DNA of 64,000 nt from an uncultured Spirochaetota bacterium (GCA_963734495.1 CAVTHK010000006.1:1-64000), one strand, 5' to 3'; counted from the first letter of the stretch, positions 1-64,000 are shown. A program made the numbers and translations. Notes: generated from the sequence alone by a model not told the origin.

Positions 1-6
1 GTTCGC

Positions 7-34
7 TTGACGGCCGGCGGGGCCGTTCTATGAT
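7..34 (+). promoter_or_regulatory. sigma70-type promoter TTGACG-N16-TATGAT for the flavin reductase-like gene
   Basis: Near-consensus -35/-10 boxes followed by GAGGAG and ATG at 56. Confidence 0.65.
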
Positions 35-55
35 GGCCGCCGAGGAGCAGGAAAA

Positions 56-946
56 ATGCCCAAGGTCTATTTCACCCACGACGAGATCCAGGAAAGGCCC
101 AACAGCCGCTACCCCACGCCGGACAAGACCACCGTCCACTACCACTTCAGGCCTGCGCGGCCGGCCAATTTCTGCGTGACCCGCGATGCGCTGACCCGCG
201 AGGTCAACGTGTCCGCGGGCACGATCGGGCCGCTGACCTGGAAGCCGTACACGATGTGCCTGCACATCAACATCAAGGAATCCCCTCACACGTACAACAA
301 CCTGCGCGAGGGCTCCGACTGCGTCGTGGCTTTGCCGGGAAAGGACATCGTGGACGAAACGTGGTTTGCGGCGCTGCCGCTGCCGAGGGGCGTGAACGAG
401 ATGGAGGTGGCGGGCCTGCACCCCTGCCCTTCCAAGTTCATCGACGTTCCAGGCATCGAGGAATGCCCCGTCAACTTCGAGTGCAAGGTGGAGTTCAAGA
501 AGGACTACCACACGCACGGGATCGTCTTCGTGCGGGTGATCGGCGCCAGCATCGAGGAAAAGGTGCTCTCGATGAGCCGCGAGGAGGTCGTCCGCTGGTA
601 TCCGACTTACGAGGTGGACGACATGAGCAACGAGTTCGGGGGCTCGATCGAGCGGCTCGGCGTGATGGGCGAGCTCTTCCCGTGCCCGACCTTCCCGCTG
701 GCGCAAAAGGTCGGCTGGGGCCACTCATTTTCCACGTGGATGAGAGAGCTCTGCGACGAGCGCTACCTCGACGAGCGGACGCGCGACGCGATCCTCGCCT
801 GGGAAAAGGAGTACAACTCCCTTTTCGACAGGAGCCGGGAGGCGCGGAGGAACGAGCTCAAGGATCTGATTACGCGCGCCTGCAGGCTCATCGTCACGAA
901 GAAGTGGGACGGTCTGAAGAGCCTGGTCGCGGGGGCGCCCCGATAG
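56..946 (+). CDS. Flavin reductase-like (DIM6/NTAB split-barrel FMN-binding) protein with C-terminal helical extension
   Basis: Motifs HTYNNL..DCVVALP, NEMEVAGL..PS..IDVPGIEECPVNFECKV typical of the family. Confidence 0.75.
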   Translation: MPKVYFTHDEIQERPNSRYPTPDKTTVHYHFRPARPANFCVTRDALTREVNVSAGTIGPLTWKPYTMCLHINIKESPHTYNNLREGSDCVVALPGKDIVDETWFAALPLPRGVNEMEVAGLHPCPSKFIDVPGIEECPVNFECKVEFKKDYHTHGIVFVRVIGASIEEKVLSMSREEVVRWYPTYEVDDMSNEFGGSIERLGVMGELFPCPTFPLAQKVGWGHSFSTWMRELCDERYLDERTRDAILAWEKEYNSLFDRSREARRNELKDLITRACRLIVTKKWDGLKSLVAGAPR

Positions 947-953
947 CGCCGCG

Positions 954-2099
954 TCACCTGTAGGGATCCGCGGCGTCCCGCAGCCCGTCGCCCAGGAAAT
1001 TGAAGGACAGCACCGCGAGGATCACGCCGAAGACCGGCAGAATCAGCCACGGGTAGAGCGCGACGGTCTCTATGTTCTGAGCGTCCTTGAGAAGCACGCC
1101 CCAGCTCACGGCGGGCGCCTGGATGCCCAGGCCCAGGAAGCTGAGCGCGGTCTCCCCCAGGATCATCTGCGGGATCGCCAGCGTCAGGTTGACGATCAGG
1201 TAGCTGATGAACGACGGCAGCAGGTGGCGGAAGATGATGTCCGGCTTGCCGGCGCCGGCGATCGCCGCGGCCATGACGAAGTCTTCCTCGCGCAGCTCCA
1301 GGAGCTTGCCCCGCACCACGCGCGCCAGGTAGCACCAGCTGATGAGCGAGAGGATGATCGTGATCGCGAAATAGACCTTGACCGGGGGCCAGCCGTGGGG
1401 CAGAGCCGCGGCGAGGCCCATCCAGAGCGGGATCGTGGGGATCGAAAGCAGGAATTCGATGACCCTCTGGATCACCAGGTCCACGGTGCCGCCGTAGTAG
1501 CCGGAAATTCCGCCGAGGATGCACCCCAGCGTAAAGCTCATCGCGACGCCGACCAGCCCGACCGACATCGAGATCCGCGTCGCGTAGATGTCCCGCGACA
1601 ACAGGTCCCGCCCCAGCTCGTCGGTGCCGAGCAGGAACAGCGTCCCCGGCTGCTCGACCCCGATGACGTGGAGGTCCATCGGGATGAGGCCCCAGAGCTT
1701 GTACGGTTCGCCCCGGACGAAAAAGCGGATGGGGTACGCCTTTTCGCGGTCGTCGACGTAGATCTTGCGGTGCGTCACGGGGTGACGGTCGCCCTTGAGC
1801 CCGTGTACGAAGGGCCGGAAGTAAAGCCCGTGCCCGGAGTCGAAGAAATGGACCGCCTGCGGCGGGGCGTAGCTGTAGCCGACCTGCCTCGACTGGGAAT
1901 CGTAGGGCGCAAGCACCTCGCACAACAGGGCGACCACGTAGAGCGCGACGATCACGAGCCCTCCCGCGATCGCGAGCTTGTTGCGGCGGAACTTGCGCGC
2001 CATCAGCTCCCACTGCGACGCAGTGTAGTACTTCTCTCCGCCCGACCCGGCCGCCGGGCCCTCCCCGGCCGGCTCAACGCGCACCACGTGCTCGCCCAT
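954..2099 (-). CDS. ABC transporter permease, OppC/DppC type
   Basis: LGTDELGRDLLSR, EEDFVMAAAIAGA (EAA-like), FNFLGDGLRDAADP C-terminus. Confidence 0.95.
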   Translation of the reverse strand: MGEHVVRVEPAGEGPAAGSGGEKYYTASQWELMARKFRRNKLAIAGGLVIVALYVVALLCEVLAPYDSQSRQVGYSYAPPQAVHFFDSGHGLYFRPFVHGLKGDRHPVTHRKIYVDDREKAYPIRFFVRGEPYKLWGLIPMDLHVIGVEQPGTLFLLGTDELGRDLLSRDIYATRISMSVGLVGVAMSFTLGCILGGISGYYGGTVDLVIQRVIEFLLSIPTIPLWMGLAAALPHGWPPVKVYFAITIILSLISWCYLARVVRGKLLELREEDFVMAAAIAGAGKPDIIFRHLLPSFISYLIVNLTLAIPQMILGETALSFLGLGIQAPAVSWGVLLKDAQNIETVALYPWLILPVFGVILAVLSFNFLGDGLRDAADPYR

Positions 2100-3092
2100 T
2101 TACTGCTTGCCCTCGAGGCGTATCCGCGGATCCGTCAGCATCAGGAGCACGTCCGACAGCAGCACGCCGACCACCACCATGCTGCTGAGTATGAGGAGGA
2201 TGCTACCGGCGAGGAACATGTCCTCGGCCAGCAGCGCCTGCAGCAGCAGCGGCCCGGTCGTCGGGAGGTTGAGCACGATGGCCGTGATGGTCGCGCCCGA
2301 GATGATGCCCGGCAGGATCCACCCGATGCTGCTGATCATCGGGTTGAGCGCTATGCGGACCGGGTACTTGAAGAGCAGCACCCGCTCGGCCACGCCCTTG
2401 GCCCGGGCGGTGATGACGTACTGCTTGCGCAGCTCGTCGAGCAGCGTCGCGCGCATCACGCGGATGAGGCCGGCCGTACCCGAGGCCCCGATGACGATCA
2501 CGGGAATCGGAAGATGCCTGACCAGGTCGACGATCTTGGCGAAGCTCCAGCCGGTCTCCCGGAACGCCGGCGAGAAGAGACCGCCGACGCTCCAGCCCAG
2601 GTAATAGACCGAGAGGAACATGAGCACGAGGGCAAGCAGGAAGCTCGGCGTCGCGAGCCCGATGAATCCGAGGACGGTAAAGAAGTAGTCGCCGAACGAG
2701 TACTGGCGGGTGGCCGAGTAGATGCCGATCGGGATGGCGGCCGCGTAGGTAAAGACCAGCGTGATGAGGGACACGACCACCGTGAGAGGGACGGTGTTCA
2801 CGAGCAGGGCGCCGACCGGCAGGTTCCAGTAGTACGAATAGCCGAACCGGCCCCGGAAGATCCCGGCCAGCCACATGAGGTACTGCACGTACAGGGGCCG
2901 ATCGAGGCCGTACTGGATGCGGAGCCCCTCGATCATCTCCTGCGTGACCGACGCGCCCGTTTCCGTGAGCCGCGCGATGTACGTGGTGAGGTAATCGCCC
3001 GGGGGGAGCTGGATGATCACGAACGAGATGATCGAGATGAAGAAAATCGTGACGACGCCAAAGGCCAGGCGCTGGATGATGAAACGCCGCAT
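2100..3092 (-). CDS. ABC transporter permease, OppB/DppB type
   Basis: YGLDRPLYVQY, YVITARAKGV, C-terminal DPRIR. Confidence 0.95.
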   Translation of the reverse strand: MRRFIIQRLAFGVVTIFFISIISFVIIQLPPGDYLTTYIARLTETGASVTQEMIEGLRIQYGLDRPLYVQYLMWLAGIFRGRFGYSYYWNLPVGALLVNTVPLTVVVSLITLVFTYAAAIPIGIYSATRQYSFGDYFFTVLGFIGLATPSFLLALVLMFLSVYYLGWSVGGLFSPAFRETGWSFAKIVDLVRHLPIPVIVIGASGTAGLIRVMRATLLDELRKQYVITARAKGVAERVLLFKYPVRIALNPMISSIGWILPGIISGATITAIVLNLPTTGPLLLQALLAEDMFLAGSILLILSSMVVVGVLLSDVLLMLTDPRIRLEGKQ

Positions 3093-3108
3093 GCTTCCTC
3101 AGAGAAAC

Positions 3109-3131
3109 GGGGAGCCGGCGACCGGCTCCCC
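3109..3131 (-). terminator. Stem-loop between the solute-binding and permease genes (partial terminator or mRNA stabiliser)
   Basis: Perfect 10-bp inverted repeat GGGGAGCCGG-N3-CCGGCTCCCC followed on minus strand by GTTTCT. Confidence 0.6.
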
Positions 3132-3145
3132 CGACCTGCTGTCCT

Positions 3146-5176
3146 CTACTTCACGAAGAAGTACTGCTCCGAGTGCTCCCAGCGCGGCGCCCAGTCGCAG
3201 ATGAACTGCTCGGGTACGTTGTGCATCCTGACGCTGACGACCCTCATGAACGGCGTAAAGCTCACGGTCCCGATCACGTAGATGTTGTCGGCCCACAGGT
3301 CCACGATCTTCTGGGCGGCCTTGTCGCGCTCGGCCGTGTCCGGCGTGGTCCGCGCGATGTCGAAGTACTTCATCAGGTCCTTGAACTCCTGGCGCGGCGG
3401 CTCCTTGCCCGCCTTGCCGCCGGAGGCGTACCAGAGGCCCCACTGCCTCCACGTCTCGGTGTTATAGCTCATGGGGACGTAGCGGATCGCGTCGACGAGA
3501 AAGTTCGGAAGCTGGCGGTCGAAGTTCCCCCACGTCTTGATGGTCATGACGCCCGCCTGATCGCGTTCCGTGTAGAGGTTGCGGGCCGAAGCCTTGACCG
3601 TGGCCTTGAGCCCGACCTTCTTCCAGTGGTCTGCCACGAGCTCGAGGAGCTTGATGTCCGCGGGGACGGTCTTGCACTCGATCAGCATGTCCAGGACCTG
3701 GCCGTCGGACCGCAGGCGCCAGCCTTCGGCGTTGCGCTTGGAGAGACCCACCTCGTCGAGAAGCTGGTTCGCCTTGGCCTGGTCGAACTCGATGAACGCC
3801 TTGCCCCACTTCTCGCTGTAATAGGGGACTCCCGGCATCAGCGCGGCCTGGTAGGGCTTGCCCATGCCGTTAAAGATCAGCTCGTTGATCTCCGCGCGGT
3901 TGATCGCGTAGGAGAGAGCGATCCTGAAGCGCCGGTCCAGGAACAGGTTGAGCAGCACCGGGTCGGCGGTGTCGTAGTTCGGGATGATGATCTGGCGCGA
4001 GCCGTCGGCGTGGGTGTACTCCACGAGCCGGTAGCCGCCCTTCTTTTCATTTTCCTTGAGGAGGGGATAGACGGGAAGGTTGGTGCCGAGGCCCCAGTCC
4101 TGCAGGTCGAGCTCTCCGGCGATGGCCTTGAGGGGCCAGGTGTTCCGGTCCTCCGCGCGGTCCCAGACCATCGTGTCGATGTACGGGAGCTGGTTGCCCG
4201 CCGGGTCGACCTTCCAGTAGTACGGGTTGCGCTCGAAGACCGTGCGCTCCGCCGTCGGCGGGCTCACCACGACCCACGCGCGCAGCTGCGGGTAGTCCGG
4301 GTTGGCGCTGATGGCGTTGTTGCGCCTGTTCTGCATCAAAGCCGGCCAGCCGGTGAGGCTCAGGTCCTTGGCCTGCTTGTCGAGGGCCGCGGCCCCGCCC
4401 GGCGCGTACTTCGGGTGGAACTTCATCAGGTAGTGCTTGGGCTCCGCGTTCCAGGCGGAGTTGGCGACGAACTGCGGGAACATCCCGTAGGGGCCGTCGA
4501 AGGTCATGCGGATGGTGTAGTCGTCGATCTTGTCCAGCTTCGGCAGCTTGCCGTTGACGGTCCACCAGCCGGGATAGGTCGGCGTGACGTTCTTGTCGCC
4601 GATGAGGTCCTCGATGGTGAAGATGATGTCGTCGACGGTGTAGGGCTCGCCGTCGGACCACTTGACGCCCTTTCTGAGATAGAAGGTGAAGGTCTTCGCG
4701 TCCGCGCTCACTTCCCACTTCTTCGCGAGGTTCGGGACCAGCTTCTTCCCGTCCCAGGAGAACTGCAGCAGGCCTTCCATCGTGAGCCGGTCCTGGGCCC
4801 AGGGCTCGTTGTTGCTGGCCCAGACCTCGCGCCACTGGCCGCCGTACTGCCCGATCTCTTCGACCACGTCGGCGACCTGGATGTCCGCGGCGTCGGGCAG
4901 GCGCTTGTCGAGCGACGGGATCTTGCCCGCCTTGACCCGCTCCGCCAGCGCCGGGGCTTCGTTGAACTTTGCCATCTTCCTGCCCGTGGCCTTCTCGAAG
5001 TCGGCAACCGTGTTCCAGCTGCCGGTCTCCCAGTACGTCTTCCCGGGCGTAGGAACGGCCTTGGACGCGGCACCGGCGGCACCCGCCGCTGCGCCCGCAC
5101 CCGCGTCCTTGACGCCGCCGGCAAAGGCGCTCAGTGCTCCGAGCAGCACGAGGAACAGTGCAACGATGCGCTTCAT
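3146..5176 (-). CDS. ABC transporter substrate-binding protein, family 5 (oligosaccharide/peptide-type)
   Basis: Signal peptide MKRIVALF after AAGGAGG; LRKGVKWSDGEPYTVDD, ERNPYYWKVDPAGNQLPYID, FRIALSYAINR. Start trimmed from the 5386 ORF call. Confidence 0.93.
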   Translation of the reverse strand: MKRIVALFLVLLGALSAFAGGVKDAGAGAAAGAAGAASKAVPTPGKTYWETGSWNTVADFEKATGRKMAKFNEAPALAERVKAGKIPSLDKRLPDAADIQVADVVEEIGQYGGQWREVWASNNEPWAQDRLTMEGLLQFSWDGKKLVPNLAKKWEVSADAKTFTFYLRKGVKWSDGEPYTVDDIIFTIEDLIGDKNVTPTYPGWWTVNGKLPKLDKIDDYTIRMTFDGPYGMFPQFVANSAWNAEPKHYLMKFHPKYAPGGAAALDKQAKDLSLTGWPALMQNRRNNAISANPDYPQLRAWVVVSPPTAERTVFERNPYYWKVDPAGNQLPYIDTMVWDRAEDRNTWPLKAIAGELDLQDWGLGTNLPVYPLLKENEKKGGYRLVEYTHADGSRQIIIPNYDTADPVLLNLFLDRRFRIALSYAINRAEINELIFNGMGKPYQAALMPGVPYYSEKWGKAFIEFDQAKANQLLDEVGLSKRNAEGWRLRSDGQVLDMLIECKTVPADIKLLELVADHWKKVGLKATVKASARNLYTERDQAGVMTIKTWGNFDRQLPNFLVDAIRYVPMSYNTETWRQWGLWYASGGKAGKEPPRQEFKDLMKYFDIARTTPDTAERDKAAQKIVDLWADNIYVIGTVSFTPFMRVVSVRMHNVPEQFICDWAPRWEHSEQYFFVK

Positions 5177-5274
5177 CGCGAACCTCCTTGTCCGGGACCC
5201 TGCCCAAGTCCTTCCCAGGCCGCCCGGGCGTTGCCGTGAGCTCCCTCCGAATGAGCGAGCTCGTTGGCTGCTCG

Positions 5275-5302
5275 ATTCTATAGCGTTCCGACTCAAAGTC
5301 AA
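5275..5302 (-). promoter_or_regulatory. sigma70-type promoter TTGACT-N16-TAGAAT for the ABC operon
   Basis: Near-consensus boxes in AT-rich patch upstream of the SBP gene. Confidence 0.65.
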
Positions 5303-5363
5303 GAAAAACTGCGTTGCACACGCTGCACGGCGTGCCGGCTGCGGTGCACGCACAGCGTCGCAC

Positions 5364-5391
5364 TTGACGCGTCGCCTGCCCGCCATACCAT
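5364..5391 (+). promoter_or_regulatory. sigma70-type promoter TTGACG-N16-TACCAT for SDR gene (very short leader)
   Basis: Boxes end 9 nt before ATG 5401, no obvious SD. Confidence 0.5.
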
Positions 5392-5400
5392 ATACCGGCC

Positions 5401-6183
5401 ATGGGGAACGAACGTCATTCCGGGAGGCTGCGGGCCAGGGTCGTCATCGTCACCGGCGCGACAAAAGGGATCGGGGCGGACATTGCGCGGCTCGCGGCGG
5501 GCGAAGGCGCGAGCGTCGTGATCAGCGGGCGCGATGCGGGCGCGGGCGAAGCGGTCGCGGCCGGCATCGCCGCCGCGGGCGGGACCGCGGTGTTCGCGGC
5601 CGCGGACGTGAGCCGGGCGGCCGACTGCAGGCGACTCGTCGAGACGACCGTCGCGCGCTTCGGCCGCCTCGACGGGCTCGTGAACAACGCGGGCGTGTTC
5701 CCGCGGGGCACCCTGCTGGAAACCGAGGAGCCCTTCTTCGACGAGGTCTTCGGCATCGACCTCAAGGGGCCTTTCTTCTGCTGCCGCTACGGGGTGGCAG
5801 CGATGATCCGAGGCGGCGGCGGCTCGGTGGTCAACATCGGCTCCACGCACGCCTGGGCGGGGGCGCGCGATCTCGCGGCCTACAGCGTGGCCAAAGGGGC
5901 GCTGCACACCCTCACTCGCCACATAGCCCGGAACTACGCCGCCGAGCGCGTGCGCGCCAACTGGGTCACGGTCGGGTGGGTCGAGACCCCCGGCGAGGTC
6001 GCGCGCGTCGCGAACGAAGGCAGGGACGCAGCGTGGCTGCGGAAGCAGGGGGAGCAGCGCGTTCCGCTCGGCCGCCTGCAGACGGGTGAGGACATCGGCT
6101 GGGCGGTCGTGTACCTCCTCTCCGACGAATCCTCCCAGGTCACGGGGACCGAGATCCACGTCTCGGGAGGCTTCCTCCCGTAG
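5401..6183 (+). CDS. Short-chain dehydrogenase/reductase
   Basis: TGATKGIG, LVNNAG, YSVAKG (YxxxK). Confidence 0.95.
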   Translation: MGNERHSGRLRARVVIVTGATKGIGADIARLAAGEGASVVISGRDAGAGEAVAAGIAAAGGTAVFAAADVSRAADCRRLVETTVARFGRLDGLVNNAGVFPRGTLLETEEPFFDEVFGIDLKGPFFCCRYGVAAMIRGGGGSVVNIGSTHAWAGARDLAAYSVAKGALHTLTRHIARNYAAERVRANWVTVGWVETPGEVARVANEGRDAAWLRKQGEQRVPLGRLQTGEDIGWAVVYLLSDESSQVTGTEIHVSGGFLP

Positions 6184-6292
6184 CCGGGCTCCCGCGCGCG
6201 TTCCAGCCGCGCGTCGCCGCCGCGACTTGACGCCCGCGGACGCAGCATCGCAGACTGCGGCAGCGGCGCGAGAGCCGGCGAGGAGGGGCCCC

Positions 6293-7294
6293 TTGAAGAA
6301 GATCCTCAACAACCCGCGCGACTATGTGGACGAGATGCTCGAGGGACTGTGCGCGGCGCACCCCGAGTTCTACAGGCGGACCGGTCCCGGCGGACGGGTC
6401 ATCGTGCGGCCCGACGCCCCGCTCGCGGGCAAGGTCGGCATCGTCACCGGCGGGGGCTCCGGCCACCTGCCGGTGTTTACCGGCTATGTGGGACGAGGGC
6501 TGCTCGACTCGGCGGCCATCGGCGACGTCTTCGCCTCGCCAAACGCCGAGCAGATGGCCCAAGCGATGCGCGCCGCGAACGGGGGCGCCGGAGTGCTGCG
6601 CCTCTACGGCAACTACGGCGGCGACATCATGAACTTCGACATGGCCGGCGACATGGTCGAGATGGAAGGCATCCAGACGACGACCGTCCTGCTCGCCGAC
6701 GACGTGGCGAGCGCTCCGCCCGCGGAGCGGGCCAAGCGGCGCGGCACAGGCGGGCTGGTCTACGCGTTCAAGGCGGCGGGCGCCAGCGCGGAAGCGAAGG
6801 CCGACCTGACCGAGGTCACGCGCGTGGCGCAGAAGGCCGCGGACGCCTGCCGCTCCTTCGGCGTGGCCCTGACGCCGTGCACGGTCCCCCAGGCGGGCAA
6901 GCCGACCTTCGCGATCGGCGAGGACGACATGGAGCTGGGCATGGGCATCCACGGTGAGCCGGGCGTGTGGAGGGGGCCGCTCAAGAACGCCGACGCCATC
7001 GCGGACGACATGCTGGACCGCCTCCTCGCCGACATGCCGTTGTCGGCGGGAGACCGCGTATCGGTGCTGGTGAACAGCCTCGGCGCCACGCCTCCGGAGG
7101 AGCTCTACATCCTCTACCGCCGCCTGCGCAGCCGCCTCGCGGACCGCAGGATCGCGATCGTGATGCCCCTCGTGGGCCGCTACGCGACCTCGATGGAGAT
7201 GACGGGCGTGACGCTCACGCTCCTGGGCCTCGATGGCGAGCTCGAGCGGCTCCTCCGCGCCCCGTGCGCGTGCGCCTTCTGGACAGTGAGCTGA
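6293..7294 (+). CDS. dhaK: Dihydroxyacetone kinase-family subunit K
   Basis: TTG start after AGGAGG; GGGSGHLP, NYGGDIMNF, GMGIHGEPG. Confidence 0.92.
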   Translation: MKKILNNPRDYVDEMLEGLCAAHPEFYRRTGPGGRVIVRPDAPLAGKVGIVTGGGSGHLPVFTGYVGRGLLDSAAIGDVFASPNAEQMAQAMRAANGGAGVLRLYGNYGGDIMNFDMAGDMVEMEGIQTTTVLLADDVASAPPAERAKRRGTGGLVYAFKAAGASAEAKADLTEVTRVAQKAADACRSFGVALTPCTVPQAGKPTFAIGEDDMELGMGIHGEPGVWRGPLKNADAIADDMLDRLLADMPLSAGDRVSVLVNSLGATPPEELYILYRRLRSRLADRRIAIVMPLVGRYATSMEMTGVTLTLLGLDGELERLLRAPCACAFWTVS

Positions 7295-7908
7295 TGCCCC
7301 CGGCGGATGGTCTCGATATCGCCCGACTGCGGGCGGGCCTGGCGACGATCAGCGAGCGGATGGCCGGGTGCCGTGAGGAGCTCAACGCTGCCGACGCCGC
7401 ACTGGGCGACGGGGACATCGGCGTAGCGGTCTCCGAGGGGTTCGCGTCGCTGCGCGCCGAGCTCGACGCGCTGCCCGAGGACCTCGGGGCCGCGCTGATG
7501 AAGTGCTCGCAGGCGCTGGTCAGGGTGCGCGCCTCATCGTTCGCCACGCTGCTGGCCACGGGCTTCATGGCCGCGGCGCTCGTGCTCAAGGGGCAGACGT
7601 CAGCTCCCTGGGGCGTCGTCCCGCTGCTGCTCGAAGCCGCGATCGCAAAGATGGGGGCGCGGGGCAGGAGCGCGCTCGGCGAGAAGACGGTGCTCGACAG
7701 CCTGGACGCGATCCGCGCCGCGCTCGCGGGCCTCGACGACCCCGCGCTGATGCGGCGGCGCGCGGCCGAGGCGGCGCGGGCGGCCCTCGACGAGTACAGG
7801 GACCGCCCCTGCAAGCAGGGCCGCGCGCGCATCTTCGCGGACAAAAGCCGGGGGCTCGACGACCCCGGGATGCTGGCCGTGACGCGCATGGTCGAGGCGA
7901 TCGCGTAG
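7294..7908 (+). CDS. dhaL: Dihydroxyacetone kinase-family subunit L (DAK2 domain)
   Basis: TGATG overlap with dhaK; LNAADAALGDGDIG, GEKTVLDSL, GRA..DDPG. Confidence 0.9.
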   Translation: MPPADGLDIARLRAGLATISERMAGCREELNAADAALGDGDIGVAVSEGFASLRAELDALPEDLGAALMKCSQALVRVRASSFATLLATGFMAAALVLKGQTSAPWGVVPLLLEAAIAKMGARGRSALGEKTVLDSLDAIRAALAGLDDPALMRRRAAEAARAALDEYRDRPCKQGRARIFADKSRGLDDPGMLAVTRMVEAIA

Positions 7909-7944
7909 GGCGGCGGACGCGCGCGGCGCACGCCCCGCGCCGGC

Positions 7945-11217
<3,273 letters not shown>

Positions 11218-11341
11218 TCCTGGTCCGGATTCGGGGACTTGGTGACTCTAATGTAGTATAATCGGTGGCAAGCTCAAAGGGCGTCCGGCGCCGCCCCCCG
11301 GGGCGCGCGACGCGAAAACGTACCTCCGCGACTGGCGGCGC

Positions 11342-13054
11342 ATGACGGAACTGACGGTCTTCGACATCCTCGTACGCACACTGGACTCCCAGGAGCGCAG
11401 GAGCCTCCTCGACCGCATCCTCGCCTCTTCGGAGGTCTCGCAGGCGCCGCTGCGGCCTCCCGACGAGGACGAGCAGATGGTCGACCTCGCCGGCGAGTAC
11501 AAGCGGATGTCGCTCTTCCGCAAGCTGCTCATCCTGATCCGGTCCCTCTTCACGGGCCAGGACCGATTCCTGGTCCTGGAGCAGATCCTGCTGCGGCGGC
11601 TCGAAGCCATGATCGAGCGGCACGGCGCGGGCCTGATGCACTTCCGCAAGCGCACTTTCGAGACGCAGATGTACGACGAGCTCGCGGCTCTGCGGATGAG
11701 CGTTCAGTATCTCAAGTCGCCCCTCGACCTGTCGATGAGGCGCGAAAAGGACGAGTTCATCGCGTTTCTCGCGGGGATCGAGATGCCCGAGGTGCAGAAG
11801 CGCCTCATGGAGGTTTCGGACCCGGAGTCCCAGTGGCGCGACGACATGGAGCTCGACAGCGGCTCGTTCAGGACGGAGCTCACGCGGCGCTGCGAGGAGA
11901 TCCTCGAGGGTATTCCCAAGGAGATGCGGCGCGCCGTCTACCTCGACGTGCAGGCGCTCAACGCGCTCGCCCGCCTCGCGCTCCACCCGTTCGGCGCGAT
12001 GCTCGCCTGCTTCCGTTCGAGCAGCGGCGGCGAGGAGCGGAGCTGCGGCTTCTCCGAGCTCGCGCGCTACCTGGTCGCCCTGTCGGAGGTGCTCGCGGCG
12101 GTGCAGGTCCCGCCTGCCGCGGAGGCGTTGCGCGCGCTCTTCCTCTACTGCTACAAGGACAGCCTCCTCGACCCGGCGTTCAAGCTCGACGAGCACCTCA
12201 AGGCCGATCTCATCAGCGTCGAGAGCGCTCTCAACGGGATCCGTGAGTTCAATGAGGCGGTGCCGATCAATCTCGTCGTCAAATACGCCACAGGCAACCT
12301 CGGCTACAAGCCGAAGGTTTCGGGCGGCGGCGAGGACTGGTACGCGATCTACAAGAGCTTCTGGAAGCGGCGCCTCGCCGACAACTACGCGCTGTTCTAC
12401 CGCGGCAAGATGGTGGACCGCCTCGCGTCCCGCGCGGTTGCCTACCTCGGCGTCGCAAGGCTCCCGGCGCTGGAGGAGTACCGGCCGGACCAGTTCGACC
12501 ACGGGTCGCAGCTCAAGCACGTCCTCTCCCTCGCCTTCCTCAAGGGATTCTTCCAGAACGTCTTTGCCCGCGTCACGCGCCCTCTGCGGATCATTCTCAC
12601 CAGCGGAGACTTCTACAAGCCGGAGAACCGCAACGAGCTCAACGACGCCCTCGCCTACCTCGGCCTGATCGAGGACAACATCAACAACCTCGAAAGCAGG
12701 CTGACCAGGGAAGGCGACCTGGGCCTGCAGCTGGCCGACGCCCGCGCCGAGCGCAAGAGCCCGGCCGCGCGCCTGCGCCGCATCCGCTCCGTAGCCGAGC
12801 AGGCCGACCGCAACGCCTCCTATCTCGTCGCGGAGTGCTACAAGAAGCTCTCCAACCTCACCCAGGTTCTGCAGGGGATCCTGCACGGCAAGAGCTCGGA
12901 GCGCTACGACACCCTCGCCAACCTGAGCTCGATCGGCGGCGTGGGGAACCGGCTCCTCGTCTCCGCCTGGTCCGACGCGCTCGAGCAGCTCAAAGGCGCT
13001 CAGGGGTTGCTGCGGGAAATCCGCGACGTCGAGGAGTCGTCCCTCCAAAGTTAG
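11342..13054 (+). CDS. Conserved hypothetical helical protein, DUF5312-like (spirochete)
   Basis: 570-aa ORF with strong GC3 bias; GGGEDWY and RYDTLANLS segments recalled from spirochete DUF5312 proteins. Confidence 0.6.
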   Translation: MTELTVFDILVRTLDSQERRSLLDRILASSEVSQAPLRPPDEDEQMVDLAGEYKRMSLFRKLLILIRSLFTGQDRFLVLEQILLRRLEAMIERHGAGLMHFRKRTFETQMYDELAALRMSVQYLKSPLDLSMRREKDEFIAFLAGIEMPEVQKRLMEVSDPESQWRDDMELDSGSFRTELTRRCEEILEGIPKEMRRAVYLDVQALNALARLALHPFGAMLACFRSSSGGEERSCGFSELARYLVALSEVLAAVQVPPAAEALRALFLYCYKDSLLDPAFKLDEHLKADLISVESALNGIREFNEAVPINLVVKYATGNLGYKPKVSGGGEDWYAIYKSFWKRRLADNYALFYRGKMVDRLASRAVAYLGVARLPALEEYRPDQFDHGSQLKHVLSLAFLKGFFQNVFARVTRPLRIILTSGDFYKPENRNELNDALAYLGLIEDNINNLESRLTREGDLGLQLADARAERKSPAARLRRIRSVAEQADRNASYLVAECYKKLSNLTQVLQGILHGKSSERYDTLANLSSIGGVGNRLLVSAWSDALEQLKGAQGLLREIRDVEESSLQS

Positions 13055-13197
13055 GCGGCGCGGCCTGCCGGCGGTCCGACGCGCGCCTGGCGGCGGCTCC
13101 CGGCAGCCCCCGGCGGCGGCCGTGGCGCAAAGAGCGCCGTTCCTCTATGATGGCTCCCATCGAGCGCTCGGGCGGCCGCGCCCGGCGAAAGAGCATC

Positions 13198-14490
13198 ATG
13201 AGCACGGCCACCGAGCAAGCTCCCGTCACAGCGAACACGCTCCTCTCCCTCTTTGTCCCGATGGCGCTGTCCTCGTGGCTGGGCTGGCTCGCGCCGCCCG
13301 TCATCAACGCCGCGGTCGTGCGCGCGTCGGCTTCCTACGAGACCGCGCTCGCGGCCTACGGGGTCGCCCGCAACCTCACCATGCTGATGTCGCCCTTCGC
13401 GGTCATGGTGCCCACCGCGGTCCTCGTGCTCGTCAGCGGGAGACCTTCGCACAGGCAGGTGAGGAATTTCCTCGCCCTCCTGTCCGCGGTGCTCGCGGCC
13501 GGGACGCTCGTTCTCCTGCTGACGCCGCTGCGCCATCTGCTCCTCCAGGGTGCCCTCGGCCTGGAGCCTCTCCTGGCGGAGCGGACGCGGCTCGCCCTGC
13601 TGATCCTGGTCCTGCACCCGCCCATATCCATCTGGCGCGCCTTTTCGCAAGGGGTGCTCATCCAGCGCCAGCGCACCTCCGCCATGGTGTGGGCCGGCGC
13701 CGTCGGCTTCGGCGTCTCGGGCGCCGGAGTCATGGCGGCCGGGCTCGTCGGGCTGCCGGGCGAGATCTACGGGGCGCTCCTCCTGGTCGTGTCGACGCTC
13801 GTGGATGCCGCGGCCCTGCAGCTCGTCGTCCTGCGCACGGCGGACGGCAGCCGCGGCGACGAAAGGGTCCCCAGCTTCGCCGCGATCCTGCGCTATTTCC
13901 TGCCGCTGGTGCTGACCACGTGGGTCATGGCCGCCAGCCGGACCGTCATCGACGCCGGCCTCGCGCGGACTCCCGAGCCGGCCACGGCGCTGGCGGCCTT
14001 CAGCCTGGCGGCGAGCTTCGTCTTCGCCTTCGAAGCCCCCGTCGTGATGCTGCGCAGCGCCGCTCTCGCATTCGAGCACGATCCGGAAAACAGGCGCCGG
14101 CTCCGGCTGTTCTGCATCCTGGTGGGCGCGTCGATGACCGGTCTGGCTGCGGGCCTGGGCTTCACGCCCCTGGTGGACCTCCTGCTCGGTGGCGCGGGCG
14201 GCGCGCACGGCGCAGTGGGCGCGCTGACGCGCGGGGGCATCCGCATCCTGGCGGTCTCGCTTCTGATCCTCTCCTGGAGGCAGTTCAACTACTCGTTGTT
14301 GATGAAGCGCCAGCGCACGGACATCATCGCGGTCTCCGCGTTCGCGCGCATGGGCTTTCTGGCCGTGGCGATCTTCGCGGGGCTCGCGGTCTGGCCCGAC
14401 GTCCGCCTCGCCGCGGCCGCTTACACGCTCGGCTTCCTGCTCGAGAGCCTCATCTGCGACGCAGGGGCCCGCCGCATCGGCGCCCTGTAG
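13198..14490 (+). CDS. MATE/ANKH-like multi-pass membrane transporter
   Basis: About 12 hydrophobic segments in two repeated halves (LFVPMALS / YFLPLVLT; ALAAYGVA / ALAAFSLA). Confidence 0.7.
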   Translation: MSTATEQAPVTANTLLSLFVPMALSSWLGWLAPPVINAAVVRASASYETALAAYGVARNLTMLMSPFAVMVPTAVLVLVSGRPSHRQVRNFLALLSAVLAAGTLVLLLTPLRHLLLQGALGLEPLLAERTRLALLILVLHPPISIWRAFSQGVLIQRQRTSAMVWAGAVGFGVSGAGVMAAGLVGLPGEIYGALLLVVSTLVDAAALQLVVLRTADGSRGDERVPSFAAILRYFLPLVLTTWVMAASRTVIDAGLARTPEPATALAAFSLAASFVFAFEAPVVMLRSAALAFEHDPENRRRLRLFCILVGASMTGLAAGLGFTPLVDLLLGGAGGAHGAVGALTRGGIRILAVSLLILSWRQFNYSLLMKRQRTDIIAVSAFARMGFLAVAIFAGLAVWPDVRLAAAAYTLGFLLESLICDAGARRIGAL

Positions 14491-14500
14491 CGGGGACGCA

Positions 14501-14686
14501 TCAGGCCGCGCGCACCGGCGTGTCGAGGTCGCGGCCTTCGCCTCGCGCGACGATCGCGCTGCAAAAGGCACGCTCGTCCTCGGTCAGCGGGGCCGCAGGC
14601 GGCGGCAGCCTTCGCAGCCCGACGACGCTCGCAACCGCCAGCAGGATCGCGGGGATGCTCAGGACGAAAGCCAAGGCCGAGGTCAT
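14501..14686 (-). CDS. Small single-TM hypothetical protein (61 aa)
   Basis: AGGAGG SD before ATG, N-terminal hydrophobic helix, fills intergenic gap. Confidence 0.5.
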   Translation of the reverse strand: MTSALAFVLSIPAILLAVASVVGLRRLPPPAAPLTEDERAFCSAIVARGEGRDLDTPVRAA

Positions 14687-14897
14687 GGACGCCTCCTGTT
14701 CCGGTCTTTGGAACACCGGCGCAGAAGGATCCTGTCACCCGCCGGAGGCGAAACCGGGGCGGTCGATGCAGCCTGGCGCGGCCCGGCGCGGTCCGGCGGC
14801 CCCCCCGAGCCAAAGCATATCTTTCGCTGGTATCGTATTATGCCGAACATAGAGCCAAAGCGCGATCGAATCTCGCAAAGCCGCCGGAGGGGCCACG

Positions 14898-17633
14898 ATG
14901 CAGAAGAACAACCCGTTGACCTTCGATCTCCTGATCCCCGTCATCGTCGCCGCGGTCTTCGGCCTGCTGGGCCTGGTGCCCTTCTTTCACGGCGCTGAGA
15001 ACCGGGCGTACGACCTTCTGCTTCGCGTCAAGCCGGCCATCCCTGAGCGCGGCGACATCCGCCTGATCGACATTGACGACACGGCGATCGAGAAGGTGGG
15101 CACGTTTCCCTGGAGTCGCGACATCGTGGCCGACGGCCTCATCCTCATGCGCGAGATGGGCGCCCGCACCGTCGTGTTCGATATCGAGTACGTGGACAAG
15201 AGCCCTCGGGGCGTCAACATCGACACGCTGCAGAAGGATCTGCCGGACACCATCAAGACGGAGTTCACGCGGGCCAGCGAGAACGCGTCCGACCTCGTCG
15301 CGGCGGTCCGCGCCGGCCGCATCCGCGGGGCGGCGATCGACGAGTACCTCGCCCAGCTTGCCGCCGCCAACGACCTCTCCCGACGCAGGGTCGTGGAGAA
15401 GGTCCAGCAGATCGCACGCGACAACGACACTTACCTGGGCCAGGCCGCCCGTTTCGCGGGCAACGCCTTCTTCACGGTCAACATGCTGCACGAGGCCGAA
15501 AAGGTCATGCCCGACGAGCTCAAGGCCTACGTGCTCGAGCACATCGCGCTGCCCCGCGCCACGGTCAAGAGCCCGATACGCCGGCCGGCGTCTCCCCTGC
15601 GTTTTGAGGCCGCCGACCTCCGCCCGGCGATCCTGCCCGTCATCCAGGGCGCCAGGGGAGCGGGCTTCCCGAACGTGGTCGTGGACAGCGACGGCGTGCG
15701 CCGCCGCATCGACCTGGTGACCGCCTACGAGGGGCACCTCTTCGCGCAGCTCGGCTTCCGGCCTCTGCTCGACTGGCTCGGCAACCCCGAGGTCGTCGTC
15801 GAGTCCGACCGCATCGTGCTCAAGGGCGCGCGTCATCCCGACGGGGGCGTGCGCGACATCGTGATCCCGCTCACCTCCGACGGCCGCATGCTCATCAACT
15901 GGCCCCGCAAGACGTTCCTGCAGAGCTTCGCTCCGCACATGACCTACTGGAGCCTGGTGGCGAACAAGCGGCTCGAAGCGAACCTGCTCGACAACCTCGG
16001 GATCATGTCAGACGCGGGATACCTCGGCTATTTCCCGTTTCCGCTGCTCGATCGTTACGCTTCCGCGGAAATGATCAAGGGCGACGTGCTCGCCGGGGGC
16101 GACACGGCGCGTGTCGATGAGTACATCCAGGCGCGCGCGCAGTTCTTCGAGCAGGTTTCGAGGCTGCTCGACGGCGGCACCGAGAAGGCCATCAACGCGG
16201 AGGTCCAGGCGGCGCTCGCCCAGAAGGGGATAGCCAAGGAGGTCGCCGAAGGCTACCGGGGCGTCCTCGCGGACGTGAAGAGGCTCTTCGACGCCACCCG
16301 CGAGATCGACGCTGCCCTCGCCTCCTCGCGCGCGGATCTCGTGTCGCGCCTCAAGGGCGCCTTCTGCATCGTCGGCCAGACGGGGACGTCGACCACCGAT
16401 ATCGGGGTGAACCCCTTCGAGGAACAATACATGAACGTCGGCACCCACGCGGCGGTCGTGAACACGATCCTGCAGGGCCGATTCCTCGACGATATGCCCT
16501 GGTGGGTCGCCGCCGTCGCCGGCCTCGTGCTCGCCCTGATCGTGACGTTCGTCATCCGCGGCCTCAAGCCGCTGCTGTCGATCGTCGTTGGCCTCGCCAT
16601 TCTCGTCGTCGCGGCGGCGTCAGGGGTCGCATTCTTCGTCTTCACCGGCGTCTACCCCGGAGTCCTCACGCCTCTGCTCGTCGGTGTTCTTCACGTTCGT
16701 GACCCTCACCCTTGTGAAGTTCATGCGCAACGAAAGGGAAAGGGCCCAGGTCCGCGACGCCTTCTCGCGCTACCTGTCGCCGGACGTCATCGCCGAGGTG
16801 CTGTCGGACCCAGGCAAGCTGCAGCTCGGCGGTGTGGAGAAGCACCTCACCGCGATGTTCACGGACGTGAAAGGCTTTTCGACGGTCTCGGAAAAGCTCA
16901 GCCCCTTCGGACCTGGTCAGGCTGCTGAACTCCTATCTCACCGAGATGAGCAACACTCATCCTGTCGCAGAAGGGCACCATCGACAAGTACGAAGGCGAC
17001 GCGATCATCGCGTTCTTCGGCGCGCCGATCGACCTCGAGGACCACGCAGCACGGGCGTGCGCCGCCGCGGTGCGCATGAAGAGGGTCGAGCGCATGCTCA
17101 ACGCCCATTTCCTCGAGCACGAAGCTCTCCCGACGCCGCTGTTCGACCCGCATCGGGATCAACACCGGCGACATGGTGGTCGGCAACATGGGCACCGATC
17201 GGAAGATGGACTACACGATCATGGGCAGCTCGGTGAACCTCGCCTCGCGGCTCGAGGGCGTGAACAAGCAGTACGGCACCTGGACGCTGATCAGCCAGCT
17301 GGACCTACGAGAGCGGCGGCAAGGATTTCACGGTGCGCCGGCTCGACCGCGTACGCGTGGTCGGCATCAATGAGCCGGTGCGTCTCTACGAGCTCATCGA
17401 CGAGAAATCCGAGACCCAGCCGTCCGTCCGCGGAGCTCATCGACGCCTTCGAAGAGGCGCTCACGCTCTACGAGCAGAAGGAATGGGTCAAGGCGCACGC
17501 CGCGTTTTCGAGGGTGCTCAGGATCTCGCCCGACGACGGGCCCGCGCAGATCTACGAAAAGCGGTGCGTCGAGTACAGGGCCAAGCCCCCTGCCGCGTCC
17601 TGGGACGGGGTGTACAACCTCACCTTCAAGTAG
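14898..17633 (+). CDS. CHASE2-domain class III adenylate/guanylate cyclase (about 6 frameshifts between 16680 and 17430)
   Basis: GTFPWSRD CHASE2 start; MFTDVKGFS, IDKYEGDA, RIGINTG, VNLASRLEG, WDGVY pieces distributed over three frames. Confidence 0.88.
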
Positions 17634-17645
17634 CGCGCGCGGCCC

Positions 17646-18395
17646 TCAGCCGATTTCGGGCCCCACGATCCGGGACTCCGGGCCGAGCGCGGGCGTGCCC
17701 GCCTGCTCGTCCGGGTGCAGCAGGCTGCGCACCAGAGCGTCTCCGACGATCCGGTCGATGACCGCGCACCCCGCGGGGGAGAAGTCCACGAACCGGACCC
17801 CGAACCCTGCGGGCAGGCGGCTCGACGCGCGGCGCGCGTCGAGCACCTCGCAGGCGGTGAGCATCTTGAAGTCCTGGAACACGATCCTCAGCCGGCCGCG
17901 CTTCCCGGGCTCGGGCGGGACGGCGTCGGACTCCAGAAAGGCGCCGTTCGCGGAGAGCGAGCGGACCCTGTGGGTCTCCCAGCGGCTGCTGCCGTCCAGG
18001 GAGAGGTAGCCCTCCAGCGGCCAGTCGTACCGGTGCGTGCGCCTGCGGTTCGTGATCGCCGCGGAGAACGCGAAATTCTGCAGATCCTCGACGAGGGTCT
18101 TCGTGCCGAGGCCCGCGTTGATGTGGGTGAAGATCTCGGGGATTGCCTCGCGGCACTTTTCGCAGACCACCGCGACGTCCAGCCTCGGCATGCTGCGCTT
18201 GAGCGAGGCGAGGAACCCTTCAAAGTCCTGGTCGATGACCGCGACCTGCATCACGACGCAGAGGATGTCGCTCTCGCGGACCAGGGCCTCGGCGAGCTCA
18301 GCCCTCCCGGCCACCGTCTGAATCTCGAGGTTCGCCAGCGCGGCAGCTACGATCTTCGGATCGAGCGTCTGTGTATAGACGACGACCTTCTCCAT
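17646..18395 (-). CDS. PilZ-domain protein with N-terminal receiver-like domain
   Basis: NRRRTHRY (RxxxR), SLSANGA, GFGVRF. Confidence 0.75.
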   Translation of the reverse strand: MEKVVVYTQTLDPKIVAAALANLEIQTVAGRAELAEALVRESDILCVVMQVAVIDQDFEGFLASLKRSMPRLDVAVVCEKCREAIPEIFTHINAGLGTKTLVEDLQNFAFSAAITNRRRTHRYDWPLEGYLSLDGSSRWETHRVRSLSANGAFLESDAVPPEPGKRGRLRIVFQDFKMLTACEVLDARRASSRLPAGFGVRFVDFSPAGCAVIDRIVGDALVRSLLHPDEQAGTPALGPESRIVGPEIG

Positions 18396-18494
18396 GCTTT
18401 TACCTGACCATTATGGTTCGAAGGAGGGACACGCGTCCAGAGGCGACATGAAGGCTCGACCGCCGCGGCCTACCCGAGCGCTGCGTGCGCGGCC

Positions 18495-19469
18495 TTACGC
18501 GGGCGGGGCGACCGCGGCAGCCGCGACCCAGTGCCGCACCACGGCCTCGGCCTCGGCGACGCTCTCGGTCTCCATGAGCTCGCCGCGGAGATGAGCGGCG
18601 CCGGCGAACCCGCCCGCATACATCTTGTAGAACTTCTTGAGCCGGGGATAGTGGCGGTCGCCCCAGGTGGCGCGATACAGCGCGAGATGCTCCAGGAGCA
18701 GGGCGAGCCGGTCTTCGGTGCTCCAGGGCTGCGGCGACCGGTCTCGAAAGAGGAACGGAGTGTCGAAGATGCCACGGCCGACCATCACGCCGTCCACGCC
18801 GTACACCCGCGCCTTCTCCTCGACCTCGGCGAGGCTCCGCACGTCGCCGTTGCCGAGGACGAGGACGTCGCTCTTCGCTTCGTCGCGCAGGCGCACCACC
18901 GCGGCGATCTCGTCCCACCGCGCCGGGAACTTCGACTCGTCCTTGGCGACGCGGCCGTGCACGATCAGGACCTCGGGCCGCTGCTCGAGCAGGAAGGCCG
19001 CCCATTCCTCGGTGCGCCAGCGCCGGAACCCGCACCGGGTCTTGACGCTCACGGGCACATCCCCGGCGCCCTCCCGCGTCGCGCGGATCAGCTCCGCGGC
19101 GAGCGTGGGATTGTCGATGAGAGCCGCGCAGGCGCCGCCCTTGACGATCTTCTTGACGGGACAGCCCATGTTGATGTCGATCCCGTCGAAGCCCATGGCC
19201 GCGATTTCGCGCGCGGCACGGTAGTGGAGCTCGGGCTTCGTGCCCCAGATCTGCGCCACGATCGGCTTCTCCTCGGCCGTGTAGAGGAGGCGGTGCGCCA
19301 CCGCCTCGCGGCCGGCGGAGCAGAGACCGTCGGTGCTGGTGAATTCCGTGAAGAACACATCCGGCGGGCCGCACCGGGCGACGATGCGGCGGAAGACCGT
19401 GTCGGTGACGTCCTCCATGGGCGCCAAGGCAGTGATAGGCCGCCGGAGGCGGTGCCAGAACGAGCTCAT
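18495..19469 (-). CDS. tRNA-dihydrouridine synthase (Dus family)
   Basis: LAPMEDVTD, DINMGCP, VSVKTRCG, HGR, GNGDV, GVMVGRG. Confidence 0.93.
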   Translation of the reverse strand: MSSFWHRLRRPITALAPMEDVTDTVFRRIVARCGPPDVFFTEFTSTDGLCSAGREAVAHRLLYTAEEKPIVAQIWGTKPELHYRAAREIAAMGFDGIDINMGCPVKKIVKGGACAALIDNPTLAAELIRATREGAGDVPVSVKTRCGFRRWRTEEWAAFLLEQRPEVLIVHGRVAKDESKFPARWDEIAAVVRLRDEAKSDVLVLGNGDVRSLAEVEEKARVYGVDGVMVGRGIFDTPFLFRDRSPQPWSTEDRLALLLEHLALYRATWGDRHYPRLKKFYKMYAGGFAGAAHLRGELMETESVAEAEAVVRHWVAAAAVAPPA

Positions 19470-19569
19470 GCGTTGCGGCAATGTAGCGAGCCGGCCGGCG
19501 GGGGATCAATAGGCTGGTACGGGTCGCCGTTTCTGCGGTATTATGGAAGGACACAGGGCCGGTGGGCCG

Positions 19570-20733
19570 ATGGAACGAGATCCCGGGGTTTACCGCTTCG
19601 AGAGCTTCAGCGACGTCGATCTCTACGAGCTTGCTGAAATAGCGAAAGACGAGAACTACGAGCGGCTCGCCGAGTGGATCATGAGCCACAAGGACCGCGA
19701 GCTCCTCGCGCACAGCTCGCGGCTGCTCGAGCGCCGGAAAAAGGCCTACGACGAGCTGCTGGAGCAGCTCCTCACCTCCTACCACAGGTACGGGATGCCC
19801 AGCCGCCTCGGCTTCGGCCGCATGTTGAGGAACATCTCCGACATCAACACGGTCGCCGACCGCATGCTGGAGATGCTCGACGACAACGAGATCGACAAGG
19901 ACGAAGCCAAGGCCCTGATCTCCCGCGACAACTACCGCCGCCTCGTCAAGCTGCTCACGGCCCGATCGCCGCGCAACGCCCGGCCCGAGGTCGTGACGGA
20001 CTACGAGCAGAGGCTGAGGCAGGACAACGTGTTCCTGCTCGAGGAGCTCGTCAACATCCTCACCGGGGAGTACGACAGGCGGGTGGTCGAGACGCGGCGG
20101 CGGTTCGAGGAGTACCTGGGTCCCCACCAGCGCGTGCTCGACAACGTGCGCCGGGAGATCCGTGAGATCAACGCCGACCTCGAGCGTCTCGACAAGGACA
20201 GCCTGCTGCTGCCCGAGGAGCGGGCGATGCTCCGCTCGGCCTTTTCCGAGAAGAAGGCCGAGCTCCAGGAGATCGAGGGCGTCGAAGCTTTCAAGCTCAA
20301 GAAGATCGAGTTTCTGTGCCTGAGCCTGCGCGAGGGGGTCGAGCAGTTCCGCACGTTGATCGACTCGCTGCAGGCGAAGCTGGATTCGTACCGGAGCCGC
20401 CAGTCGTACGTCGACAAGCTGGCGCGCCTGGGCGCCAAGATCCCCGAGTTCCGCCAGCTCCTCGACTCCCTCTACGCGAGCTTCCAGCAGAACCTGGCCG
20501 GCCTCCAGAAGGGCTTTCTCGTGTTCGACCGCTCGTTCCAGGAGCTCGTGCTCAGCACGGTCGACAGCGAGAGCGTGGTGAGCCGCATCGTGCTGGCGCC
20601 CCCGAGCGTGGTCAAGGCGGAGCTCGAGATCGTCAACACCCCGTTTGCCGAGCCGGCCAGGCCGCCCGAGGAGCCGCCGGAGAGCATGCGGCTGGACCTG
20701 AGCTTCCTGCAGGAATACCGCTACCGGAACTAA
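19570..20733 (+). CDS. Hypothetical coiled-coil-rich protein
   Basis: Long ORF with host codon bias, heptad-like E/L/R-rich middle; no family recognised. Confidence 0.7.
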   Translation: MERDPGVYRFESFSDVDLYELAEIAKDENYERLAEWIMSHKDRELLAHSSRLLERRKKAYDELLEQLLTSYHRYGMPSRLGFGRMLRNISDINTVADRMLEMLDDNEIDKDEAKALISRDNYRRLVKLLTARSPRNARPEVVTDYEQRLRQDNVFLLEELVNILTGEYDRRVVETRRRFEEYLGPHQRVLDNVRREIREINADLERLDKDSLLLPEERAMLRSAFSEKKAELQEIEGVEAFKLKKIEFLCLSLREGVEQFRTLIDSLQAKLDSYRSRQSYVDKLARLGAKIPEFRQLLDSLYASFQQNLAGLQKGFLVFDRSFQELVLSTVDSESVVSRIVLAPPSVVKAELEIVNTPFAEPARPPEEPPESMRLDLSFLQEYRYRN

Positions 20734-20781
20734 GAACTAGAATTGAAGGCTCCCGCGCGGCCGCGGACGGCCGCGCGTGCG

Positions 20782-21930
20782 TCACCCGATCTCCGGCACG
20801 TCGACCCAGCGCCTCTCGCGCCAGCTCTGGTGGCCGAGCTCCGCGAGCTGCACGCCCTTGGCGCCCTCCATGAGGTCCCATCGGAAGCTCTCGCCCGCGG
20901 CGATGTGACGGAGGTACAGCTTCCACTGGGCCTTGAACGCGTTGTCGTAAGCGTCGCGTGTCGGCATCTGCGTCCAGCCGTCGAAGTAGCGGATCGGGCT
21001 TTCGATGTCGGGGTTCCAGACCGGCTTGGGGGTTGCCGAGTCGTGCTGGACCCAGCACTCGCGCAGGCCCGCGACCGCGGTCCCGTTCATCCCGTCGACC
21101 TGCACGGTGAGCAGGTCGTCCCTGCGCACGCGGACGCACCACGAGCTGTTGAAGTGGCAGACGGTGCCGTTGGCCAGCTCGAAGGTCGCGTAGACGGCGT
21201 CCTCGGCCTCGGAGCGGTACTCGCGCCCCGCCTCGTCCACGCGGCTCGGCACATGGACCGCGCCGAACGCCGACAGCGCCTTGATGCGGCCGAAGAGGTT
21301 GTCGATGACGTAGCGCCAGTGGCACAGCATGTCGATGATGATGCCGCCCCCTTCTTCCTTCTTGTAGTTCCAGGAGGGCCGCTGCGCGGGCTGGTGGTGG
21401 CCGTCGAAGACCCAGTAGCCGAACTCGGCGCGCACGGAGAGGATGCGGCCGAAGAAGCCGGTGTCGAGCAGGTACCTGAGCTTGAGCAGCCCGGGCAGCC
21501 AGAGCTTGTCCTGCACGACGCCGTTCCTGACGCCGGCCTGGCGCGCCTCGCGCGCGATCGCGAGCGCATCGGCGAACGTGTCGGCGGTCGGCTTCTCGCA
21601 GTAGATCGCCTTGCCGGCCCGGATCGCCTTGCGCACCGCCGCCGCGCGGGCCTGGGTGACCTGCGCGTCGAAGTAGACCTCGTACGATCGGTCGGACAGC
21701 GCCGCGTCGAGGTCGGTGGTCCAGCGCGAGACACCGTGCGCCGCGGCGAGGCTGCGCACCCTGGCCTCGCTGCGGCCGACGAGCAGCGGCTCCGGCATCA
21801 CGACGTCGCCGTTTGCGAGCGGGACTCCGCCGTCCTTGCGTATGGACAGGATCGAGCGCACCAGGTGCTGATTGGTGCCCATGCGTCCGGTGACGCCGTT
21901 CATGATGATGCCGACTCGTTTCTCCGCCAT
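20782..21930 (-). CDS. Gfo/Idh/MocA family oxidoreductase
   Basis: NGVTGRMG, YCEKP, GGGIIIDMLCHW. Confidence 0.92.
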   Translation of the reverse strand: MAEKRVGIIMNGVTGRMGTNQHLVRSILSIRKDGGVPLANGDVVMPEPLLVGRSEARVRSLAAAHGVSRWTTDLDAALSDRSYEVYFDAQVTQARAAAVRKAIRAGKAIYCEKPTADTFADALAIAREARQAGVRNGVVQDKLWLPGLLKLRYLLDTGFFGRILSVRAEFGYWVFDGHHQPAQRPSWNYKKEEGGGIIIDMLCHWRYVIDNLFGRIKALSAFGAVHVPSRVDEAGREYRSEAEDAVYATFELANGTVCHFNSSWCVRVRRDDLLTVQVDGMNGTAVAGLRECWVQHDSATPKPVWNPDIESPIRYFDGWTQMPTRDAYDNAFKAQWKLYLRHIAAGESFRWDLMEGAKGVQLAELGHQSWRERRWVDVPEIG

Positions 21931-21975
21931 GTCTTCCTCCGTCCGGGCCGCTCGCACGGCAGGACCGCGTCCCGC

Positions 21976-22801
21976 CTACCCGTGCCTGCGGTACGCCTCT
22001 ATCACCGTTTCCAGGAATCGGTCCTGGTCCGTGCCCCAGAGCCGCGTCGAGAAGATCTCGACCTCGTGATACCCAGCGAAACCCGCCCCTTCGACCCACC
22101 CGCGGATCCGCGGGACGGGGATGCACCCCTCGCCCATCAGGCCGCGGTCGTTCAGCATGTCCACCGTGGGGCTCCTCCAGTCGCACATGTGGAACGCGAA
22201 GAGGCGGCCCGTCCGCGCGGCGGCGCGCGATCTGCCGCTCCAGGTCGGGGTCCCACCACAGGTGGTACACGTCCGCGACGACGCCCACGTTGGGATCGCC
22301 GACCCGCTCGCACAGCTCGAGGGCCGAGGCCATCGTGTTGACGGCCGAGCGCGTATCGGCGTACATCGGGTGCAGGGGCTCGACCCCCAGCCGCACGCCC
22401 GCGGCCCGCGCGCGCGGGCCGATGCCGGCGAGAGCATCGGCGATCTGGCCGCGCGAGGTCTCGAGGCTCTGCGCGGGGTCCGCCCCGCAGACGAGCACGA
22501 TCAGCGGCGCGCCCAGCCGCTCCGCCTCGTCGATGGCGCGCAGGTTGTCGTCGATGGCCCGGGCCCTTCCCGCGGCCGACGCCGAGGCAAAGAACCCCCC
22601 GCGGCACAGCGATACGGCGGCCAGCCCGGCGTCGCGGATGCGCCGGCCCGCGGCGCGGATGTCGCGGCCGTCCAGCGCGTCGCGCCATACGGTGATGCCT
22701 TTCACGCCCGCGGCCGCGTACTTCGCGACCGCGGTCTCCAGGCTCCACGGTTTCGTCGTGATCGTGTGGATCGCCAGCCGGGAAAGGTCTGCATTCGCCA
22801 T
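21976..22801 (-). CDS. Sugar-phosphate isomerase/epimerase (AP-endonuclease-2 TIM barrel), frameshift near 22220
   Basis: SLCRGGFF, GVEPLHPMYA, DVYHLWWDP then FHMCDW..DRGLMGEG..EVEIFS in a second frame. Confidence 0.88.
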
Positions 22802-22827
22802 GATAGCCTCCGCGCCTTCCTTCACCC

Positions 22828-24224
22828 CTATATGTGATAGAAGGCCAGGTATGGGCCCCCGGACGCAAGCCTCTTGAGATAGAGCGCCAGCTCCATCGCG
22901 TGGTAGTCGCCCCAGAGCGAGGACTCGCCGTTGGGCACGGCCTGCCCTTCGGCGACGTAGTCCCACCCGTTGGGCCGGTGGTAGACCGAGTGCAGCAGGA
23001 TGCCCTGGTGCGCGGGGTCGCGCGAGAGGTACGGGTCCGCCAGGATCGTGCTCGCCGTGGTGAGGCCGGCCTGGAAGCAGCGGGCGCCCTCGTCCTTTCT
23101 GCCGGCCGCGGTGAGCCAGCGGCCGAGCCGCAGCAGCCCCTGCGCCGCGATGGCGGCGGCCGAGCTGTCGACCGGCTCGTGCCTGTTGAAAGGGTCCGCC
23201 GGCCGGCTCCCCCAGTCGCCCATGCGCGCGAGCCCGGGGGCGCCGGTGTCCCAGTACGGCACCCCGCAGCTCGCGCTGTGCGCGATGTAGTGGTCCGCCA
23301 CGGCGAGCGCGACTTCGGCGAACCGCCGCTGCACCGCCGCCCGCGTCGGCAAGGGGGGCGAAGCCGGCGGCCGCCACGCTCTCGTCGCCGGTGCCGTCGA
23401 AGAGCTCCAGCAGCTCGGCGTAGCCGCAGAGGATCCAGGCCTGGCCCCGCGTCCAGGTGGTGAACGGCGACCAGCCCTGCTGCGTTCCCGGGCAGCGGAA
23501 CGAGCCGTCGTTGGTGTTGAAGATCGCCTCGTGGGCGACGCGGCCGCGCTCGTCGTAGGCGTCGCGGCCCTCCCCGAAGTACACGTTGCAGCGGGCCGTC
23601 GTCTCCGCGTGCTGCAGGAGCCGCCCGAGGAGCGAGATGCGCCGGTCGCGCTCGCCCATCAGCGCGTGCCCCAGCCTGTCGGCCAGCGCGAGCGCGCGCA
23701 TCGAGCGGATCGTGTCCGCGAACAGCGAATGCGGGCCGTTGAACGAGTACACGAAGCCGAGCCCTTCCGGCAGCCCCGTCCAGCGCGCGGCCTGCACCGC
23801 GCCCGACACCTTGAGCGCCAGCTCGTGATGGGCGCGCTCCCACGGGTCGTCCGGGATGCGCCCCTCCCGCATCAGGCGCAGGAGGTTGCCGTAGGTGCTC
23901 ACGTTGTTGAAGCCGTGGTCGTGCACGCCCGTGTGGCTCACGTGGGACGCCATCCGCGCCGCGATGTTGCGGCGCGCCATCGCGAGGAAGTCGGCGTCCC
24001 CCGTGGCGTCGAACTGATACAGGGCGCACCCGTACTGAAAGCCCTGCGTCCACTCCGTCCAGCCGCGGCTCGCGTAGCGGCCGCGCACCGTGAACACGGG
24101 CGTGCCCTTTGACGGGTCCCACTCCCGTTCCAGCAGCCGGATCTTCTGCCGCCGACAGCGCGAACAGCTCGTCGGCCTGCGGCTCGAGGAGAGCGGCCGT
24201 GAGCCCCGTGTCGATCCTGATCAT
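22828..24224 (-). CDS. Glycoside hydrolase family 88-like (unsaturated glucuronyl hydrolase-like), frameshifts near 24145 and 23345
   Basis: WTEWTQGF, HDHGF, TWTRGQAW, PYWDTGAP, DSSAAAIAA, WGDYH across three frames. Confidence 0.82.
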
Positions 24225-24452
24225 GGTCCCGCCTCGCTTCCAGGGGCGCGGCAGCCGCGGTCTCCGCCGCGCCGGCCCGCGCAGCGGCGAGTGTAGCCTT
24301 CCCCGTGGCTCTTGTCTCGGCGTTTCCGGCGATCCGTGTCCGATGAATCCGGCGGGCCCGCTCCCGCGTACGTATGTCGTGAGGCCGCGGCGGCGGCGGG
24401 ATGTACTGAAGCGGAAGCTTATGCGGGGCTTCGGCTCCGCCGGCAAGGGGAA

Positions 24453-24490
24453 GGCCTCCGGAGGTTCGCCTTCGGAGGCCGTATTTTTCT
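24453..24490 (+). terminator. Rho-independent terminator-like hairpin (possibly bidirectional)
   Basis: GGCCTCCGGAGG-TTCG-CCTTCGGAGGCC followed by GTATTTTT. Confidence 0.65.
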
Positions 24491-24510
24491 CCCCGGCGGA
24501 GGGCGGGCGC

Positions 24511-25734
24511 TCAGGCGCGCGACACGCCGCGGCAGGCTCGGGCGAAGGCCGCGAAGAACGCGTCGCGCCCTTCAGGACGCGACGCTGCTCCCTGCCACAG
24601 GGGCGGCTTGCCTCCCCCTTTGCCCGCGATCGGCTCGAGCAGCGCGGGAAGCAGCGCGCCGAAGTCGAGCGGGACGCCCGGGCCGGCGCCGAGCGCCCAC
24701 CGGAGCCGGCCTTCAATTTCATTGATCAGGCAGAACGCAATGTTGCCGGCCGCGGCGAGCTCCTGCCCGACGCGGCGGAGAAAGTCGCCGTCTTCGCCGG
24801 TGAACGCGGCGGTCGCGATCAGCAGGGACCCCGCGGGCTCCGCTCGCGCAGCCAGCGCACCCGCAACCTCGCGCGCGACGCGCCTCGCCGCGGTCTCGAG
24901 CGCATGCTCCTGCGATTCGCAGCGCGCCCGGAGGCGCAGCACCGCCTCGAGCGCCGCCTCAGGCGGGGCGGAGAGCTCCTCGCCGACGCCGGCGACGACG
25001 CGGCCGCAGGCCCTGTAGTCCAGGAGCGCGCGCCGGCCGATCTTCCAGTGCGTGCGCATCCTGCCGCGGATCCGTTCGACCTTCGAGAGGCGGACGAGCT
25101 GGACCTCCGCCGTGCGCGCGACGTGCAGGCCGCCGCAGGCGACGCGGTCGACGCCGCCGATCTCCACCAGCCGAAGGCGGCCCTTGCGGGCGGTGGGCCT
25201 ACGGAGGGCAAGGTGCGCCAGCTCCTGCTCGTCTACCCAGCGAGCGGTCACCGGCAGGTCGGCGGCGATGAGCTCCGCGGCCCGCTCCTCGGCTCGCTCG
25301 AGGTCCGCGTCGGAGAGCGTCCCGGCGTCCAGCTCGATCGTGGAGACCTGCTCGCCGAGGTGGACGCTCACCGTCTGCGCCTTGCAGGCCGCGAGCAGAG
25401 CGTTCGAGAGCAGGTGCTGCCCGGTGTGCTGCTGCATGTAGTCCCAGCGCCGCGGCCAGTCGACCCGGCCGGCCAGCGTCTCCCCCGCCGGGCGCTGGGC
25501 GAGCCCAGCTATACGCTGGGCGAGCGTGTGCAGGATGCGGTCGCCCTGCTTCTGCACGTCGGTGACGGCGATGCCGCCGATCGTGCCGCGGTCTGCCGGC
25601 TGCCCGCCGCCTTCCGGGTAAAAGGCGGTCCTGTCCAGCTCGACGCGAAAGACGCCGCCGCCTTCGTCGACGGCGACGACGCGGGCTTCGAAGTCGGCGA
25701 GGCGCGGGTCCAGGTAATAGAGGGCTTCGGTCAT
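24511..25734 (-). CDS. Free-standing alanyl-tRNA editing protein (AlaX, with C-terminal DHHA1)
   Basis: FYPEGGGQPADRG, MQQHTGQH, CGGLH, GKGGG. Confidence 0.9.
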   Translation of the reverse strand: MTEALYYLDPRLADFEARVVAVDEGGGVFRVELDRTAFYPEGGGQPADRGTIGGIAVTDVQKQGDRILHTLAQRIAGLAQRPAGETLAGRVDWPRRWDYMQQHTGQHLLSNALLAACKAQTVSVHLGEQVSTIELDAGTLSDADLERAEERAAELIAADLPVTARWVDEQELAHLALRRPTARKGRLRLVEIGGVDRVACGGLHVARTAEVQLVRLSKVERIRGRMRTHWKIGRRALLDYRACGRVVAGVGEELSAPPEAALEAVLRLRARCESQEHALETAARRVAREVAGALAARAEPAGSLLIATAAFTGEDGDFLRRVGQELAAAGNIAFCLINEIEGRLRWALGAGPGVPLDFGALLPALLEPIAGKGGGKPPLWQGAASRPEGRDAFFAAFARACRGVSRA

Positions 25735-25763
25735 GGCGCTCACAGGCTACCCCAAGGCCGCGC

Positions 25764-25793
25764 AAAACAAAAAGGGGGCTGTTCCCAGCCCCC
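25764..25793 (-). terminator. Rho-independent terminator of the DUF5666 gene
   Basis: Minus strand GGGGGCTG-GGAA-CAGCCCCC-TTTTTGTTTT. Confidence 0.85.
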
Positions 25794-25816
25794 TCTCCTC
25801 GCGCGGCCCGTGCGCC

Positions 25817-27196
25817 TCAGTCTTCCAGCTCGGCTTCCGTCGCGGTCAGCGTGTTGGAACCCGAGTCATAGGATCCTTTGGCCTGGACCAGTGTGCCGCC
25901 GATGCCCCCTGCGGGAGTCACCGCGGCAAAGAACTGATCGCGGGTCATCGCTCCATGATCGCCCTCGACGGTCGCGCCCGAGAGGTTGACCGTGATTCCG
26001 AGCAGAGTCATCGTGTACGTCGGCGAGCCGACCTTGGCCTGCGCCGGCGCCTGGAGGGAGTCGCCGCTTCCGGTGCTTGCGACGCGGTCAGCGTACAGCG
26101 TCGATCCGGTCGGGTCCGCGAACGCCCTGACCCTGAGGTGACCGCCGTCCGCGGTCGGCCAGATGCCTTCGGTGAAGGCCGTCTTGTTCACGACGAGCCC
26201 GAGCACGGTGACCGTGCCGGCGCTGTGGGCGGTGACCGTGCCTTCGATCCCGATCCTCACGCGCTGGAACTTCAGCTCCTGGGCCACGAGGGTCGTCCCG
26301 TTCTGGGTGCCTTCGACTTCGACACGGACGTCGTTGGCGAGGTCCGCGGACGACCCGTTCTTGAACTCGGTCGTCGAAGTCGTCTCCACGGTCTGTCCGT
26401 TCACCTGGAAGGTCCCGGGGGTCGCGGTAAACGCGCTCACTATCCCTTCGATCTCCACCTCGGAGCCGTTTGCCGGCTTGAAGTCCGGGTCTTCGGTCAG
26501 GTCTTCGACCTTGACGAGCGACGCCTTCGCGGGCGATGTCTGGGAAAGCCTGACCTCGACCCGCATGCCGTCCGCAAGGGTCGTCCCCGAAGGGACGATG
26601 GTGGCCGACGAGAAGTCGATCACCAGCGACTCGATCTGGAATGTCGTGGCCGTCAGCGCGGAGATCACCCCCTTGAGCTCGGCCTCCGAGGGCGCGCTGT
26701 TCAGCTTTACGATGCGGGTCGCGCGGATGTTGCCGGACGAGTCGCGCAGCCCGTGAACCTTGACCCAGTCCGAAACGCTGAGGCCGGCGAGCCCCGTCAC
26801 GTTGGAGTACTTCGTCTGGTCATCCACGAAGATCATCTGGCCGAGGACCTGCAGCGTGCCAGCCGTGGCGTCGACGGCCTGCACCTGGCCCCGCAGCTCG
26901 TCCTGCGTCTCGAGCTTTTCCAGCGTGCCGGTCCCGTTGCCGTTGTCGATGCCCTTCAGGGTGACGACCATGCCGTCGTTGAGATCCGCATCGGAGCCGG
27001 CGCCTCCGTCGACCATGATCGAGGTCCCGGGAGGAATGCTGAAGTGCACCCCGTTGAGAATGACGCTGCCCTTGAGCATCACCCCCCTCATGACGACAGG
27101 CGTCCCGGAGCTCCCCCCGCCGCCCATCGAGCAGCCGGCTGCCGCCAGCGCGACGATGGCCATGAACAGCCATCCCCTGGTCCATTTCCTGCCCAT
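25817..27196 (-). CDS. DUF5666 repeat lipoprotein
   Basis: Lipobox LAAAGC; repeated OB-like units (ELRGQVQ, ELKGVIS, EIEGIVS, GIEGTVT; L..G..V.V.G). Confidence 0.8.
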   Translation of the reverse strand: MGRKWTRGWLFMAIVALAAAGCSMGGGGSSGTPVVMRGVMLKGSVILNGVHFSIPPGTSIMVDGGAGSDADLNDGMVVTLKGIDNGNGTGTLEKLETQDELRGQVQAVDATAGTLQVLGQMIFVDDQTKYSNVTGLAGLSVSDWVKVHGLRDSSGNIRATRIVKLNSAPSEAELKGVISALTATTFQIESLVIDFSSATIVPSGTTLADGMRVEVRLSQTSPAKASLVKVEDLTEDPDFKPANGSEVEIEGIVSAFTATPGTFQVNGQTVETTSTTEFKNGSSADLANDVRVEVEGTQNGTTLVAQELKFQRVRIGIEGTVTAHSAGTVTVLGLVVNKTAFTEGIWPTADGGHLRVRAFADPTGSTLYADRVASTGSGDSLQAPAQAKVGSPTYTMTLLGITVNLSGATVEGDHGAMTRDQFFAAVTPAGGIGGTLVQAKGSYDSGSNTLTATEAELED

Positions 27197-27519
27197 TCGA
27201 CACCCTCTCCAACAGACGTTTTTGGTGCCTGACTTAGCTGACCAAATCAGACAGGTACAACTGTAGCACCTCGCTCGGAAAAAACAGCCTTGCACTAACC
27301 ATGATACGCACGGTGCTTGCTTGGTGGATCTCTGGCTCGGCGACCGGTCTGCCCCGAGCGTCGCGCCTCCCTGCCCTCGCGCCTGTTCGTGCGCCCCCCT
27401 TTGGGGGGTTTGCGCCCCCTGCCGTCGCCACCCGAGGCGGGCAGAGCTCCCCCCGTCCCCTGGGATTTGCGCCTCCGGCTGCGGCGGGGATATGATCTCG
27501 GCTTTCCAAAGGAGGGACG

Positions 27520-28479
27520 ATGCGGGACCGTGTGGCGTTTTTCGAGGGGCCGGGCCGCTGGGCCTGGCGCGAGCGCGAGCTCGACGTAGGCGAAAGCGGC
27601 GTGCTCGTGCGGACCGCGTCGGCGTCGATCTGCGGCACGGACAAGAATATCCACCAGGGCAGGCTGCCCGAGACGAAGCAGTATCCCTTTGCCATCGGAC
27701 ACGAAGGCGGAGGCGTCGTGGAGCAGGTCGGCCCGAAGGTCAGGCGCTTCCGCGCCGGCGACCGCGTGATGTCGTTCGGGTGGCACGGCACGTGGGCAAA
27801 GTATTTCGTCGCCGACGAGGACTCCCTCGAGCCGGCTCCCGAAGGGCTGGACCTCGACGTCGCCTGCCTCGGGGAGCCCCTGGCCTGCGCCATGTTCTCG
27901 GGCCTCACGGCGGGCGTGGAGCTCGGAGACACGGTGGCCGTCTTCGGCATGGGCTTCGCCGGCCAGATCATCGCGCAGGTCGCCAAGGCCAAGGGTGCGC
28001 ACACGGTCGTCGCCGTCGACCTGTTCGACGGCAAGCTGGAGCTGGCGAAACGGCTCGGCGCCGACGTCGCCATCAACGCGGGCCGCGAGGACGTCGTCGC
28101 GGCGCTCCGTGACCTCACTGGCGGCCGCGGCGTCGACGTCGCGGTCGAGGCGGCAGGCACCGAGGGAGCCCTCAACACCTGCTCGACCGTGCTCAAGCAC
28201 AACGGCAGGCTCGCCCTCTACAGCTGGATCACGCAGCCGGTCACGCTCAACATCTCGCGGTGGCACGACGACGGCCTGGACATCCGCACGACCTGCCTGG
28301 TCCACCACACGCTGCAGGAGCGCATGGTCTGGACGCCGTGGAGCCTGAGACCGGTGCTCCTCGGGATGGTCCAGGTCAGGCCGCTGGTGACGCACGTGTT
28401 CCCGCTGTCCGAGGTGGGCGCCGCGCTCGAAGCGGCGGTAGGGGACCCGTCAGCGATCAAAGTCCGCCTCGAGGCGTGA
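27520..28479 (+). CDS. Zinc-binding (MDR) dehydrogenase lacking the structural Zn lobe
   Basis: ICGTD, GHEGGG, GMGFAG; SD GGAGGG. Confidence 0.9.
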   Translation: MRDRVAFFEGPGRWAWRERELDVGESGVLVRTASASICGTDKNIHQGRLPETKQYPFAIGHEGGGVVEQVGPKVRRFRAGDRVMSFGWHGTWAKYFVADEDSLEPAPEGLDLDVACLGEPLACAMFSGLTAGVELGDTVAVFGMGFAGQIIAQVAKAKGAHTVVAVDLFDGKLELAKRLGADVAINAGREDVVAALRDLTGGRGVDVAVEAAGTEGALNTCSTVLKHNGRLALYSWITQPVTLNISRWHDDGLDIRTTCLVHHTLQERMVWTPWSLRPVLLGMVQVRPLVTHVFPLSEVGAALEAAVGDPSAIKVRLEA

Positions 28480-28512
28480 GGCGGACGCCGCAGGCATGCC
28501 GATGAGGAGAAT

Positions 28513-30276
28513 ATGAGCCCCGAGATCAGACGCGGCCTCAGCATGAGGGCCAAGATCATCATCGCGTTCTGCGCGCTGAGCGCGCTCGTCAGCTTCGCGC
28601 TGGGGGTGACGACCTACGAGATCCTGAACCGCAACCTCCTGCACGAGCTGCAGAACCGCGTGCGCAGCCTCGCACAGACCGGCAGCATGCTGCTCGACCG
28701 CGGCGCGCTCCGCAGGCTGTCGGCCGCCGCCCGCCCCGGCCTCCCGGCCGACCGGGTGTCTGCCCTCGAGCAGTCGGCCGATTTCCGCAGGATCTCGGAC
28801 CAGCTCAACGCGCTGCGCGACACCGAGAAGTCCCTCATCCGCTTCGTCTACACCTTCGTCCCGACGCCGGATGAAAACCTCGCTCTCTACCTCGTCGACG
28901 CCGACGTCCTGCAGGACACCGCCAGCGGCGCGAAGGACATCTCGCACCTGGCCTCCGATTTCGACGTGACGGATTTCCCGGTCGCCCGGCAGGCGCTCCG
29001 CGAGAACACGGTGCTGGTCGAGCCGCGGTACACCTACGACGAGGAATTCAAGGTGAACTCCATCACCGGCTACGCGCCGGTCCTCGACGCCGGCGGCCAG
29101 CCGCTCGCGGTCCTCGGCCTCGACATGGTCGACACCGACGCGCGCCTCGTCCTGCGCGGCGTCACGCGGGTTTCGCTCGTGGTGGCGGTGGCCGCGCTGG
29201 CCGTCTCGATCGCGACTTCGGTGGTGCTCGGCACCCTCTTTACGCGCGGCATCATCCACCTGGACGAAGTCGTGCGGACCTTTGACGTGGAGAGAAACGT
29301 GGACGTGCGGGCCGAGGTCCGCTCCCGCGACGAGGTCGGGCGCCTCGGCCTGAGCTTCAACCAGATGGCGGACCTCGTCCAGCGCTACGCAGGCGATCAG
29401 GAGGCCCTGCTCAAGGCGTACGGCCGCTTCGTGCCCTACGACTTCCTGCGCTTCCTGGAAAAGAAGTCCATAACGGACGTCAAGCTCGGCGACCAGGTGG
29501 CCCGCGAGATGACCGTCATGTTCTCGGACATCCAGTCGTTCACCACGCTTTCCGAGAAGATGGGCCCCGAGGAGAACTTTAATTTCCTCAACTCCTACCT
29601 CTCGCGGGTCGGGCCCGAGATCCGGGCAAACCGGGGTTTTATCGACAAGTACATCGGCGACTCCATCATGGCGCTCTTTCCGGAGCAGCCGGACGACGCG
29701 GTCCGCGCCGCGATCGGCATGCGGGCGAAGCTCATGGAGTACAACAGGCACCGGGCCGCCACGCACTATGACCCGATCGCCATCGGGATCGGCATCCACA
29801 CGGGACGCCTGATGCTGGGGACCATCGGCGAGCAGGAGCGCATGGACGGCTCCGTCATCTCCGATGCCGTCAATCTCTGTTCGCGCCTCGAGTCGCTCAC
29901 ACGCCTGTACGGCGGCTCCGTGCTGGTCACGGGCGTCACGCTCAGCCGCATGGAGAACGCGCGCGCTTTCCACACGCGCTTCGTCGACCGCGTCCGCGTC
30001 AAGGGCCGCACCGAAAGCGTGCTCGTCTACGAGGTCCTCGACGGCGACACGCCCGAGATCGTGGAGCGGAAGATCGGCGCCAGGGCCGAATGGACTCAGG
30101 CCGTCAACCTGTACTACGACAAGCAGTTCGCCGCCGCGCACAAGGCGCTCAGCGCGCTCGGCAAGCGCGACCCGAACGACCGCGTGATCGAGCTGTACCT
30201 CAAGCGGTGCGCGCGCCTCATCAAGGACGGCGTCCCCCAGGGCTGGGAAGGCGTCGAGTCGATCGAGGTCAAGTAG
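28513..30276 (+). CDS. Membrane class III adenylate cyclase with periplasmic sensor and HAMP
   Basis: DEVGRL..SFNQM, MFSDIQSFT, IDKYIGD, VISDAVNLCSRLE. Confidence 0.93.
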   Translation: MSPEIRRGLSMRAKIIIAFCALSALVSFALGVTTYEILNRNLLHELQNRVRSLAQTGSMLLDRGALRRLSAAARPGLPADRVSALEQSADFRRISDQLNALRDTEKSLIRFVYTFVPTPDENLALYLVDADVLQDTASGAKDISHLASDFDVTDFPVARQALRENTVLVEPRYTYDEEFKVNSITGYAPVLDAGGQPLAVLGLDMVDTDARLVLRGVTRVSLVVAVAALAVSIATSVVLGTLFTRGIIHLDEVVRTFDVERNVDVRAEVRSRDEVGRLGLSFNQMADLVQRYAGDQEALLKAYGRFVPYDFLRFLEKKSITDVKLGDQVAREMTVMFSDIQSFTTLSEKMGPEENFNFLNSYLSRVGPEIRANRGFIDKYIGDSIMALFPEQPDDAVRAAIGMRAKLMEYNRHRAATHYDPIAIGIGIHTGRLMLGTIGEQERMDGSVISDAVNLCSRLESLTRLYGGSVLVTGVTLSRMENARAFHTRFVDRVRVKGRTESVLVYEVLDGDTPEIVERKIGARAEWTQAVNLYYDKQFAAAHKALSALGKRDPNDRVIELYLKRCARLIKDGVPQGWEGVESIEVK

Positions 30277-30292
30277 GGCGAGGAGGCCGATC

Positions 30293-31348
30293 GTGCTGAG
30301 AGTCCTCGTGGTCGGCTGCGGGACGATGGGCAGCTCTCACGCCCGCGCCTACCGCCGCATGGCGGAATGCGAAGTCGTCGGCGTGGTGAGCCGGGGGCGC
30401 GACACCCGCGAAGCGCTGGCCCGCGAGCTCGGCGTGGCCGCCCACGGCGACTTCCACGAGGCGCTGCGCTCGACGCGCCCCGACGCGGTATCCATCAACA
30501 CCTATCCGGACACTCATGCGCCCTATGCCGTCGCGGCGCTCGATGCAGGCGCCCACGTGTTTCTGGAAAAGCCGATCGGCACCACGGTCGCCGAAGCGGA
30601 CGCCGTCGTCGCGGCCGCGCGCCGGGCGGGCCGGAAGTTGGTGATCGGCTACATCCTCCGTCACCACCCTTCGTGGCAGCGCTTCGTCGAGGCGGCCCGC
30701 GGCCTGGGCAAGCCGCTGGTCATGCGCATGAACTTGAACCAGCAGAGCAGCGGCAGGGCCTGGGAGACGCACAAGAGCCTCATGGGCTCGCTCTCCCCGA
30801 TCGTCGACTGCGGGGTCCACTACGTCGACGTCATGTGCCAGATGACCCGGGCGCGGCCCGTGCGCGTCCACGCCGTCGGGGCTCGCCTCACCGGCGAGGT
30901 CGACCCTGACATGTACAACTACGGGCAGCTGCAGGTGGCCTTCGACGACGGCTCGGTCGGGTGGTACGAGGCCGGCTGGGGCCCGATGATGAGCGAGACC
31001 GCGTTCTTCGTGAAGGACGTCGTGGGGCCGCGGGGAAGCGTCAGCATGGTCGGCCACGAGGGCGGCTCAGCGGACATAGACTCGCACACGCGGACAAACC
31101 GGCTTCTCATCCATCACGGGGAGCTCGGGCCGGACGGCTCGTTCGCGCGCGGCGACGAGGCGGTCGACACATCGGCGGAGCCCGGTCACCAGGAGCTGTG
31201 CGACCGCGAGCAGGCCTTCTTCCTCAAGGCGATCCGGGACGACCTCGACCTCGAGGAGCACATGCAGGCCGCCGTCGACAGCCTGCGCGTCGTGCTCGCC
31301 GCCGACGAATCGGTCCGCACCCACCGCGTCGTCGAGCTCGCGCCCTAG
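30293..31348 (+). CDS. Gfo/Idh/MocA family oxidoreductase
   Basis: VGCGTMG, FLEKP, DCGVHYVD. Confidence 0.92.
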   Translation: MLRVLVVGCGTMGSSHARAYRRMAECEVVGVVSRGRDTREALARELGVAAHGDFHEALRSTRPDAVSINTYPDTHAPYAVAALDAGAHVFLEKPIGTTVAEADAVVAAARRAGRKLVIGYILRHHPSWQRFVEAARGLGKPLVMRMNLNQQSSGRAWETHKSLMGSLSPIVDCGVHYVDVMCQMTRARPVRVHAVGARLTGEVDPDMYNYGQLQVAFDDGSVGWYEAGWGPMMSETAFFVKDVVGPRGSVSMVGHEGGSADIDSHTRTNRLLIHHGELGPDGSFARGDEAVDTSAEPGHQELCDREQAFFLKAIRDDLDLEEHMQAAVDSLRVVLAADESVRTHRVVELAP

Positions 31349-32574
31349 CCCGCCGCGGAGGCGACGGAGCGCAGCTCCGCGGCGTGCTCGCGGATCTTCG
31401 CGATCGCGGCGATCACGTCGTCGATGTCGCCGTCGTCGCCTAACAGAACGTACTGCGGAATCCAGACGACCTCGCGGCAGGCCTGCTCGCAGGCGGGCAG
31501 CCGGAGCGCCTCGTAGTCGATCGCCCGGCTGAGCCGGGCGCGCAGCCGCGGATCGGCGAAGAGCCGCTGGCGGTGCAGCGGCGTGTAGCCCGGGCTGCAG
31601 GGGATGCCTTCGGCCTCCAGCGCGCGCACGAACGCCCCCCTCGGCGCACCGCCGAAGCGCTCCGAGAGGTAGCGGAAGGTGTACAAGTGGTACGCGTGGC
31701 GGCCGACCCTCGCGTCCGCCGGCGGCACGACCAGGCCGTCGATGCGGGCGAGCGCCGCGTCGAGCCGCCGCGCGGCGCGCTCGCGGGCCGACGCCTGCGC
31801 CGGAAGGCGCTGCATCTGCGCCAGCAGCACCGCGGCCTGCCAGTCGGTCATCCGGTCGTTGCCGCCGAGGCGCGGGTGCTCGTACCAGGGCCCGCCGGGG
31901 TCGCGGCCGCAGTGGCGGATCGACCAGCACCGCTCGGCGAGACCGTCGTCGTCGACCGTGATCATCCCGCCCTCGCCCGCGCTCATGTTCTTGGAGAGTT
32001 GAAAGCTGAAGGACCCCGCGGCGCCCAACGACCCTGCCGCCCGCCCCCGCCACACGGCGCCATGCGCCTGCGCCGCATCCTCGACCAGCGCGATGCCGCG
32101 GCGGCGCGCAACCTCGCCGAGCGAGTCCATGTCGGCCGGCCTGCCGGCCATGTGGACCGCGATGATCGCCCGCGTGCGCCCGGTGACCGCCTCCTCGACC
32201 TTTGCCGCGTCCAGGCAGAGCGTGTCGAGGTCGATGTCGGCGAACACCGGCGTGGCGCCCGCCAGCAGCGCCGCGGTCGCCGTGGCCACGAACGTGTATG
32301 GGGGCACGATCACCTCGTCGCCCGGCCCGATGTCCAGCGCCCGCAGCACGATCTCCAGCGAGGCCGTGCCGTTGGTGACCGCCAGGGCCCGCCTGACGCC
32401 CACCATCGCCGCGAAGCGCCGCTCGAGCTCCTCGGCCTTCGGGCCGAGGGTCCCCCATTTGCGGCTCTCGAGGACCTCGATGAGGGCCGCGCGCTCGCGC
32501 TCGTCGTACTGCGGCCACGGCGGAAAGGGCCGCGCGCGCGTTCTATCGCCTCCGAGGATCGCCAGGCCAGCCAT
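31345..32574 (-). CDS. DegT/DnrJ/EryC1/StrS PLP-dependent sugar aminotransferase
   Basis: TNGTASL, VEDAAQAHG, SFQLSKNMSAGEGG. Confidence 0.93.
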   Translation of the reverse strand: MAGLAILGGDRTRARPFPPWPQYDERERAALIEVLESRKWGTLGPKAEELERRFAAMVGVRRALAVTNGTASLEIVLRALDIGPGDEVIVPPYTFVATATAALLAGATPVFADIDLDTLCLDAAKVEEAVTGRTRAIIAVHMAGRPADMDSLGEVARRRGIALVEDAAQAHGAVWRGRAAGSLGAAGSFSFQLSKNMSAGEGGMITVDDDGLAERCWSIRHCGRDPGGPWYEHPRLGGNDRMTDWQAAVLLAQMQRLPAQASARERAARRLDAALARIDGLVVPPADARVGRHAYHLYTFRYLSERFGGAPRGAFVRALEAEGIPCSPGYTPLHRQRLFADPRLRARLSRAIDYEALRLPACEQACREVVWIPQYVLLGDDGDIDDVIAAIAKIREHAAELRSVASAAG

Positions 32575-32693
32575 GTCGGGCCTCCCGACTCCGACTATAG
32601 CCGAAGCGGGCCGGCCGCGACAGGCGTGCCTCGAGTTGACGCGGCCCGCTCTGCCGCGTTCAATGCCGGCAGCCTGCAAGGGGGAAGCGAAAG

Positions 32694-33716
32694 ATGAAGG
32701 ACATCAAGGCGGCGGTGGTCGGGCTCGGGCTCGGCCGCTATTTCGTCAACGCCTGCGCGGCCAGCAAGGTCGTGGGGCGGCTCGTGATCTGCGACACGGA
32801 CCAGGCTCGTTGCGACCAGGTGCGCGCCGAAGTCCCCCGCATCGCCGCGGCTTACGCGGGGCTCGAGGAGATGCTGCGGGCGGAAAAGCCGGACGTCGTC
32901 TGCATCGTCACTCCCGACCACATGCACAGGCCGCAGGCGGAGCTCTGCCTCGCCTCCGGCGCGAACGTGCTCATGACCAAGCCGCTGTCCACCACGCTCG
33001 AGGACGGCAAGGCGATCGTCCGCGCGGCGGAGCGGTCGGGCAGGAAGCTCATGGTCGCCCACGAGCGGCGCTTCCGCACGCGCGTCAAGGCGCTCAAGGC
33101 GCTGCTCGCCTCCGGCGAGCTCGGCGACCTCATCATGGTGCAGGCCAACCAGATCTCGGACAAGCGCGCCCAGTTCGCGAAGTCGCCCTGGTATGCTTCG
33201 CCCGCGGCGGGCAGGAGCGCCGTGGTCGGCACGGGGATCCACGAGATCGACCTGCTGCGCTTTCTCGTGAGCCGGCCGCTGCTCGGCGTGAGCGCGGTCG
33301 GCAACCGGATCGGCACCATGACGTTCCCGGCGGACAAGACCACGGCCACCGTGCTGCGGTTCGAGGGAGGCGTGATCGGCCAGACCGCGGTGAGCTACGA
33401 GTGCCACTGGCCGAAGGACGGCCCGCCGACCACTTCCTCCTCGTGGCCTCGCGCGGCGTGGTGTCCGGCGGCAGGGTCGCGCGCGACGGCCGCGACGGCT
33501 GGGAGGAGCTCCCCGTCGACGCGGTCGAGATCGCGGCCGGCTGCGCCGGCAGCGTGCACGCGTTCCTCGCGGCCGTCGTCGACGGCACGGACGTCGCCGT
33601 GCAGCCGCGCGACGCCTACGCGACGCTGGCGGCGTGCGTGGCCGCCGACGTGTCGGCGGCGACCGGAAGGACGGTCGTCCCCGACGCGGCGGACTTCACC
33701 TGGAGAATTCCTATAG
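32694..33716 (+). CDS. Gfo/Idh/MocA oxidoreductase, frameshift near 33425, exact stop uncertain
   Basis: VVGLGLG, TPDHMH, MTKP, GIHEID; C-terminus continues in another frame. Confidence 0.82.
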   Translation: MKDIKAAVVGLGLGRYFVNACAASKVVGRLVICDTDQARCDQVRAEVPRIAAAYAGLEEMLRAEKPDVVCIVTPDHMHRPQAELCLASGANVLMTKPLSTTLEDGKAIVRAAERSGRKLMVAHERRFRTRVKALKALLASGELGDLIMVQANQISDKRAQFAKSPWYASPAAGRSAVVGTGIHEIDLLRFLVSRPLLGVSAVGNRIGTMTFPADKTTATVLRFEGGVIGQTAVSYECHWPKDGPPTTSSSWPRAAWCPAAGSRATAATAGRSSPSTRSRSRPAAPAACTRSSRPSSTARTSPCSRATPTRRWRRAWPPTCRRRPEGRSSPTRRTSPGEFL

Positions 33717-34721
33717 AGGCTCGGGCGCGAGCTCCCTGCCCGCCGCTCCCGAGCGGTCCGCGGCCACCGCGGCCGCGAGCGAGAGGAAGCCTTCGCGCAC
33801 CGACACGGCGACCTCGCGGTCGTTGACCACGCAGTCGATAAAGAGGTGCGTGAGGGTCGCGGACGAGGCCGGGATCGGGTTGTCGTCCTTGGGGATCGTC
33901 GTCCAGTCGTCCTTGCCGTCCATGCAGACCTTGTTGCCGACGATGACGCCCTTGCTCGCGACGAGGCGGAAGATGTCCTCGATCGCGCCGGCCTTGGGCC
34001 AGTGCGCCTCGTAGGTCACCGTGACCTGGGCGATGGCGCCGCCTTCGAAGCGGAAGAGCGCCGACGTGGTCTTGTCCGCGGGAAACGTCATCTCGCCGAG
34101 CTTGTTGCCGTAGCCGAACGCGCCGATGAGCGGCCGGCCGACGAGGAAACGCAGGACGTCGACCTGGTGGATGCCGCTTCCGACGAGGGCCGAGCGGCCG
34201 GCGGCGGGCGAGGCGTACCAGGGCGCGCGCTCGAACTGCTTCCGCTTGTCCTGGATGGAATCGCTCCTGATGTGGATGATCTCCCCGAGCTGTCCTGAGT
34301 CCAGCAGCTTCTTGACCTCGATAAAGAAGGGCCGGAAGCGGCGCTCGTGAGCCATCATGAGCTTGCGCCCGCGCGTGGCCGCTGCGTCGGCCGCCGCCAC
34401 GATGGCGCGCCCGTCCTCGAGGTTGGTGGCGAGCGGCTTGGTGAGCAGCACGTGGCACCCGGCCGCAAGGCACGTCGTCGCGTGCGGCCTGTGCAGGTGG
34501 TCCGGCGTGGTGACGCTCATGACGTCGGGACGCTCGCGCTTGAGCATCTCATCGAGGTCCGTGTAGATCGCGCTGACTTTCGCGTGTTTCGCCTTGAACG
34601 GCTCGAGGCGCGAGCGGTCGAGGTCGCAGAGAACGATGCGGTCGACGTGCGGCGAGTCCACGTACGCGGCCAGATGATGACGGCCGAGCCCCATCCCCAC
34701 GATGCCTGCCTTCAAACCCAT
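33711..34721 (-). CDS. Gfo/Idh/MocA oxidoreductase (paralogue of 32694 gene)
   Basis: IVGMGLG, TPDHLH, LTKP, GIHQVD; SD AAGGAAGG. Confidence 0.9.
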   Translation of the reverse strand: MGLKAGIVGMGLGRHHLAAYVDSPHVDRIVLCDLDRSRLEPFKAKHAKVSAIYTDLDEMLKRERPDVMSVTTPDHLHRPHATTCLAAGCHVLLTKPLATNLEDGRAIVAAADAAATRGRKLMMAHERRFRPFFIEVKKLLDSGQLGEIIHIRSDSIQDKRKQFERAPWYASPAAGRSALVGSGIHQVDVLRFLVGRPLIGAFGYGNKLGEMTFPADKTTSALFRFEGGAIAQVTVTYEAHWPKAGAIEDIFRLVASKGVIVGNKVCMDGKDDWTTIPKDDNPIPASSATLTHLFIDCVVNDREVAVSVREGFLSLAAAVAADRSGAAGRELAPEPL

Positions 34722-34783
34722 GGTTGTCCTTCCTTTTCCCCGGTTGCGTCGGGCGGCGCGCCGCGGAGCGGCCGTCCCCGCGC

Positions 34784-35815
34784 TCACTCGATCTTTATGC
34801 GCCGCCCCTCGGAGAGGAGGCCGGCTTCGTAGACCTTCATCAATTCCAGGGCGAACTCCAGGCCCCCGCGCTCCGCGCGCCTGCCCTCGATCACGCAGTC
34901 GCAGAAATACTTTGTCTCCGCGTAGATGCCCTGCGTGAACAGGTTCGCGTTCTCGATCGTCGCCAGGCAGTTCTGGGCCTCCCAGACGATCGCGCCCGTG
35001 TCGAAGCCCGCGGGCATGAACGTGTGCGTGTTGGTGGGGCCGTAGGCCCGGTAGAGCGCCAGACGCGTGTTGTTGGTGATGTCGCAGTGCCACCCCTCGC
35101 CGTACAGCGAGTAAGCTTCCATCGGGTGCGGGCCCGAGCCCATGTGGAAGTTGCCGATGACGCCCGACGCGAAGTTCATGATGAACGCGCCGTGGCCCGA
35201 AGCGTTGGTGTGCGCCACGATGCTCTCGACCTTGCCGCCGATGGCCATGAGAAACGCGACGGGGTGGACGCCGTTGGCGAGCCAGTTGATGAACTCCCCG
35301 CCGTCGAGGACCTTCTGCCCGTTCGCCGGGATCGTCATGGGGTAGACGCCCAGGATCGTGTGCAGCTTCCCGAACTGCGGCGAGGCCACGATCTCCAGCG
35401 CCTTGTCGACGACGGGCATAAAGGCTTTCTTGAATCCGACGACCACGACCCGGTCGCGGCGATGGGCGATCATCTTCTCGATGCCGGAGACGCGCATCGC
35501 CGGCGGTTTTTCCAGCCAGACGTGCAGGCCGGCGTCGAGAGCCTCGCAGACGAGGTCCGGGTGCTCCTCGGGGCCGACGCAGACAAAGACGACGTCGAGC
35601 TTTTCCTTGGCGTACATCTCGGCCGCGCTCATGTAACAGCGGCAGCCGAACTCGGCGGCGGTGAGGCGGGCGCGCTCGACGTCGCTGTGCGCGGCGATCG
35701 CCTCGAGCTGCACCGGGAGGTGGTGGAGGGTCGCGAACAGCGTGCGGTAGGAGTGCTTGCCGATTCCCACCATGCCGGCCTTGAGCCGCTTCGGGTATTC
35801 CCTCTGGAAGTACAT
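34784..35815 (-). CDS. Gfo/Idh/MocA family oxidoreductase
   Basis: VGIGKHS, WLEKPP, VGFKKAF, NGVHP. Confidence 0.88.
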   Translation of the reverse strand: MYFQREYPKRLKAGMVGIGKHSYRTLFATLHHLPVQLEAIAAHSDVERARLTAAEFGCRCYMSAAEMYAKEKLDVVFVCVGPEEHPDLVCEALDAGLHVWLEKPPAMRVSGIEKMIAHRRDRVVVVGFKKAFMPVVDKALEIVASPQFGKLHTILGVYPMTIPANGQKVLDGGEFINWLANGVHPVAFLMAIGGKVESIVAHTNASGHGAFIMNFASGVIGNFHMGSGPHPMEAYSLYGEGWHCDITNNTRLALYRAYGPTNTHTFMPAGFDTGAIVWEAQNCLATIENANLFTQGIYAETKYFCDCVIEGRRAERGGLEFALELMKVYEAGLLSEGRRIKIE

Positions 35816-36081
35816 CGGTCTTCTCCCCCTTTTATTCGACCTGCTTGAGCTCCCTGAAACGCGAGGCGGCGATCACGATCGGGATCGCCAGCACCAGCAC
35901 GTAGGACAATCCCCGGAGCTTGCGGCTCTTGGGCGCGCAGATTCTACATCAGACGGGCGCGCAGCATAAAGAGGCGGGCCGGTCCCGGCCGGCTCCGCCT
36001 CTCAGGTAGAGATCCTGCGGCTCACCTGGCGTTGCAGCGATCGATGATCGCCTGCGGGACCTTTCGGGGACCAGGGCGCAT

Positions 36082-36277
36082 CCTCCGGACCCTCGGGACG
36101 TTCCCGACCTTCGGTCGGGACCAGGGCGCCTGTCCCTTGGGTGGCGCCGTCGCCATCCCTGGCGGCGCACCTCCTCGCTCCGCTCGGAGCCTCCGGACCC
36201 CCGGGGACGTTCCCGACCTTCGGTCGGGACCAGGGCGCCTGTGCCTTGGGTGGCGCCGTCGCCATCCCTGGCGGCGC
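36082..36277. repeat. Two near-identical ~87-bp palindrome-rich units (36082-36168, 36190-36277) with partial copies on both sides
   Basis: Each contains TCCCGACC-TTC-GGTCGGGA and CGTCGCCA-TCCC-TGGCGGCG hairpins. Confidence 0.9.
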
Positions 36278-36361
36278 CACCCCCGGGACGTCCTGTCCCT
36301 TGACTCTGCCGGGAGGCGCCGTCTACGCTGTCGGCGATTCCTCGCGCGTCTGGGGGTGCCA

Positions 36362-36856
36362 GTGGACAAGAGCAGGCCGATCTGGATCGGCAACGATCAC
36401 GGCGGTTACGACATGAAGAAGGACCTGGTCAAGCGTCTTCTGGAGAAGGGCTACAAGATCCACGACGTGGGCACCGATTCGACGGACATCGTGCGATACC
36501 CCTATTTCGCAGCCGAGGTCGCGGGCGCGGTCTCCCGCGGCGAAGCCGAGGCGGGCATCCTCATCTGCTCGACGGGCATCGGGATGAGCATCATTGCGAA
36601 CAAGTTCAAGGGCGTGCGCGCTTCGCACTGCACCAGCACGTACCAGGCGAAGATGACCCGCGCCCACAACAACTCGAACATCCTCTGCCTCGGAGGGCGG
36701 ATCACGGGGATATTCGAGGCGCTCGACATGCTGGAGGTCTGGCTGGACACCCCCTACGAGGGCGGCCGCCACGACATATCCCTCGGCCTCATCGAGGAGG
36801 CCGAGCGCGAGATCGCGAATCCGAAGGGGTGGGTGCCCAAAGGGCCGCGAAAGTAG
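36362..36856 (+). CDS. rpiB: Ribose-5-phosphate isomerase B / LacAB family sugar-phosphate isomerase
   Basis: GNDHGG, ICSTGIGMSIIANK, RAHNNSNIL, GGRH; TTGACT-N18-TACGCT promoter upstream. Confidence 0.9.
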   Translation: MDKSRPIWIGNDHGGYDMKKDLVKRLLEKGYKIHDVGTDSTDIVRYPYFAAEVAGAVSRGEAEAGILICSTGIGMSIIANKFKGVRASHCTSTYQAKMTRAHNNSNILCLGGRITGIFEALDMLEVWLDTPYEGGRHDISLGLIEEAEREIANPKGWVPKGPRK

Positions 36857-36904
36857 CCCGCACGGCGCGGCCCCGCGGGGAGCGAGGCCCGGCGCGGGTC
36901 GGGA

Positions 36905-37264
36905 TCAGGCCGGGTGGAAGTCCCGCCTCCCCGTGTCGTAGCAGACGACCATGTCTGCGTCCACCTTCGAGATGTTTCGCGCACTGTGCGGCACGCCGCG
37001 CGGGATCACGATGGTGTCGCCCGGGTCGAGGGTCACTGTCTCGTCGCCGATGGCGTGCTCGAGGCGTCCCGAGAGCAGAGTGAGGATCTCCTCGCACGAG
37101 GCGTGATAGTGGCGGGGGTTCGAAGCTCCCGGCTTGATGACGACGCGGCCCACCGTGAGACAGTCCGTGTTTCCCACGACGCTGCTCGCCAGCCAGGTGA
37201 GGCTGCCCCAGGCTTCGTCGATCCGTTGTTTCCGCGCATCGCCCGCCCGCCTCACGCCGTCCAT
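36905..37264 (-). CDS. Cupin-domain protein
   Basis: PGASNPRHYHASCEE and PGDTIVIPRGVPH cupin motifs. Confidence 0.9.
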   Translation of the reverse strand: MDGVRRAGDARKQRIDEAWGSLTWLASSVVGNTDCLTVGRVVIKPGASNPRHYHASCEEILTLLSGRLEHAIGDETVTLDPGDTIVIPRGVPHSARNISKVDADMVVCYDTGRRDFHPA

Positions 37265-37272
37265 CCATCCTC

Positions 37273-37327
37273 CTCCTGTGACCTGGCGCCTGCGCCAGAT
37301 CCCAAGCCCCTGTCCTCGGCGGGGCCC
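37273..37327 (-). promoter_or_regulatory. Two-hairpin 5'-leader motif, copy in front of cupin gene
   Basis: GGGCCCCGCCGAGGACAGGGGCTT-GG-GATCTGGCG-CAGG-CGCCAGGTC-AC-AGGAG; matches copies at 42051 and 61276. Confidence 0.65.
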
Positions 37328-37440
37328 ACTCGGCGGGGCCCGCGGTTGTCATCCTGTCCGCGCCACTGTATTCTGCGCGGTAGGCGTCCTGCAAGCCCGC
37401 CCGCGCTCGGGTCTCGTGCGTCTTCCGGAAGGAGGGTGCT

Positions 37441-38340
37441 ATGGTCACGTTCCCGATCGACACGAAGAATCGCAAGGTGCCTGTGATTCCTGCCAGAGGC
37501 GAGCGGCTGCGTCTGCTGATCGACACGGATGCGAAGAACGAGATCGACGACCAGTACGCCCTCGCCCTGGCGATCCACTCGCCGGACCGCTTCGACATCG
37601 AGGGGTTCGTAGCCGCCAATTTCGACAACGCCCGCGGCGGCCCCGACGGCGTCGACAAATCGGCGCGCGAGATCGAGCTGGTTCTCAAGAAGGCCGGCAT
37701 GGCGGGCCGGTGGCCCGTCAAGCGGGGCTCCGATCCGCTCCAGTACCAGTTCAAGCCGGTGATGAGCGAAGGGGTCGACTTCATCATTGAGCGTGCGATG
37801 GCGGGCACTCCGGACCGCCCCCTGTGGATCGTCGGCCTCGGGGCCGCGACCAACATGGCGTCCGCGATGCTCAAGGAGCCGCGGATCATCGAGCGCGTCG
37901 TGGTGTTCTGGCACTTCCGCACCCGCTGGCCGGAAAAGTGCTGGAACTTCAACGTCTTCGGCGACGTGCGGGCCGCGCGCCTGCTGTTCCACTCGCCGTG
38001 CTCCTTCGCGCTCTTCGACACGGGAACGCACCTGACGCTCCCCATGGAGGAGTCGGCGCAGAAGCTCGCGCCGCACGGCGAGCTCGGGCGCTACCTCCAC
38101 GAGTACCGGCTCACCGATCCCGGTTTTCAAAAGCCGACCAAGGGCTTCTACGACCTCGGCGACATCGCCGCGCTCCTCGACCCGGACCTCGCGTGCTGGG
38201 AGGAGACCGATTGCCCCGAAGTCCGCTGGGATCTGGTCTACGAGTTCACCGGGAGAATGGGGCGCATCCTGCGCTGCTACCACGTGGACCGGGACCGGAC
38301 GTTCCAGCTGCTCTTCGACAGGATCGCTGCCCGCGCGTGA
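37441..38340 (+). CDS. Nucleoside hydrolase (IUNH) family protein
   Basis: LIDTDAKNEIDDQYA, GLGAATN, NFNVFGD. Confidence 0.85.
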   Translation: MVTFPIDTKNRKVPVIPARGERLRLLIDTDAKNEIDDQYALALAIHSPDRFDIEGFVAANFDNARGGPDGVDKSAREIELVLKKAGMAGRWPVKRGSDPLQYQFKPVMSEGVDFIIERAMAGTPDRPLWIVGLGAATNMASAMLKEPRIIERVVVFWHFRTRWPEKCWNFNVFGDVRAARLLFHSPCSFALFDTGTHLTLPMEESAQKLAPHGELGRYLHEYRLTDPGFQKPTKGFYDLGDIAALLDPDLACWEETDCPEVRWDLVYEFTGRMGRILRCYHVDRDRTFQLLFDRIAARA

Positions 38341-38401
38341 CCGCGGGCAGGCGAATTGAGGCGAATTGCTCCCCGCGCGGCCTTTCGGTAACTTGAGAAG
38401 C

Positions 38402-39997
38402 ATGGATCCACTGCTGCTCGTCAACGGCGATTTCATCACCATGGACCCCACCCGGCCGCGCGTCCAGGCGCTGCTCGCCGAGGGCGAGCGGATCCGGGCG
38501 ATCGGAACCGATGCCGAGGTCTCCGCCCTCGCGGCTCCCGGCGCCCTGCGCATCGACCTCGGCGGCAAGACAGCGGTGCCCGGCTTCAACGACAACCACA
38601 TCCACGCGGTGAGCGGCGGACACCACTCCCAACGGGCCCTGCTCTACGGCATGGACGCCGACGCGATCATCGCGCACCTGCGCGAGCGCCACAACGGCAT
38701 CTCGAAGGGCGGGCTGATCAGCGGTTTCGGATGGGACTACGAGACCTGCCCGAATCCGCATCGGCGCATCCTCGACGAGGCCTTCCCCGGCCATCCCGTG
38801 GTGCTGCACCAGTTCTCGGGCCACGCGGTCTGGGCGAGCTCAGAAGCGTTGCGCAGGATGCGCATCGATCGCCGGACGCCCGACCCGCCGCATGGCAGGA
38901 TCATCCGCGACGAAGCCGGCGAGCCGACCGGGGTGCTGCGCGAGATGGGGAACAACCCCTGGCTTCGCAAGCAGTTCGCGCAGCGTCATTCGCACCCGCC
39001 GTCCATCAGGAAGTACCTCCTGAAGGCGATGGAGGACTACCGCAGGCTGGGGATCACGTCGGTGCAGGACAACACGTGGTTCCCTCCCGTGCTCGGCGTG
39101 CTGGCAGCGCTGCGGCGCGAAGGCCGGCTCACGACCCGCTTCGCGTACTGGTTCCACGGCGAGAGGCGGTGGGAGGCGCTGCTGATGCGGATGCGGCGTC
39201 TGAACGACTCCTGGCTGCGTCCGGGTCCGTGGAAATACTTCCTCGACGGCACGTTCTCGGCGAGGAGCGCCTGGCTCACGGAACCTTACGCCGACGAGAG
39301 CGAGCACAGCGGCCTCGGCAAGAGCCGCGCGCAGATCCTGCCGCTGCTCGAGCCCCACGTGCGCTCGCGCGACCCCCGCGGCCGTGAGCAGGTCGCCTGC
39401 CACGCCATCGGCGACCGGGCGATCCAGGAGTACCTCGACGCGGTAGAGGAGCTCTCGGCGCGCTACCCGTGGATCACCTCGATGCGCCTGCGCATCGAGC
39501 ACGGCCAGCTCATCCGCGGCGAGGACATCCCCCGGCTTCGACGGCTCGGAGTGGTGATCTCGGCGCAGCCCCACGCCCTCGGGACGCCTGAAAAGGACGC
39601 GCGGCTTCTCGGCGCCGGACGCGCGGAGCGCGCTTACCCCTATCGGTCGCTGCTCGACGAGGGGGTGGCCCTCTGCTTCGGCTCCGACTTTCCCGGCGAG
39701 CCGACGCTCGATCCCATGCTCGGGATCCACTACGTCGTCAACCGCAGCGGTCCGGAGCGGATCACCGTCGAGGAGGCGCTGCGCTGCTACACCGTCGGGA
39801 GCGCGTACGCGGAGTTCGAGGAGGACGCCAAGGGGAGCCTCGCGCCGGGCAAGATGGCCGACATCGCGGTGCTTTCCGCGGACCCGACCGCGGTCGCGAG
39901 CGAGCGGCTCCGCGAGATCCGAGTCGAGATGACGATCTCGGGCGGTCGCGTTGTGCACCAGCTCGTGCGTGACAAAAGCGCGGCGGCGGTGACGTAG
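38402..39997 (+). CDS. Amidohydrolase, YtcJ-like
   Basis: PGFNDNHIH, HAIGDRA, RIEHGQ, GSDFP, GSLAPGKMAD. Confidence 0.93.
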   Translation: MDPLLLVNGDFITMDPTRPRVQALLAEGERIRAIGTDAEVSALAAPGALRIDLGGKTAVPGFNDNHIHAVSGGHHSQRALLYGMDADAIIAHLRERHNGISKGGLISGFGWDYETCPNPHRRILDEAFPGHPVVLHQFSGHAVWASSEALRRMRIDRRTPDPPHGRIIRDEAGEPTGVLREMGNNPWLRKQFAQRHSHPPSIRKYLLKAMEDYRRLGITSVQDNTWFPPVLGVLAALRREGRLTTRFAYWFHGERRWEALLMRMRRLNDSWLRPGPWKYFLDGTFSARSAWLTEPYADESEHSGLGKSRAQILPLLEPHVRSRDPRGREQVACHAIGDRAIQEYLDAVEELSARYPWITSMRLRIEHGQLIRGEDIPRLRRLGVVISAQPHALGTPEKDARLLGAGRAERAYPYRSLLDEGVALCFGSDFPGEPTLDPMLGIHYVVNRSGPERITVEEALRCYTVGSAYAEFEEDAKGSLAPGKMADIAVLSADPTAVASERLREIRVEMTISGGRVVHQLVRDKSAAAVT

Positions 39998-40034
39998 CCC
40001 CGGGGACGCGGCCCGGCCCTCGCGGGGCCCCCGC

Positions 40035-41027
40035 TCAGGCCATGCGGTCCAGCATGTCGAGCGTGACCTCGTGCTCCAGCGGCTGCCCGGCGGCCCAGCG
40101 GCGGTATTCGTCGATCATGCTGTCCGCCATGCGCCGCACTTCGTCCCCCTTGGATCCTGCTATGTGCGACGAGAGCTGGACGTTCGCAAGCGAGTACAGA
40201 GGCGAGCCCGGAGCGGGAGGCTCGGGCCACGTGACGTCGAGGAGGGCGTTCAGGTCCGGCCGCTCGCGCAGGACGGAGATCAGGTCGGCCTCCACGACCG
40301 TGGCCCCGCGTCCCGTGTTGATAAAGGTCGCGTCCTTCCTCATCATGCGGAACAGCCGTCCGTTCAGCAGGCCGGCCGTCTCGGGCAGATTTGGCGTGTG
40401 GTTGGAGACGACATAGCCGCGCTGGAACGCCTCTTCGAGCGAAACCTTTTCAGCGCCGAGGCGGGCCGCTTCGGCCGCGTCGACGAACGGGTCGTAGATC
40501 AGGACGCGCAGGTCGACGCCCGCCAGCAGCTCGATGAGCCTGCGGGCGACCTTGCCGGCCCCCAGCAGCGAGACGCTCTCCCCGTAGCATCCGGGCCCCG
40601 AAAAGAAGGGCCCGCCGCCGCGGCCTGCCCGCTCCCTGACCTCGCGCGTGTTCCGGAACCAGCCCTTGCACGACAGGATGATCTGGGACAGCGCGAGCTC
40701 GGCCACGGGGACCGCGTTGGCGGCCCAGGCGCTCGACACCTTGATGCCGCGCTCGAGGAAAGGCCGCGCGAACCCCCGCACCGAGCCGGCCGCATAGAAG
40801 ACGGCCTCGAGCGACGGCAGCCGCGCTATCCGGGCCGCGTTCAGAGGCGGCATGCCCCACGTCGAGAACACGGCCTGGATGCCCGCGAGGGACTCGGCCT
40901 CCGAACCCGCGACCACGCGCGGATGCAGGTCCGCGATCTCCGCGATCCGCTGTCGCCGCTCGCGGTCGAAGACCGCCTCGAGCCGCTCCGCGTCGTCGCC
41001 GAAGAGCGCGACCCTGCGCCGTTCCAC
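40035..41027 (-). CDS. D-2-hydroxyacid dehydrogenase family protein
   Basis: ANAVPVAE, LGAGKVA, FINTGRG, LDVTWPEP, SSHIAG. Confidence 0.9.
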   Translation of the reverse strand: MERRRVALFGDDAERLEAVFDRERRQRIAEIADLHPRVVAGSEAESLAGIQAVFSTWGMPPLNAARIARLPSLEAVFYAAGSVRGFARPFLERGIKVSSAWAANAVPVAELALSQIILSCKGWFRNTREVRERAGRGGGPFFSGPGCYGESVSLLGAGKVARRLIELLAGVDLRVLIYDPFVDAAEAARLGAEKVSLEEAFQRGYVVSNHTPNLPETAGLLNGRLFRMMRKDATFINTGRGATVVEADLISVLRERPDLNALLDVTWPEPPAPGSPLYSLANVQLSSHIAGSKGDEVRRMADSMIDEYRRWAAGQPLEHEVTLDMLDRMA

Positions 41028-41034
41028 CGGCGGC

Positions 41035-42044
41035 CTACCGGTACTGGTGCGGCCCGAAATCCGCCTCGTAGAAGGGCGACACGCTGTCTCCGGGAGGCAC
41101 GATCGCGTCGATCTTTGCGAGCTCGTCCCCGCTGAAGCGCACGACGGGCGCGCCCGAGGTTGTCCTCGAGCTGCTCCATGGTCCGCGGGCCGATGATCGG
41201 GCTCGTGACGCCGGGCCTCTGCGCGACCCACGCGAGAGCGAGCTGCGCCATCGTGCAGTCCTTCGATCGGGCCATCGCAGCCAGCGCCTCGACGACGTTC
41301 CAGATCGCGGCGGTCTTGCGCTCGGCCAGGCGCGGGTTGTCCGCGGTGTCGGAGTAGCGGCTCGTCCGGCGGGTTGGGGTTGCTCCGCGTGTACTTGCCC
41401 GTGAGCAGGCCTCCGGCGATCGGGCTCCAGGGGATGACCGCGTACCCGTAGGTGCGCGCCATCGGGATGAGCTCGCGCTCGACGCGGCGGTCGAGGATGT
41501 TGTACGGCGGCTGCTCCGAGACGAAGCGGTTCAGCCCCAGCTCCTTGGCGACCCAGAGCGCCTCGACCGCCTGCCACGCCGCGAACGTGCTGGTGCCGAT
41601 GTAGCGCACCTTGCCGGCGCGCACGAGGTCGTCGAGCGCCCGCAGCGTCTCGTCGATCGGGACGTCGCTCTGCGGCCTGTGGATCTGGTACAGGTCGATG
41701 TAGTCGGTCTGCAGGCGGCGCAGGCTCGCCTCGCACTGCTCGATGATGTGGCGGCGCGTGTTTCCCGATGCGTTCGGGTCCTCGTCGTCCATCTTGCCGT
41801 GGACCTTGGTGGCCAGCACGACCTTGGCGCGCTGCCTGTTGCGCTTGAGCGCCTCGCCGGTGATCTCCTCGCTGCGGCCGCGGCTGTAGACGTTCGCGGT
41901 GTCGAGGAAATTGATCCCCGCGTCGAGCGCGCGGTCGATGATCGCGTACGAGTCCTGCGGCTCCGTCCGCCTGCCGAACATCATGCACCCGAGACAGAGC
42001 TCGCTGACCTTGACGCCGGTGCGTCCCAGAGATCTGTATTCCAT
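41035..42044 (-). CDS. Aldo/keto reductase, frameshifts near 41365 and 41150
   Basis: LGCMMFG, DTANVY, IDLYQIH, GKVRYIG, WSPIAGG; IIGPRTMEQL and FYEADFG in other frames. Confidence 0.9.
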
Positions 42045-42050
42045 CGGTCT

Positions 42051-42152
42051 CTCCTCTGACGTGGCGTCTTCGCCAGGTCCCAAGCCCCGAGTACTCGAGG
42101 GGCCCGCCGTGGCGTCTGTCGCCAGCGTCCCAAGTCCCTGCGCTCAGGGGGG
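42051..42152 (-). promoter_or_regulatory. Two tandem copies of the two-hairpin 5'-leader motif in front of aldo/keto reductase
   Basis: Proximal GGGCCCCTCGAGTACTCGGGGCTT-GG-GACCTGGCG-AAGA-CGCCACGTC-AG-AGGAG; distal CCCCTGAGCGCAGGGACTT-GG-GACGCTGGCG-ACAGA-CGCCACGGC. Confidence 0.65.
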
Positions 42153-42173
42153 CGTCGTTGCGGGTCCGCTGTG

Positions 42174-42202
42174 AGTATACGAACGCGGCCGAGCCGGGTC
42201 AA
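42174..42202 (-). promoter_or_regulatory. sigma70 promoter TTGACC-N17-TATACT for aldo/keto reductase operon
   Basis: Near-consensus boxes and spacing. Confidence 0.75.
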
Positions 42203-42257
42203 AAAAACTGAAGGTCGACGGGCGGCCGGCCGCGCCGCGAGCGGCCGCCGCGCTCCG

Positions 42258-43124
42258 TCAGCGGGAGCGCATGGCCTCCCAGGCGCGGGCCGCGATCAGG
42301 CTGCGGACGCTGATGGCGGCGAACACGACCACTCCGCCGGCGATCGCCCACGGCCCGGGCCGCTCGCCCAGGAACACGAGCACGAGGATCGGGTTGAGCA
42401 CCGGCTCGATCATCAGGATGATCGCCGACTCGACCGCCCTCACGTGCCGGATCGCCCGCGAATAGAGCATGTTGGAGAGGCCGAGCTGCACCGTCCCGAG
42501 AAAGATCAGGGCGCCCCAGCTCGCCGCGTCCGGGGCGCGGCCGACCGCCCAGGGGGCGCAGACGACGGCCGTGATGACGTTCCCGAGGATCAGGGATCCG
42601 ACCGGAGAGCCCGCCTTCTGGTACCGAAGGAGCAGGTGCACCCAGGCGAACGCGACGCCGCTCACGATCGCGAGCACGTTGCCCCACGACCCGGCGATGG
42701 TCAGGCGGTCGAAGAAGAACAGCACGAGGCCGCCGAGCACGACCGCCAGCGAGACCCAGTCGAACCTCGAGATGCGCTCGCCGAGCAGCCAGAAGCTGAA
42801 CAGGGCCACGAAGACCGGAGCGGAGTACTGAAGGAGGATGGCGTTCGCCGCCGTGGTGAGCTTCGTGGCCGCGACGAACGTGATCATCGCGATCGCGTGC
42901 GCCGCGCCGCACAGCAGCTGCGCCGCGCTCCACTGGAAGCGCGGACCCTTCGCGGTGGCAAAGAGGAACACCGCCGCGATCACGCTGCGGATCCCCGCCG
43001 TGGCGAGGGGGCCGAGGTTCACCAGCTTGATGAACAGCCCCCCGGACGCCCACAGCGTCGCCGTCAGCGCTATCATGAGGTCCGCGGCAGCGGGCTTTGT
43101 CGCAGTCGGTGTCAGAGGGTTCAG
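42258..43124 (-). CDS. EamA/DMT family transporter (start CTG 43124 or ATG 43076)
   Basis: [37 protein letters not shown]; ten TM segments. Confidence 0.9.
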
Positions 43125-43185
43125 CGGCGGCTCCAGGTGCGCCGCAGTGTAGCCGGAGCGCGCCCGCGCTGTCGAGGGCCGCGCA

Positions 43186-43219
43186 GCTCCCCTGCGCTCC
43201 CCTGCGCTCCCCTGCGCTC
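43186..43219. repeat. 10-bp tandem repeat (GCTCCCCTGC) x3.4
   Basis: Directly visible in the intergenic gap. Confidence 0.85.
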
Positions 43220-43231
43220 GCGCCTGCCGGC

Positions 43232-44612
43232 TCAGCCCTGGCCCGCACTGCCCGCCGGGCTGGACAGCGCGTAGCGCGCGGCCTCGCCCATGAGGCGCAG
43301 CGCCTCCGCGATGCGCTCGCTCTCCTCGAAGCCGTAGGAGATGCGCAGCTGGCGGCGGCCCGCCTCGACGAGCGAGCCCTTCCGGTGGACGCAGATCTCG
43401 CCGGGGATGTAGATCACGCGCGGCAGCGGCGCGCCCGGAGGGCCGTCGACCGCGGAGTCGCCCGTGCGCCGGGTGAGGAAACGGAAGAAGGGGCTGCGCT
43501 CGTGCGTCTCGACTCCGGCGAGAGTCAGGTAGAAGTAGAAGCCCGCGCGCCCCCCGCGGCACTCCTCGACCAGGCCGCCCAGGTGCCGCCTGATGTCCGC
43601 GGAGGCCGCCAGCGCCTTCTCGCGGTAGCCGGCGCGCACTCTCGCGATCTGAGCGTCGATGGCGTTGTCCAGCAGCCAGCTCGCGATCTCCTGGTTGACC
43701 AGCGGCGCGCTGAAGCCGAGGTCGCTCGTGCTCTGAACCACGGCGTCGAGCAGGGGCCCGTCGCGGCCCACGAGGTAGCCGATGCGCAGACCGGGGGCGA
43801 GGATCTTCGACAGCGTGCCGAGCTCGTACACCAGCCCCGCCTCGTCCCACGCGAAGCCCGACGCGGGCGCCGCGACGGCCGGATCGTGCACCAGGTCCTC
43901 GTACGCGCGGTCGAAGACCACCGGCACGCGGCGGCCCAGCGCGCGCGAGAGGCGCGTGGCGAGGCGCACAATGCCTTCGCGCTCCCGGTCGGCGAGGATC
44001 GTGGAAGTCGGGTTGCTCACGGTCACGAAATAGAAGAAGGACACCTCGGACTGCACCGGCCCGAGCGCGGCCACCGCGGCTTCGACGTCCGCGGCGTGAA
44101 CGCCGTCTGCGGCTTTCGGGCACGGCGAGGACGCGGAAGCCCTTGCGCTCCAGGGTGTTGCAGTAGATGTAGTACATCGGGTCGGTGGTCACGACGATGC
44201 CCGGCGGCAGGGAGTCCGCGAGCGAGGCGAGGAGGCTGGTGACCCCATTGGCGCCGACGACGATGCGCCGGTCTGCGAGCAGCCGCTCGTCGAGGCCGCC
44301 GGCCTGGTGGCGGAGAAGGTAGCTTCGGATGGAGGCGATCAGGTTGGGCGAGCCGGCGGGGCCGCCGTAGTTGAGCGCGTTCCTGTACCGGACCGGGTCT
44401 GCCAGCACCTGCTCGAGCGCCTCGAGCACCAGGCCGCGCGGGATGGTGTGCTCGTTCACGTAGCCGACGCCGAGGTTGATGTCGACGTCCTCGCGGAAGT
44501 CGGCGGCGAACTCCGCCATCATGCGAGCTACGGGCGCGGGGGCCCGCGACGCCCACCCGTAGGCCGAAAGCGATTCCCCGAGCTGCAGAGTGCCGCTCCC
44601 TGTCAACGCCAT
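43232..44612 (-). CDS. PLP-dependent class I/II aminotransferase, frameshift near 44110
   Basis: [44 protein letters not shown]. Confidence 0.88.
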
Positions 44613-44683
44613 GCGGCGATCCTACCACGCAGCCGGCGGGCGGGCCAACGGCCCGGATCCCGCGCGCGGACGCATCCGCGGAG

Positions 44684-46341
44684 CTACAACAGACTCTCGC
44701 GCCCGAGCCCGAAGAAGCGGTTGACGAAGAACAGGCTCAGTCCCGTGACCGCGAGAAGGATCGTCGACATCGCGGAAGCGGGCCCGAAGTAGCCGTCGAG
44801 CACCGAGAGGTAGATGCGGATGGGCATCGTCATCGTGTGCCCCACGTAGAGAAGGATCGAGGCCGAGATCTCGTTGATGGCCGTGACCCAGCTCAGGATC
44901 GCGCCCGAGATGACCCCCGGAAGCATGAGAGGCAGCGTCACCTTGCGGAACGTGCGCGCGGGCGGCGCTCCGAGGTTGATGCCGGCCTCCTCGAGCGCCG
45001 GGTCGATCTGCTTGAGAATCGAGGCGCCCGAGCGCACCGCGTACGGAAGGCGCCTGATGAAGTACGCGAGGATCACGATCGTCGCTGTGCCCAGCAGGAA
45101 CAGCGGCTTGCGGTTGAACGCGATGATGAACCCGATGCCGATCACTGTTCCGGGCACGATGTACGGAATCATGAGCAGGGGATCCAGAACCTGGGCCGGG
45201 GCGGTCTTGCGGCGGCTGATGACAAAACCGAGCAGGGTGCCGATGACGACGATGAGCGACCACGGATGCGGTCGAGAAGAGAAGGCTGTTCGTGATGGTC
45301 TTGGGGACCTCGTGGAAGACCCTCGCGTAGCTCTCCGAGACTGAGCCCCGGCTGGAAAACCGGCCCCCTGGTTCTGCGGAACGAGAAGTACACGACGATC
45401 GCGAGGGGGATCGCGCTCAGGCCCACGATCAGGTAGCTCACAAAGTGCGCCCAGAAAGCCGGGAGGCCGTGAAGACGCTTGACGACCGGGCGATTGATCA
45501 GCGTGCTGGAGTACTTGCGCCGTCCCGCGGCGTACCGCTGCAGGAAGATCACGGCGGAGGCGCACAGGATGAGGAAGATGCTGACGGTCGAGGCGAGGCC
45601 CGGGCGCTCTCCGACCTCGCTGGTGAACAGGTTGTAGGCAAGCGTCGGCAGGACCCGGTAGTTCGCCGCCGATGATCATCGGCGTGTCGAAGTTGGACAG
45701 ACACATCATGAAGACGAGCAGCGCGCCCGCGGTGACGGACGGGAGGACCAGGGGCAGGGTGACGCGGAAGAACTTGCGGAGCCCCCTGGCCCCCAGGTTC
45801 TCCGCCGCCTCCTCGAGCGAGCGGTCGACCGTGGACAGCGCCCGACGACGCGAGGAGGAACACGTACGGGTAGTGATGCAGCGCGTAGACCAGGATGATC
45901 CCGACCGGACCGTAGATCGGCGGGAGCTGCAGCCCGATGTCGAGGAGCGCCGTGCGAAGAACCCCCGAGCGGCCCAGGAGGATGATCCAGGAGTAGGCGC
46001 CGATGAACGGCGGCGACAGCAGCGCGAGAACGGCAAACGTCGCGAGGATCGAGCGGCCGGCGATGCGGAAGCGCGTCGTCAGGAACGCGAGCGGCACGCC
46101 GAGGAGAGTGGCGCCGATCGTGCCGCCCACGGCGACCACGATCGTGTTGAGAAACGCGACCCGGTAGTAGCTCTTCCCGAAGAACTCGCGCGTAGTTGGC
46201 GAGGGAGAGCGCGCCGGTCTCCTTGTCCAGGAAGCTGAACTTGAAGATGTTGACGAGCGGGTAGACCAGGAAGAAGGCGACAATCGCGTAGCCGAGGACC
46301 GTGACAAACGTCCAGAAGCCCGGCCGTTCCCCGCGTCTCAC
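44684..46341 (-). CDS. Fe3+/AfuB-type ABC transporter permease (double), about 5 frameshifts
   Basis: Two EAA motifs (LEEAAENLGA, LEEAGINLGA), PPFIGAYSW, PGTVIG in alternating frames. Confidence 0.88.
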
Positions 46342-47414
46342 AGGCGCATCCCCGTCGGGGCGTCAAAGGCGTAGACCACGGCCTCGGGGACCTCGACCCG
46401 CACGGACGCCCCGGCCGCGATGATGTCGCTCGAGACCGGACGGTGGCGCTCGACGGTGAGCGTGAGCCCTTCTCCGCAGTCGACCACATAGCTGACCAGC
46501 GAGCCCGTAAAAGTGCTCGACCGCAGAACTCCCGGTATGGTGGAGACGCCGGCCCCCTCGGGGGCTCCTCCCGCCGTGATCGAGAGATCTTCGGGCCGGA
46601 AAGCGATCCGGACCCTGCCGGCTCCGGTCCGCAGGCCCCGGCAGCGGATCACGTGCGAGCCTGCCCGCACTCCGCCGTCCGCAGGCTCGCCGTCGACGAA
46701 GTTCATGCTCCCGACAAAGGAGGCCACAAAGGTGTTCCTCGGGTTCTTGTAGATCTCCCAGGGCGGCCCCACCTGCTGCACCACCCCGCCCTTCATCACG
46801 GCGATCCGGTCGGAGATGACGAGCGCCTCCTCCTGGTCGTGAGTGACATAGACGGTGGTGATCCCGAGCGCGCGCTGGATGTCGCGTATCTCGGTGCGCA
46901 TCTCGATCCGGAGCTTGGCGTCCAGGTTCGACAGCGGCTCGTCCATGAGCAGCACGCGCGGCTCGATCACCATGGCCCGCGCGAGCCCGACCCTCTGCTG
47001 CTGACCGCCCGAGAGCTGATCCGGCGTGCGGCGCTCGTAGCCCGCGAGGCGCGCCATGGACAGGGCGCGTTCGACTCTCCCGGCGAGCTCGCTGCCGGAG
47101 ACCTTGCGGTTGCGCAGCCCGAAGGCCACGTTCTCGAACACGGTCATGTGAGGAAAGACGGCGTAGTTCTGGAAGACCATGCCCGTGTCCCGCCGATAGG
47201 GCGGCACGGAGTCGATGCACTCCTCGCCGACGTACACGTGGCCCGCATCCTGCACGTAGAAGCCGGCGATCGTGCGCAGCAGCGTCGTCTTCCCGCAGCC
47301 GCTCGGCCCGAGGAGCGTGAAGAGCTCGCCGCTTTCGATGGCGAGCGATACTTCCTGCAGCGCCTTGACCCCCGGAAAGGTCTTCGAAATCCCTTCAAGC
47401 CTGATCGACGCCAT
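46338..47414 (-). CDS. ABC transporter ATP-binding protein (FbpC/PotA type)
   Basis: GPSGCGKT, LSGGQQQR, MDEPLSNLD, YVTHDQ. Confidence 0.95.
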   Translation of the reverse strand: MASIRLEGISKTFPGVKALQEVSLAIESGELFTLLGPSGCGKTTLLRTIAGFYVQDAGHVYVGEECIDSVPPYRRDTGMVFQNYAVFPHMTVFENVAFGLRNRKVSGSELAGRVERALSMARLAGYERRTPDQLSGGQQQRVGLARAMVIEPRVLLMDEPLSNLDAKLRIEMRTEIRDIQRALGITTVYVTHDQEEALVISDRIAVMKGGVVQQVGPPWEIYKNPRNTFVASFVGSMNFVDGEPADGGVRAGSHVIRCRGLRTGAGRVRIAFRPEDLSITAGGAPEGAGVSTIPGVLRSSTFTGSLVSYVVDCGEGLTLTVERHRPVSSDIIAAGASVRVEVPEAVVYAFDAPTGMRL

Positions 47415-47570
47415 CTCCCCGCCCCAACGAGTGCCATTGAGCTGAAATGAGCGCGTGCCGCCGCCGGGGCCCCGCGGAGACCCTCCGCGGGGCGGACCCG
47501 GGGCAGGCGGCACCGAGCCTGTCGGACTTACGGCAGGCGGTCGCTCGCGCCCCTGCCGGTTGTCCCGGCG

Positions 47571-47614
47571 CCCGGCGAGTACGCCGGGTCAAAGCCTGGC
47601 GGGTACGCCAGGTC
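47571..47614. repeat. Two tandem REP-like hairpins
   Basis: CCCGGCG-AGTA-CGCCGGG-TC and CCTGGCG-GGTA-CGCCAGG-TC. Confidence 0.7.
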
Positions 47615-47640
47615 AGGGCACACGGCGGACCGCGGCCGGG

Positions 47641-48623
47641 CTAGAACCCGAGCTCCATCTTCAGATCGTTGAACCTTTTCAGGTACACGTCTTTGTTCCG
47701 GGCGGCCGCGCCAAAGTCATACGGAAGGGTCTTGACCTGGCTGAGCGCGGGAAGCCCCGGAGGGCTCTTGCCGTCGATGCGCACGGGCCGGCGCAGCATC
47801 TTGTCCACGAGAAAGTCCTGCGTGCGCCTTCGACAGGCACCAGTCGATAAAGATCTTTGCGGCGTCCGGGTGCGGAGCGCCCTTGACGAGCGCGATCCCG
47901 TCGGGCGCCGCGATCACGCCCTCCTCGGGGTAGACGATCTTGACCGGGCCGCCGCCCTGCACAAAGCGGAACGCGTTGTCCTCGAGGGTGATGCCGATGG
48001 CCGCCTCGCCGTCGTTCACGTACCTCGGCACCGCGCCGGAGCTCGACGGAAATGAAGAAGTTGGCCGCGATCCCCCTGTAGGTGTCCCATCCCCTGTCCT
48101 TGAACGCGAGGAGGACGTTGTTGAGCTGCATGTACGAAGAGCCGGACTTGTCGGGCGTCGCCGAGCTGATCTTGCCCTTCCACTTCTTGTCGAGCAGGTC
48201 CGCCCACTTCTTCGGCATCTGGCTCTCCGGGACGAGCTTTGTGTTGACGATCAGCACGTTCATGATGCCGGTGTAGGGCAGCCAGTTCGTCCCGACCTTG
48301 AACACGGGGTCGATCTTGTCCCAGTCCTTGGGCACGTAGCCCTCGAGCACGTTGTTGCTCGCCTCGAGCTGCTCCCCGCCGATGCTCCAGATCACGTCGC
48401 ACTGCGGGTTGTTCGCCTCGGCGACGACCCGCTTGATGACGTCGCCCGAAGCGAGCTTGACGAACTCCAGCGTGATGCCCGTGTCGGCCTTGAACCGCGG
48501 CACCATGCCGGCGATGATGTCGTCCTCGTGCGCCGTGTAGGCCACGACCTTCCTCGCCTGCGCGCCCAGCCCGACCAGCGACACGACGAGCAGAACCCCC
48601 AGAACCCACGCACGCTTTCTCAT
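47641..48623 (-). CDS. AfuA/FbpA-type ABC solute-binding protein, frameshifts near 48045 and 47820
   Basis: Signal peptide, EANNPQCDVIW, PKKWADLL, PDKSGSSY, VYPEEG, FIDWCLS, ends ..KMELGF*. Confidence 0.88.
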
Positions 48624-48657
48624 CAAGGACTCCTTTCCCACGTTGTGAGCTTCCCCA

Positions 48658-49269
48658 TTATAAGGCGCGCCGGAGCTCCTGTAAAAGGCCCGTGCGGCCT
48701 TTCACGTAGTTGATCGTCGCGAATCCGAGCCGCCCGGCGGCCGAGCAGAACTCCGGCACGTCGTCGACGTACAGGCAGCTTGCGGCGGCGAGGCCGGTGT
48801 TGGCGAGCAGGTGCCGCCAGATCGCCGCGTCGGGCTTCATTGCGCCGACCTTGAAGGAGAAGACGAAGGCCTCGACGAGACTGACGATGTCCTCGCGCCC
48901 GAGCAGCCAGCGGGCGTGCGCGTAGGAAGTGTTGGAGAGAACGAAGATTCTCTTGCCGCGGCCCCGGGCCAGGCGCATCGCCTCGATCCCTTCGGCGTTC
49001 GCCTCGATCCCTTCGAGGAACTCGGCCAGAAACTCCTCGTAGGTCCAGGATCTCTCGCCTTCGATCCGCGCACGAATCCTCTGGAACTGCTCGCGCGAGT
49101 CCCAGACGCCGGTCTCGGCGCTCCGCTCGATCTCCGTTCCCCAGATGCCCCCGAGGATCTCCGCCGCGGAGAGCGGGGAGTGGCGAGCGAGGGCGGCGCA
49201 CATCGCCTGGCGGTCGATGGTCGCGAGGACGTTGCCGAAATCGAAGACGACGGCCTCAAGAGACGCCAT
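48658..49269 (-). CDS. HAD-superfamily phosphatase (YihX-like)
   Basis: VFDFGNV, LSNT, KPD, YVDD motifs. Confidence 0.9.
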   Translation of the reverse strand: MASLEAVVFDFGNVLATIDRQAMCAALARHSPLSAAEILGGIWGTEIERSAETGVWDSREQFQRIRARIEGERSWTYEEFLAEFLEGIEANAEGIEAMRLARGRGKRIFVLSNTSYAHARWLLGREDIVSLVEAFVFSFKVGAMKPDAAIWRHLLANTGLAAASCLYVDDVPEFCSAAGRLGFATINYVKGRTGLLQELRRAL

Positions 49270-49323
49270 GAGCGGCATCTTGTCCGGGGATGGAGACCCG
49301 GTCAAGCCGAGCCGGACGCGGCG

Positions 49324-50253
49324 CTACTTGAGCGCTTCGCCCGCGTCGAAGACCAGCGACCAGGCGGTGCGGCCCTCGAACTCCTGTTTTGTCCGGAAGA
49401 CCTTCTTGAGCCGCGGGGTGAGGCCCGCGTACACCGTGTCGGAGATCGACATCCCGCACGGCGTGGTTCCCTTCTTCTCGAGGTGGGCCGCGTAGTTGAC
49501 CACGTCGGAGACGATCCGCCCGGTGTCGCATGCGAACTTGACGTCACCCGCGTCCATCCCGATCCGCAGCGCGATGTCCTCCTTGATCGGTTTCTCGCGC
49601 AGGTTGAACGCGTACAGCGAGACAAGGATGTCGAGGCAGCACAGGACCGCGGTCGACGTGTCCTTGCGGTAGCGGAAGGCGGCGAGGCCGCCGTCCCCCG
49701 CCCACGACCAGATGCGGCCGTCGCACTCAGCCAGCTTCTGCCGCAGGTAGTCCCACAGCTCGTAGTAGACCTTCTCCATGACGCCGGGCGAATACTTCTT
49801 GACCAGGAGCGAGTTGCCGCAGATGTCGACAGAGACCGCGACGATCGGGTATTCCTTGCCGTCGCGCAGCGCGCCCCAGTTGGGCAGCAGGCTCTTGTCG
49901 GCCGACACCTTGACGAGCTTGCGCTTGCCGAAATCGAAGTACACGCCGGTCTGGGAGAGCTTGTAGAGAAAGCTCTCCAGGTTCGCGACCTCGACGATCC
50001 GGCCGTTCAGCAGGTTCCCGTCGAGCTGCGCCACGAGCGAGACGAGCTCGGTGACCTTGTTGTGCGCCTCGCACTCCGAGAGCAGCCTGCGCGCGGCGTT
50101 CAGCGGCGACACGGACATGCTGGCTGCCACGTTCTCCAGCCGGTGCGTGTCGTAGTCCGGGAACAGGCGGCGGCCGATGGCTTCGATGTCGTTGAATGTG
50201 AGGCTCTTACCCAGGATTTCGGCGAGGTCCGTGACGAGAGCACTATCTATCAT
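49324..50253 (-). CDS. Soluble class III nucleotide cyclase with N-terminal helical domain
   Basis: SVDICGNS, WAGDG, LRIGMDAG, SDVVNYAAHLE, ISDTVY. Confidence 0.8.
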   Translation of the reverse strand: MIDSALVTDLAEILGKSLTFNDIEAIGRRLFPDYDTHRLENVAASMSVSPLNAARRLLSECEAHNKVTELVSLVAQLDGNLLNGRIVEVANLESFLYKLSQTGVYFDFGKRKLVKVSADKSLLPNWGALRDGKEYPIVAVSVDICGNSLLVKKYSPGVMEKVYYELWDYLRQKLAECDGRIWSWAGDGGLAAFRYRKDTSTAVLCCLDILVSLYAFNLREKPIKEDIALRIGMDAGDVKFACDTGRIVSDVVNYAAHLEKKGTTPCGMSISDTVYAGLTPRLKKVFRTKQEFEGRTAWSLVFDAGEALK

Positions 50254-50326
50254 AGCGCGACTATAGCACTCGAGGGCTTGCCGCGCGAGAGAGACGCCGC
50301 GAAATTGTTCCGGCGGGGCGCCCGGC

Positions 50327-51331
50327 CTAGGCCTCCTTGGCGCCGCGCGCGAGCCGGCGCTGGGCTGACGCGTGCGCGGAGCGCCGGTTGCCCGCCTGCG
50401 ACAGGCGCTCGAGCTGCGCCTCGGAGAGCTCGACGTCGAGGCTCGCCAGGTTCTCGGTCATCTGCTCGGGCCGGCTCGCGGTCATCAGGGGGATCACCGG
50501 CGGCGGGCTCTGCACCATCCACGCATAGACGACCTGGTTCGGCGTCGCTCCCGCTTCGGAGGCGACCTCGCGCAGCACCTTGATCCTCAGGTCGGAGTCG
50601 GGCCCCTGGTACTGCTCGGGAAGCGCCTTGTCGCTCCTGGTGTAGGCGCCGCCGAGCAGCGGCGAGTAAGCCAGGATCGTGAGGCCGCGCGTGCGGCAGT
50701 AGTCGAGGAACTCGTCGTTGACGGCGGCGTGGGGGTCGTAGATGGCGCCCGCCTGCGGCCGCACGTAGGAGTAGCGCTGCTGGACGCAGCAGTACTGCGC
50801 CCACCCGCGCGAAGCGGCGAGCCAGCGCGCCTCCTCGAGGCGCCAGTCCGCCATGTTGCTGGCGCCCGCGTAGCGCACCTTGCCCGCCCGGATCAGCCTG
50901 TCGAACGCCTCCAGGCGCTCCTCGAGCGGGGCGACGCGGTCGTCCGCGTGCGTGTAGTAGAGGTCGATGACGTCGGTGCCGAGACGCTTGAGGCTCGCGT
51001 CGCACGCCCTCGCGATGTCGGCGCCGCGGAGGCCGAACTCGAGCCCGTCGACCGGGGTCGGAAACCCGACCTTGGAGGCGAGGAACAGGCTCCTGCGGTT
51101 GCGGCGATCCTTGATCCAGCGCCCGAGGACCGCCTCGCTCTCTCCGCCGCGAAACCCGGGCACCCAGCGGGCGTAGGCGTTGGCGGTGTCGAGAAACGTC
51201 CCGCCCGCCTCCACGTACATGTCGAGCAGCCTGTCGCTCATCTCCTCGCTCACGCTGCTTCCGAAGTACATGGTACCGAAGCACAGGGCGCTGACCTCTA
51301 CACCCGTGGCCCCCAGGGCAAGCTTCTTCAT
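50327..51331 (-). CDS. Aldo/keto reductase
   Basis: FGTMYFG, DTANAY, IDLYYTH, GKVRYAG, YSPLLGG. Confidence 0.92.
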   Translation of the reverse strand: MKKLALGATGVEVSALCFGTMYFGSSVSEEMSDRLLDMYVEAGGTFLDTANAYARWVPGFRGGESEAVLGRWIKDRRNRRSLFLASKVGFPTPVDGLEFGLRGADIARACDASLKRLGTDVIDLYYTHADDRVAPLEERLEAFDRLIRAGKVRYAGASNMADWRLEEARWLAASRGWAQYCCVQQRYSYVRPQAGAIYDPHAAVNDEFLDYCRTRGLTILAYSPLLGGAYTRSDKALPEQYQGPDSDLRIKVLREVASEAGATPNQVVYAWMVQSPPPVIPLMTASRPEQMTENLASLDVELSEAQLERLSQAGNRRSAHASAQRRLARGAKEA

Positions 51332-51504
51332 CTGCCGCTCCTTCCGCCCCGGACCCTCGTCCCGGCGCAAGGCAACTCATACCACTTCGAGGCAGGTCGA
51401 CTCAACTCGCCCATGGCGCCGACGCGGCCGCCGTGGTCCGGCATCTGTTCCCGGCGGGTCGGGCATGCTATCCTCGACCCGACGCCGCCCGGGAGGAAAT
51501 GCCG

Positions 51505-52734
51505 ATGTCGAACGAGAGCGTGCCTCTGGGCAAAAGGATCGCCGGGTTCTTCGGCCTGAATGCGAGCATGGTCGCCATGATCACGCTCGTCGTGTTCATC
51601 GGGCTCGGGGAAAAGATGGCCGAGCGCTTCCTTCCCCTGTACCTCCTCGCCCTCGGCGGCTCCGTCTACGCCGTCGGGTTCCTCAACGCGATGGACAACC
51701 TGCTGTCCGCCCTGTACTCGTTTCCCGGCGGTTGGGTGTCCGACCGCATCGGGTACAAGCGCGCGCTGATCCTCTTCACGCTCGTCGCGATGGCCGGCTA
51801 CCTGCTGGTGATCTTCGTCCCGACCTGGTGGGCCGTGCTCGTCGGCGCCGTCTTCTTCATCTCGTGGACCGCGATCTCGCTGCCGGCGGTCATGAGCCTG
51901 GTCGCGCAGGTCATGCCGACCGACCGGCGCATCATGGGCGTGACCGTGCACTCGTTCGTGCGCCGCATCCCCATGGCGCTCGGCCCGATCCTCGGCGGCG
52001 TGCTCATCGGCATCTACGGCAAGGTCGCCGGCGTGCGCCTCGCGTTCGTCGCGGCGCTCGCCCTGGGCGTCGTCGGCATCCTGTGCGTCCAGCTCCTGAT
52101 GAAGGACGAGACGAAAAAGAAGAAGGCGGCCTCCGGCAGCCTCCTCGCGAGCCTTCGGGGCATCAGCCCCGCCCTTCGCAACCTCCTCGTGTCGGACATC
52201 CTCATCCGGTTCGCCGAGCAGATCCCGTACGCGTTCGTCGTCGTGTGGGTCGTCGAGAACAACGGCCTGAGCGCGCTCGAGTTCGGCGTGCTCACGACGG
52301 TCGAGATGGTCACCGCGATGCTGGTCTACATCCCGGTGGCGTACCTGGCGGACCGGTCGACCAAGAAGCCCTTCGTGCTGATCACCTTTGGCTTCTTCAC
52401 GCTGTTCCCGCTGGTGCTGCTCGGGTCGCGCACGTTCCCGATGCTCGTCCTCGCGTTCGTGATCCGCGGCCTCAAGGAGTTCGGGGAGCCGACGCGCAAG
52501 GCGCTCATCATGGACCTCGCCCCCGAGGACGCGAAGGCCCTGACGTTCGGCGCGTACTACCTCGTGCGCGACGTGATCGTGTCGATCGCCGCGCTCTCGA
52601 GCGCGTTCCTGTGGAGCATCTCGCCCGCGACGAACTTTCTCGTCGCGGCGGCGTGCGGCGCGGTGGGCACGCTCGTGTTCGCCATCTTCGGCCGCAACGC
52701 GACCCGCGCGGAGGACGCACCACAAGCCGCCTGA
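51505..52734 (+). CDS. MFS transporter
   Basis: GGWVSDRIGYK motif A, 12 TM pattern. Confidence 0.9.
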   Translation: MSNESVPLGKRIAGFFGLNASMVAMITLVVFIGLGEKMAERFLPLYLLALGGSVYAVGFLNAMDNLLSALYSFPGGWVSDRIGYKRALILFTLVAMAGYLLVIFVPTWWAVLVGAVFFISWTAISLPAVMSLVAQVMPTDRRIMGVTVHSFVRRIPMALGPILGGVLIGIYGKVAGVRLAFVAALALGVVGILCVQLLMKDETKKKKAASGSLLASLRGISPALRNLLVSDILIRFAEQIPYAFVVVWVVENNGLSALEFGVLTTVEMVTAMLVYIPVAYLADRSTKKPFVLITFGFFTLFPLVLLGSRTFPMLVLAFVIRGLKEFGEPTRKALIMDLAPEDAKALTFGAYYLVRDVIVSIAALSSAFLWSISPATNFLVAAACGAVGTLVFAIFGRNATRAEDAPQAA

Positions 52735-53190
52735 GCGCGGGCGGCACGCGGCACCCGCAGCCTCTTGATCAGCGGCGATCTGTGCGCGTTACACGGACGC
52801 CAACTTTCTTGGGTCAAAGTGCGCGCATCAAAACTCACCGAGGCGCCATCGCGGCACGCTCCGGTGGTCCAGCCGGCCTGAAGCGCCGCACGGCGGCCGG
52901 CCTCTACCCGGAAGGGCTTTCGCCACTTCGCGTGGCGGAGCCGCGCGCGCGAAGCCTTGTGGGGCGCATCCGACCCGGCTTTCGACGCCGGGTTGTTCTC
53001 GCAGGAACTCCGCCGGCGAGCCGTGTCAGGTCCCGCCGGCCTTGCGGGGAAGTCGCGGCTTACGGAGCGGGCGGGCTGGGGCGGATAAGACCGCGCTCAG
53101 CGATGACGCAGGGAGCTCTCGCCGCGCGATGCGTCGCGACTCGAGAGAAGCCTGTCCTCGCCGATCAAGACACGCTATACTGGAGTCGGG

Positions 53191-53415
53191 ATGAGCTACA
53201 TCGACAGAATCACAATTGACCCGAATCGCCGCTCAGGGAAGCCGTGCATCCGTGGGACGCGCATCACCGTCTACGACGTGCTGGAGTACCTGGCTGGGGG
53301 CATGTCGATAGAAGAGATCCTGGCCGATTTCGTCGAGTTGCACCGAGAGGACATACAGGCGGTGCTTGAGTTCGCGGCCGATCGCGAGCGCCGACTCATG
53401 ACCGTCTCAGCATGA
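53191..53415 (+). CDS. DUF433 antitoxin (VapB45-like)
   Basis: RITIDP..SGKPCIRGTRITV..EEILADF..EDIQA. Confidence 0.93.
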   Translation: MSYIDRITIDPNRRSGKPCIRGTRITVYDVLEYLAGGMSIEEILADFVELHREDIQAVLEFAADRERRLMTVSA

Positions 53416-53756
53416 AGCTTCTGCTCGACGCGAACCTGTCTTGGAAGCTCGTCGCTGCCGCTCGCAGGTGGTTCCCGGGTTCGGAACACGTCGTCGCGGC
53501 CGGCCTTGGCGGGGCGACGGACCGAGACATCTGGGAGTACGCAAAGTCCAACGGGTTCGCCATTCTGTCGAAGGACACTGACTTTCGTCAGCTCAGCTTT
53601 CTATACGGCGCGCCGCCTAAGGTCATCTGGCTGAACATCGGCAATCGACCGACTTCTGAGATTGCAGCCATGCTCGAGCAGCAGCATGGGGCGGTGCAGC
53701 GCTTTGACGACTCGGCCGAGGCACTCCTCGTCATCGCTGCGGCAGAAAGGCTTTAG
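53412..53756 (+). CDS. DUF5615 PIN-like toxin (VapC45-like)
   Basis: MKLLLDANL, DRDIWEYA, SKDTDF, PPKVIWL; ATGA overlap. Confidence 0.92.
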   Translation: MKLLLDANLSWKLVAAARRWFPGSEHVVAAGLGGATDRDIWEYAKSNGFAILSKDTDFRQLSFLYGAPPKVIWLNIGNRPTSEIAAMLEQQHGAVQRFDDSAEALLVIAAAERL

Positions 53757-53802
53757 AGAGCGCGACGCGGCGATTTGCCGGACGACAGCGTACGCCCAGG
53801 GC

Positions 53803-57016
<3,214 letters not shown>

Positions 57017-57095
57017 GATGCCCTCGCTTCCATGGATGGAAGCGCCCGCGCGCACATGGACGTAGCAGCGCGCGGGCAGCCTCGAAGCGTGGTCA

Positions 57096-57124
57096 ATGAT
57101 ACCATACATTTGTTTGGTATTCAA
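57096..57124 (-). promoter_or_regulatory. dnaE2 promoter TTGAAT-N17-TATCAT with candidate LexA box (57103-57116) in spacer
   Basis: Plus strand CATACATTTGTTTG; same register as the lexA promoter box. Confidence 0.8.
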
Positions 57125-57208
57125 GAGCAGCGACGGCACGCTCGCGGGCGGACAGCGTGCAGTGTACAATCGGCACGAAAAGTCTTGGATCCAAAAGGAA
57201 GGGAATTC

Positions 57209-57805
57209 ATGAAACAACGGCAGAGCCTCGTGATCGGTGTCCTCCTGGCCGTCGCATTCTCGGCAGGCGCGCAGGACTTCTCGCAGGGCCTCGGAGTCCG
57301 GGGCGGCATCGGCACGGACATCACATTCGGAGGCGTCGCTTGCGGGGTCGGAGTCAACAAGCTCCTGGGCGAAGAGCTCGAGATCGGCCTGCAATTCTAC
57401 TATGGAAGCTTCGAGGAGACGGACAAGGAAGCAGTCAACACCTACGTCGACACGACGAAAGTGACCGCTTTCACCGCTCTCGCGAACCTTCTCTACGGGT
57501 ACCACCGCGGCGAAAGCGGATTCTTCTTTCTCACCGGCGTAGGTCTCGGCTATCTCGGGGTCAACTGGGAAGAGAGGAGCGACACCGACATGACCCTCGG
57601 CACGCTTCTCCCGGGCGGCGGAAGCAAGCAGACGTTCGACGGCAGCGCCGGAGGGCTCATTCTGAACCTGGGCGCCGGATACGCGATTCCCGGCGGCATG
57701 GACGTGCGGTTCGAGGTCCCCATCGTGATCGCGATCGGGGACACCGGCGGAGCGTCGCACATAATACCGCTGTTCACGCTCACCGCCGGATACCGTTTCC
57801 GCTAG
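57209..57805 (+). CDS. Outer-membrane beta-barrel protein (8-strand type)
   Basis: Signal peptide, amphipathic strands, ends LTAGYRFR. Confidence 0.75.
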
Positions 57806-57991
57806 ATCGGGCACGGTCCGCCGTGCCCAGACCCGCGGAAGCGGCGGGAACGGCGGTCAGCCGCAAGTCCGACAGGCTCATGGACGCGGGCCCGCGGACG
57901 CCTGGACGCTGATGGAAAAGGGCCGGCGGGCTGCCGCGAACGGCCCTTCGCCAATCCGGTGAGCCGGAGGAGCGCACTGCTGCTTGCCCAC

Positions 57992-58486
57992 TCAGGAGCG
58001 GGCAAGCAGCAGCTGCATCAGGCGTACGTCGATGTAGCGGCCGAACTTGTAGCCGACTTCGCTCATGGTGCCGACGAGGCGGAAGCCGGCGCGCTCGTGC
58101 AGGCGCACGCTCGGCTCGTTGTCGCCGGCGATGCGCGCGAGGACCGTGTGCAGCCGCGCCTCGCGGCCCGCGGCGAGCAGCTGCTCCATGAGCCGGCCCC
58201 CGATCCCCTGGCCGCGGCGGCCCTGCTCGACGTAGATCGAGATCTCGGCCGTGCCGTCGTACGCGGGCCGGTCCGACCACCGCGAGAGCGACGCCCAGGC
58301 GACGACGGCGGCGCCGTCGACGGCGACGAGGACGGGGTGGCGCGCGTCGTGAAGCGCGAGCCAGTCCACGATCTGCCGCTCCGTCCTCGGCTCCGTGTCG
58401 AAGGTGGCCGTGCTGCTGACGACCGCGTCGTTGTAGATCTCCGCGATCGCCGCGCAATGCTCGCTGGCAGCCGGTGCGATTTGCAT
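57992..58486 (-). CDS. GNAT N-acetyltransferase (YncA/MnaT/phosphinothricin type)
   Basis: IYNDAV..STATFD, EISIYV, RGQGIG, NEPSVRLHE..GF, GYKFGR. Confidence 0.92.
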   Translation of the reverse strand: MQIAPAASEHCAAIAEIYNDAVVSSTATFDTEPRTERQIVDWLALHDARHPVLVAVDGAAVVAWASLSRWSDRPAYDGTAEISIYVEQGRRGQGIGGRLMEQLLAAGREARLHTVLARIAGDNEPSVRLHERAGFRLVGTMSEVGYKFGRYIDVRLMQLLLARS

Positions 58487-58517
58487 GCGTTCTCCTATGT
58501 CGGCGCCGCCGCGGGCC

Positions 58518-59993
58518 TCAATCCACGTATCCCTGCAGCACCCAGCCGCGCGTGCCCAGGTCGCGGTAGAGCCACTCGATCCGCCCCTCGGGCCCCTCGG
58601 CAAAGTAGTATTCGCGATCCGCCTCGCCGCCGTTCCACCAGGAGCCCGACAGGGCGTAGGGGCCTCCCACAAAGCGACTCGCGGAGCGGCCCGCGAGCGG
58701 CCGCGCGCCCAGAGGCCGCGGCGCCTCCAGGATGCGGCGCACCAGCACGGGAGCCTGCGCAGCCGGCGTCTCGTCGCCGCCCCCGCCCGCGCGCTCCGGC
58801 TCCGGGCGCGCCTCCACCCACGCGTACTGCCGCTCCGGAAGGTGCTCGTCCACCGGCTGCGCCTGCACCACCGCGTCGTTGCCGAGCTCGGCCCGCAACC
58901 GCGCAAAGGCGCGGGCCGCGGCGGCGAGATCGCGCCTGGGGCGCCTGCGGAAGAGCTCCGGCTGCACATCCTGCGCCTTTGTCCGCTCCGCGTCGAGCGC
59001 GATGCGCACGACCGGCGAGCCGAGGGCAAGCGAGGCGAGCCGCAGGTCGAGGAGCTCTAAAAGAAGGCTGCGGCCCCGCGTCGGTTCCGCAGGCTTCAGG
59101 CTCTCCCGCAGCGTCTCCCCGCGCTCCAGGCCGAGCGAAAGGGAGATCTCGACGGCGAGCTCGCCCTTGTGCCGCAGGTCCGCGATCAGCCGGTCGAGGA
59201 GCGCGGCCGCGTGGAGCATCAGCCGGCCGCGGTCGGCCTCGGGCGCGGCGAGCCGGCGCGCGAGCGCGAGCGGCTCAGCCGGCGGATCGGCCTGGATCGG
59301 GAGCGCCAGGCCGCCGGAGGCGAAGCGCCAGGCCGCCTCGGCCTCGGCCCCGTAGCGGCGGAGCAGGCCGCCCGGCGGCAGCCGCAGGAACGCCTCCACC
59401 GTCCGCACGCCCAGCCGCGCGAAGCGCTCCTCGAGCCGCGGCTCGAGGCCCAGCACGGCGAGCGGCGCGTCGAGGGCGAGCCGCCGCTCCTCCTCGGGGC
59501 TGGCGAGCACGCGGGCGCCCCGTCGGCCGCGCGCCGCGGCGTAGCACCCGAAGCGCGTAAAGCCGACCGCCGCCCGCGCGGCCAGCTCCGCGCCCTGCAG
59601 CGCCTCCAGCACCGCGCTCACCCACCCCTCGAGCGAGCCGTAGAGCTCCTCGAGGCCGGAGGCGCCCACCCAGAAGACGCCGGGCTCTTCGCGCTTCGGC
59701 TCCACCTGCGGGCTCGCCCCGCGCAGCAGGCCGCCGATGAGCTCGACGCCCGCCGCGATCTCGTCCGCGGCGACGGGCGCGGCCCGCAGCTCCGGCGCCA
59801 GCGCCAGCGCGGTGGCGTAGCGCATCCCCGCGGCCACGCCCGCCCGCCGCGCCCGGCCGTTGGCTGCCAGCACGGGCGCGAGCGGCCTGTCCTCGGCCAC
59901 GACGGCGGCGGGGTGGCGGCGCCAGGCCTTTTCCCGCCGCAGCAGAAGCTGCAGCGCGAGCTGCGGCACGTCAACGCAGGCCAGCCGGCCCAT
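58518..59993 (-). CDS. imuB: ImuB, inactive Y-family polymerase-like mutasome subunit
   Basis: ACVDVP, ARRAGVAAGM, C-terminal GPYALSGSWW..REYYFAE; between imuA and dnaE2. Confidence 0.88.
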   Translation of the reverse strand: MGRLACVDVPQLALQLLLRREKAWRRHPAAVVAEDRPLAPVLAANGRARRAGVAAGMRYATALALAPELRAAPVAADEIAAGVELIGGLLRGASPQVEPKREEPGVFWVGASGLEELYGSLEGWVSAVLEALQGAELAARAAVGFTRFGCYAAARGRRGARVLASPEEERRLALDAPLAVLGLEPRLEERFARLGVRTVEAFLRLPPGGLLRRYGAEAEAAWRFASGGLALPIQADPPAEPLALARRLAAPEADRGRLMLHAAALLDRLIADLRHKGELAVEISLSLGLERGETLRESLKPAEPTRGRSLLLELLDLRLASLALGSPVVRIALDAERTKAQDVQPELFRRRPRRDLAAAARAFARLRAELGNDAVVQAQPVDEHLPERQYAWVEARPEPERAGGGGDETPAAQAPVLVRRILEAPRPLGARPLAGRSASRFVGGPYALSGSWWNGGEADREYYFAEGPEGRIEWLYRDLGTRGWVLQGYVD

Positions 59994-60630
59994 GGCAGCT
60001 CTCCCCGCAGCGCCAGCCCGCGCCCCGGCGCTTGTCCTTGAGCGGCCGCAGCTCGCAGCGCCAGCGGAAATCCCCGAGCCTCTCGCTGCGGCACAGCGCG
60101 CGCAGGCTCACGGTAGAGCTGTCGCCGATCGGGCCCGCGCCCGCGAGGCAGAGCAGCGCCGTGTCGTGCCTGCGCGCAAGCTGCGCGAGGCGCGCCTGGG
60201 CCGAGGCGCGGACGCGGGCGGCCGCGAGCCCCGCCAGGTCCACGACGACGAGGCCGAAGGCGCCGGACCGCAGCAGCCGGTCGGCCGCGCGCGCGGCCTG
60301 CGGCGCGTCGGCGACGCGCACCACCGGCAGCCGGTCGAGCGCCACGCCGTTGGCCGCCATGTCGGGGGGAAAGAAGACCGCGGTGCCCGCGGCGATCCAG
60401 CAGGCAGGCTCGCCGCAGGACTGCGCTTCGAGCACGAGACGGCAGGCGAGGGAAAGGCTCCCCTGCCCCGCGAGCTCGGTGAGCCGTCCGGCCAGCGCGG
60501 CCAGGCTCCAGGGCCGTTCGCCGGAGAGCCGCTCCTCCAGCGCCGCCGCGCGGACCAGCCTGAGGAACGGCGTCGCCTCGCGTGCGGAGGGCGTGGACGC
60601 CGATACGGACATTCCGGGCATCGCAGCCAT
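59971..60630 (-). CDS. imuA: ImuA, RecA-like mutasome subunit
   Basis: GRLTEL, FFPPD..GVALDRL, LLRSGAFGLVVVD; degenerate Walker A; cassette context. Confidence 0.85.
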   Translation of the reverse strand: MAAMPGMSVSASTPSAREATPFLRLVRAAALEERLSGERPWSLAALAGRLTELAGQGSLSLACRLVLEAQSCGEPACWIAAGTAVFFPPDMAANGVALDRLPVVRVADAPQAARAADRLLRSGAFGLVVVDLAGLAAARVRASAQARLAQLARRHDTALLCLAGAGPIGDSSTVSLRALCRSERLGDFRWRCELRPLKDKRRGAGWRCGESCHGPAGLR

Positions 60631-60643
60631 CGGCGCGTAACCT

Positions 60644-61270
60644 CTACGTGATCGGCCCCTCGTAGGAGCGCCGCACCTCGAGCACCTTGCCGAGGATGGA
60701 GAAGCGCTCGCCGTCCGACGCATCCGGCACGATCGGCTCGTAGGCGGGATTGGCGGGGTGCAGCTCCACCCTTCCCTTTACGATTCTGAAGGTCTTGACC
60801 GTCGCCTCCTCGCCTGATAGAGCCACGACGATGTCGCCCGGCTCCGCCGTCGGCTGCTGCCGCACGACCACGACGTCGCCCTCGAGGATCCCCGCGTCGC
60901 GCATGCTGTCGCCCTTGACCCGCAGGGCGAAGAGGCGCTCCTGCGGCGTCCGCGACCGGACCGCGAGCATGCCCTGAGCATCCTCGATCGCCGTGGTGAG
61001 CGGACCGGCCGCGACGCGGCCGAGCAGGGGGATCGAGACCACGGGTGCGGCGCCCCCGCCGGCCAGGCGGTAGGCCCGCGCCTTGTGCGGCTCCTTGGCG
61101 AGGCGCCCCTCGGCCACGAGCGCCTCGAGGTGCTCGCGCGCGCTCTGCACCGAACGGAAGCCGAACGCCTCCTGCACCTCGCGCACCGTCGGGGGAGAGC
61201 CCGCCGCAAGACGGTCGCGGACAAACGCGAGCACCCGGCCGCGGGTCTCGCCCGGCTCGCTGTACGCCAT
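60644..61270 (-). CDS. lexA: SOS repressor LexA
   Basis: PPTVREVQ HTH, GRVAAG cleavage site, GDSM, ATVK. Confidence 0.96.
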   Translation of the reverse strand: MAYSEPGETRGRVLAFVRDRLAAGSPPTVREVQEAFGFRSVQSAREHLEALVAEGRLAKEPHKARAYRLAGGGAAPVVSIPLLGRVAAGPLTTAIEDAQGMLAVRSRTPQERLFALRVKGDSMRDAGILEGDVVVVRQQPTAEPGDIVVALSGEEATVKTFRIVKGRVELHPANPAYEPIVPDASDGERFSILGKVLEVRRSYEGPIT

Positions 61271-61275
61271 ACTCG

Positions 61276-61321
61276 CTCCTATGACCTGGCTTCGCCAGGT
61301 CCCAAGCCCGCTTGCGGGCCC
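61276..61321 (-). promoter_or_regulatory. Two-hairpin 5'-leader motif, copy in front of lexA
   Basis: GGGCCCGC-AA-GCGGGCTT-GG-GACCTGGC-GAA-GCCAGGTC-AT-AGGAG. Confidence 0.65.
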
Positions 61322-61325
61322 GGCA

Positions 61326-61354
61326 AGAATAGCATACATATGTATGGCAGTCAA
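61326..61354 (-). promoter_or_regulatory. lexA promoter TTGACT-N17-TATTCT with perfect palindrome CATACATATGTATG (61333-61346)
   Basis: Near-consensus promoter, 14-bp palindrome in spacer. Confidence 0.85.
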
Positions 61355-61489
61355 GGTGAAGTAAAAATTGAAGGCACCGCGCGGCCGCGTGAGGGCGGCG
61401 ACCGCCGACCCTGCCTTCAACTTTTGTCGATTTCCTGCGTTCCCGACGACTATCAAGTGTTCGACCGGCAACGAAGAACGGGAGGGAAC

Positions 61490-61831
61490 GTGAAATACAT
61501 GCTGTTGATCGTCGCGGCCGAAGGGCCGCGGATGACCCCTGCGGAGAGCGCGGAGATGGCGGCGGCGACCACCGCGTGGGTGAGGGAGATGGACGGCCGC
61601 GGGGTCCGCGAGCAGGGCCACCGCCTGCGCCCGGTACGCGACGCGCGGAGCGTCCGGGTGCGCAGGGGCAAGCTGTCGGTGACGGACGGACCCTTCGTGG
61701 AGACGAAGGAGCAGATCGCGGGCTTCGACCTGATAGAGTGCTCGAGCCTCGAGGAGGCGATCGAGGTGGCGTCGAAGCATCCGGTCGCCTCGATCGGCAC
61801 GGTCGAGGTGCGGCCCTTCTGGGACGAGTAG
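61490..61831 (+). CDS. YciI family (DGPF domain) protein
   Basis: TDGPFVETKEQIAGF, VEVRP. Confidence 0.92.
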   Translation: MKYMLLIVAAEGPRMTPAESAEMAAATTAWVREMDGRGVREQGHRLRPVRDARSVRVRRGKLSVTDGPFVETKEQIAGFDLIECSSLEEAIEVASKHPVASIGTVEVRPFWDE

Positions 61832-61869
61832 CCGCCAGGGGCCGCCGAGCTGGACAGCGCGGCAGCCGC

Positions 61870-63108
61870 GTGCTAATCCGTCCGGCAGTGAAAGAGCCGG
61901 CTTCCCGCAGGCTGCGCGCGAGCCTCCGCTCCGCCTTTGCCGACCCTGCCTTTCGCCGGAGCTTCGGCTACTACTCTCTCTACGTCTGCCTGGGGCTGGA
62001 CCTCGGAGTCCTGGGACCGACGCTGCCGGCCCTGGCCGCGCAGACGCACGCCCGCCTGGGAGAGATGGGCCTGCTCTTCCTCTGCGGCTCCGCGGGCGGC
62101 GCCGCGGGAACGGCGATCAGCGGCTGGTTCTTCGACCGCGTGCGCGGTCACCTCGTGCTCGGCGTCGCGGCGCTGTGCGCGGCGGTGCTGATCGCGCTGA
62201 TGCCCCTCGCGCCTTCGTTCTGGCTGCTGGCCTGGATCGTCGTCATCAAGGGCGCGGCCCACGGCTTCATCAACACGGGAGCGAACACTCTCCTCGTCTG
62301 GACGCACGGCGACAAGTCCGGGCCGTACATCAACGCGCTGCACTTCTTCTTCGGGCTGGGCGCTTTCGTCGCCCCTCTCGTCGTGGCGCAGCTCATCGGT
62401 TCCCCGGGCGGATACCGCGTGGCCTACTGGGTGCTCGCCGCCTTCGTGGGGCTGAACGGCCTGCGCATGCTGGCCGCGGCGGGAAGCCCGCGGCCGGCGC
62501 GCGCGAGGGCCGCGGGGGCAACAGCCGCGCCCGCGGCGGCCGGCGGGCCCGCGCCCTACCCCTTTGTCGTCGTCGCGGCGCTGTTCCTCTTCTTCTATGT
62601 GGGCGCGGAGATCTCTTTCGGCGGCTGGGTCTACACCTACGCCGTCAGCCTGCGGCTGGCCACGGAGGCGGGAGCCGCCTATCTCAACTCGGCGTTCTGG
62701 ATGGCATTCACCGCGGGGCGCCTCGCGTCGATTCCGCTCGCCACCCGCTTCAGGCCGCTGCAGGTGATCCCGACCGCGGTCCTCGGCTGCCTCGCGTTCC
62801 TGGCGCTGGTGCTGCTCCTGCCGTCGTCTTCCGCAGCCCTCTGGGCCGCCGCGATCGGGCTGGGCCTCTGCATGGCGCCCGTCTGGCCGACCGGGTTCAC
62901 GCTGGCCGGCCAGTCGATCGCCCTGAGCGGCCGCCTGACCAGCCTCATACTCCTCGGCGACGCATTCGGGGGGATGGTGCTGCCTTCGACCATCGGCAAG
63001 GTCATCGAAAGCGCCGGGCCGCGCTCGATGGTGTACCTGATCGCGGCGAGCCTGGTGCTCAACCTGCTGGCCCTGGCGGGCATGCTCAAGCTGCGGCCGC
63101 AGAAGTAG
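61870..63108 (+). CDS. MFS transporter (FucP/TsgA-like), start approximate
   Basis: LGPTLPALA, INALHFFFGLGA, FFYVGAE, FW.AFTAGR. Confidence 0.88.
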   Translation: MLIRPAVKEPASRRLRASLRSAFADPAFRRSFGYYSLYVCLGLDLGVLGPTLPALAAQTHARLGEMGLLFLCGSAGGAAGTAISGWFFDRVRGHLVLGVAALCAAVLIALMPLAPSFWLLAWIVVIKGAAHGFINTGANTLLVWTHGDKSGPYINALHFFFGLGAFVAPLVVAQLIGSPGGYRVAYWVLAAFVGLNGLRMLAAAGSPRPARARAAGATAAPAAAGGPAPYPFVVVAALFLFFYVGAEISFGGWVYTYAVSLRLATEAGAAYLNSAFWMAFTAGRLASIPLATRFRPLQVIPTAVLGCLAFLALVLLLPSSSAALWAAAIGLGLCMAPVWPTGFTLAGQSIALSGRLTSLILLGDAFGGMVLPSTIGKVIESAGPRSMVYLIAASLVLNLLALAGMLKLRPQK

Positions 63109-63150
63109 CCGCGGCGCGGGTCATGCCGAAACGCCCGGCGAGACCCTCCC

Positions 63151-64000
63151 TCACGAGCAGCCGGTCGTGCCCCCGCAGGTCTCGCACTTGAGGCAGGTGC
63201 CGTTGCGCACCAGCGTGAAGTGGCCGCACGTCGGGCACGGGTCGCCCTCGTAGCCCTGCATGCGCGCGAGCAGCATCGGGCTCTCGTCCTCCGCGGGCTG
63301 TGCGGCCCGGCCGACCGGGCCGCCCGAAGCGCCGTTGCCGTTCCTGCCGTTCTCCATCGTCTCGGTGGCGATCAGGTCGTCCGGTTTGACCTGCACCAGG
63401 TCGGTCCGGTGGAGGTAGGTCAGCGCCAGGTCGCGGAAGATCAAGTCCAGGACCGACGTGCACATCTTGATGTTGTCGTGGCCGTGCACCATCCCGTTGG
63501 GCTCGAAGCGCGTAAAGGTAAAGGCGTCCACGTACTCCTCGAGCGGCACCCCGTACTGAAGGCCGAGAGAGACCGCGATGGCGAAGCTGTTGAGCAGCGA
63601 GCGGAACGCGGCGCCCTCCTTGTGCATGTCGAGAAAGATCTCACCGAGCGCCCCGTTCTCGTACTCGCCGGTGCGGATGAACAGGCTGTGCTGCCCGATC
63701 TTGGCCTTCTGCGTGTAGCCGTTGCGCCTGTTGGGCAGGGGGCTGCGCTTCTGGAGCTGGGCTGCAGCCTCCGCCGCCGCAGCCGGGGCGCGCGCGGCCG
63801 GGGCCGCCGACGGGCGGGCGCGCGGCGTGAGGCTCGCGCGCCGCCCTGCCCGCGGCGACGATCTCCTCCGCTACCGAGTCCGCGCTCGCGCCGAGCGCCG
63901 ACAGCGGCTGGCTCAGCTTGGAGCCGTCCCGGTAGAGCGCGATCGCCTTGAGCATCTTGCGCCACGAGTCCAGGTACGCCTCCTTGATCTCTTCGACGGT
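63151..64000 (-). CDS. nrdJ: Class II (B12-dependent) ribonucleotide reductase, 3' part only; one frameshift near 63800
   Basis: [31 protein letters not shown] (TSCPD), CPTC..CETC zinc ribbon. Confidence 0.92.

Follow-up and report, generated by a model that had tools for sequence, protein, structure and literature searches.

Within a 64,000-nucleotide stretch of DNA from an uncultured Spirochaetota bacterium (GCA_963734495.1 CAVTHK010000006.1:1-64000; hereafter the window), three unrelated genes are preceded by what is recognisably the same short leader, in which two hairpins run directly into the Shine-Dalgarno (SD) sequence of the gene that follows. The question raised by this arrangement is whether the leader is a regulatory RNA that places these genes, lexA among them, under common post-transcriptional control, as was proposed in a first-pass annotation of the locus, or whether some other explanation accounts better for its recurrence. 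The genome from which the window comes (G000; 5.4 Mb, 68% GC, 83% complete) was analysed together with that of a sister species (G001; 99% complete), and copies of the element were sought with a covariance model, R1, built from 20 of them.

The three copies in the window

The sites that had been reported before a cupin gene, an aldo/keto reductase (AKR) gene and lexA are all present as claimed, and the Pfam identities of the downstream products agree with those given. The consensus proposed for them is also right: a first hairpin P1 (GGGCCC..GGGCTT), a GG linker, a second hairpin P2 (GACCTGGCG-loop-CGCCAGGTC), 2 nt, AGGAG, 4-8 nt and a start codon. All three copies, and the promoter-like sites and partial repeats adjoining them, lie on the minus strand.

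The cupin copy (37273..37329; R1 E=2e-13) comprises P1 at 37304-37327, the GG at 37302-37303, P2 at 37280-37301 (9 bp, loop CAGG) and the SD AGGAG at 37273-37277, followed by a Pfam-supported start ATG at 37262-37264; translation and a Pfam search identify the product as Cupin_2 (1.7e-18). Directly upstream, as can be read from the sequence, part of the P1 5' arm is duplicated (GGGCCCCGCCGAGT, 37328..37341). In the AKR copy (42051..42107; R1 E=1.4e-16), P1 occupies 42082-42105, the GG 42080-42081 and P2, with one C.C-type mismatch, 42058-42079; the SD AGGAG is at 42051-42055 and the ATG at 42042-42044, and the protein is Aldo_ket_red by Pfam (9e-65). Joined head-to-tail to this copy at about 42108..42153 is a degenerate internal-type unit (..CCCCCCTGAGCGCAGGGACTTGG GACGCTGGCG ACAGA CGCCACGGC), which was recognised by eye and has no R1 score, and upstream of the resulting two-unit leader a promoter scan finds a sigma-70-like site, TTGACC-17-TATACT (42174..42202; 10/12 matches, 1 site against 0.0 expected). 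This degenerate unit, the arm duplication at the cupin gene and roughly 42 further loci in the genome had gone unnoticed earlier.

The lexA copy (61276..61323; R1 E=1.7e-10) is a short form of the repeat in which both hairpins are reduced: P1 (61304-61321) has 7 bp and a CAAG loop, the GG is at 61302-61303, P2 (61283-61301) has 8 bp and a GAA loop, and AU (61281-61282), the SD AGGAG (61276-61280) and the lexA ATG (61268-61270) complete the series. Its minimum free energy (MFE) fold, in which the SD is single-stranded, is predicted at -31.4 kcal/mol (z -3.2), and the product is LexA by Pfam (Peptidase_S24 + LexA_DNA_bind). A predicted sigma-70-like promoter with a TG, TTGACT-17-TATTCT (61326..61354; 1 site in the scan against 0.1 expected), has hexamers that are kept in the sister species and a 14-nt palindrome, CATACATATGTATG, in its spacer (61333-61346, read from the sequence). 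The -10 of this promoter ends 2 nt upstream of the R1 match, so that the lexA 5'UTR would be essentially all repeat.

Hairpin structure and covariation

Each unit, 48-57 nt in size, is a mosaic of the short hairpins P1 and P2, which an invariant CTTGG links; at its 3' end stands the SD of the gene behind it (..P2-AU-AGGAG-N4-8-start, the AGGAG usually being AGGAGG), the distance from P2 to the SD being an invariant 2 nt. The most invariant bases are those of the single-stranded CTTGG and the GTCAxAGGAG tail; the stems covary, and the loops and distal stems vary freely (loops include AAGA, CAGA, GGCA, GGUA, AGUA and CAAG, and many in both P1 and P2 read AGGA). Across 45 distinct units, pairing amounts to 88.8% as against 80.3% in shuffles, and double changes occur in 13 of 19 pairs, involving 66 cells where 20 would be expected, a figure that none of 500 shuffles reached; compensatory changes back both hairpins, and P2 is 97.5% paired, in an alignment fitted to the model. 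The proposal that a structured element of two hairpins recurs on the sense strand, adjoining the SD of unrelated genes, is upheld. The use of G-U pairs as proof of a sense-strand RNA is not, because 83 of the 88 G.U cells fall at two invariant basal P1 positions, and outside these the same 45 units have 5 G.U cells against 30 C.A cells.

Predicted folds give each unit a stability of -25 to -34 kcal/mol, and in four of the five copies folded the predicted MFE structure leaves the SD unpaired. Between AGGAG and the start codon, the probability of being unpaired averages 0.49 over 39 loci, compared with 0.38 for 300 control genes having a GGAG SD (Mann-Whitney p=6e-6), the starts of which were assigned heuristically in a genome where many ORFs look frameshifted; the value becomes 0.43 once the element is removed in silico (Wilcoxon p=0.02). 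On these predictions, the hairpins would raise SD accessibility modestly.

No known riboswitch had been recognised in the first-pass annotation, and no Rfam family matches the element. There were no matches at gathering thresholds in the 64-kb window, and at E<=1 across eight element loci the sole match was to an unrelated Pyrobaculum snoRNA model, outside the element, with 24 bits where the gathering score is 59.

Docking on translation start sites

R1 matches the genome at least 73 times at E<=1, and at E<=0.001 there are at least 60 units grouped into at least 45 loci; this census is a lower bound, R1 having scored 150 of 6326 first-look candidates, and variants such as that at G000 C3:~64790 escape it. 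Strict regular expressions match the genome 13-24 times and a reversed-sequence control not at all; the recurrence is far above what chance would give. In 43 of the 45 loci listed an ATG, GTG or TTG lies 4-11 nt past the terminal (A/G)GGAG, the two exceptions being a contig end and one weak match, whereas the baseline proportion of AGGAG sites that precede a start with at least 60 open codons is 12.3% (2146/17475). A scatter of orientations or positions, such as a simple REP sequence would show, was looked for among the copies detected by R1 and not seen: every terminal unit lies 5' of a start site, docked on it and co-oriented with it.

The element is found both behind promoters and in intra-operon gaps reaching from a stop codon to an SD. 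A promoter-like site lies within 200 nt in 5 of the 45 loci (against 1.6% of random windows), and in 13-15 of them a same-strand ORF stops no more than 50 nt away, the upstream stop codon in several cases touching the first base of the element. Pfam assigns the 18 downstream proteins tested to 15 different families, and they have no functional theme in common.

Behaviour as a repeat, and filled and empty sites

The element behaves as an interspersed repeat and not as a conserved regulon. Tandem arrays with a 48-nt period reach five units, each array having a single P2 variant, and in about 10 loci the P2 loop holds a nested extra P1-like hairpin. Internal array units are without TCATAG (the period being 48, not 54), a feature for which repeated re-insertion does not account. 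Copy number and form vary among metagenome relatives at 87-94% identity. Just two of the 92 genomes of the order contain the element, both from one genus, and when 185,579 species genomes were scanned for the exact pattern, the G001 contig and one match without a P2 stem were all that emerged.

Three orthologous pairs, 6PGDH, alaDH and an rnfA-like gene, have the element on one side only. At the rnfA-like gene G001 reads ..TGAGGAG/array/CATCGCATG and the empty G000 site ..GAGAGGAGCGTGGCATG; at 6PGDH the G000 flanks, minus the insert, read TAAAGAG/GAGAAAACAGATG as compared with TAAGAGGAGGGACAGGATG in G001; and at alaDH the filled site is CGCGAG/insert/GAGACGCGATG and the empty one CGCGAGGTCCTATG, with 5 nt from GAG to ATG in both. 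In such clean pairs GAG...GAG brackets the insert and the 3' GAG is the working SD, but since only some one in three of the 45 first units has a 5' GAG, a target-site duplication of fixed form is not the general case. Other orthologous sites are less simple: what precedes lexA in the sister species is not a simple empty site but an unrelated 5'UTR about as long, the lpdA spacers of the two species are unrelated, and the sister-species array at dapA has drifted past recognition by R1. Of the G000 carriers checked, one in four (dapA) has a drifted array in G001, while neither of the two alignable G001 carriers has the element in G000.

Given carriers that are unrelated, the arrays and mosaics, a copy number that varies among close relatives, and orthologous sites in the sister species at which the element is missing, replaced or drifted, the suggestion of a conserved post-transcriptional regulon that includes lexA is not supported. 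A generic riboswitch, serving one pathway and conserved across taxa, likewise finds no support in the 15 families found among 18 proteins or in the confinement to one genus (2 of the 92 genomes of the order).

Interpretation and alternatives

The element is probably a genus-specific, non-autonomous interspersed repeat that docks at the SD sequence and regenerates it. How it spreads, and what if anything it does to translation, we infer as follows. It would spread by duplication or insertion into the short gap just 5' of a start, that is, from promoter to SD or from the stop codon of an upstream cistron to SD. The native SD core would be duplicated or regenerated in the process, as judged from the GAG...GAG that brackets the insert in the cleanest comparisons, and the gene would retain a strong SD at its native spacing, so that the element could accumulate at start sites and apparently nowhere else. 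The two stable hairpins may then fold on themselves and shield the SD from pairing with a GC-rich leader or an upstream cistron, making the element a natural 'RBS insulator' that would be neutral to mildly beneficial, and arrays would subsequently lengthen through local duplication. Points that tell against this reading are that neither a mobilising enzyme nor terminal inverted repeats were found, that a 5' GAG is limited to a minority of first units, that the sister-species spacers at lexA and lpdA are unrelated and not simply empty, that internal array units are without TCATAG, and that the predicted gain in accessibility is small.

A role in translation or stability is possible, and it can be framed in other ways. 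One of these, of rather low probability, is a self-propagating 'ribosome-binding-site cassette', with integration aimed at the GAG/GGAG core of the SD, a two-hairpin platform that sets initiation, and possibly readout by a factor. Such a cassette would also target its own P2 loop, where an SD-like AGGA occurs, and the nested copies would be explained in this way; a genus-specific factor could read the single-stranded CUUGG + AUAGGAG, and spread would bring further genes, including lexA, under common translational control. Its mechanism of spread would be a new one, since the element has no inverted repeats and neither genome yielded a Y1 transposase: PF01797 (Y1 transposase/RAYT) was not found in G000 (83% complete) or G001 (99%), in a search that was positive in 6 of 14 control genomes.

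It is unlikely that the leader is bound by a trans-acting factor (an RNA-binding protein on CUUGG + AUAGGAG, CsrA, or an sRNA form) that co-regulates the carriers, lexA included, even though the invariant unpaired CTTGG and GTCAxAGGAG tail and the covarying stems would suit sequence-specific recognition and tandem arrays could multiply the binding sites. CsrA sites have an A-N-GGA core, and a CsrA-bound leader has GGA in hairpin loops plus one at the SD; the genome has one CsrA gene, AUAGGAG fits the core, the GGA of the SD is always there and many loops read AGGA, but GGA is conserved in neither the P1 nor the P2 loop. In 23 of 23 seeds RNAalifold predicts that CUU pairs with the SD's AGG, which could serve as a switch in competition with the weak GGG:CUU base of P1, but CUU and AGG never vary, and the pairing is therefore without covariation support. 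Such co-regulation also sits poorly with carriers that are not kept between the two species of the genus (the 1/4 and 0/2 given above) and with downstream genes that have no functional theme. A specific binder of CUUGGGAC or of the hairpins, if one exists, would contradict the repeat reading.

Rather doubtful, too, is a module for mRNA stability or processing, in which the hairpins would protect the 5' end of the downstream cistron from 5'-end-dependent decay, whether that end arises at transcription start or by intercistronic cleavage, or the 3' end of the upstream one from 3' exonucleases. REP elements act in this way, and so, as PMC2230500 describes, does the intercistronic expression element of plastids. 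Further precedents come from PMC3049150 and PMC12306157, where repeats of the REP, ERIC, BOX and Correia types are described as having stabilising and cleavage effects; the hairpins here are stable, a third of loci are intercistronic with the whole gap filled by the element, and the predicted lexA transcription start falls on the first Gs of P1, so that the mRNA would open with a stable stem. What argues against it is that the invariant distance is the 2 nt to the SD and not one to a 5' end, that the gap from -10 to element is 2, 29, 35, 66 and 76 nt in the five promoter-like loci, and that no terminator-like U tract follows the hairpins in the leaders examined.

Finally, a ligand-sensing riboswitch or RNA thermometer governing SD access is highly improbable: a structured leader does adjoin the SD, and its CUU could pair with the P1 5' GGG or the SD AGG, but it has only about 55 nt and no conserved ligand pocket, the lexA copy is shortened in both hairpins, the SD is unpaired in 4/5 MFE folds, Rfam gives no match, the downstream genes are unrelated, tandem arrays occur, and the element is confined to one genus and unstable at orthologous sites.

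Comparison with known systems

Mycobacterial interspersed repetitive units (MIRUs), in the excerpt of PMC12548453 cited here, 'insert themselves at start codons' and have an internal ORF coupled at -4 nt spacing, 'with minimal impact on expression'; they resemble the present repeat in being short, apparently mobile, operon-oriented, inserted at translation starts and present in tandem copies. The start-region position, gene orientation and filled/empty orthologous sites are all seen here, and the regenerated SD suggests that expression would be preserved. MIRUs, however, keep the gene expressed by way of a coupled mini-ORF, whereas here two hairpins end in the SD, and there is no frame-consistent internal ORF across the length variants because the frame shifts with loop length; the alaDH copy alone is read through by the upstream ORF, giving a new ATGA overlap. 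MIRUs also belong to another phylum and have no sequence similarity to the element.

REP/BIME sequences are likewise GC-rich palindromic units of 20-40 nt, extragenic, transcribed within operons and lineage-specific, they combine into arrays and mosaics and number tens to hundreds of copies, and many extragenic GC-rich palindromes in mosaics are what is found here (at least 60 units, at least 45 loci). They differ in lying mostly 3' of genes or between convergent genes, in either orientation (about half of E. coli REPs are near termination codons, according to the portion of PMC12306157 cited), whereas the present units are 5' of genes, co-oriented and fused to the SD, with no cognate RAYT found in G000 or G001. 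In the main text of the RepRanger paper, the terms Shine-Dalgarno, ribosome binding and start codon each occur 0 times.

The intergenic TAACTGA direct repeats of Beggiatoaceae, as far as the cited part of PMC4679880 describes them, are oriented, lie a few nt upstream of the start codons of functionally unrelated genes and occur in tandem sets of two to six, arrays being seen here too; a role in translation was put forward for them, and S1, Csp or CsrA were suggested to bind them. Those repeats are unstructured heptamers that replace canonical RBSs, in contrast to the 48-57-nt hairpin pairs with a strong canonical SD considered here. MITEs and the Correia, ERIC, BOX, RUP and SPRITE families, as covered in the sections of PMC3049150 used, are similarly non-autonomous, lineage-specific, strain-variable, co-transcribed and able to alter expression, but the position specificity of the present element is absent from those descriptions, and the element is without terminal inverted repeats, a clear fixed target-site duplication or a related IS. 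A MITE would have terminal inverted repeats and a fixed target-site duplication; the ends here, GGGCCC.. and ..GTCATAG, are not inverted repeats, and GAG occurs on both sides in the clean pairs but in only some one in three of the 45 first units.

Synthetic RBS insulators and 5' hairpin parts place a self-folding structure upstream of the RBS and so free initiation from upstream sequence. The analogy is one of function only: those parts are engineered, whereas the element is natural and repeated, and its effect is predicted.

Significance

Small interspersed repeats are usually described at gene 3' ends or in random intergenic places. The present element is unlike them in occurring only at the RBS, in one orientation, and in ending in the SD itself; its appearance is that of a repeat which spreads with a translation start signal of its own, not that of a metabolite-sensing switch. 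For annotation, structure and covariation alone are insufficient to call such leaders riboswitches, because repeats selected for hairpin formation yield an identical signal. If docking is targeted insertion, it would represent a new way for a selfish repeat to multiply in compact operons with expression spared, a problem that MIRUs meet via translational coupling. If the hairpins truly insulate the SD in a genome of 68% GC, they would be the naturally occurring equivalent of engineered RBS insulators and would offer a portable part ready for use.

Structure of the element

The element is a two-hairpin repeat in which a first helix (P1) is joined by a CTTGG linker to a second (P2) and which ends in a Shine-Dalgarno (SD) sequence; a single copy is here called a unit. 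At the three sites picked out by the first-pass annotation, in front of the window's minus-strand genes for a cupin, an aldo/keto reductase (AKR) and LexA, the layout is as described there, namely GGGCCC-variable-GGGCTT (P1), GG, P2, two bases and AGGAG, with P2 in all three taking the form GAYCTGGCG-loop-CGCCAsGTC and with a start codon 4–8 nt past AGGAG. The covariance model used throughout (R1) was built from 20 aligned copies and has a 10-bp P1 and a 9-bp P2.

Support for the helices comes from two alignments. Of the P2 cells in a MAFFT alignment of 23 sequences 97% are paired, and five of the nine pairs are changed on both sides. The P2 arms occur in the copies for instance as GACCTGGCG/CGCCAGGTC, GACTTGGCG/CGCCAAGTC, GACGTGACG/CGTCACGTC, GACTTCGCG/CGCGAAGTC and GACTTGCCG/CGGCAAGTC. 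For a larger test, 47 units from the genome of the window, the sister species and two metagenome relatives were aligned to R1, giving 45 distinct rows; pairing was 88.8% of cells (80.3% in shuffles, and 30–47% in slid controls), double changes were seen in 13 of 19 pairs, and the 66 double-change cells (20 expected) were matched in none of 500 shuffles, all of this in an alignment that, being fitted to R1, is biased toward the modelled structure. In several copies P1 is an unbroken 10-bp stem capped by a tetraloop (e.g. GGGCCCGCCG-GGCA-CGGCGGGCTT), while the most frequent P1 variant, GGGCCCCTCGAGGACTCGGGACTT, carries internal mismatches in the stem. The bases that do not change are the interhelix CTTGG and the tail (G)TCAxAGGAG. 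RNAalifold additionally predicts that CUU may pair with AGG, closing off P2 and occupying part of the SD; neither side of this putative pairing ever varies.

One argument of the first-pass annotation does not hold, namely that G-U pairs point to RNA on the sense strand: 83 of the 88 G.U cells belong to two fixed basal positions of P1, and outside these there are 5 G.U as against 30 C.A cells. Assignment of the strand rests instead on the SD and on gene orientation. A promoter of sigma-54 or sigma-70 type within the unit was rejected, its spacing being wrong and P2 showing helical covariation rather than a conserved sequence. A mini-ORF (TTG..TAG) within the unit keeps its frame in the 57-nt and lexA forms, is lost with 5-nt loops and in nested forms, and is further ruled out by the lack of TAG in roughly 40% of copies. 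A CsrA gene is present in the genome; a loop GGA is not conserved in the element. No Rfam family was matched, either by the window or by the element loci.

The weak R1 matches include simple hairpins of the type CCGGCG-AGTA-CGCCGG (contig:position C13:332556, C16:80325, C11:642355, C3:55979 and C9:86193), the last being followed by TTTTT in the manner of a terminator; P1 and P2 may stem from a larger genomic pool of hairpins capped by G-AGUA/GGUA-C.

Position relative to start codons

The genome, of which the window is C6:1-64000, comprises 5.38 Mb in 18 contigs, with 66–69% GC by contig and an estimated completeness of 83%. Scoring 150 of 6326 first-look candidates gave at least 73 R1 matches at E ≤ 1 and at least 60 at E ≤ 0.001, the latter grouping into at least 45 loci; strict regular expressions gave 13–24 matches in the genome and none in its reverse. 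At 43 of the 45 loci an ATG, GTG or TTG lies 4–11 nt past the last G of the terminal GGAG, and every unit ending in ..GTCAxAGGAG has a start codon behind it, the two loci without one being C2:259336, where the unit lies at the end of a contig, and a weak match (C3:166866, E = 1.4e-4). As a baseline, 12.3% of the 17,475 AGGAG sites in this genome precede a start that opens at least 60 codons. No R1 match in the genome was found at a 3′ end, or antisense to the gene beside it. The copies thus lack the random orientation and position of a simple REP repeat, a pattern that by the first-pass annotation would have spoken against its reading.

One gene carrying the element opens an ORF of only 37 codons; this is the start of sdhB, apparently frameshifted in the assembly, as judged from the identical start in a metagenome relative (L040). 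Near C3:~64780-64850, a second metagenome relative (L041:628-730, 89–94% identity) has a two-unit array where the window's genome has P2 with a nested hairpin only, GGGGG replacing GGAG; R1 misses this form, which makes 45 loci a minimum count. ORFs of this genome often begin as good proteins and then continue into long Arg/Pro/Gly-rich tails (window 40036-42044, the AKR ORF; C11:358911; C15:130421; C16:199753), the Pfam match of the AKR ending at residue 228 in an ORF of 669 codons. These look like assembly indel errors, which would also explain how a genome in 18 contigs can have a completeness estimate of 83%.

Distribution

The genus has one other genome, that of the sister species, in which R1 has five matches, and none was found in 90 other genomes of the order (seven other families), with 61–137 candidates scored per genome under stricter filters. 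An exact-pattern scan of one genome for each of 185,579 species returned just one contig of the sister species and one match lacking P2, the latter in an Eisenbacteria genome, while among 241 million metagenome records it returned seven contigs, of which two, from close relatives, are true copies. The Eisenbacteria match and the other five metagenome matches are without the P2 helix, score 17–20 bits and were treated as chance. In wetland and peat metagenomes, contig depth (at ≥85% likeness) over window 46427-47748 and 54359-56341 is 10–100 times that of the rest of the stretch, these segments presumably being highly conserved gene parts common to many organisms. Four wetland and peat DNA runs compared with window 41800-61600 yielded short contigs of relatives, none of which spans 42051-42160 or 61276-61323, and no RNA run was found to match window 55000-62000.

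Filled and empty sites

Orthologous sites were compared in the two species (slashes mark the ends of an insert). An rnfA-like gene is preceded in the sister species by an array of three units, ..GCCTGAGGAG / GGCTCC...GTCATAGGAG / CATCGCATG, where the window's genome has ..GCCGAGAGGAGCGTGGCATGA, the genes overlapping by ATGA and the SD lying within the upstream one. For the 6-phosphogluconate dehydrogenase gene it is the sister species that has no insert, reading ..GTAAGAGGAGGGACAGGATG as against ..ATAAAGAG / GGCCCG...CATCATAG / GAGAAAACAGATG, and the leaders align once the insert is removed. Ahead of the alanine dehydrogenase gene the sister species reads ..CGCGAGGTCCTATGA, the genes overlapping directly, and the window's genome ..CGCGAG / GGTCC...GTCATGG / GAGACGCGATGA; here the upstream aminotransferase gene runs in frame through the 81-nt element (C9:368307-368387), gaining some 30 codons and a new ATGA overlap. 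At lpdA the copy is in the sister species, with GGGAG on either side, and the spacer in the window's genome is unrelated, while dapA has three units in the window's genome and, in the sister species, a run of about 150 nt of similar diverged hairpins unscored by R1.

At lexA the promoter hexamers are conserved between the species, and the 59-nt leader of the sister species is unrelated; a likeness by eye (GGCTGGG..GACGC..CAGG..GGAG) might make that leader a decayed copy, a reading set aside at an unfiltered best R1 E-value of ~4.7. On the other side of lexA in the sister species, the divergent gene is preceded by a leader weakly resembling the element (L035:926-990, plus strand, E = 0.078), which ends GGGAG-N7-ATG and may be a decayed copy. 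On these sequence comparisons, most copies are species-specific, and the window's genome has many more of them than its sister.

Where filled and empty sites form clean pairs, a GAG triplet flanks the insert on each side, the 3′ one being part of the working SD. A 5′ GAG is found in only about one third of first units in the window's genome, so that bracketing by GAG is a tendency and not a rule. Duplication of a GGAG target site would fit two loci of the sister species (L024 and L026) and C10:345765, and fails for most first units.

Arrays, nested forms and possible mode of spread

Tandem arrays repeat every 48 nt and contain as many as five units (C1:335590-335837, C1:382389-382587, C7:239955-240103, C13:54934-55132 and others elsewhere in the genome). 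Their internal units lack TCATAG, the junction being ..CACG-GAG-GGCCCC, and the units within each array have one P2 variant in common, which indicates local duplication. In about ten loci an additional P1-like hairpin with TCTACGA lies within the P2 loop, giving units of ~81 nt. The window's AKR copy is preceded by a degenerate unit of internal type and its cupin copy has a duplicated P1 arm, while at the sdhA-sdhB junction a metagenome relative (87% identity) has one unit as against two in the window's genome.

The nested copies lie in a P2 loop that is frequently the SD-like GAGGA, which would be in keeping with an insertion directed at GAG or GGAG. Terminal inverted repeats are absent from the element. 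Its two subterminal hairpins, its strand specificity and a GGAG at either end made mobilisation by IS200/IS605 or RAYT the obvious candidate. This is not supported: PF01797 was found in neither draft genome of the genus by a search that was positive in 6 of 14 control genomes. Integron attC sites, which have a GTTRRRY core as their hallmark, can be dismissed, as no such core was seen and the loci lie scattered through conserved housekeeping operons.

Transcripts and downstream genes

A same-strand ORF ends ≤50 nt upstream in 13–15 of the 45 loci, as counted from our own GC3-filtered ORFs with incomplete gene calls. In several loci the stop codon abuts the element (gTGAgggcc, gTAAgggccc, cTGAagggccc), so that there the element is the entire intercistronic spacer. 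A sigma-70-like site occurs ≤200 nt upstream in 5 of the 45 loci (32 of 2000 random windows). At lexA a promoter-like TTGACT-17-TATTCT ends 2 nt before the element, which would therefore be the whole 5′UTR; the AKR gene has a promoter-like site ahead of its two-unit leader, and at the other three promoter-bearing loci the gap from -10 to element is 29–76 nt. What is constant is therefore the distance to the SD and not that to the transcript end, and a general role as a 5′-terminal stabiliser was rejected, lexA being the only locus with a -10 directly before the element.

The 17-nt spacer of the lexA promoter contains CATACATATGTATG, a 14-nt palindrome without mismatch (minus strand, window 61333-61346). 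At the matching place the sister species has GAACATTTGTAT (L035 ~850-870), with GTAGAACATCGC in its lexA leader. The palindrome is a candidate LexA operator, its sequence being unusual for the lineage. No promoter-like site passed the scan for the cupin gene. The gene divergent from it (start ~37442, SD GGAAGGAGG) is preceded by a sigma-70-like TTGTCA-17-TATTCT at window 37346-37374 (plus strand).

A Pfam scan of 18 downstream proteins matched 15, all to different families: cupin (Cupin_2, 1.7e-18), aldo/keto reductase (9e-65), LexA (Peptidase_S24 and LexA_DNA_bind), MBL-fold hydrolase, PfkB kinase, 3-hydroxyisobutyrate-dehydrogenase-like enzyme, HpcH aldolase, zinc alcohol dehydrogenase, oligopeptide ABC ATPase, CutA, RidA, FeS_assembly_P, glyoxalase, a NuoB-like subunit with ferredoxin domains and a solute-binding protein. 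Translations add DapA, 6-phosphogluconate dehydrogenase and alanine dehydrogenase (orthologues at 79–92% identity), and among all of these no shared functional theme is visible. The first-pass annotation was right in its structural description, and its sites are confirmed and greatly extended; its further reading of the element as a riboswitch or as defining a regulon is unlikely.

Predicted effect on translation

Folding of the region -120..+30 around 39 carrier starts gave an unpaired probability, averaged between AGGAG and the start codon, of 0.49, compared with 0.38 for 300 control genes with a GGAG SD (Mann-Whitney p = 6e-6) and 0.43 for the same 39 loci with the element deleted in silico (Wilcoxon p = 0.02), the gain in accessibility being modest and the control gene starts heuristic. 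The predicted shift is in the direction expected if two autonomous hairpins were to spare the SD other pairing in a GC-rich transcript, and a translational role, as insulation, is plausible.

Relation to known repeats

Among known systems the MIRUs are the closest analogue. As described in PMC12548453, they appear to insert at start codons, with an internal ORF coupled at -4 nt and minimal impact on expression; the part played there by the coupled ORF would here fall to the SD. REP/BIME sequences are, like the element, palindromic, mosaic and transcribed, and differ in position, orientation and possession of RAYTs; neither SD, start codons nor ribosome binding are mentioned in the main text of a REP survey (PMC12306157). 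In Beggiatoaceae, TAACTGA heptamer repeats (PMC4679880) share with the element a position just upstream of the starts of unrelated genes, but are unstructured and replace canonical RBSs. BOX, RUP, SPRITE, ERIC and Correia elements, as described in PMC3049150, act on transcripts and, unlike the element, have no tie to the RBS. In the full-text literature (supplements and subscription journals apart) no description of an SD-terminated hairpin repeat was found.

The element is not categorically new and is best placed among the small interspersed repeats, as a genus-specific hairpin mosaic that docks on the RBS and supplies it. Its interest lies in two features, the specificity of its position and the mode of its spread.
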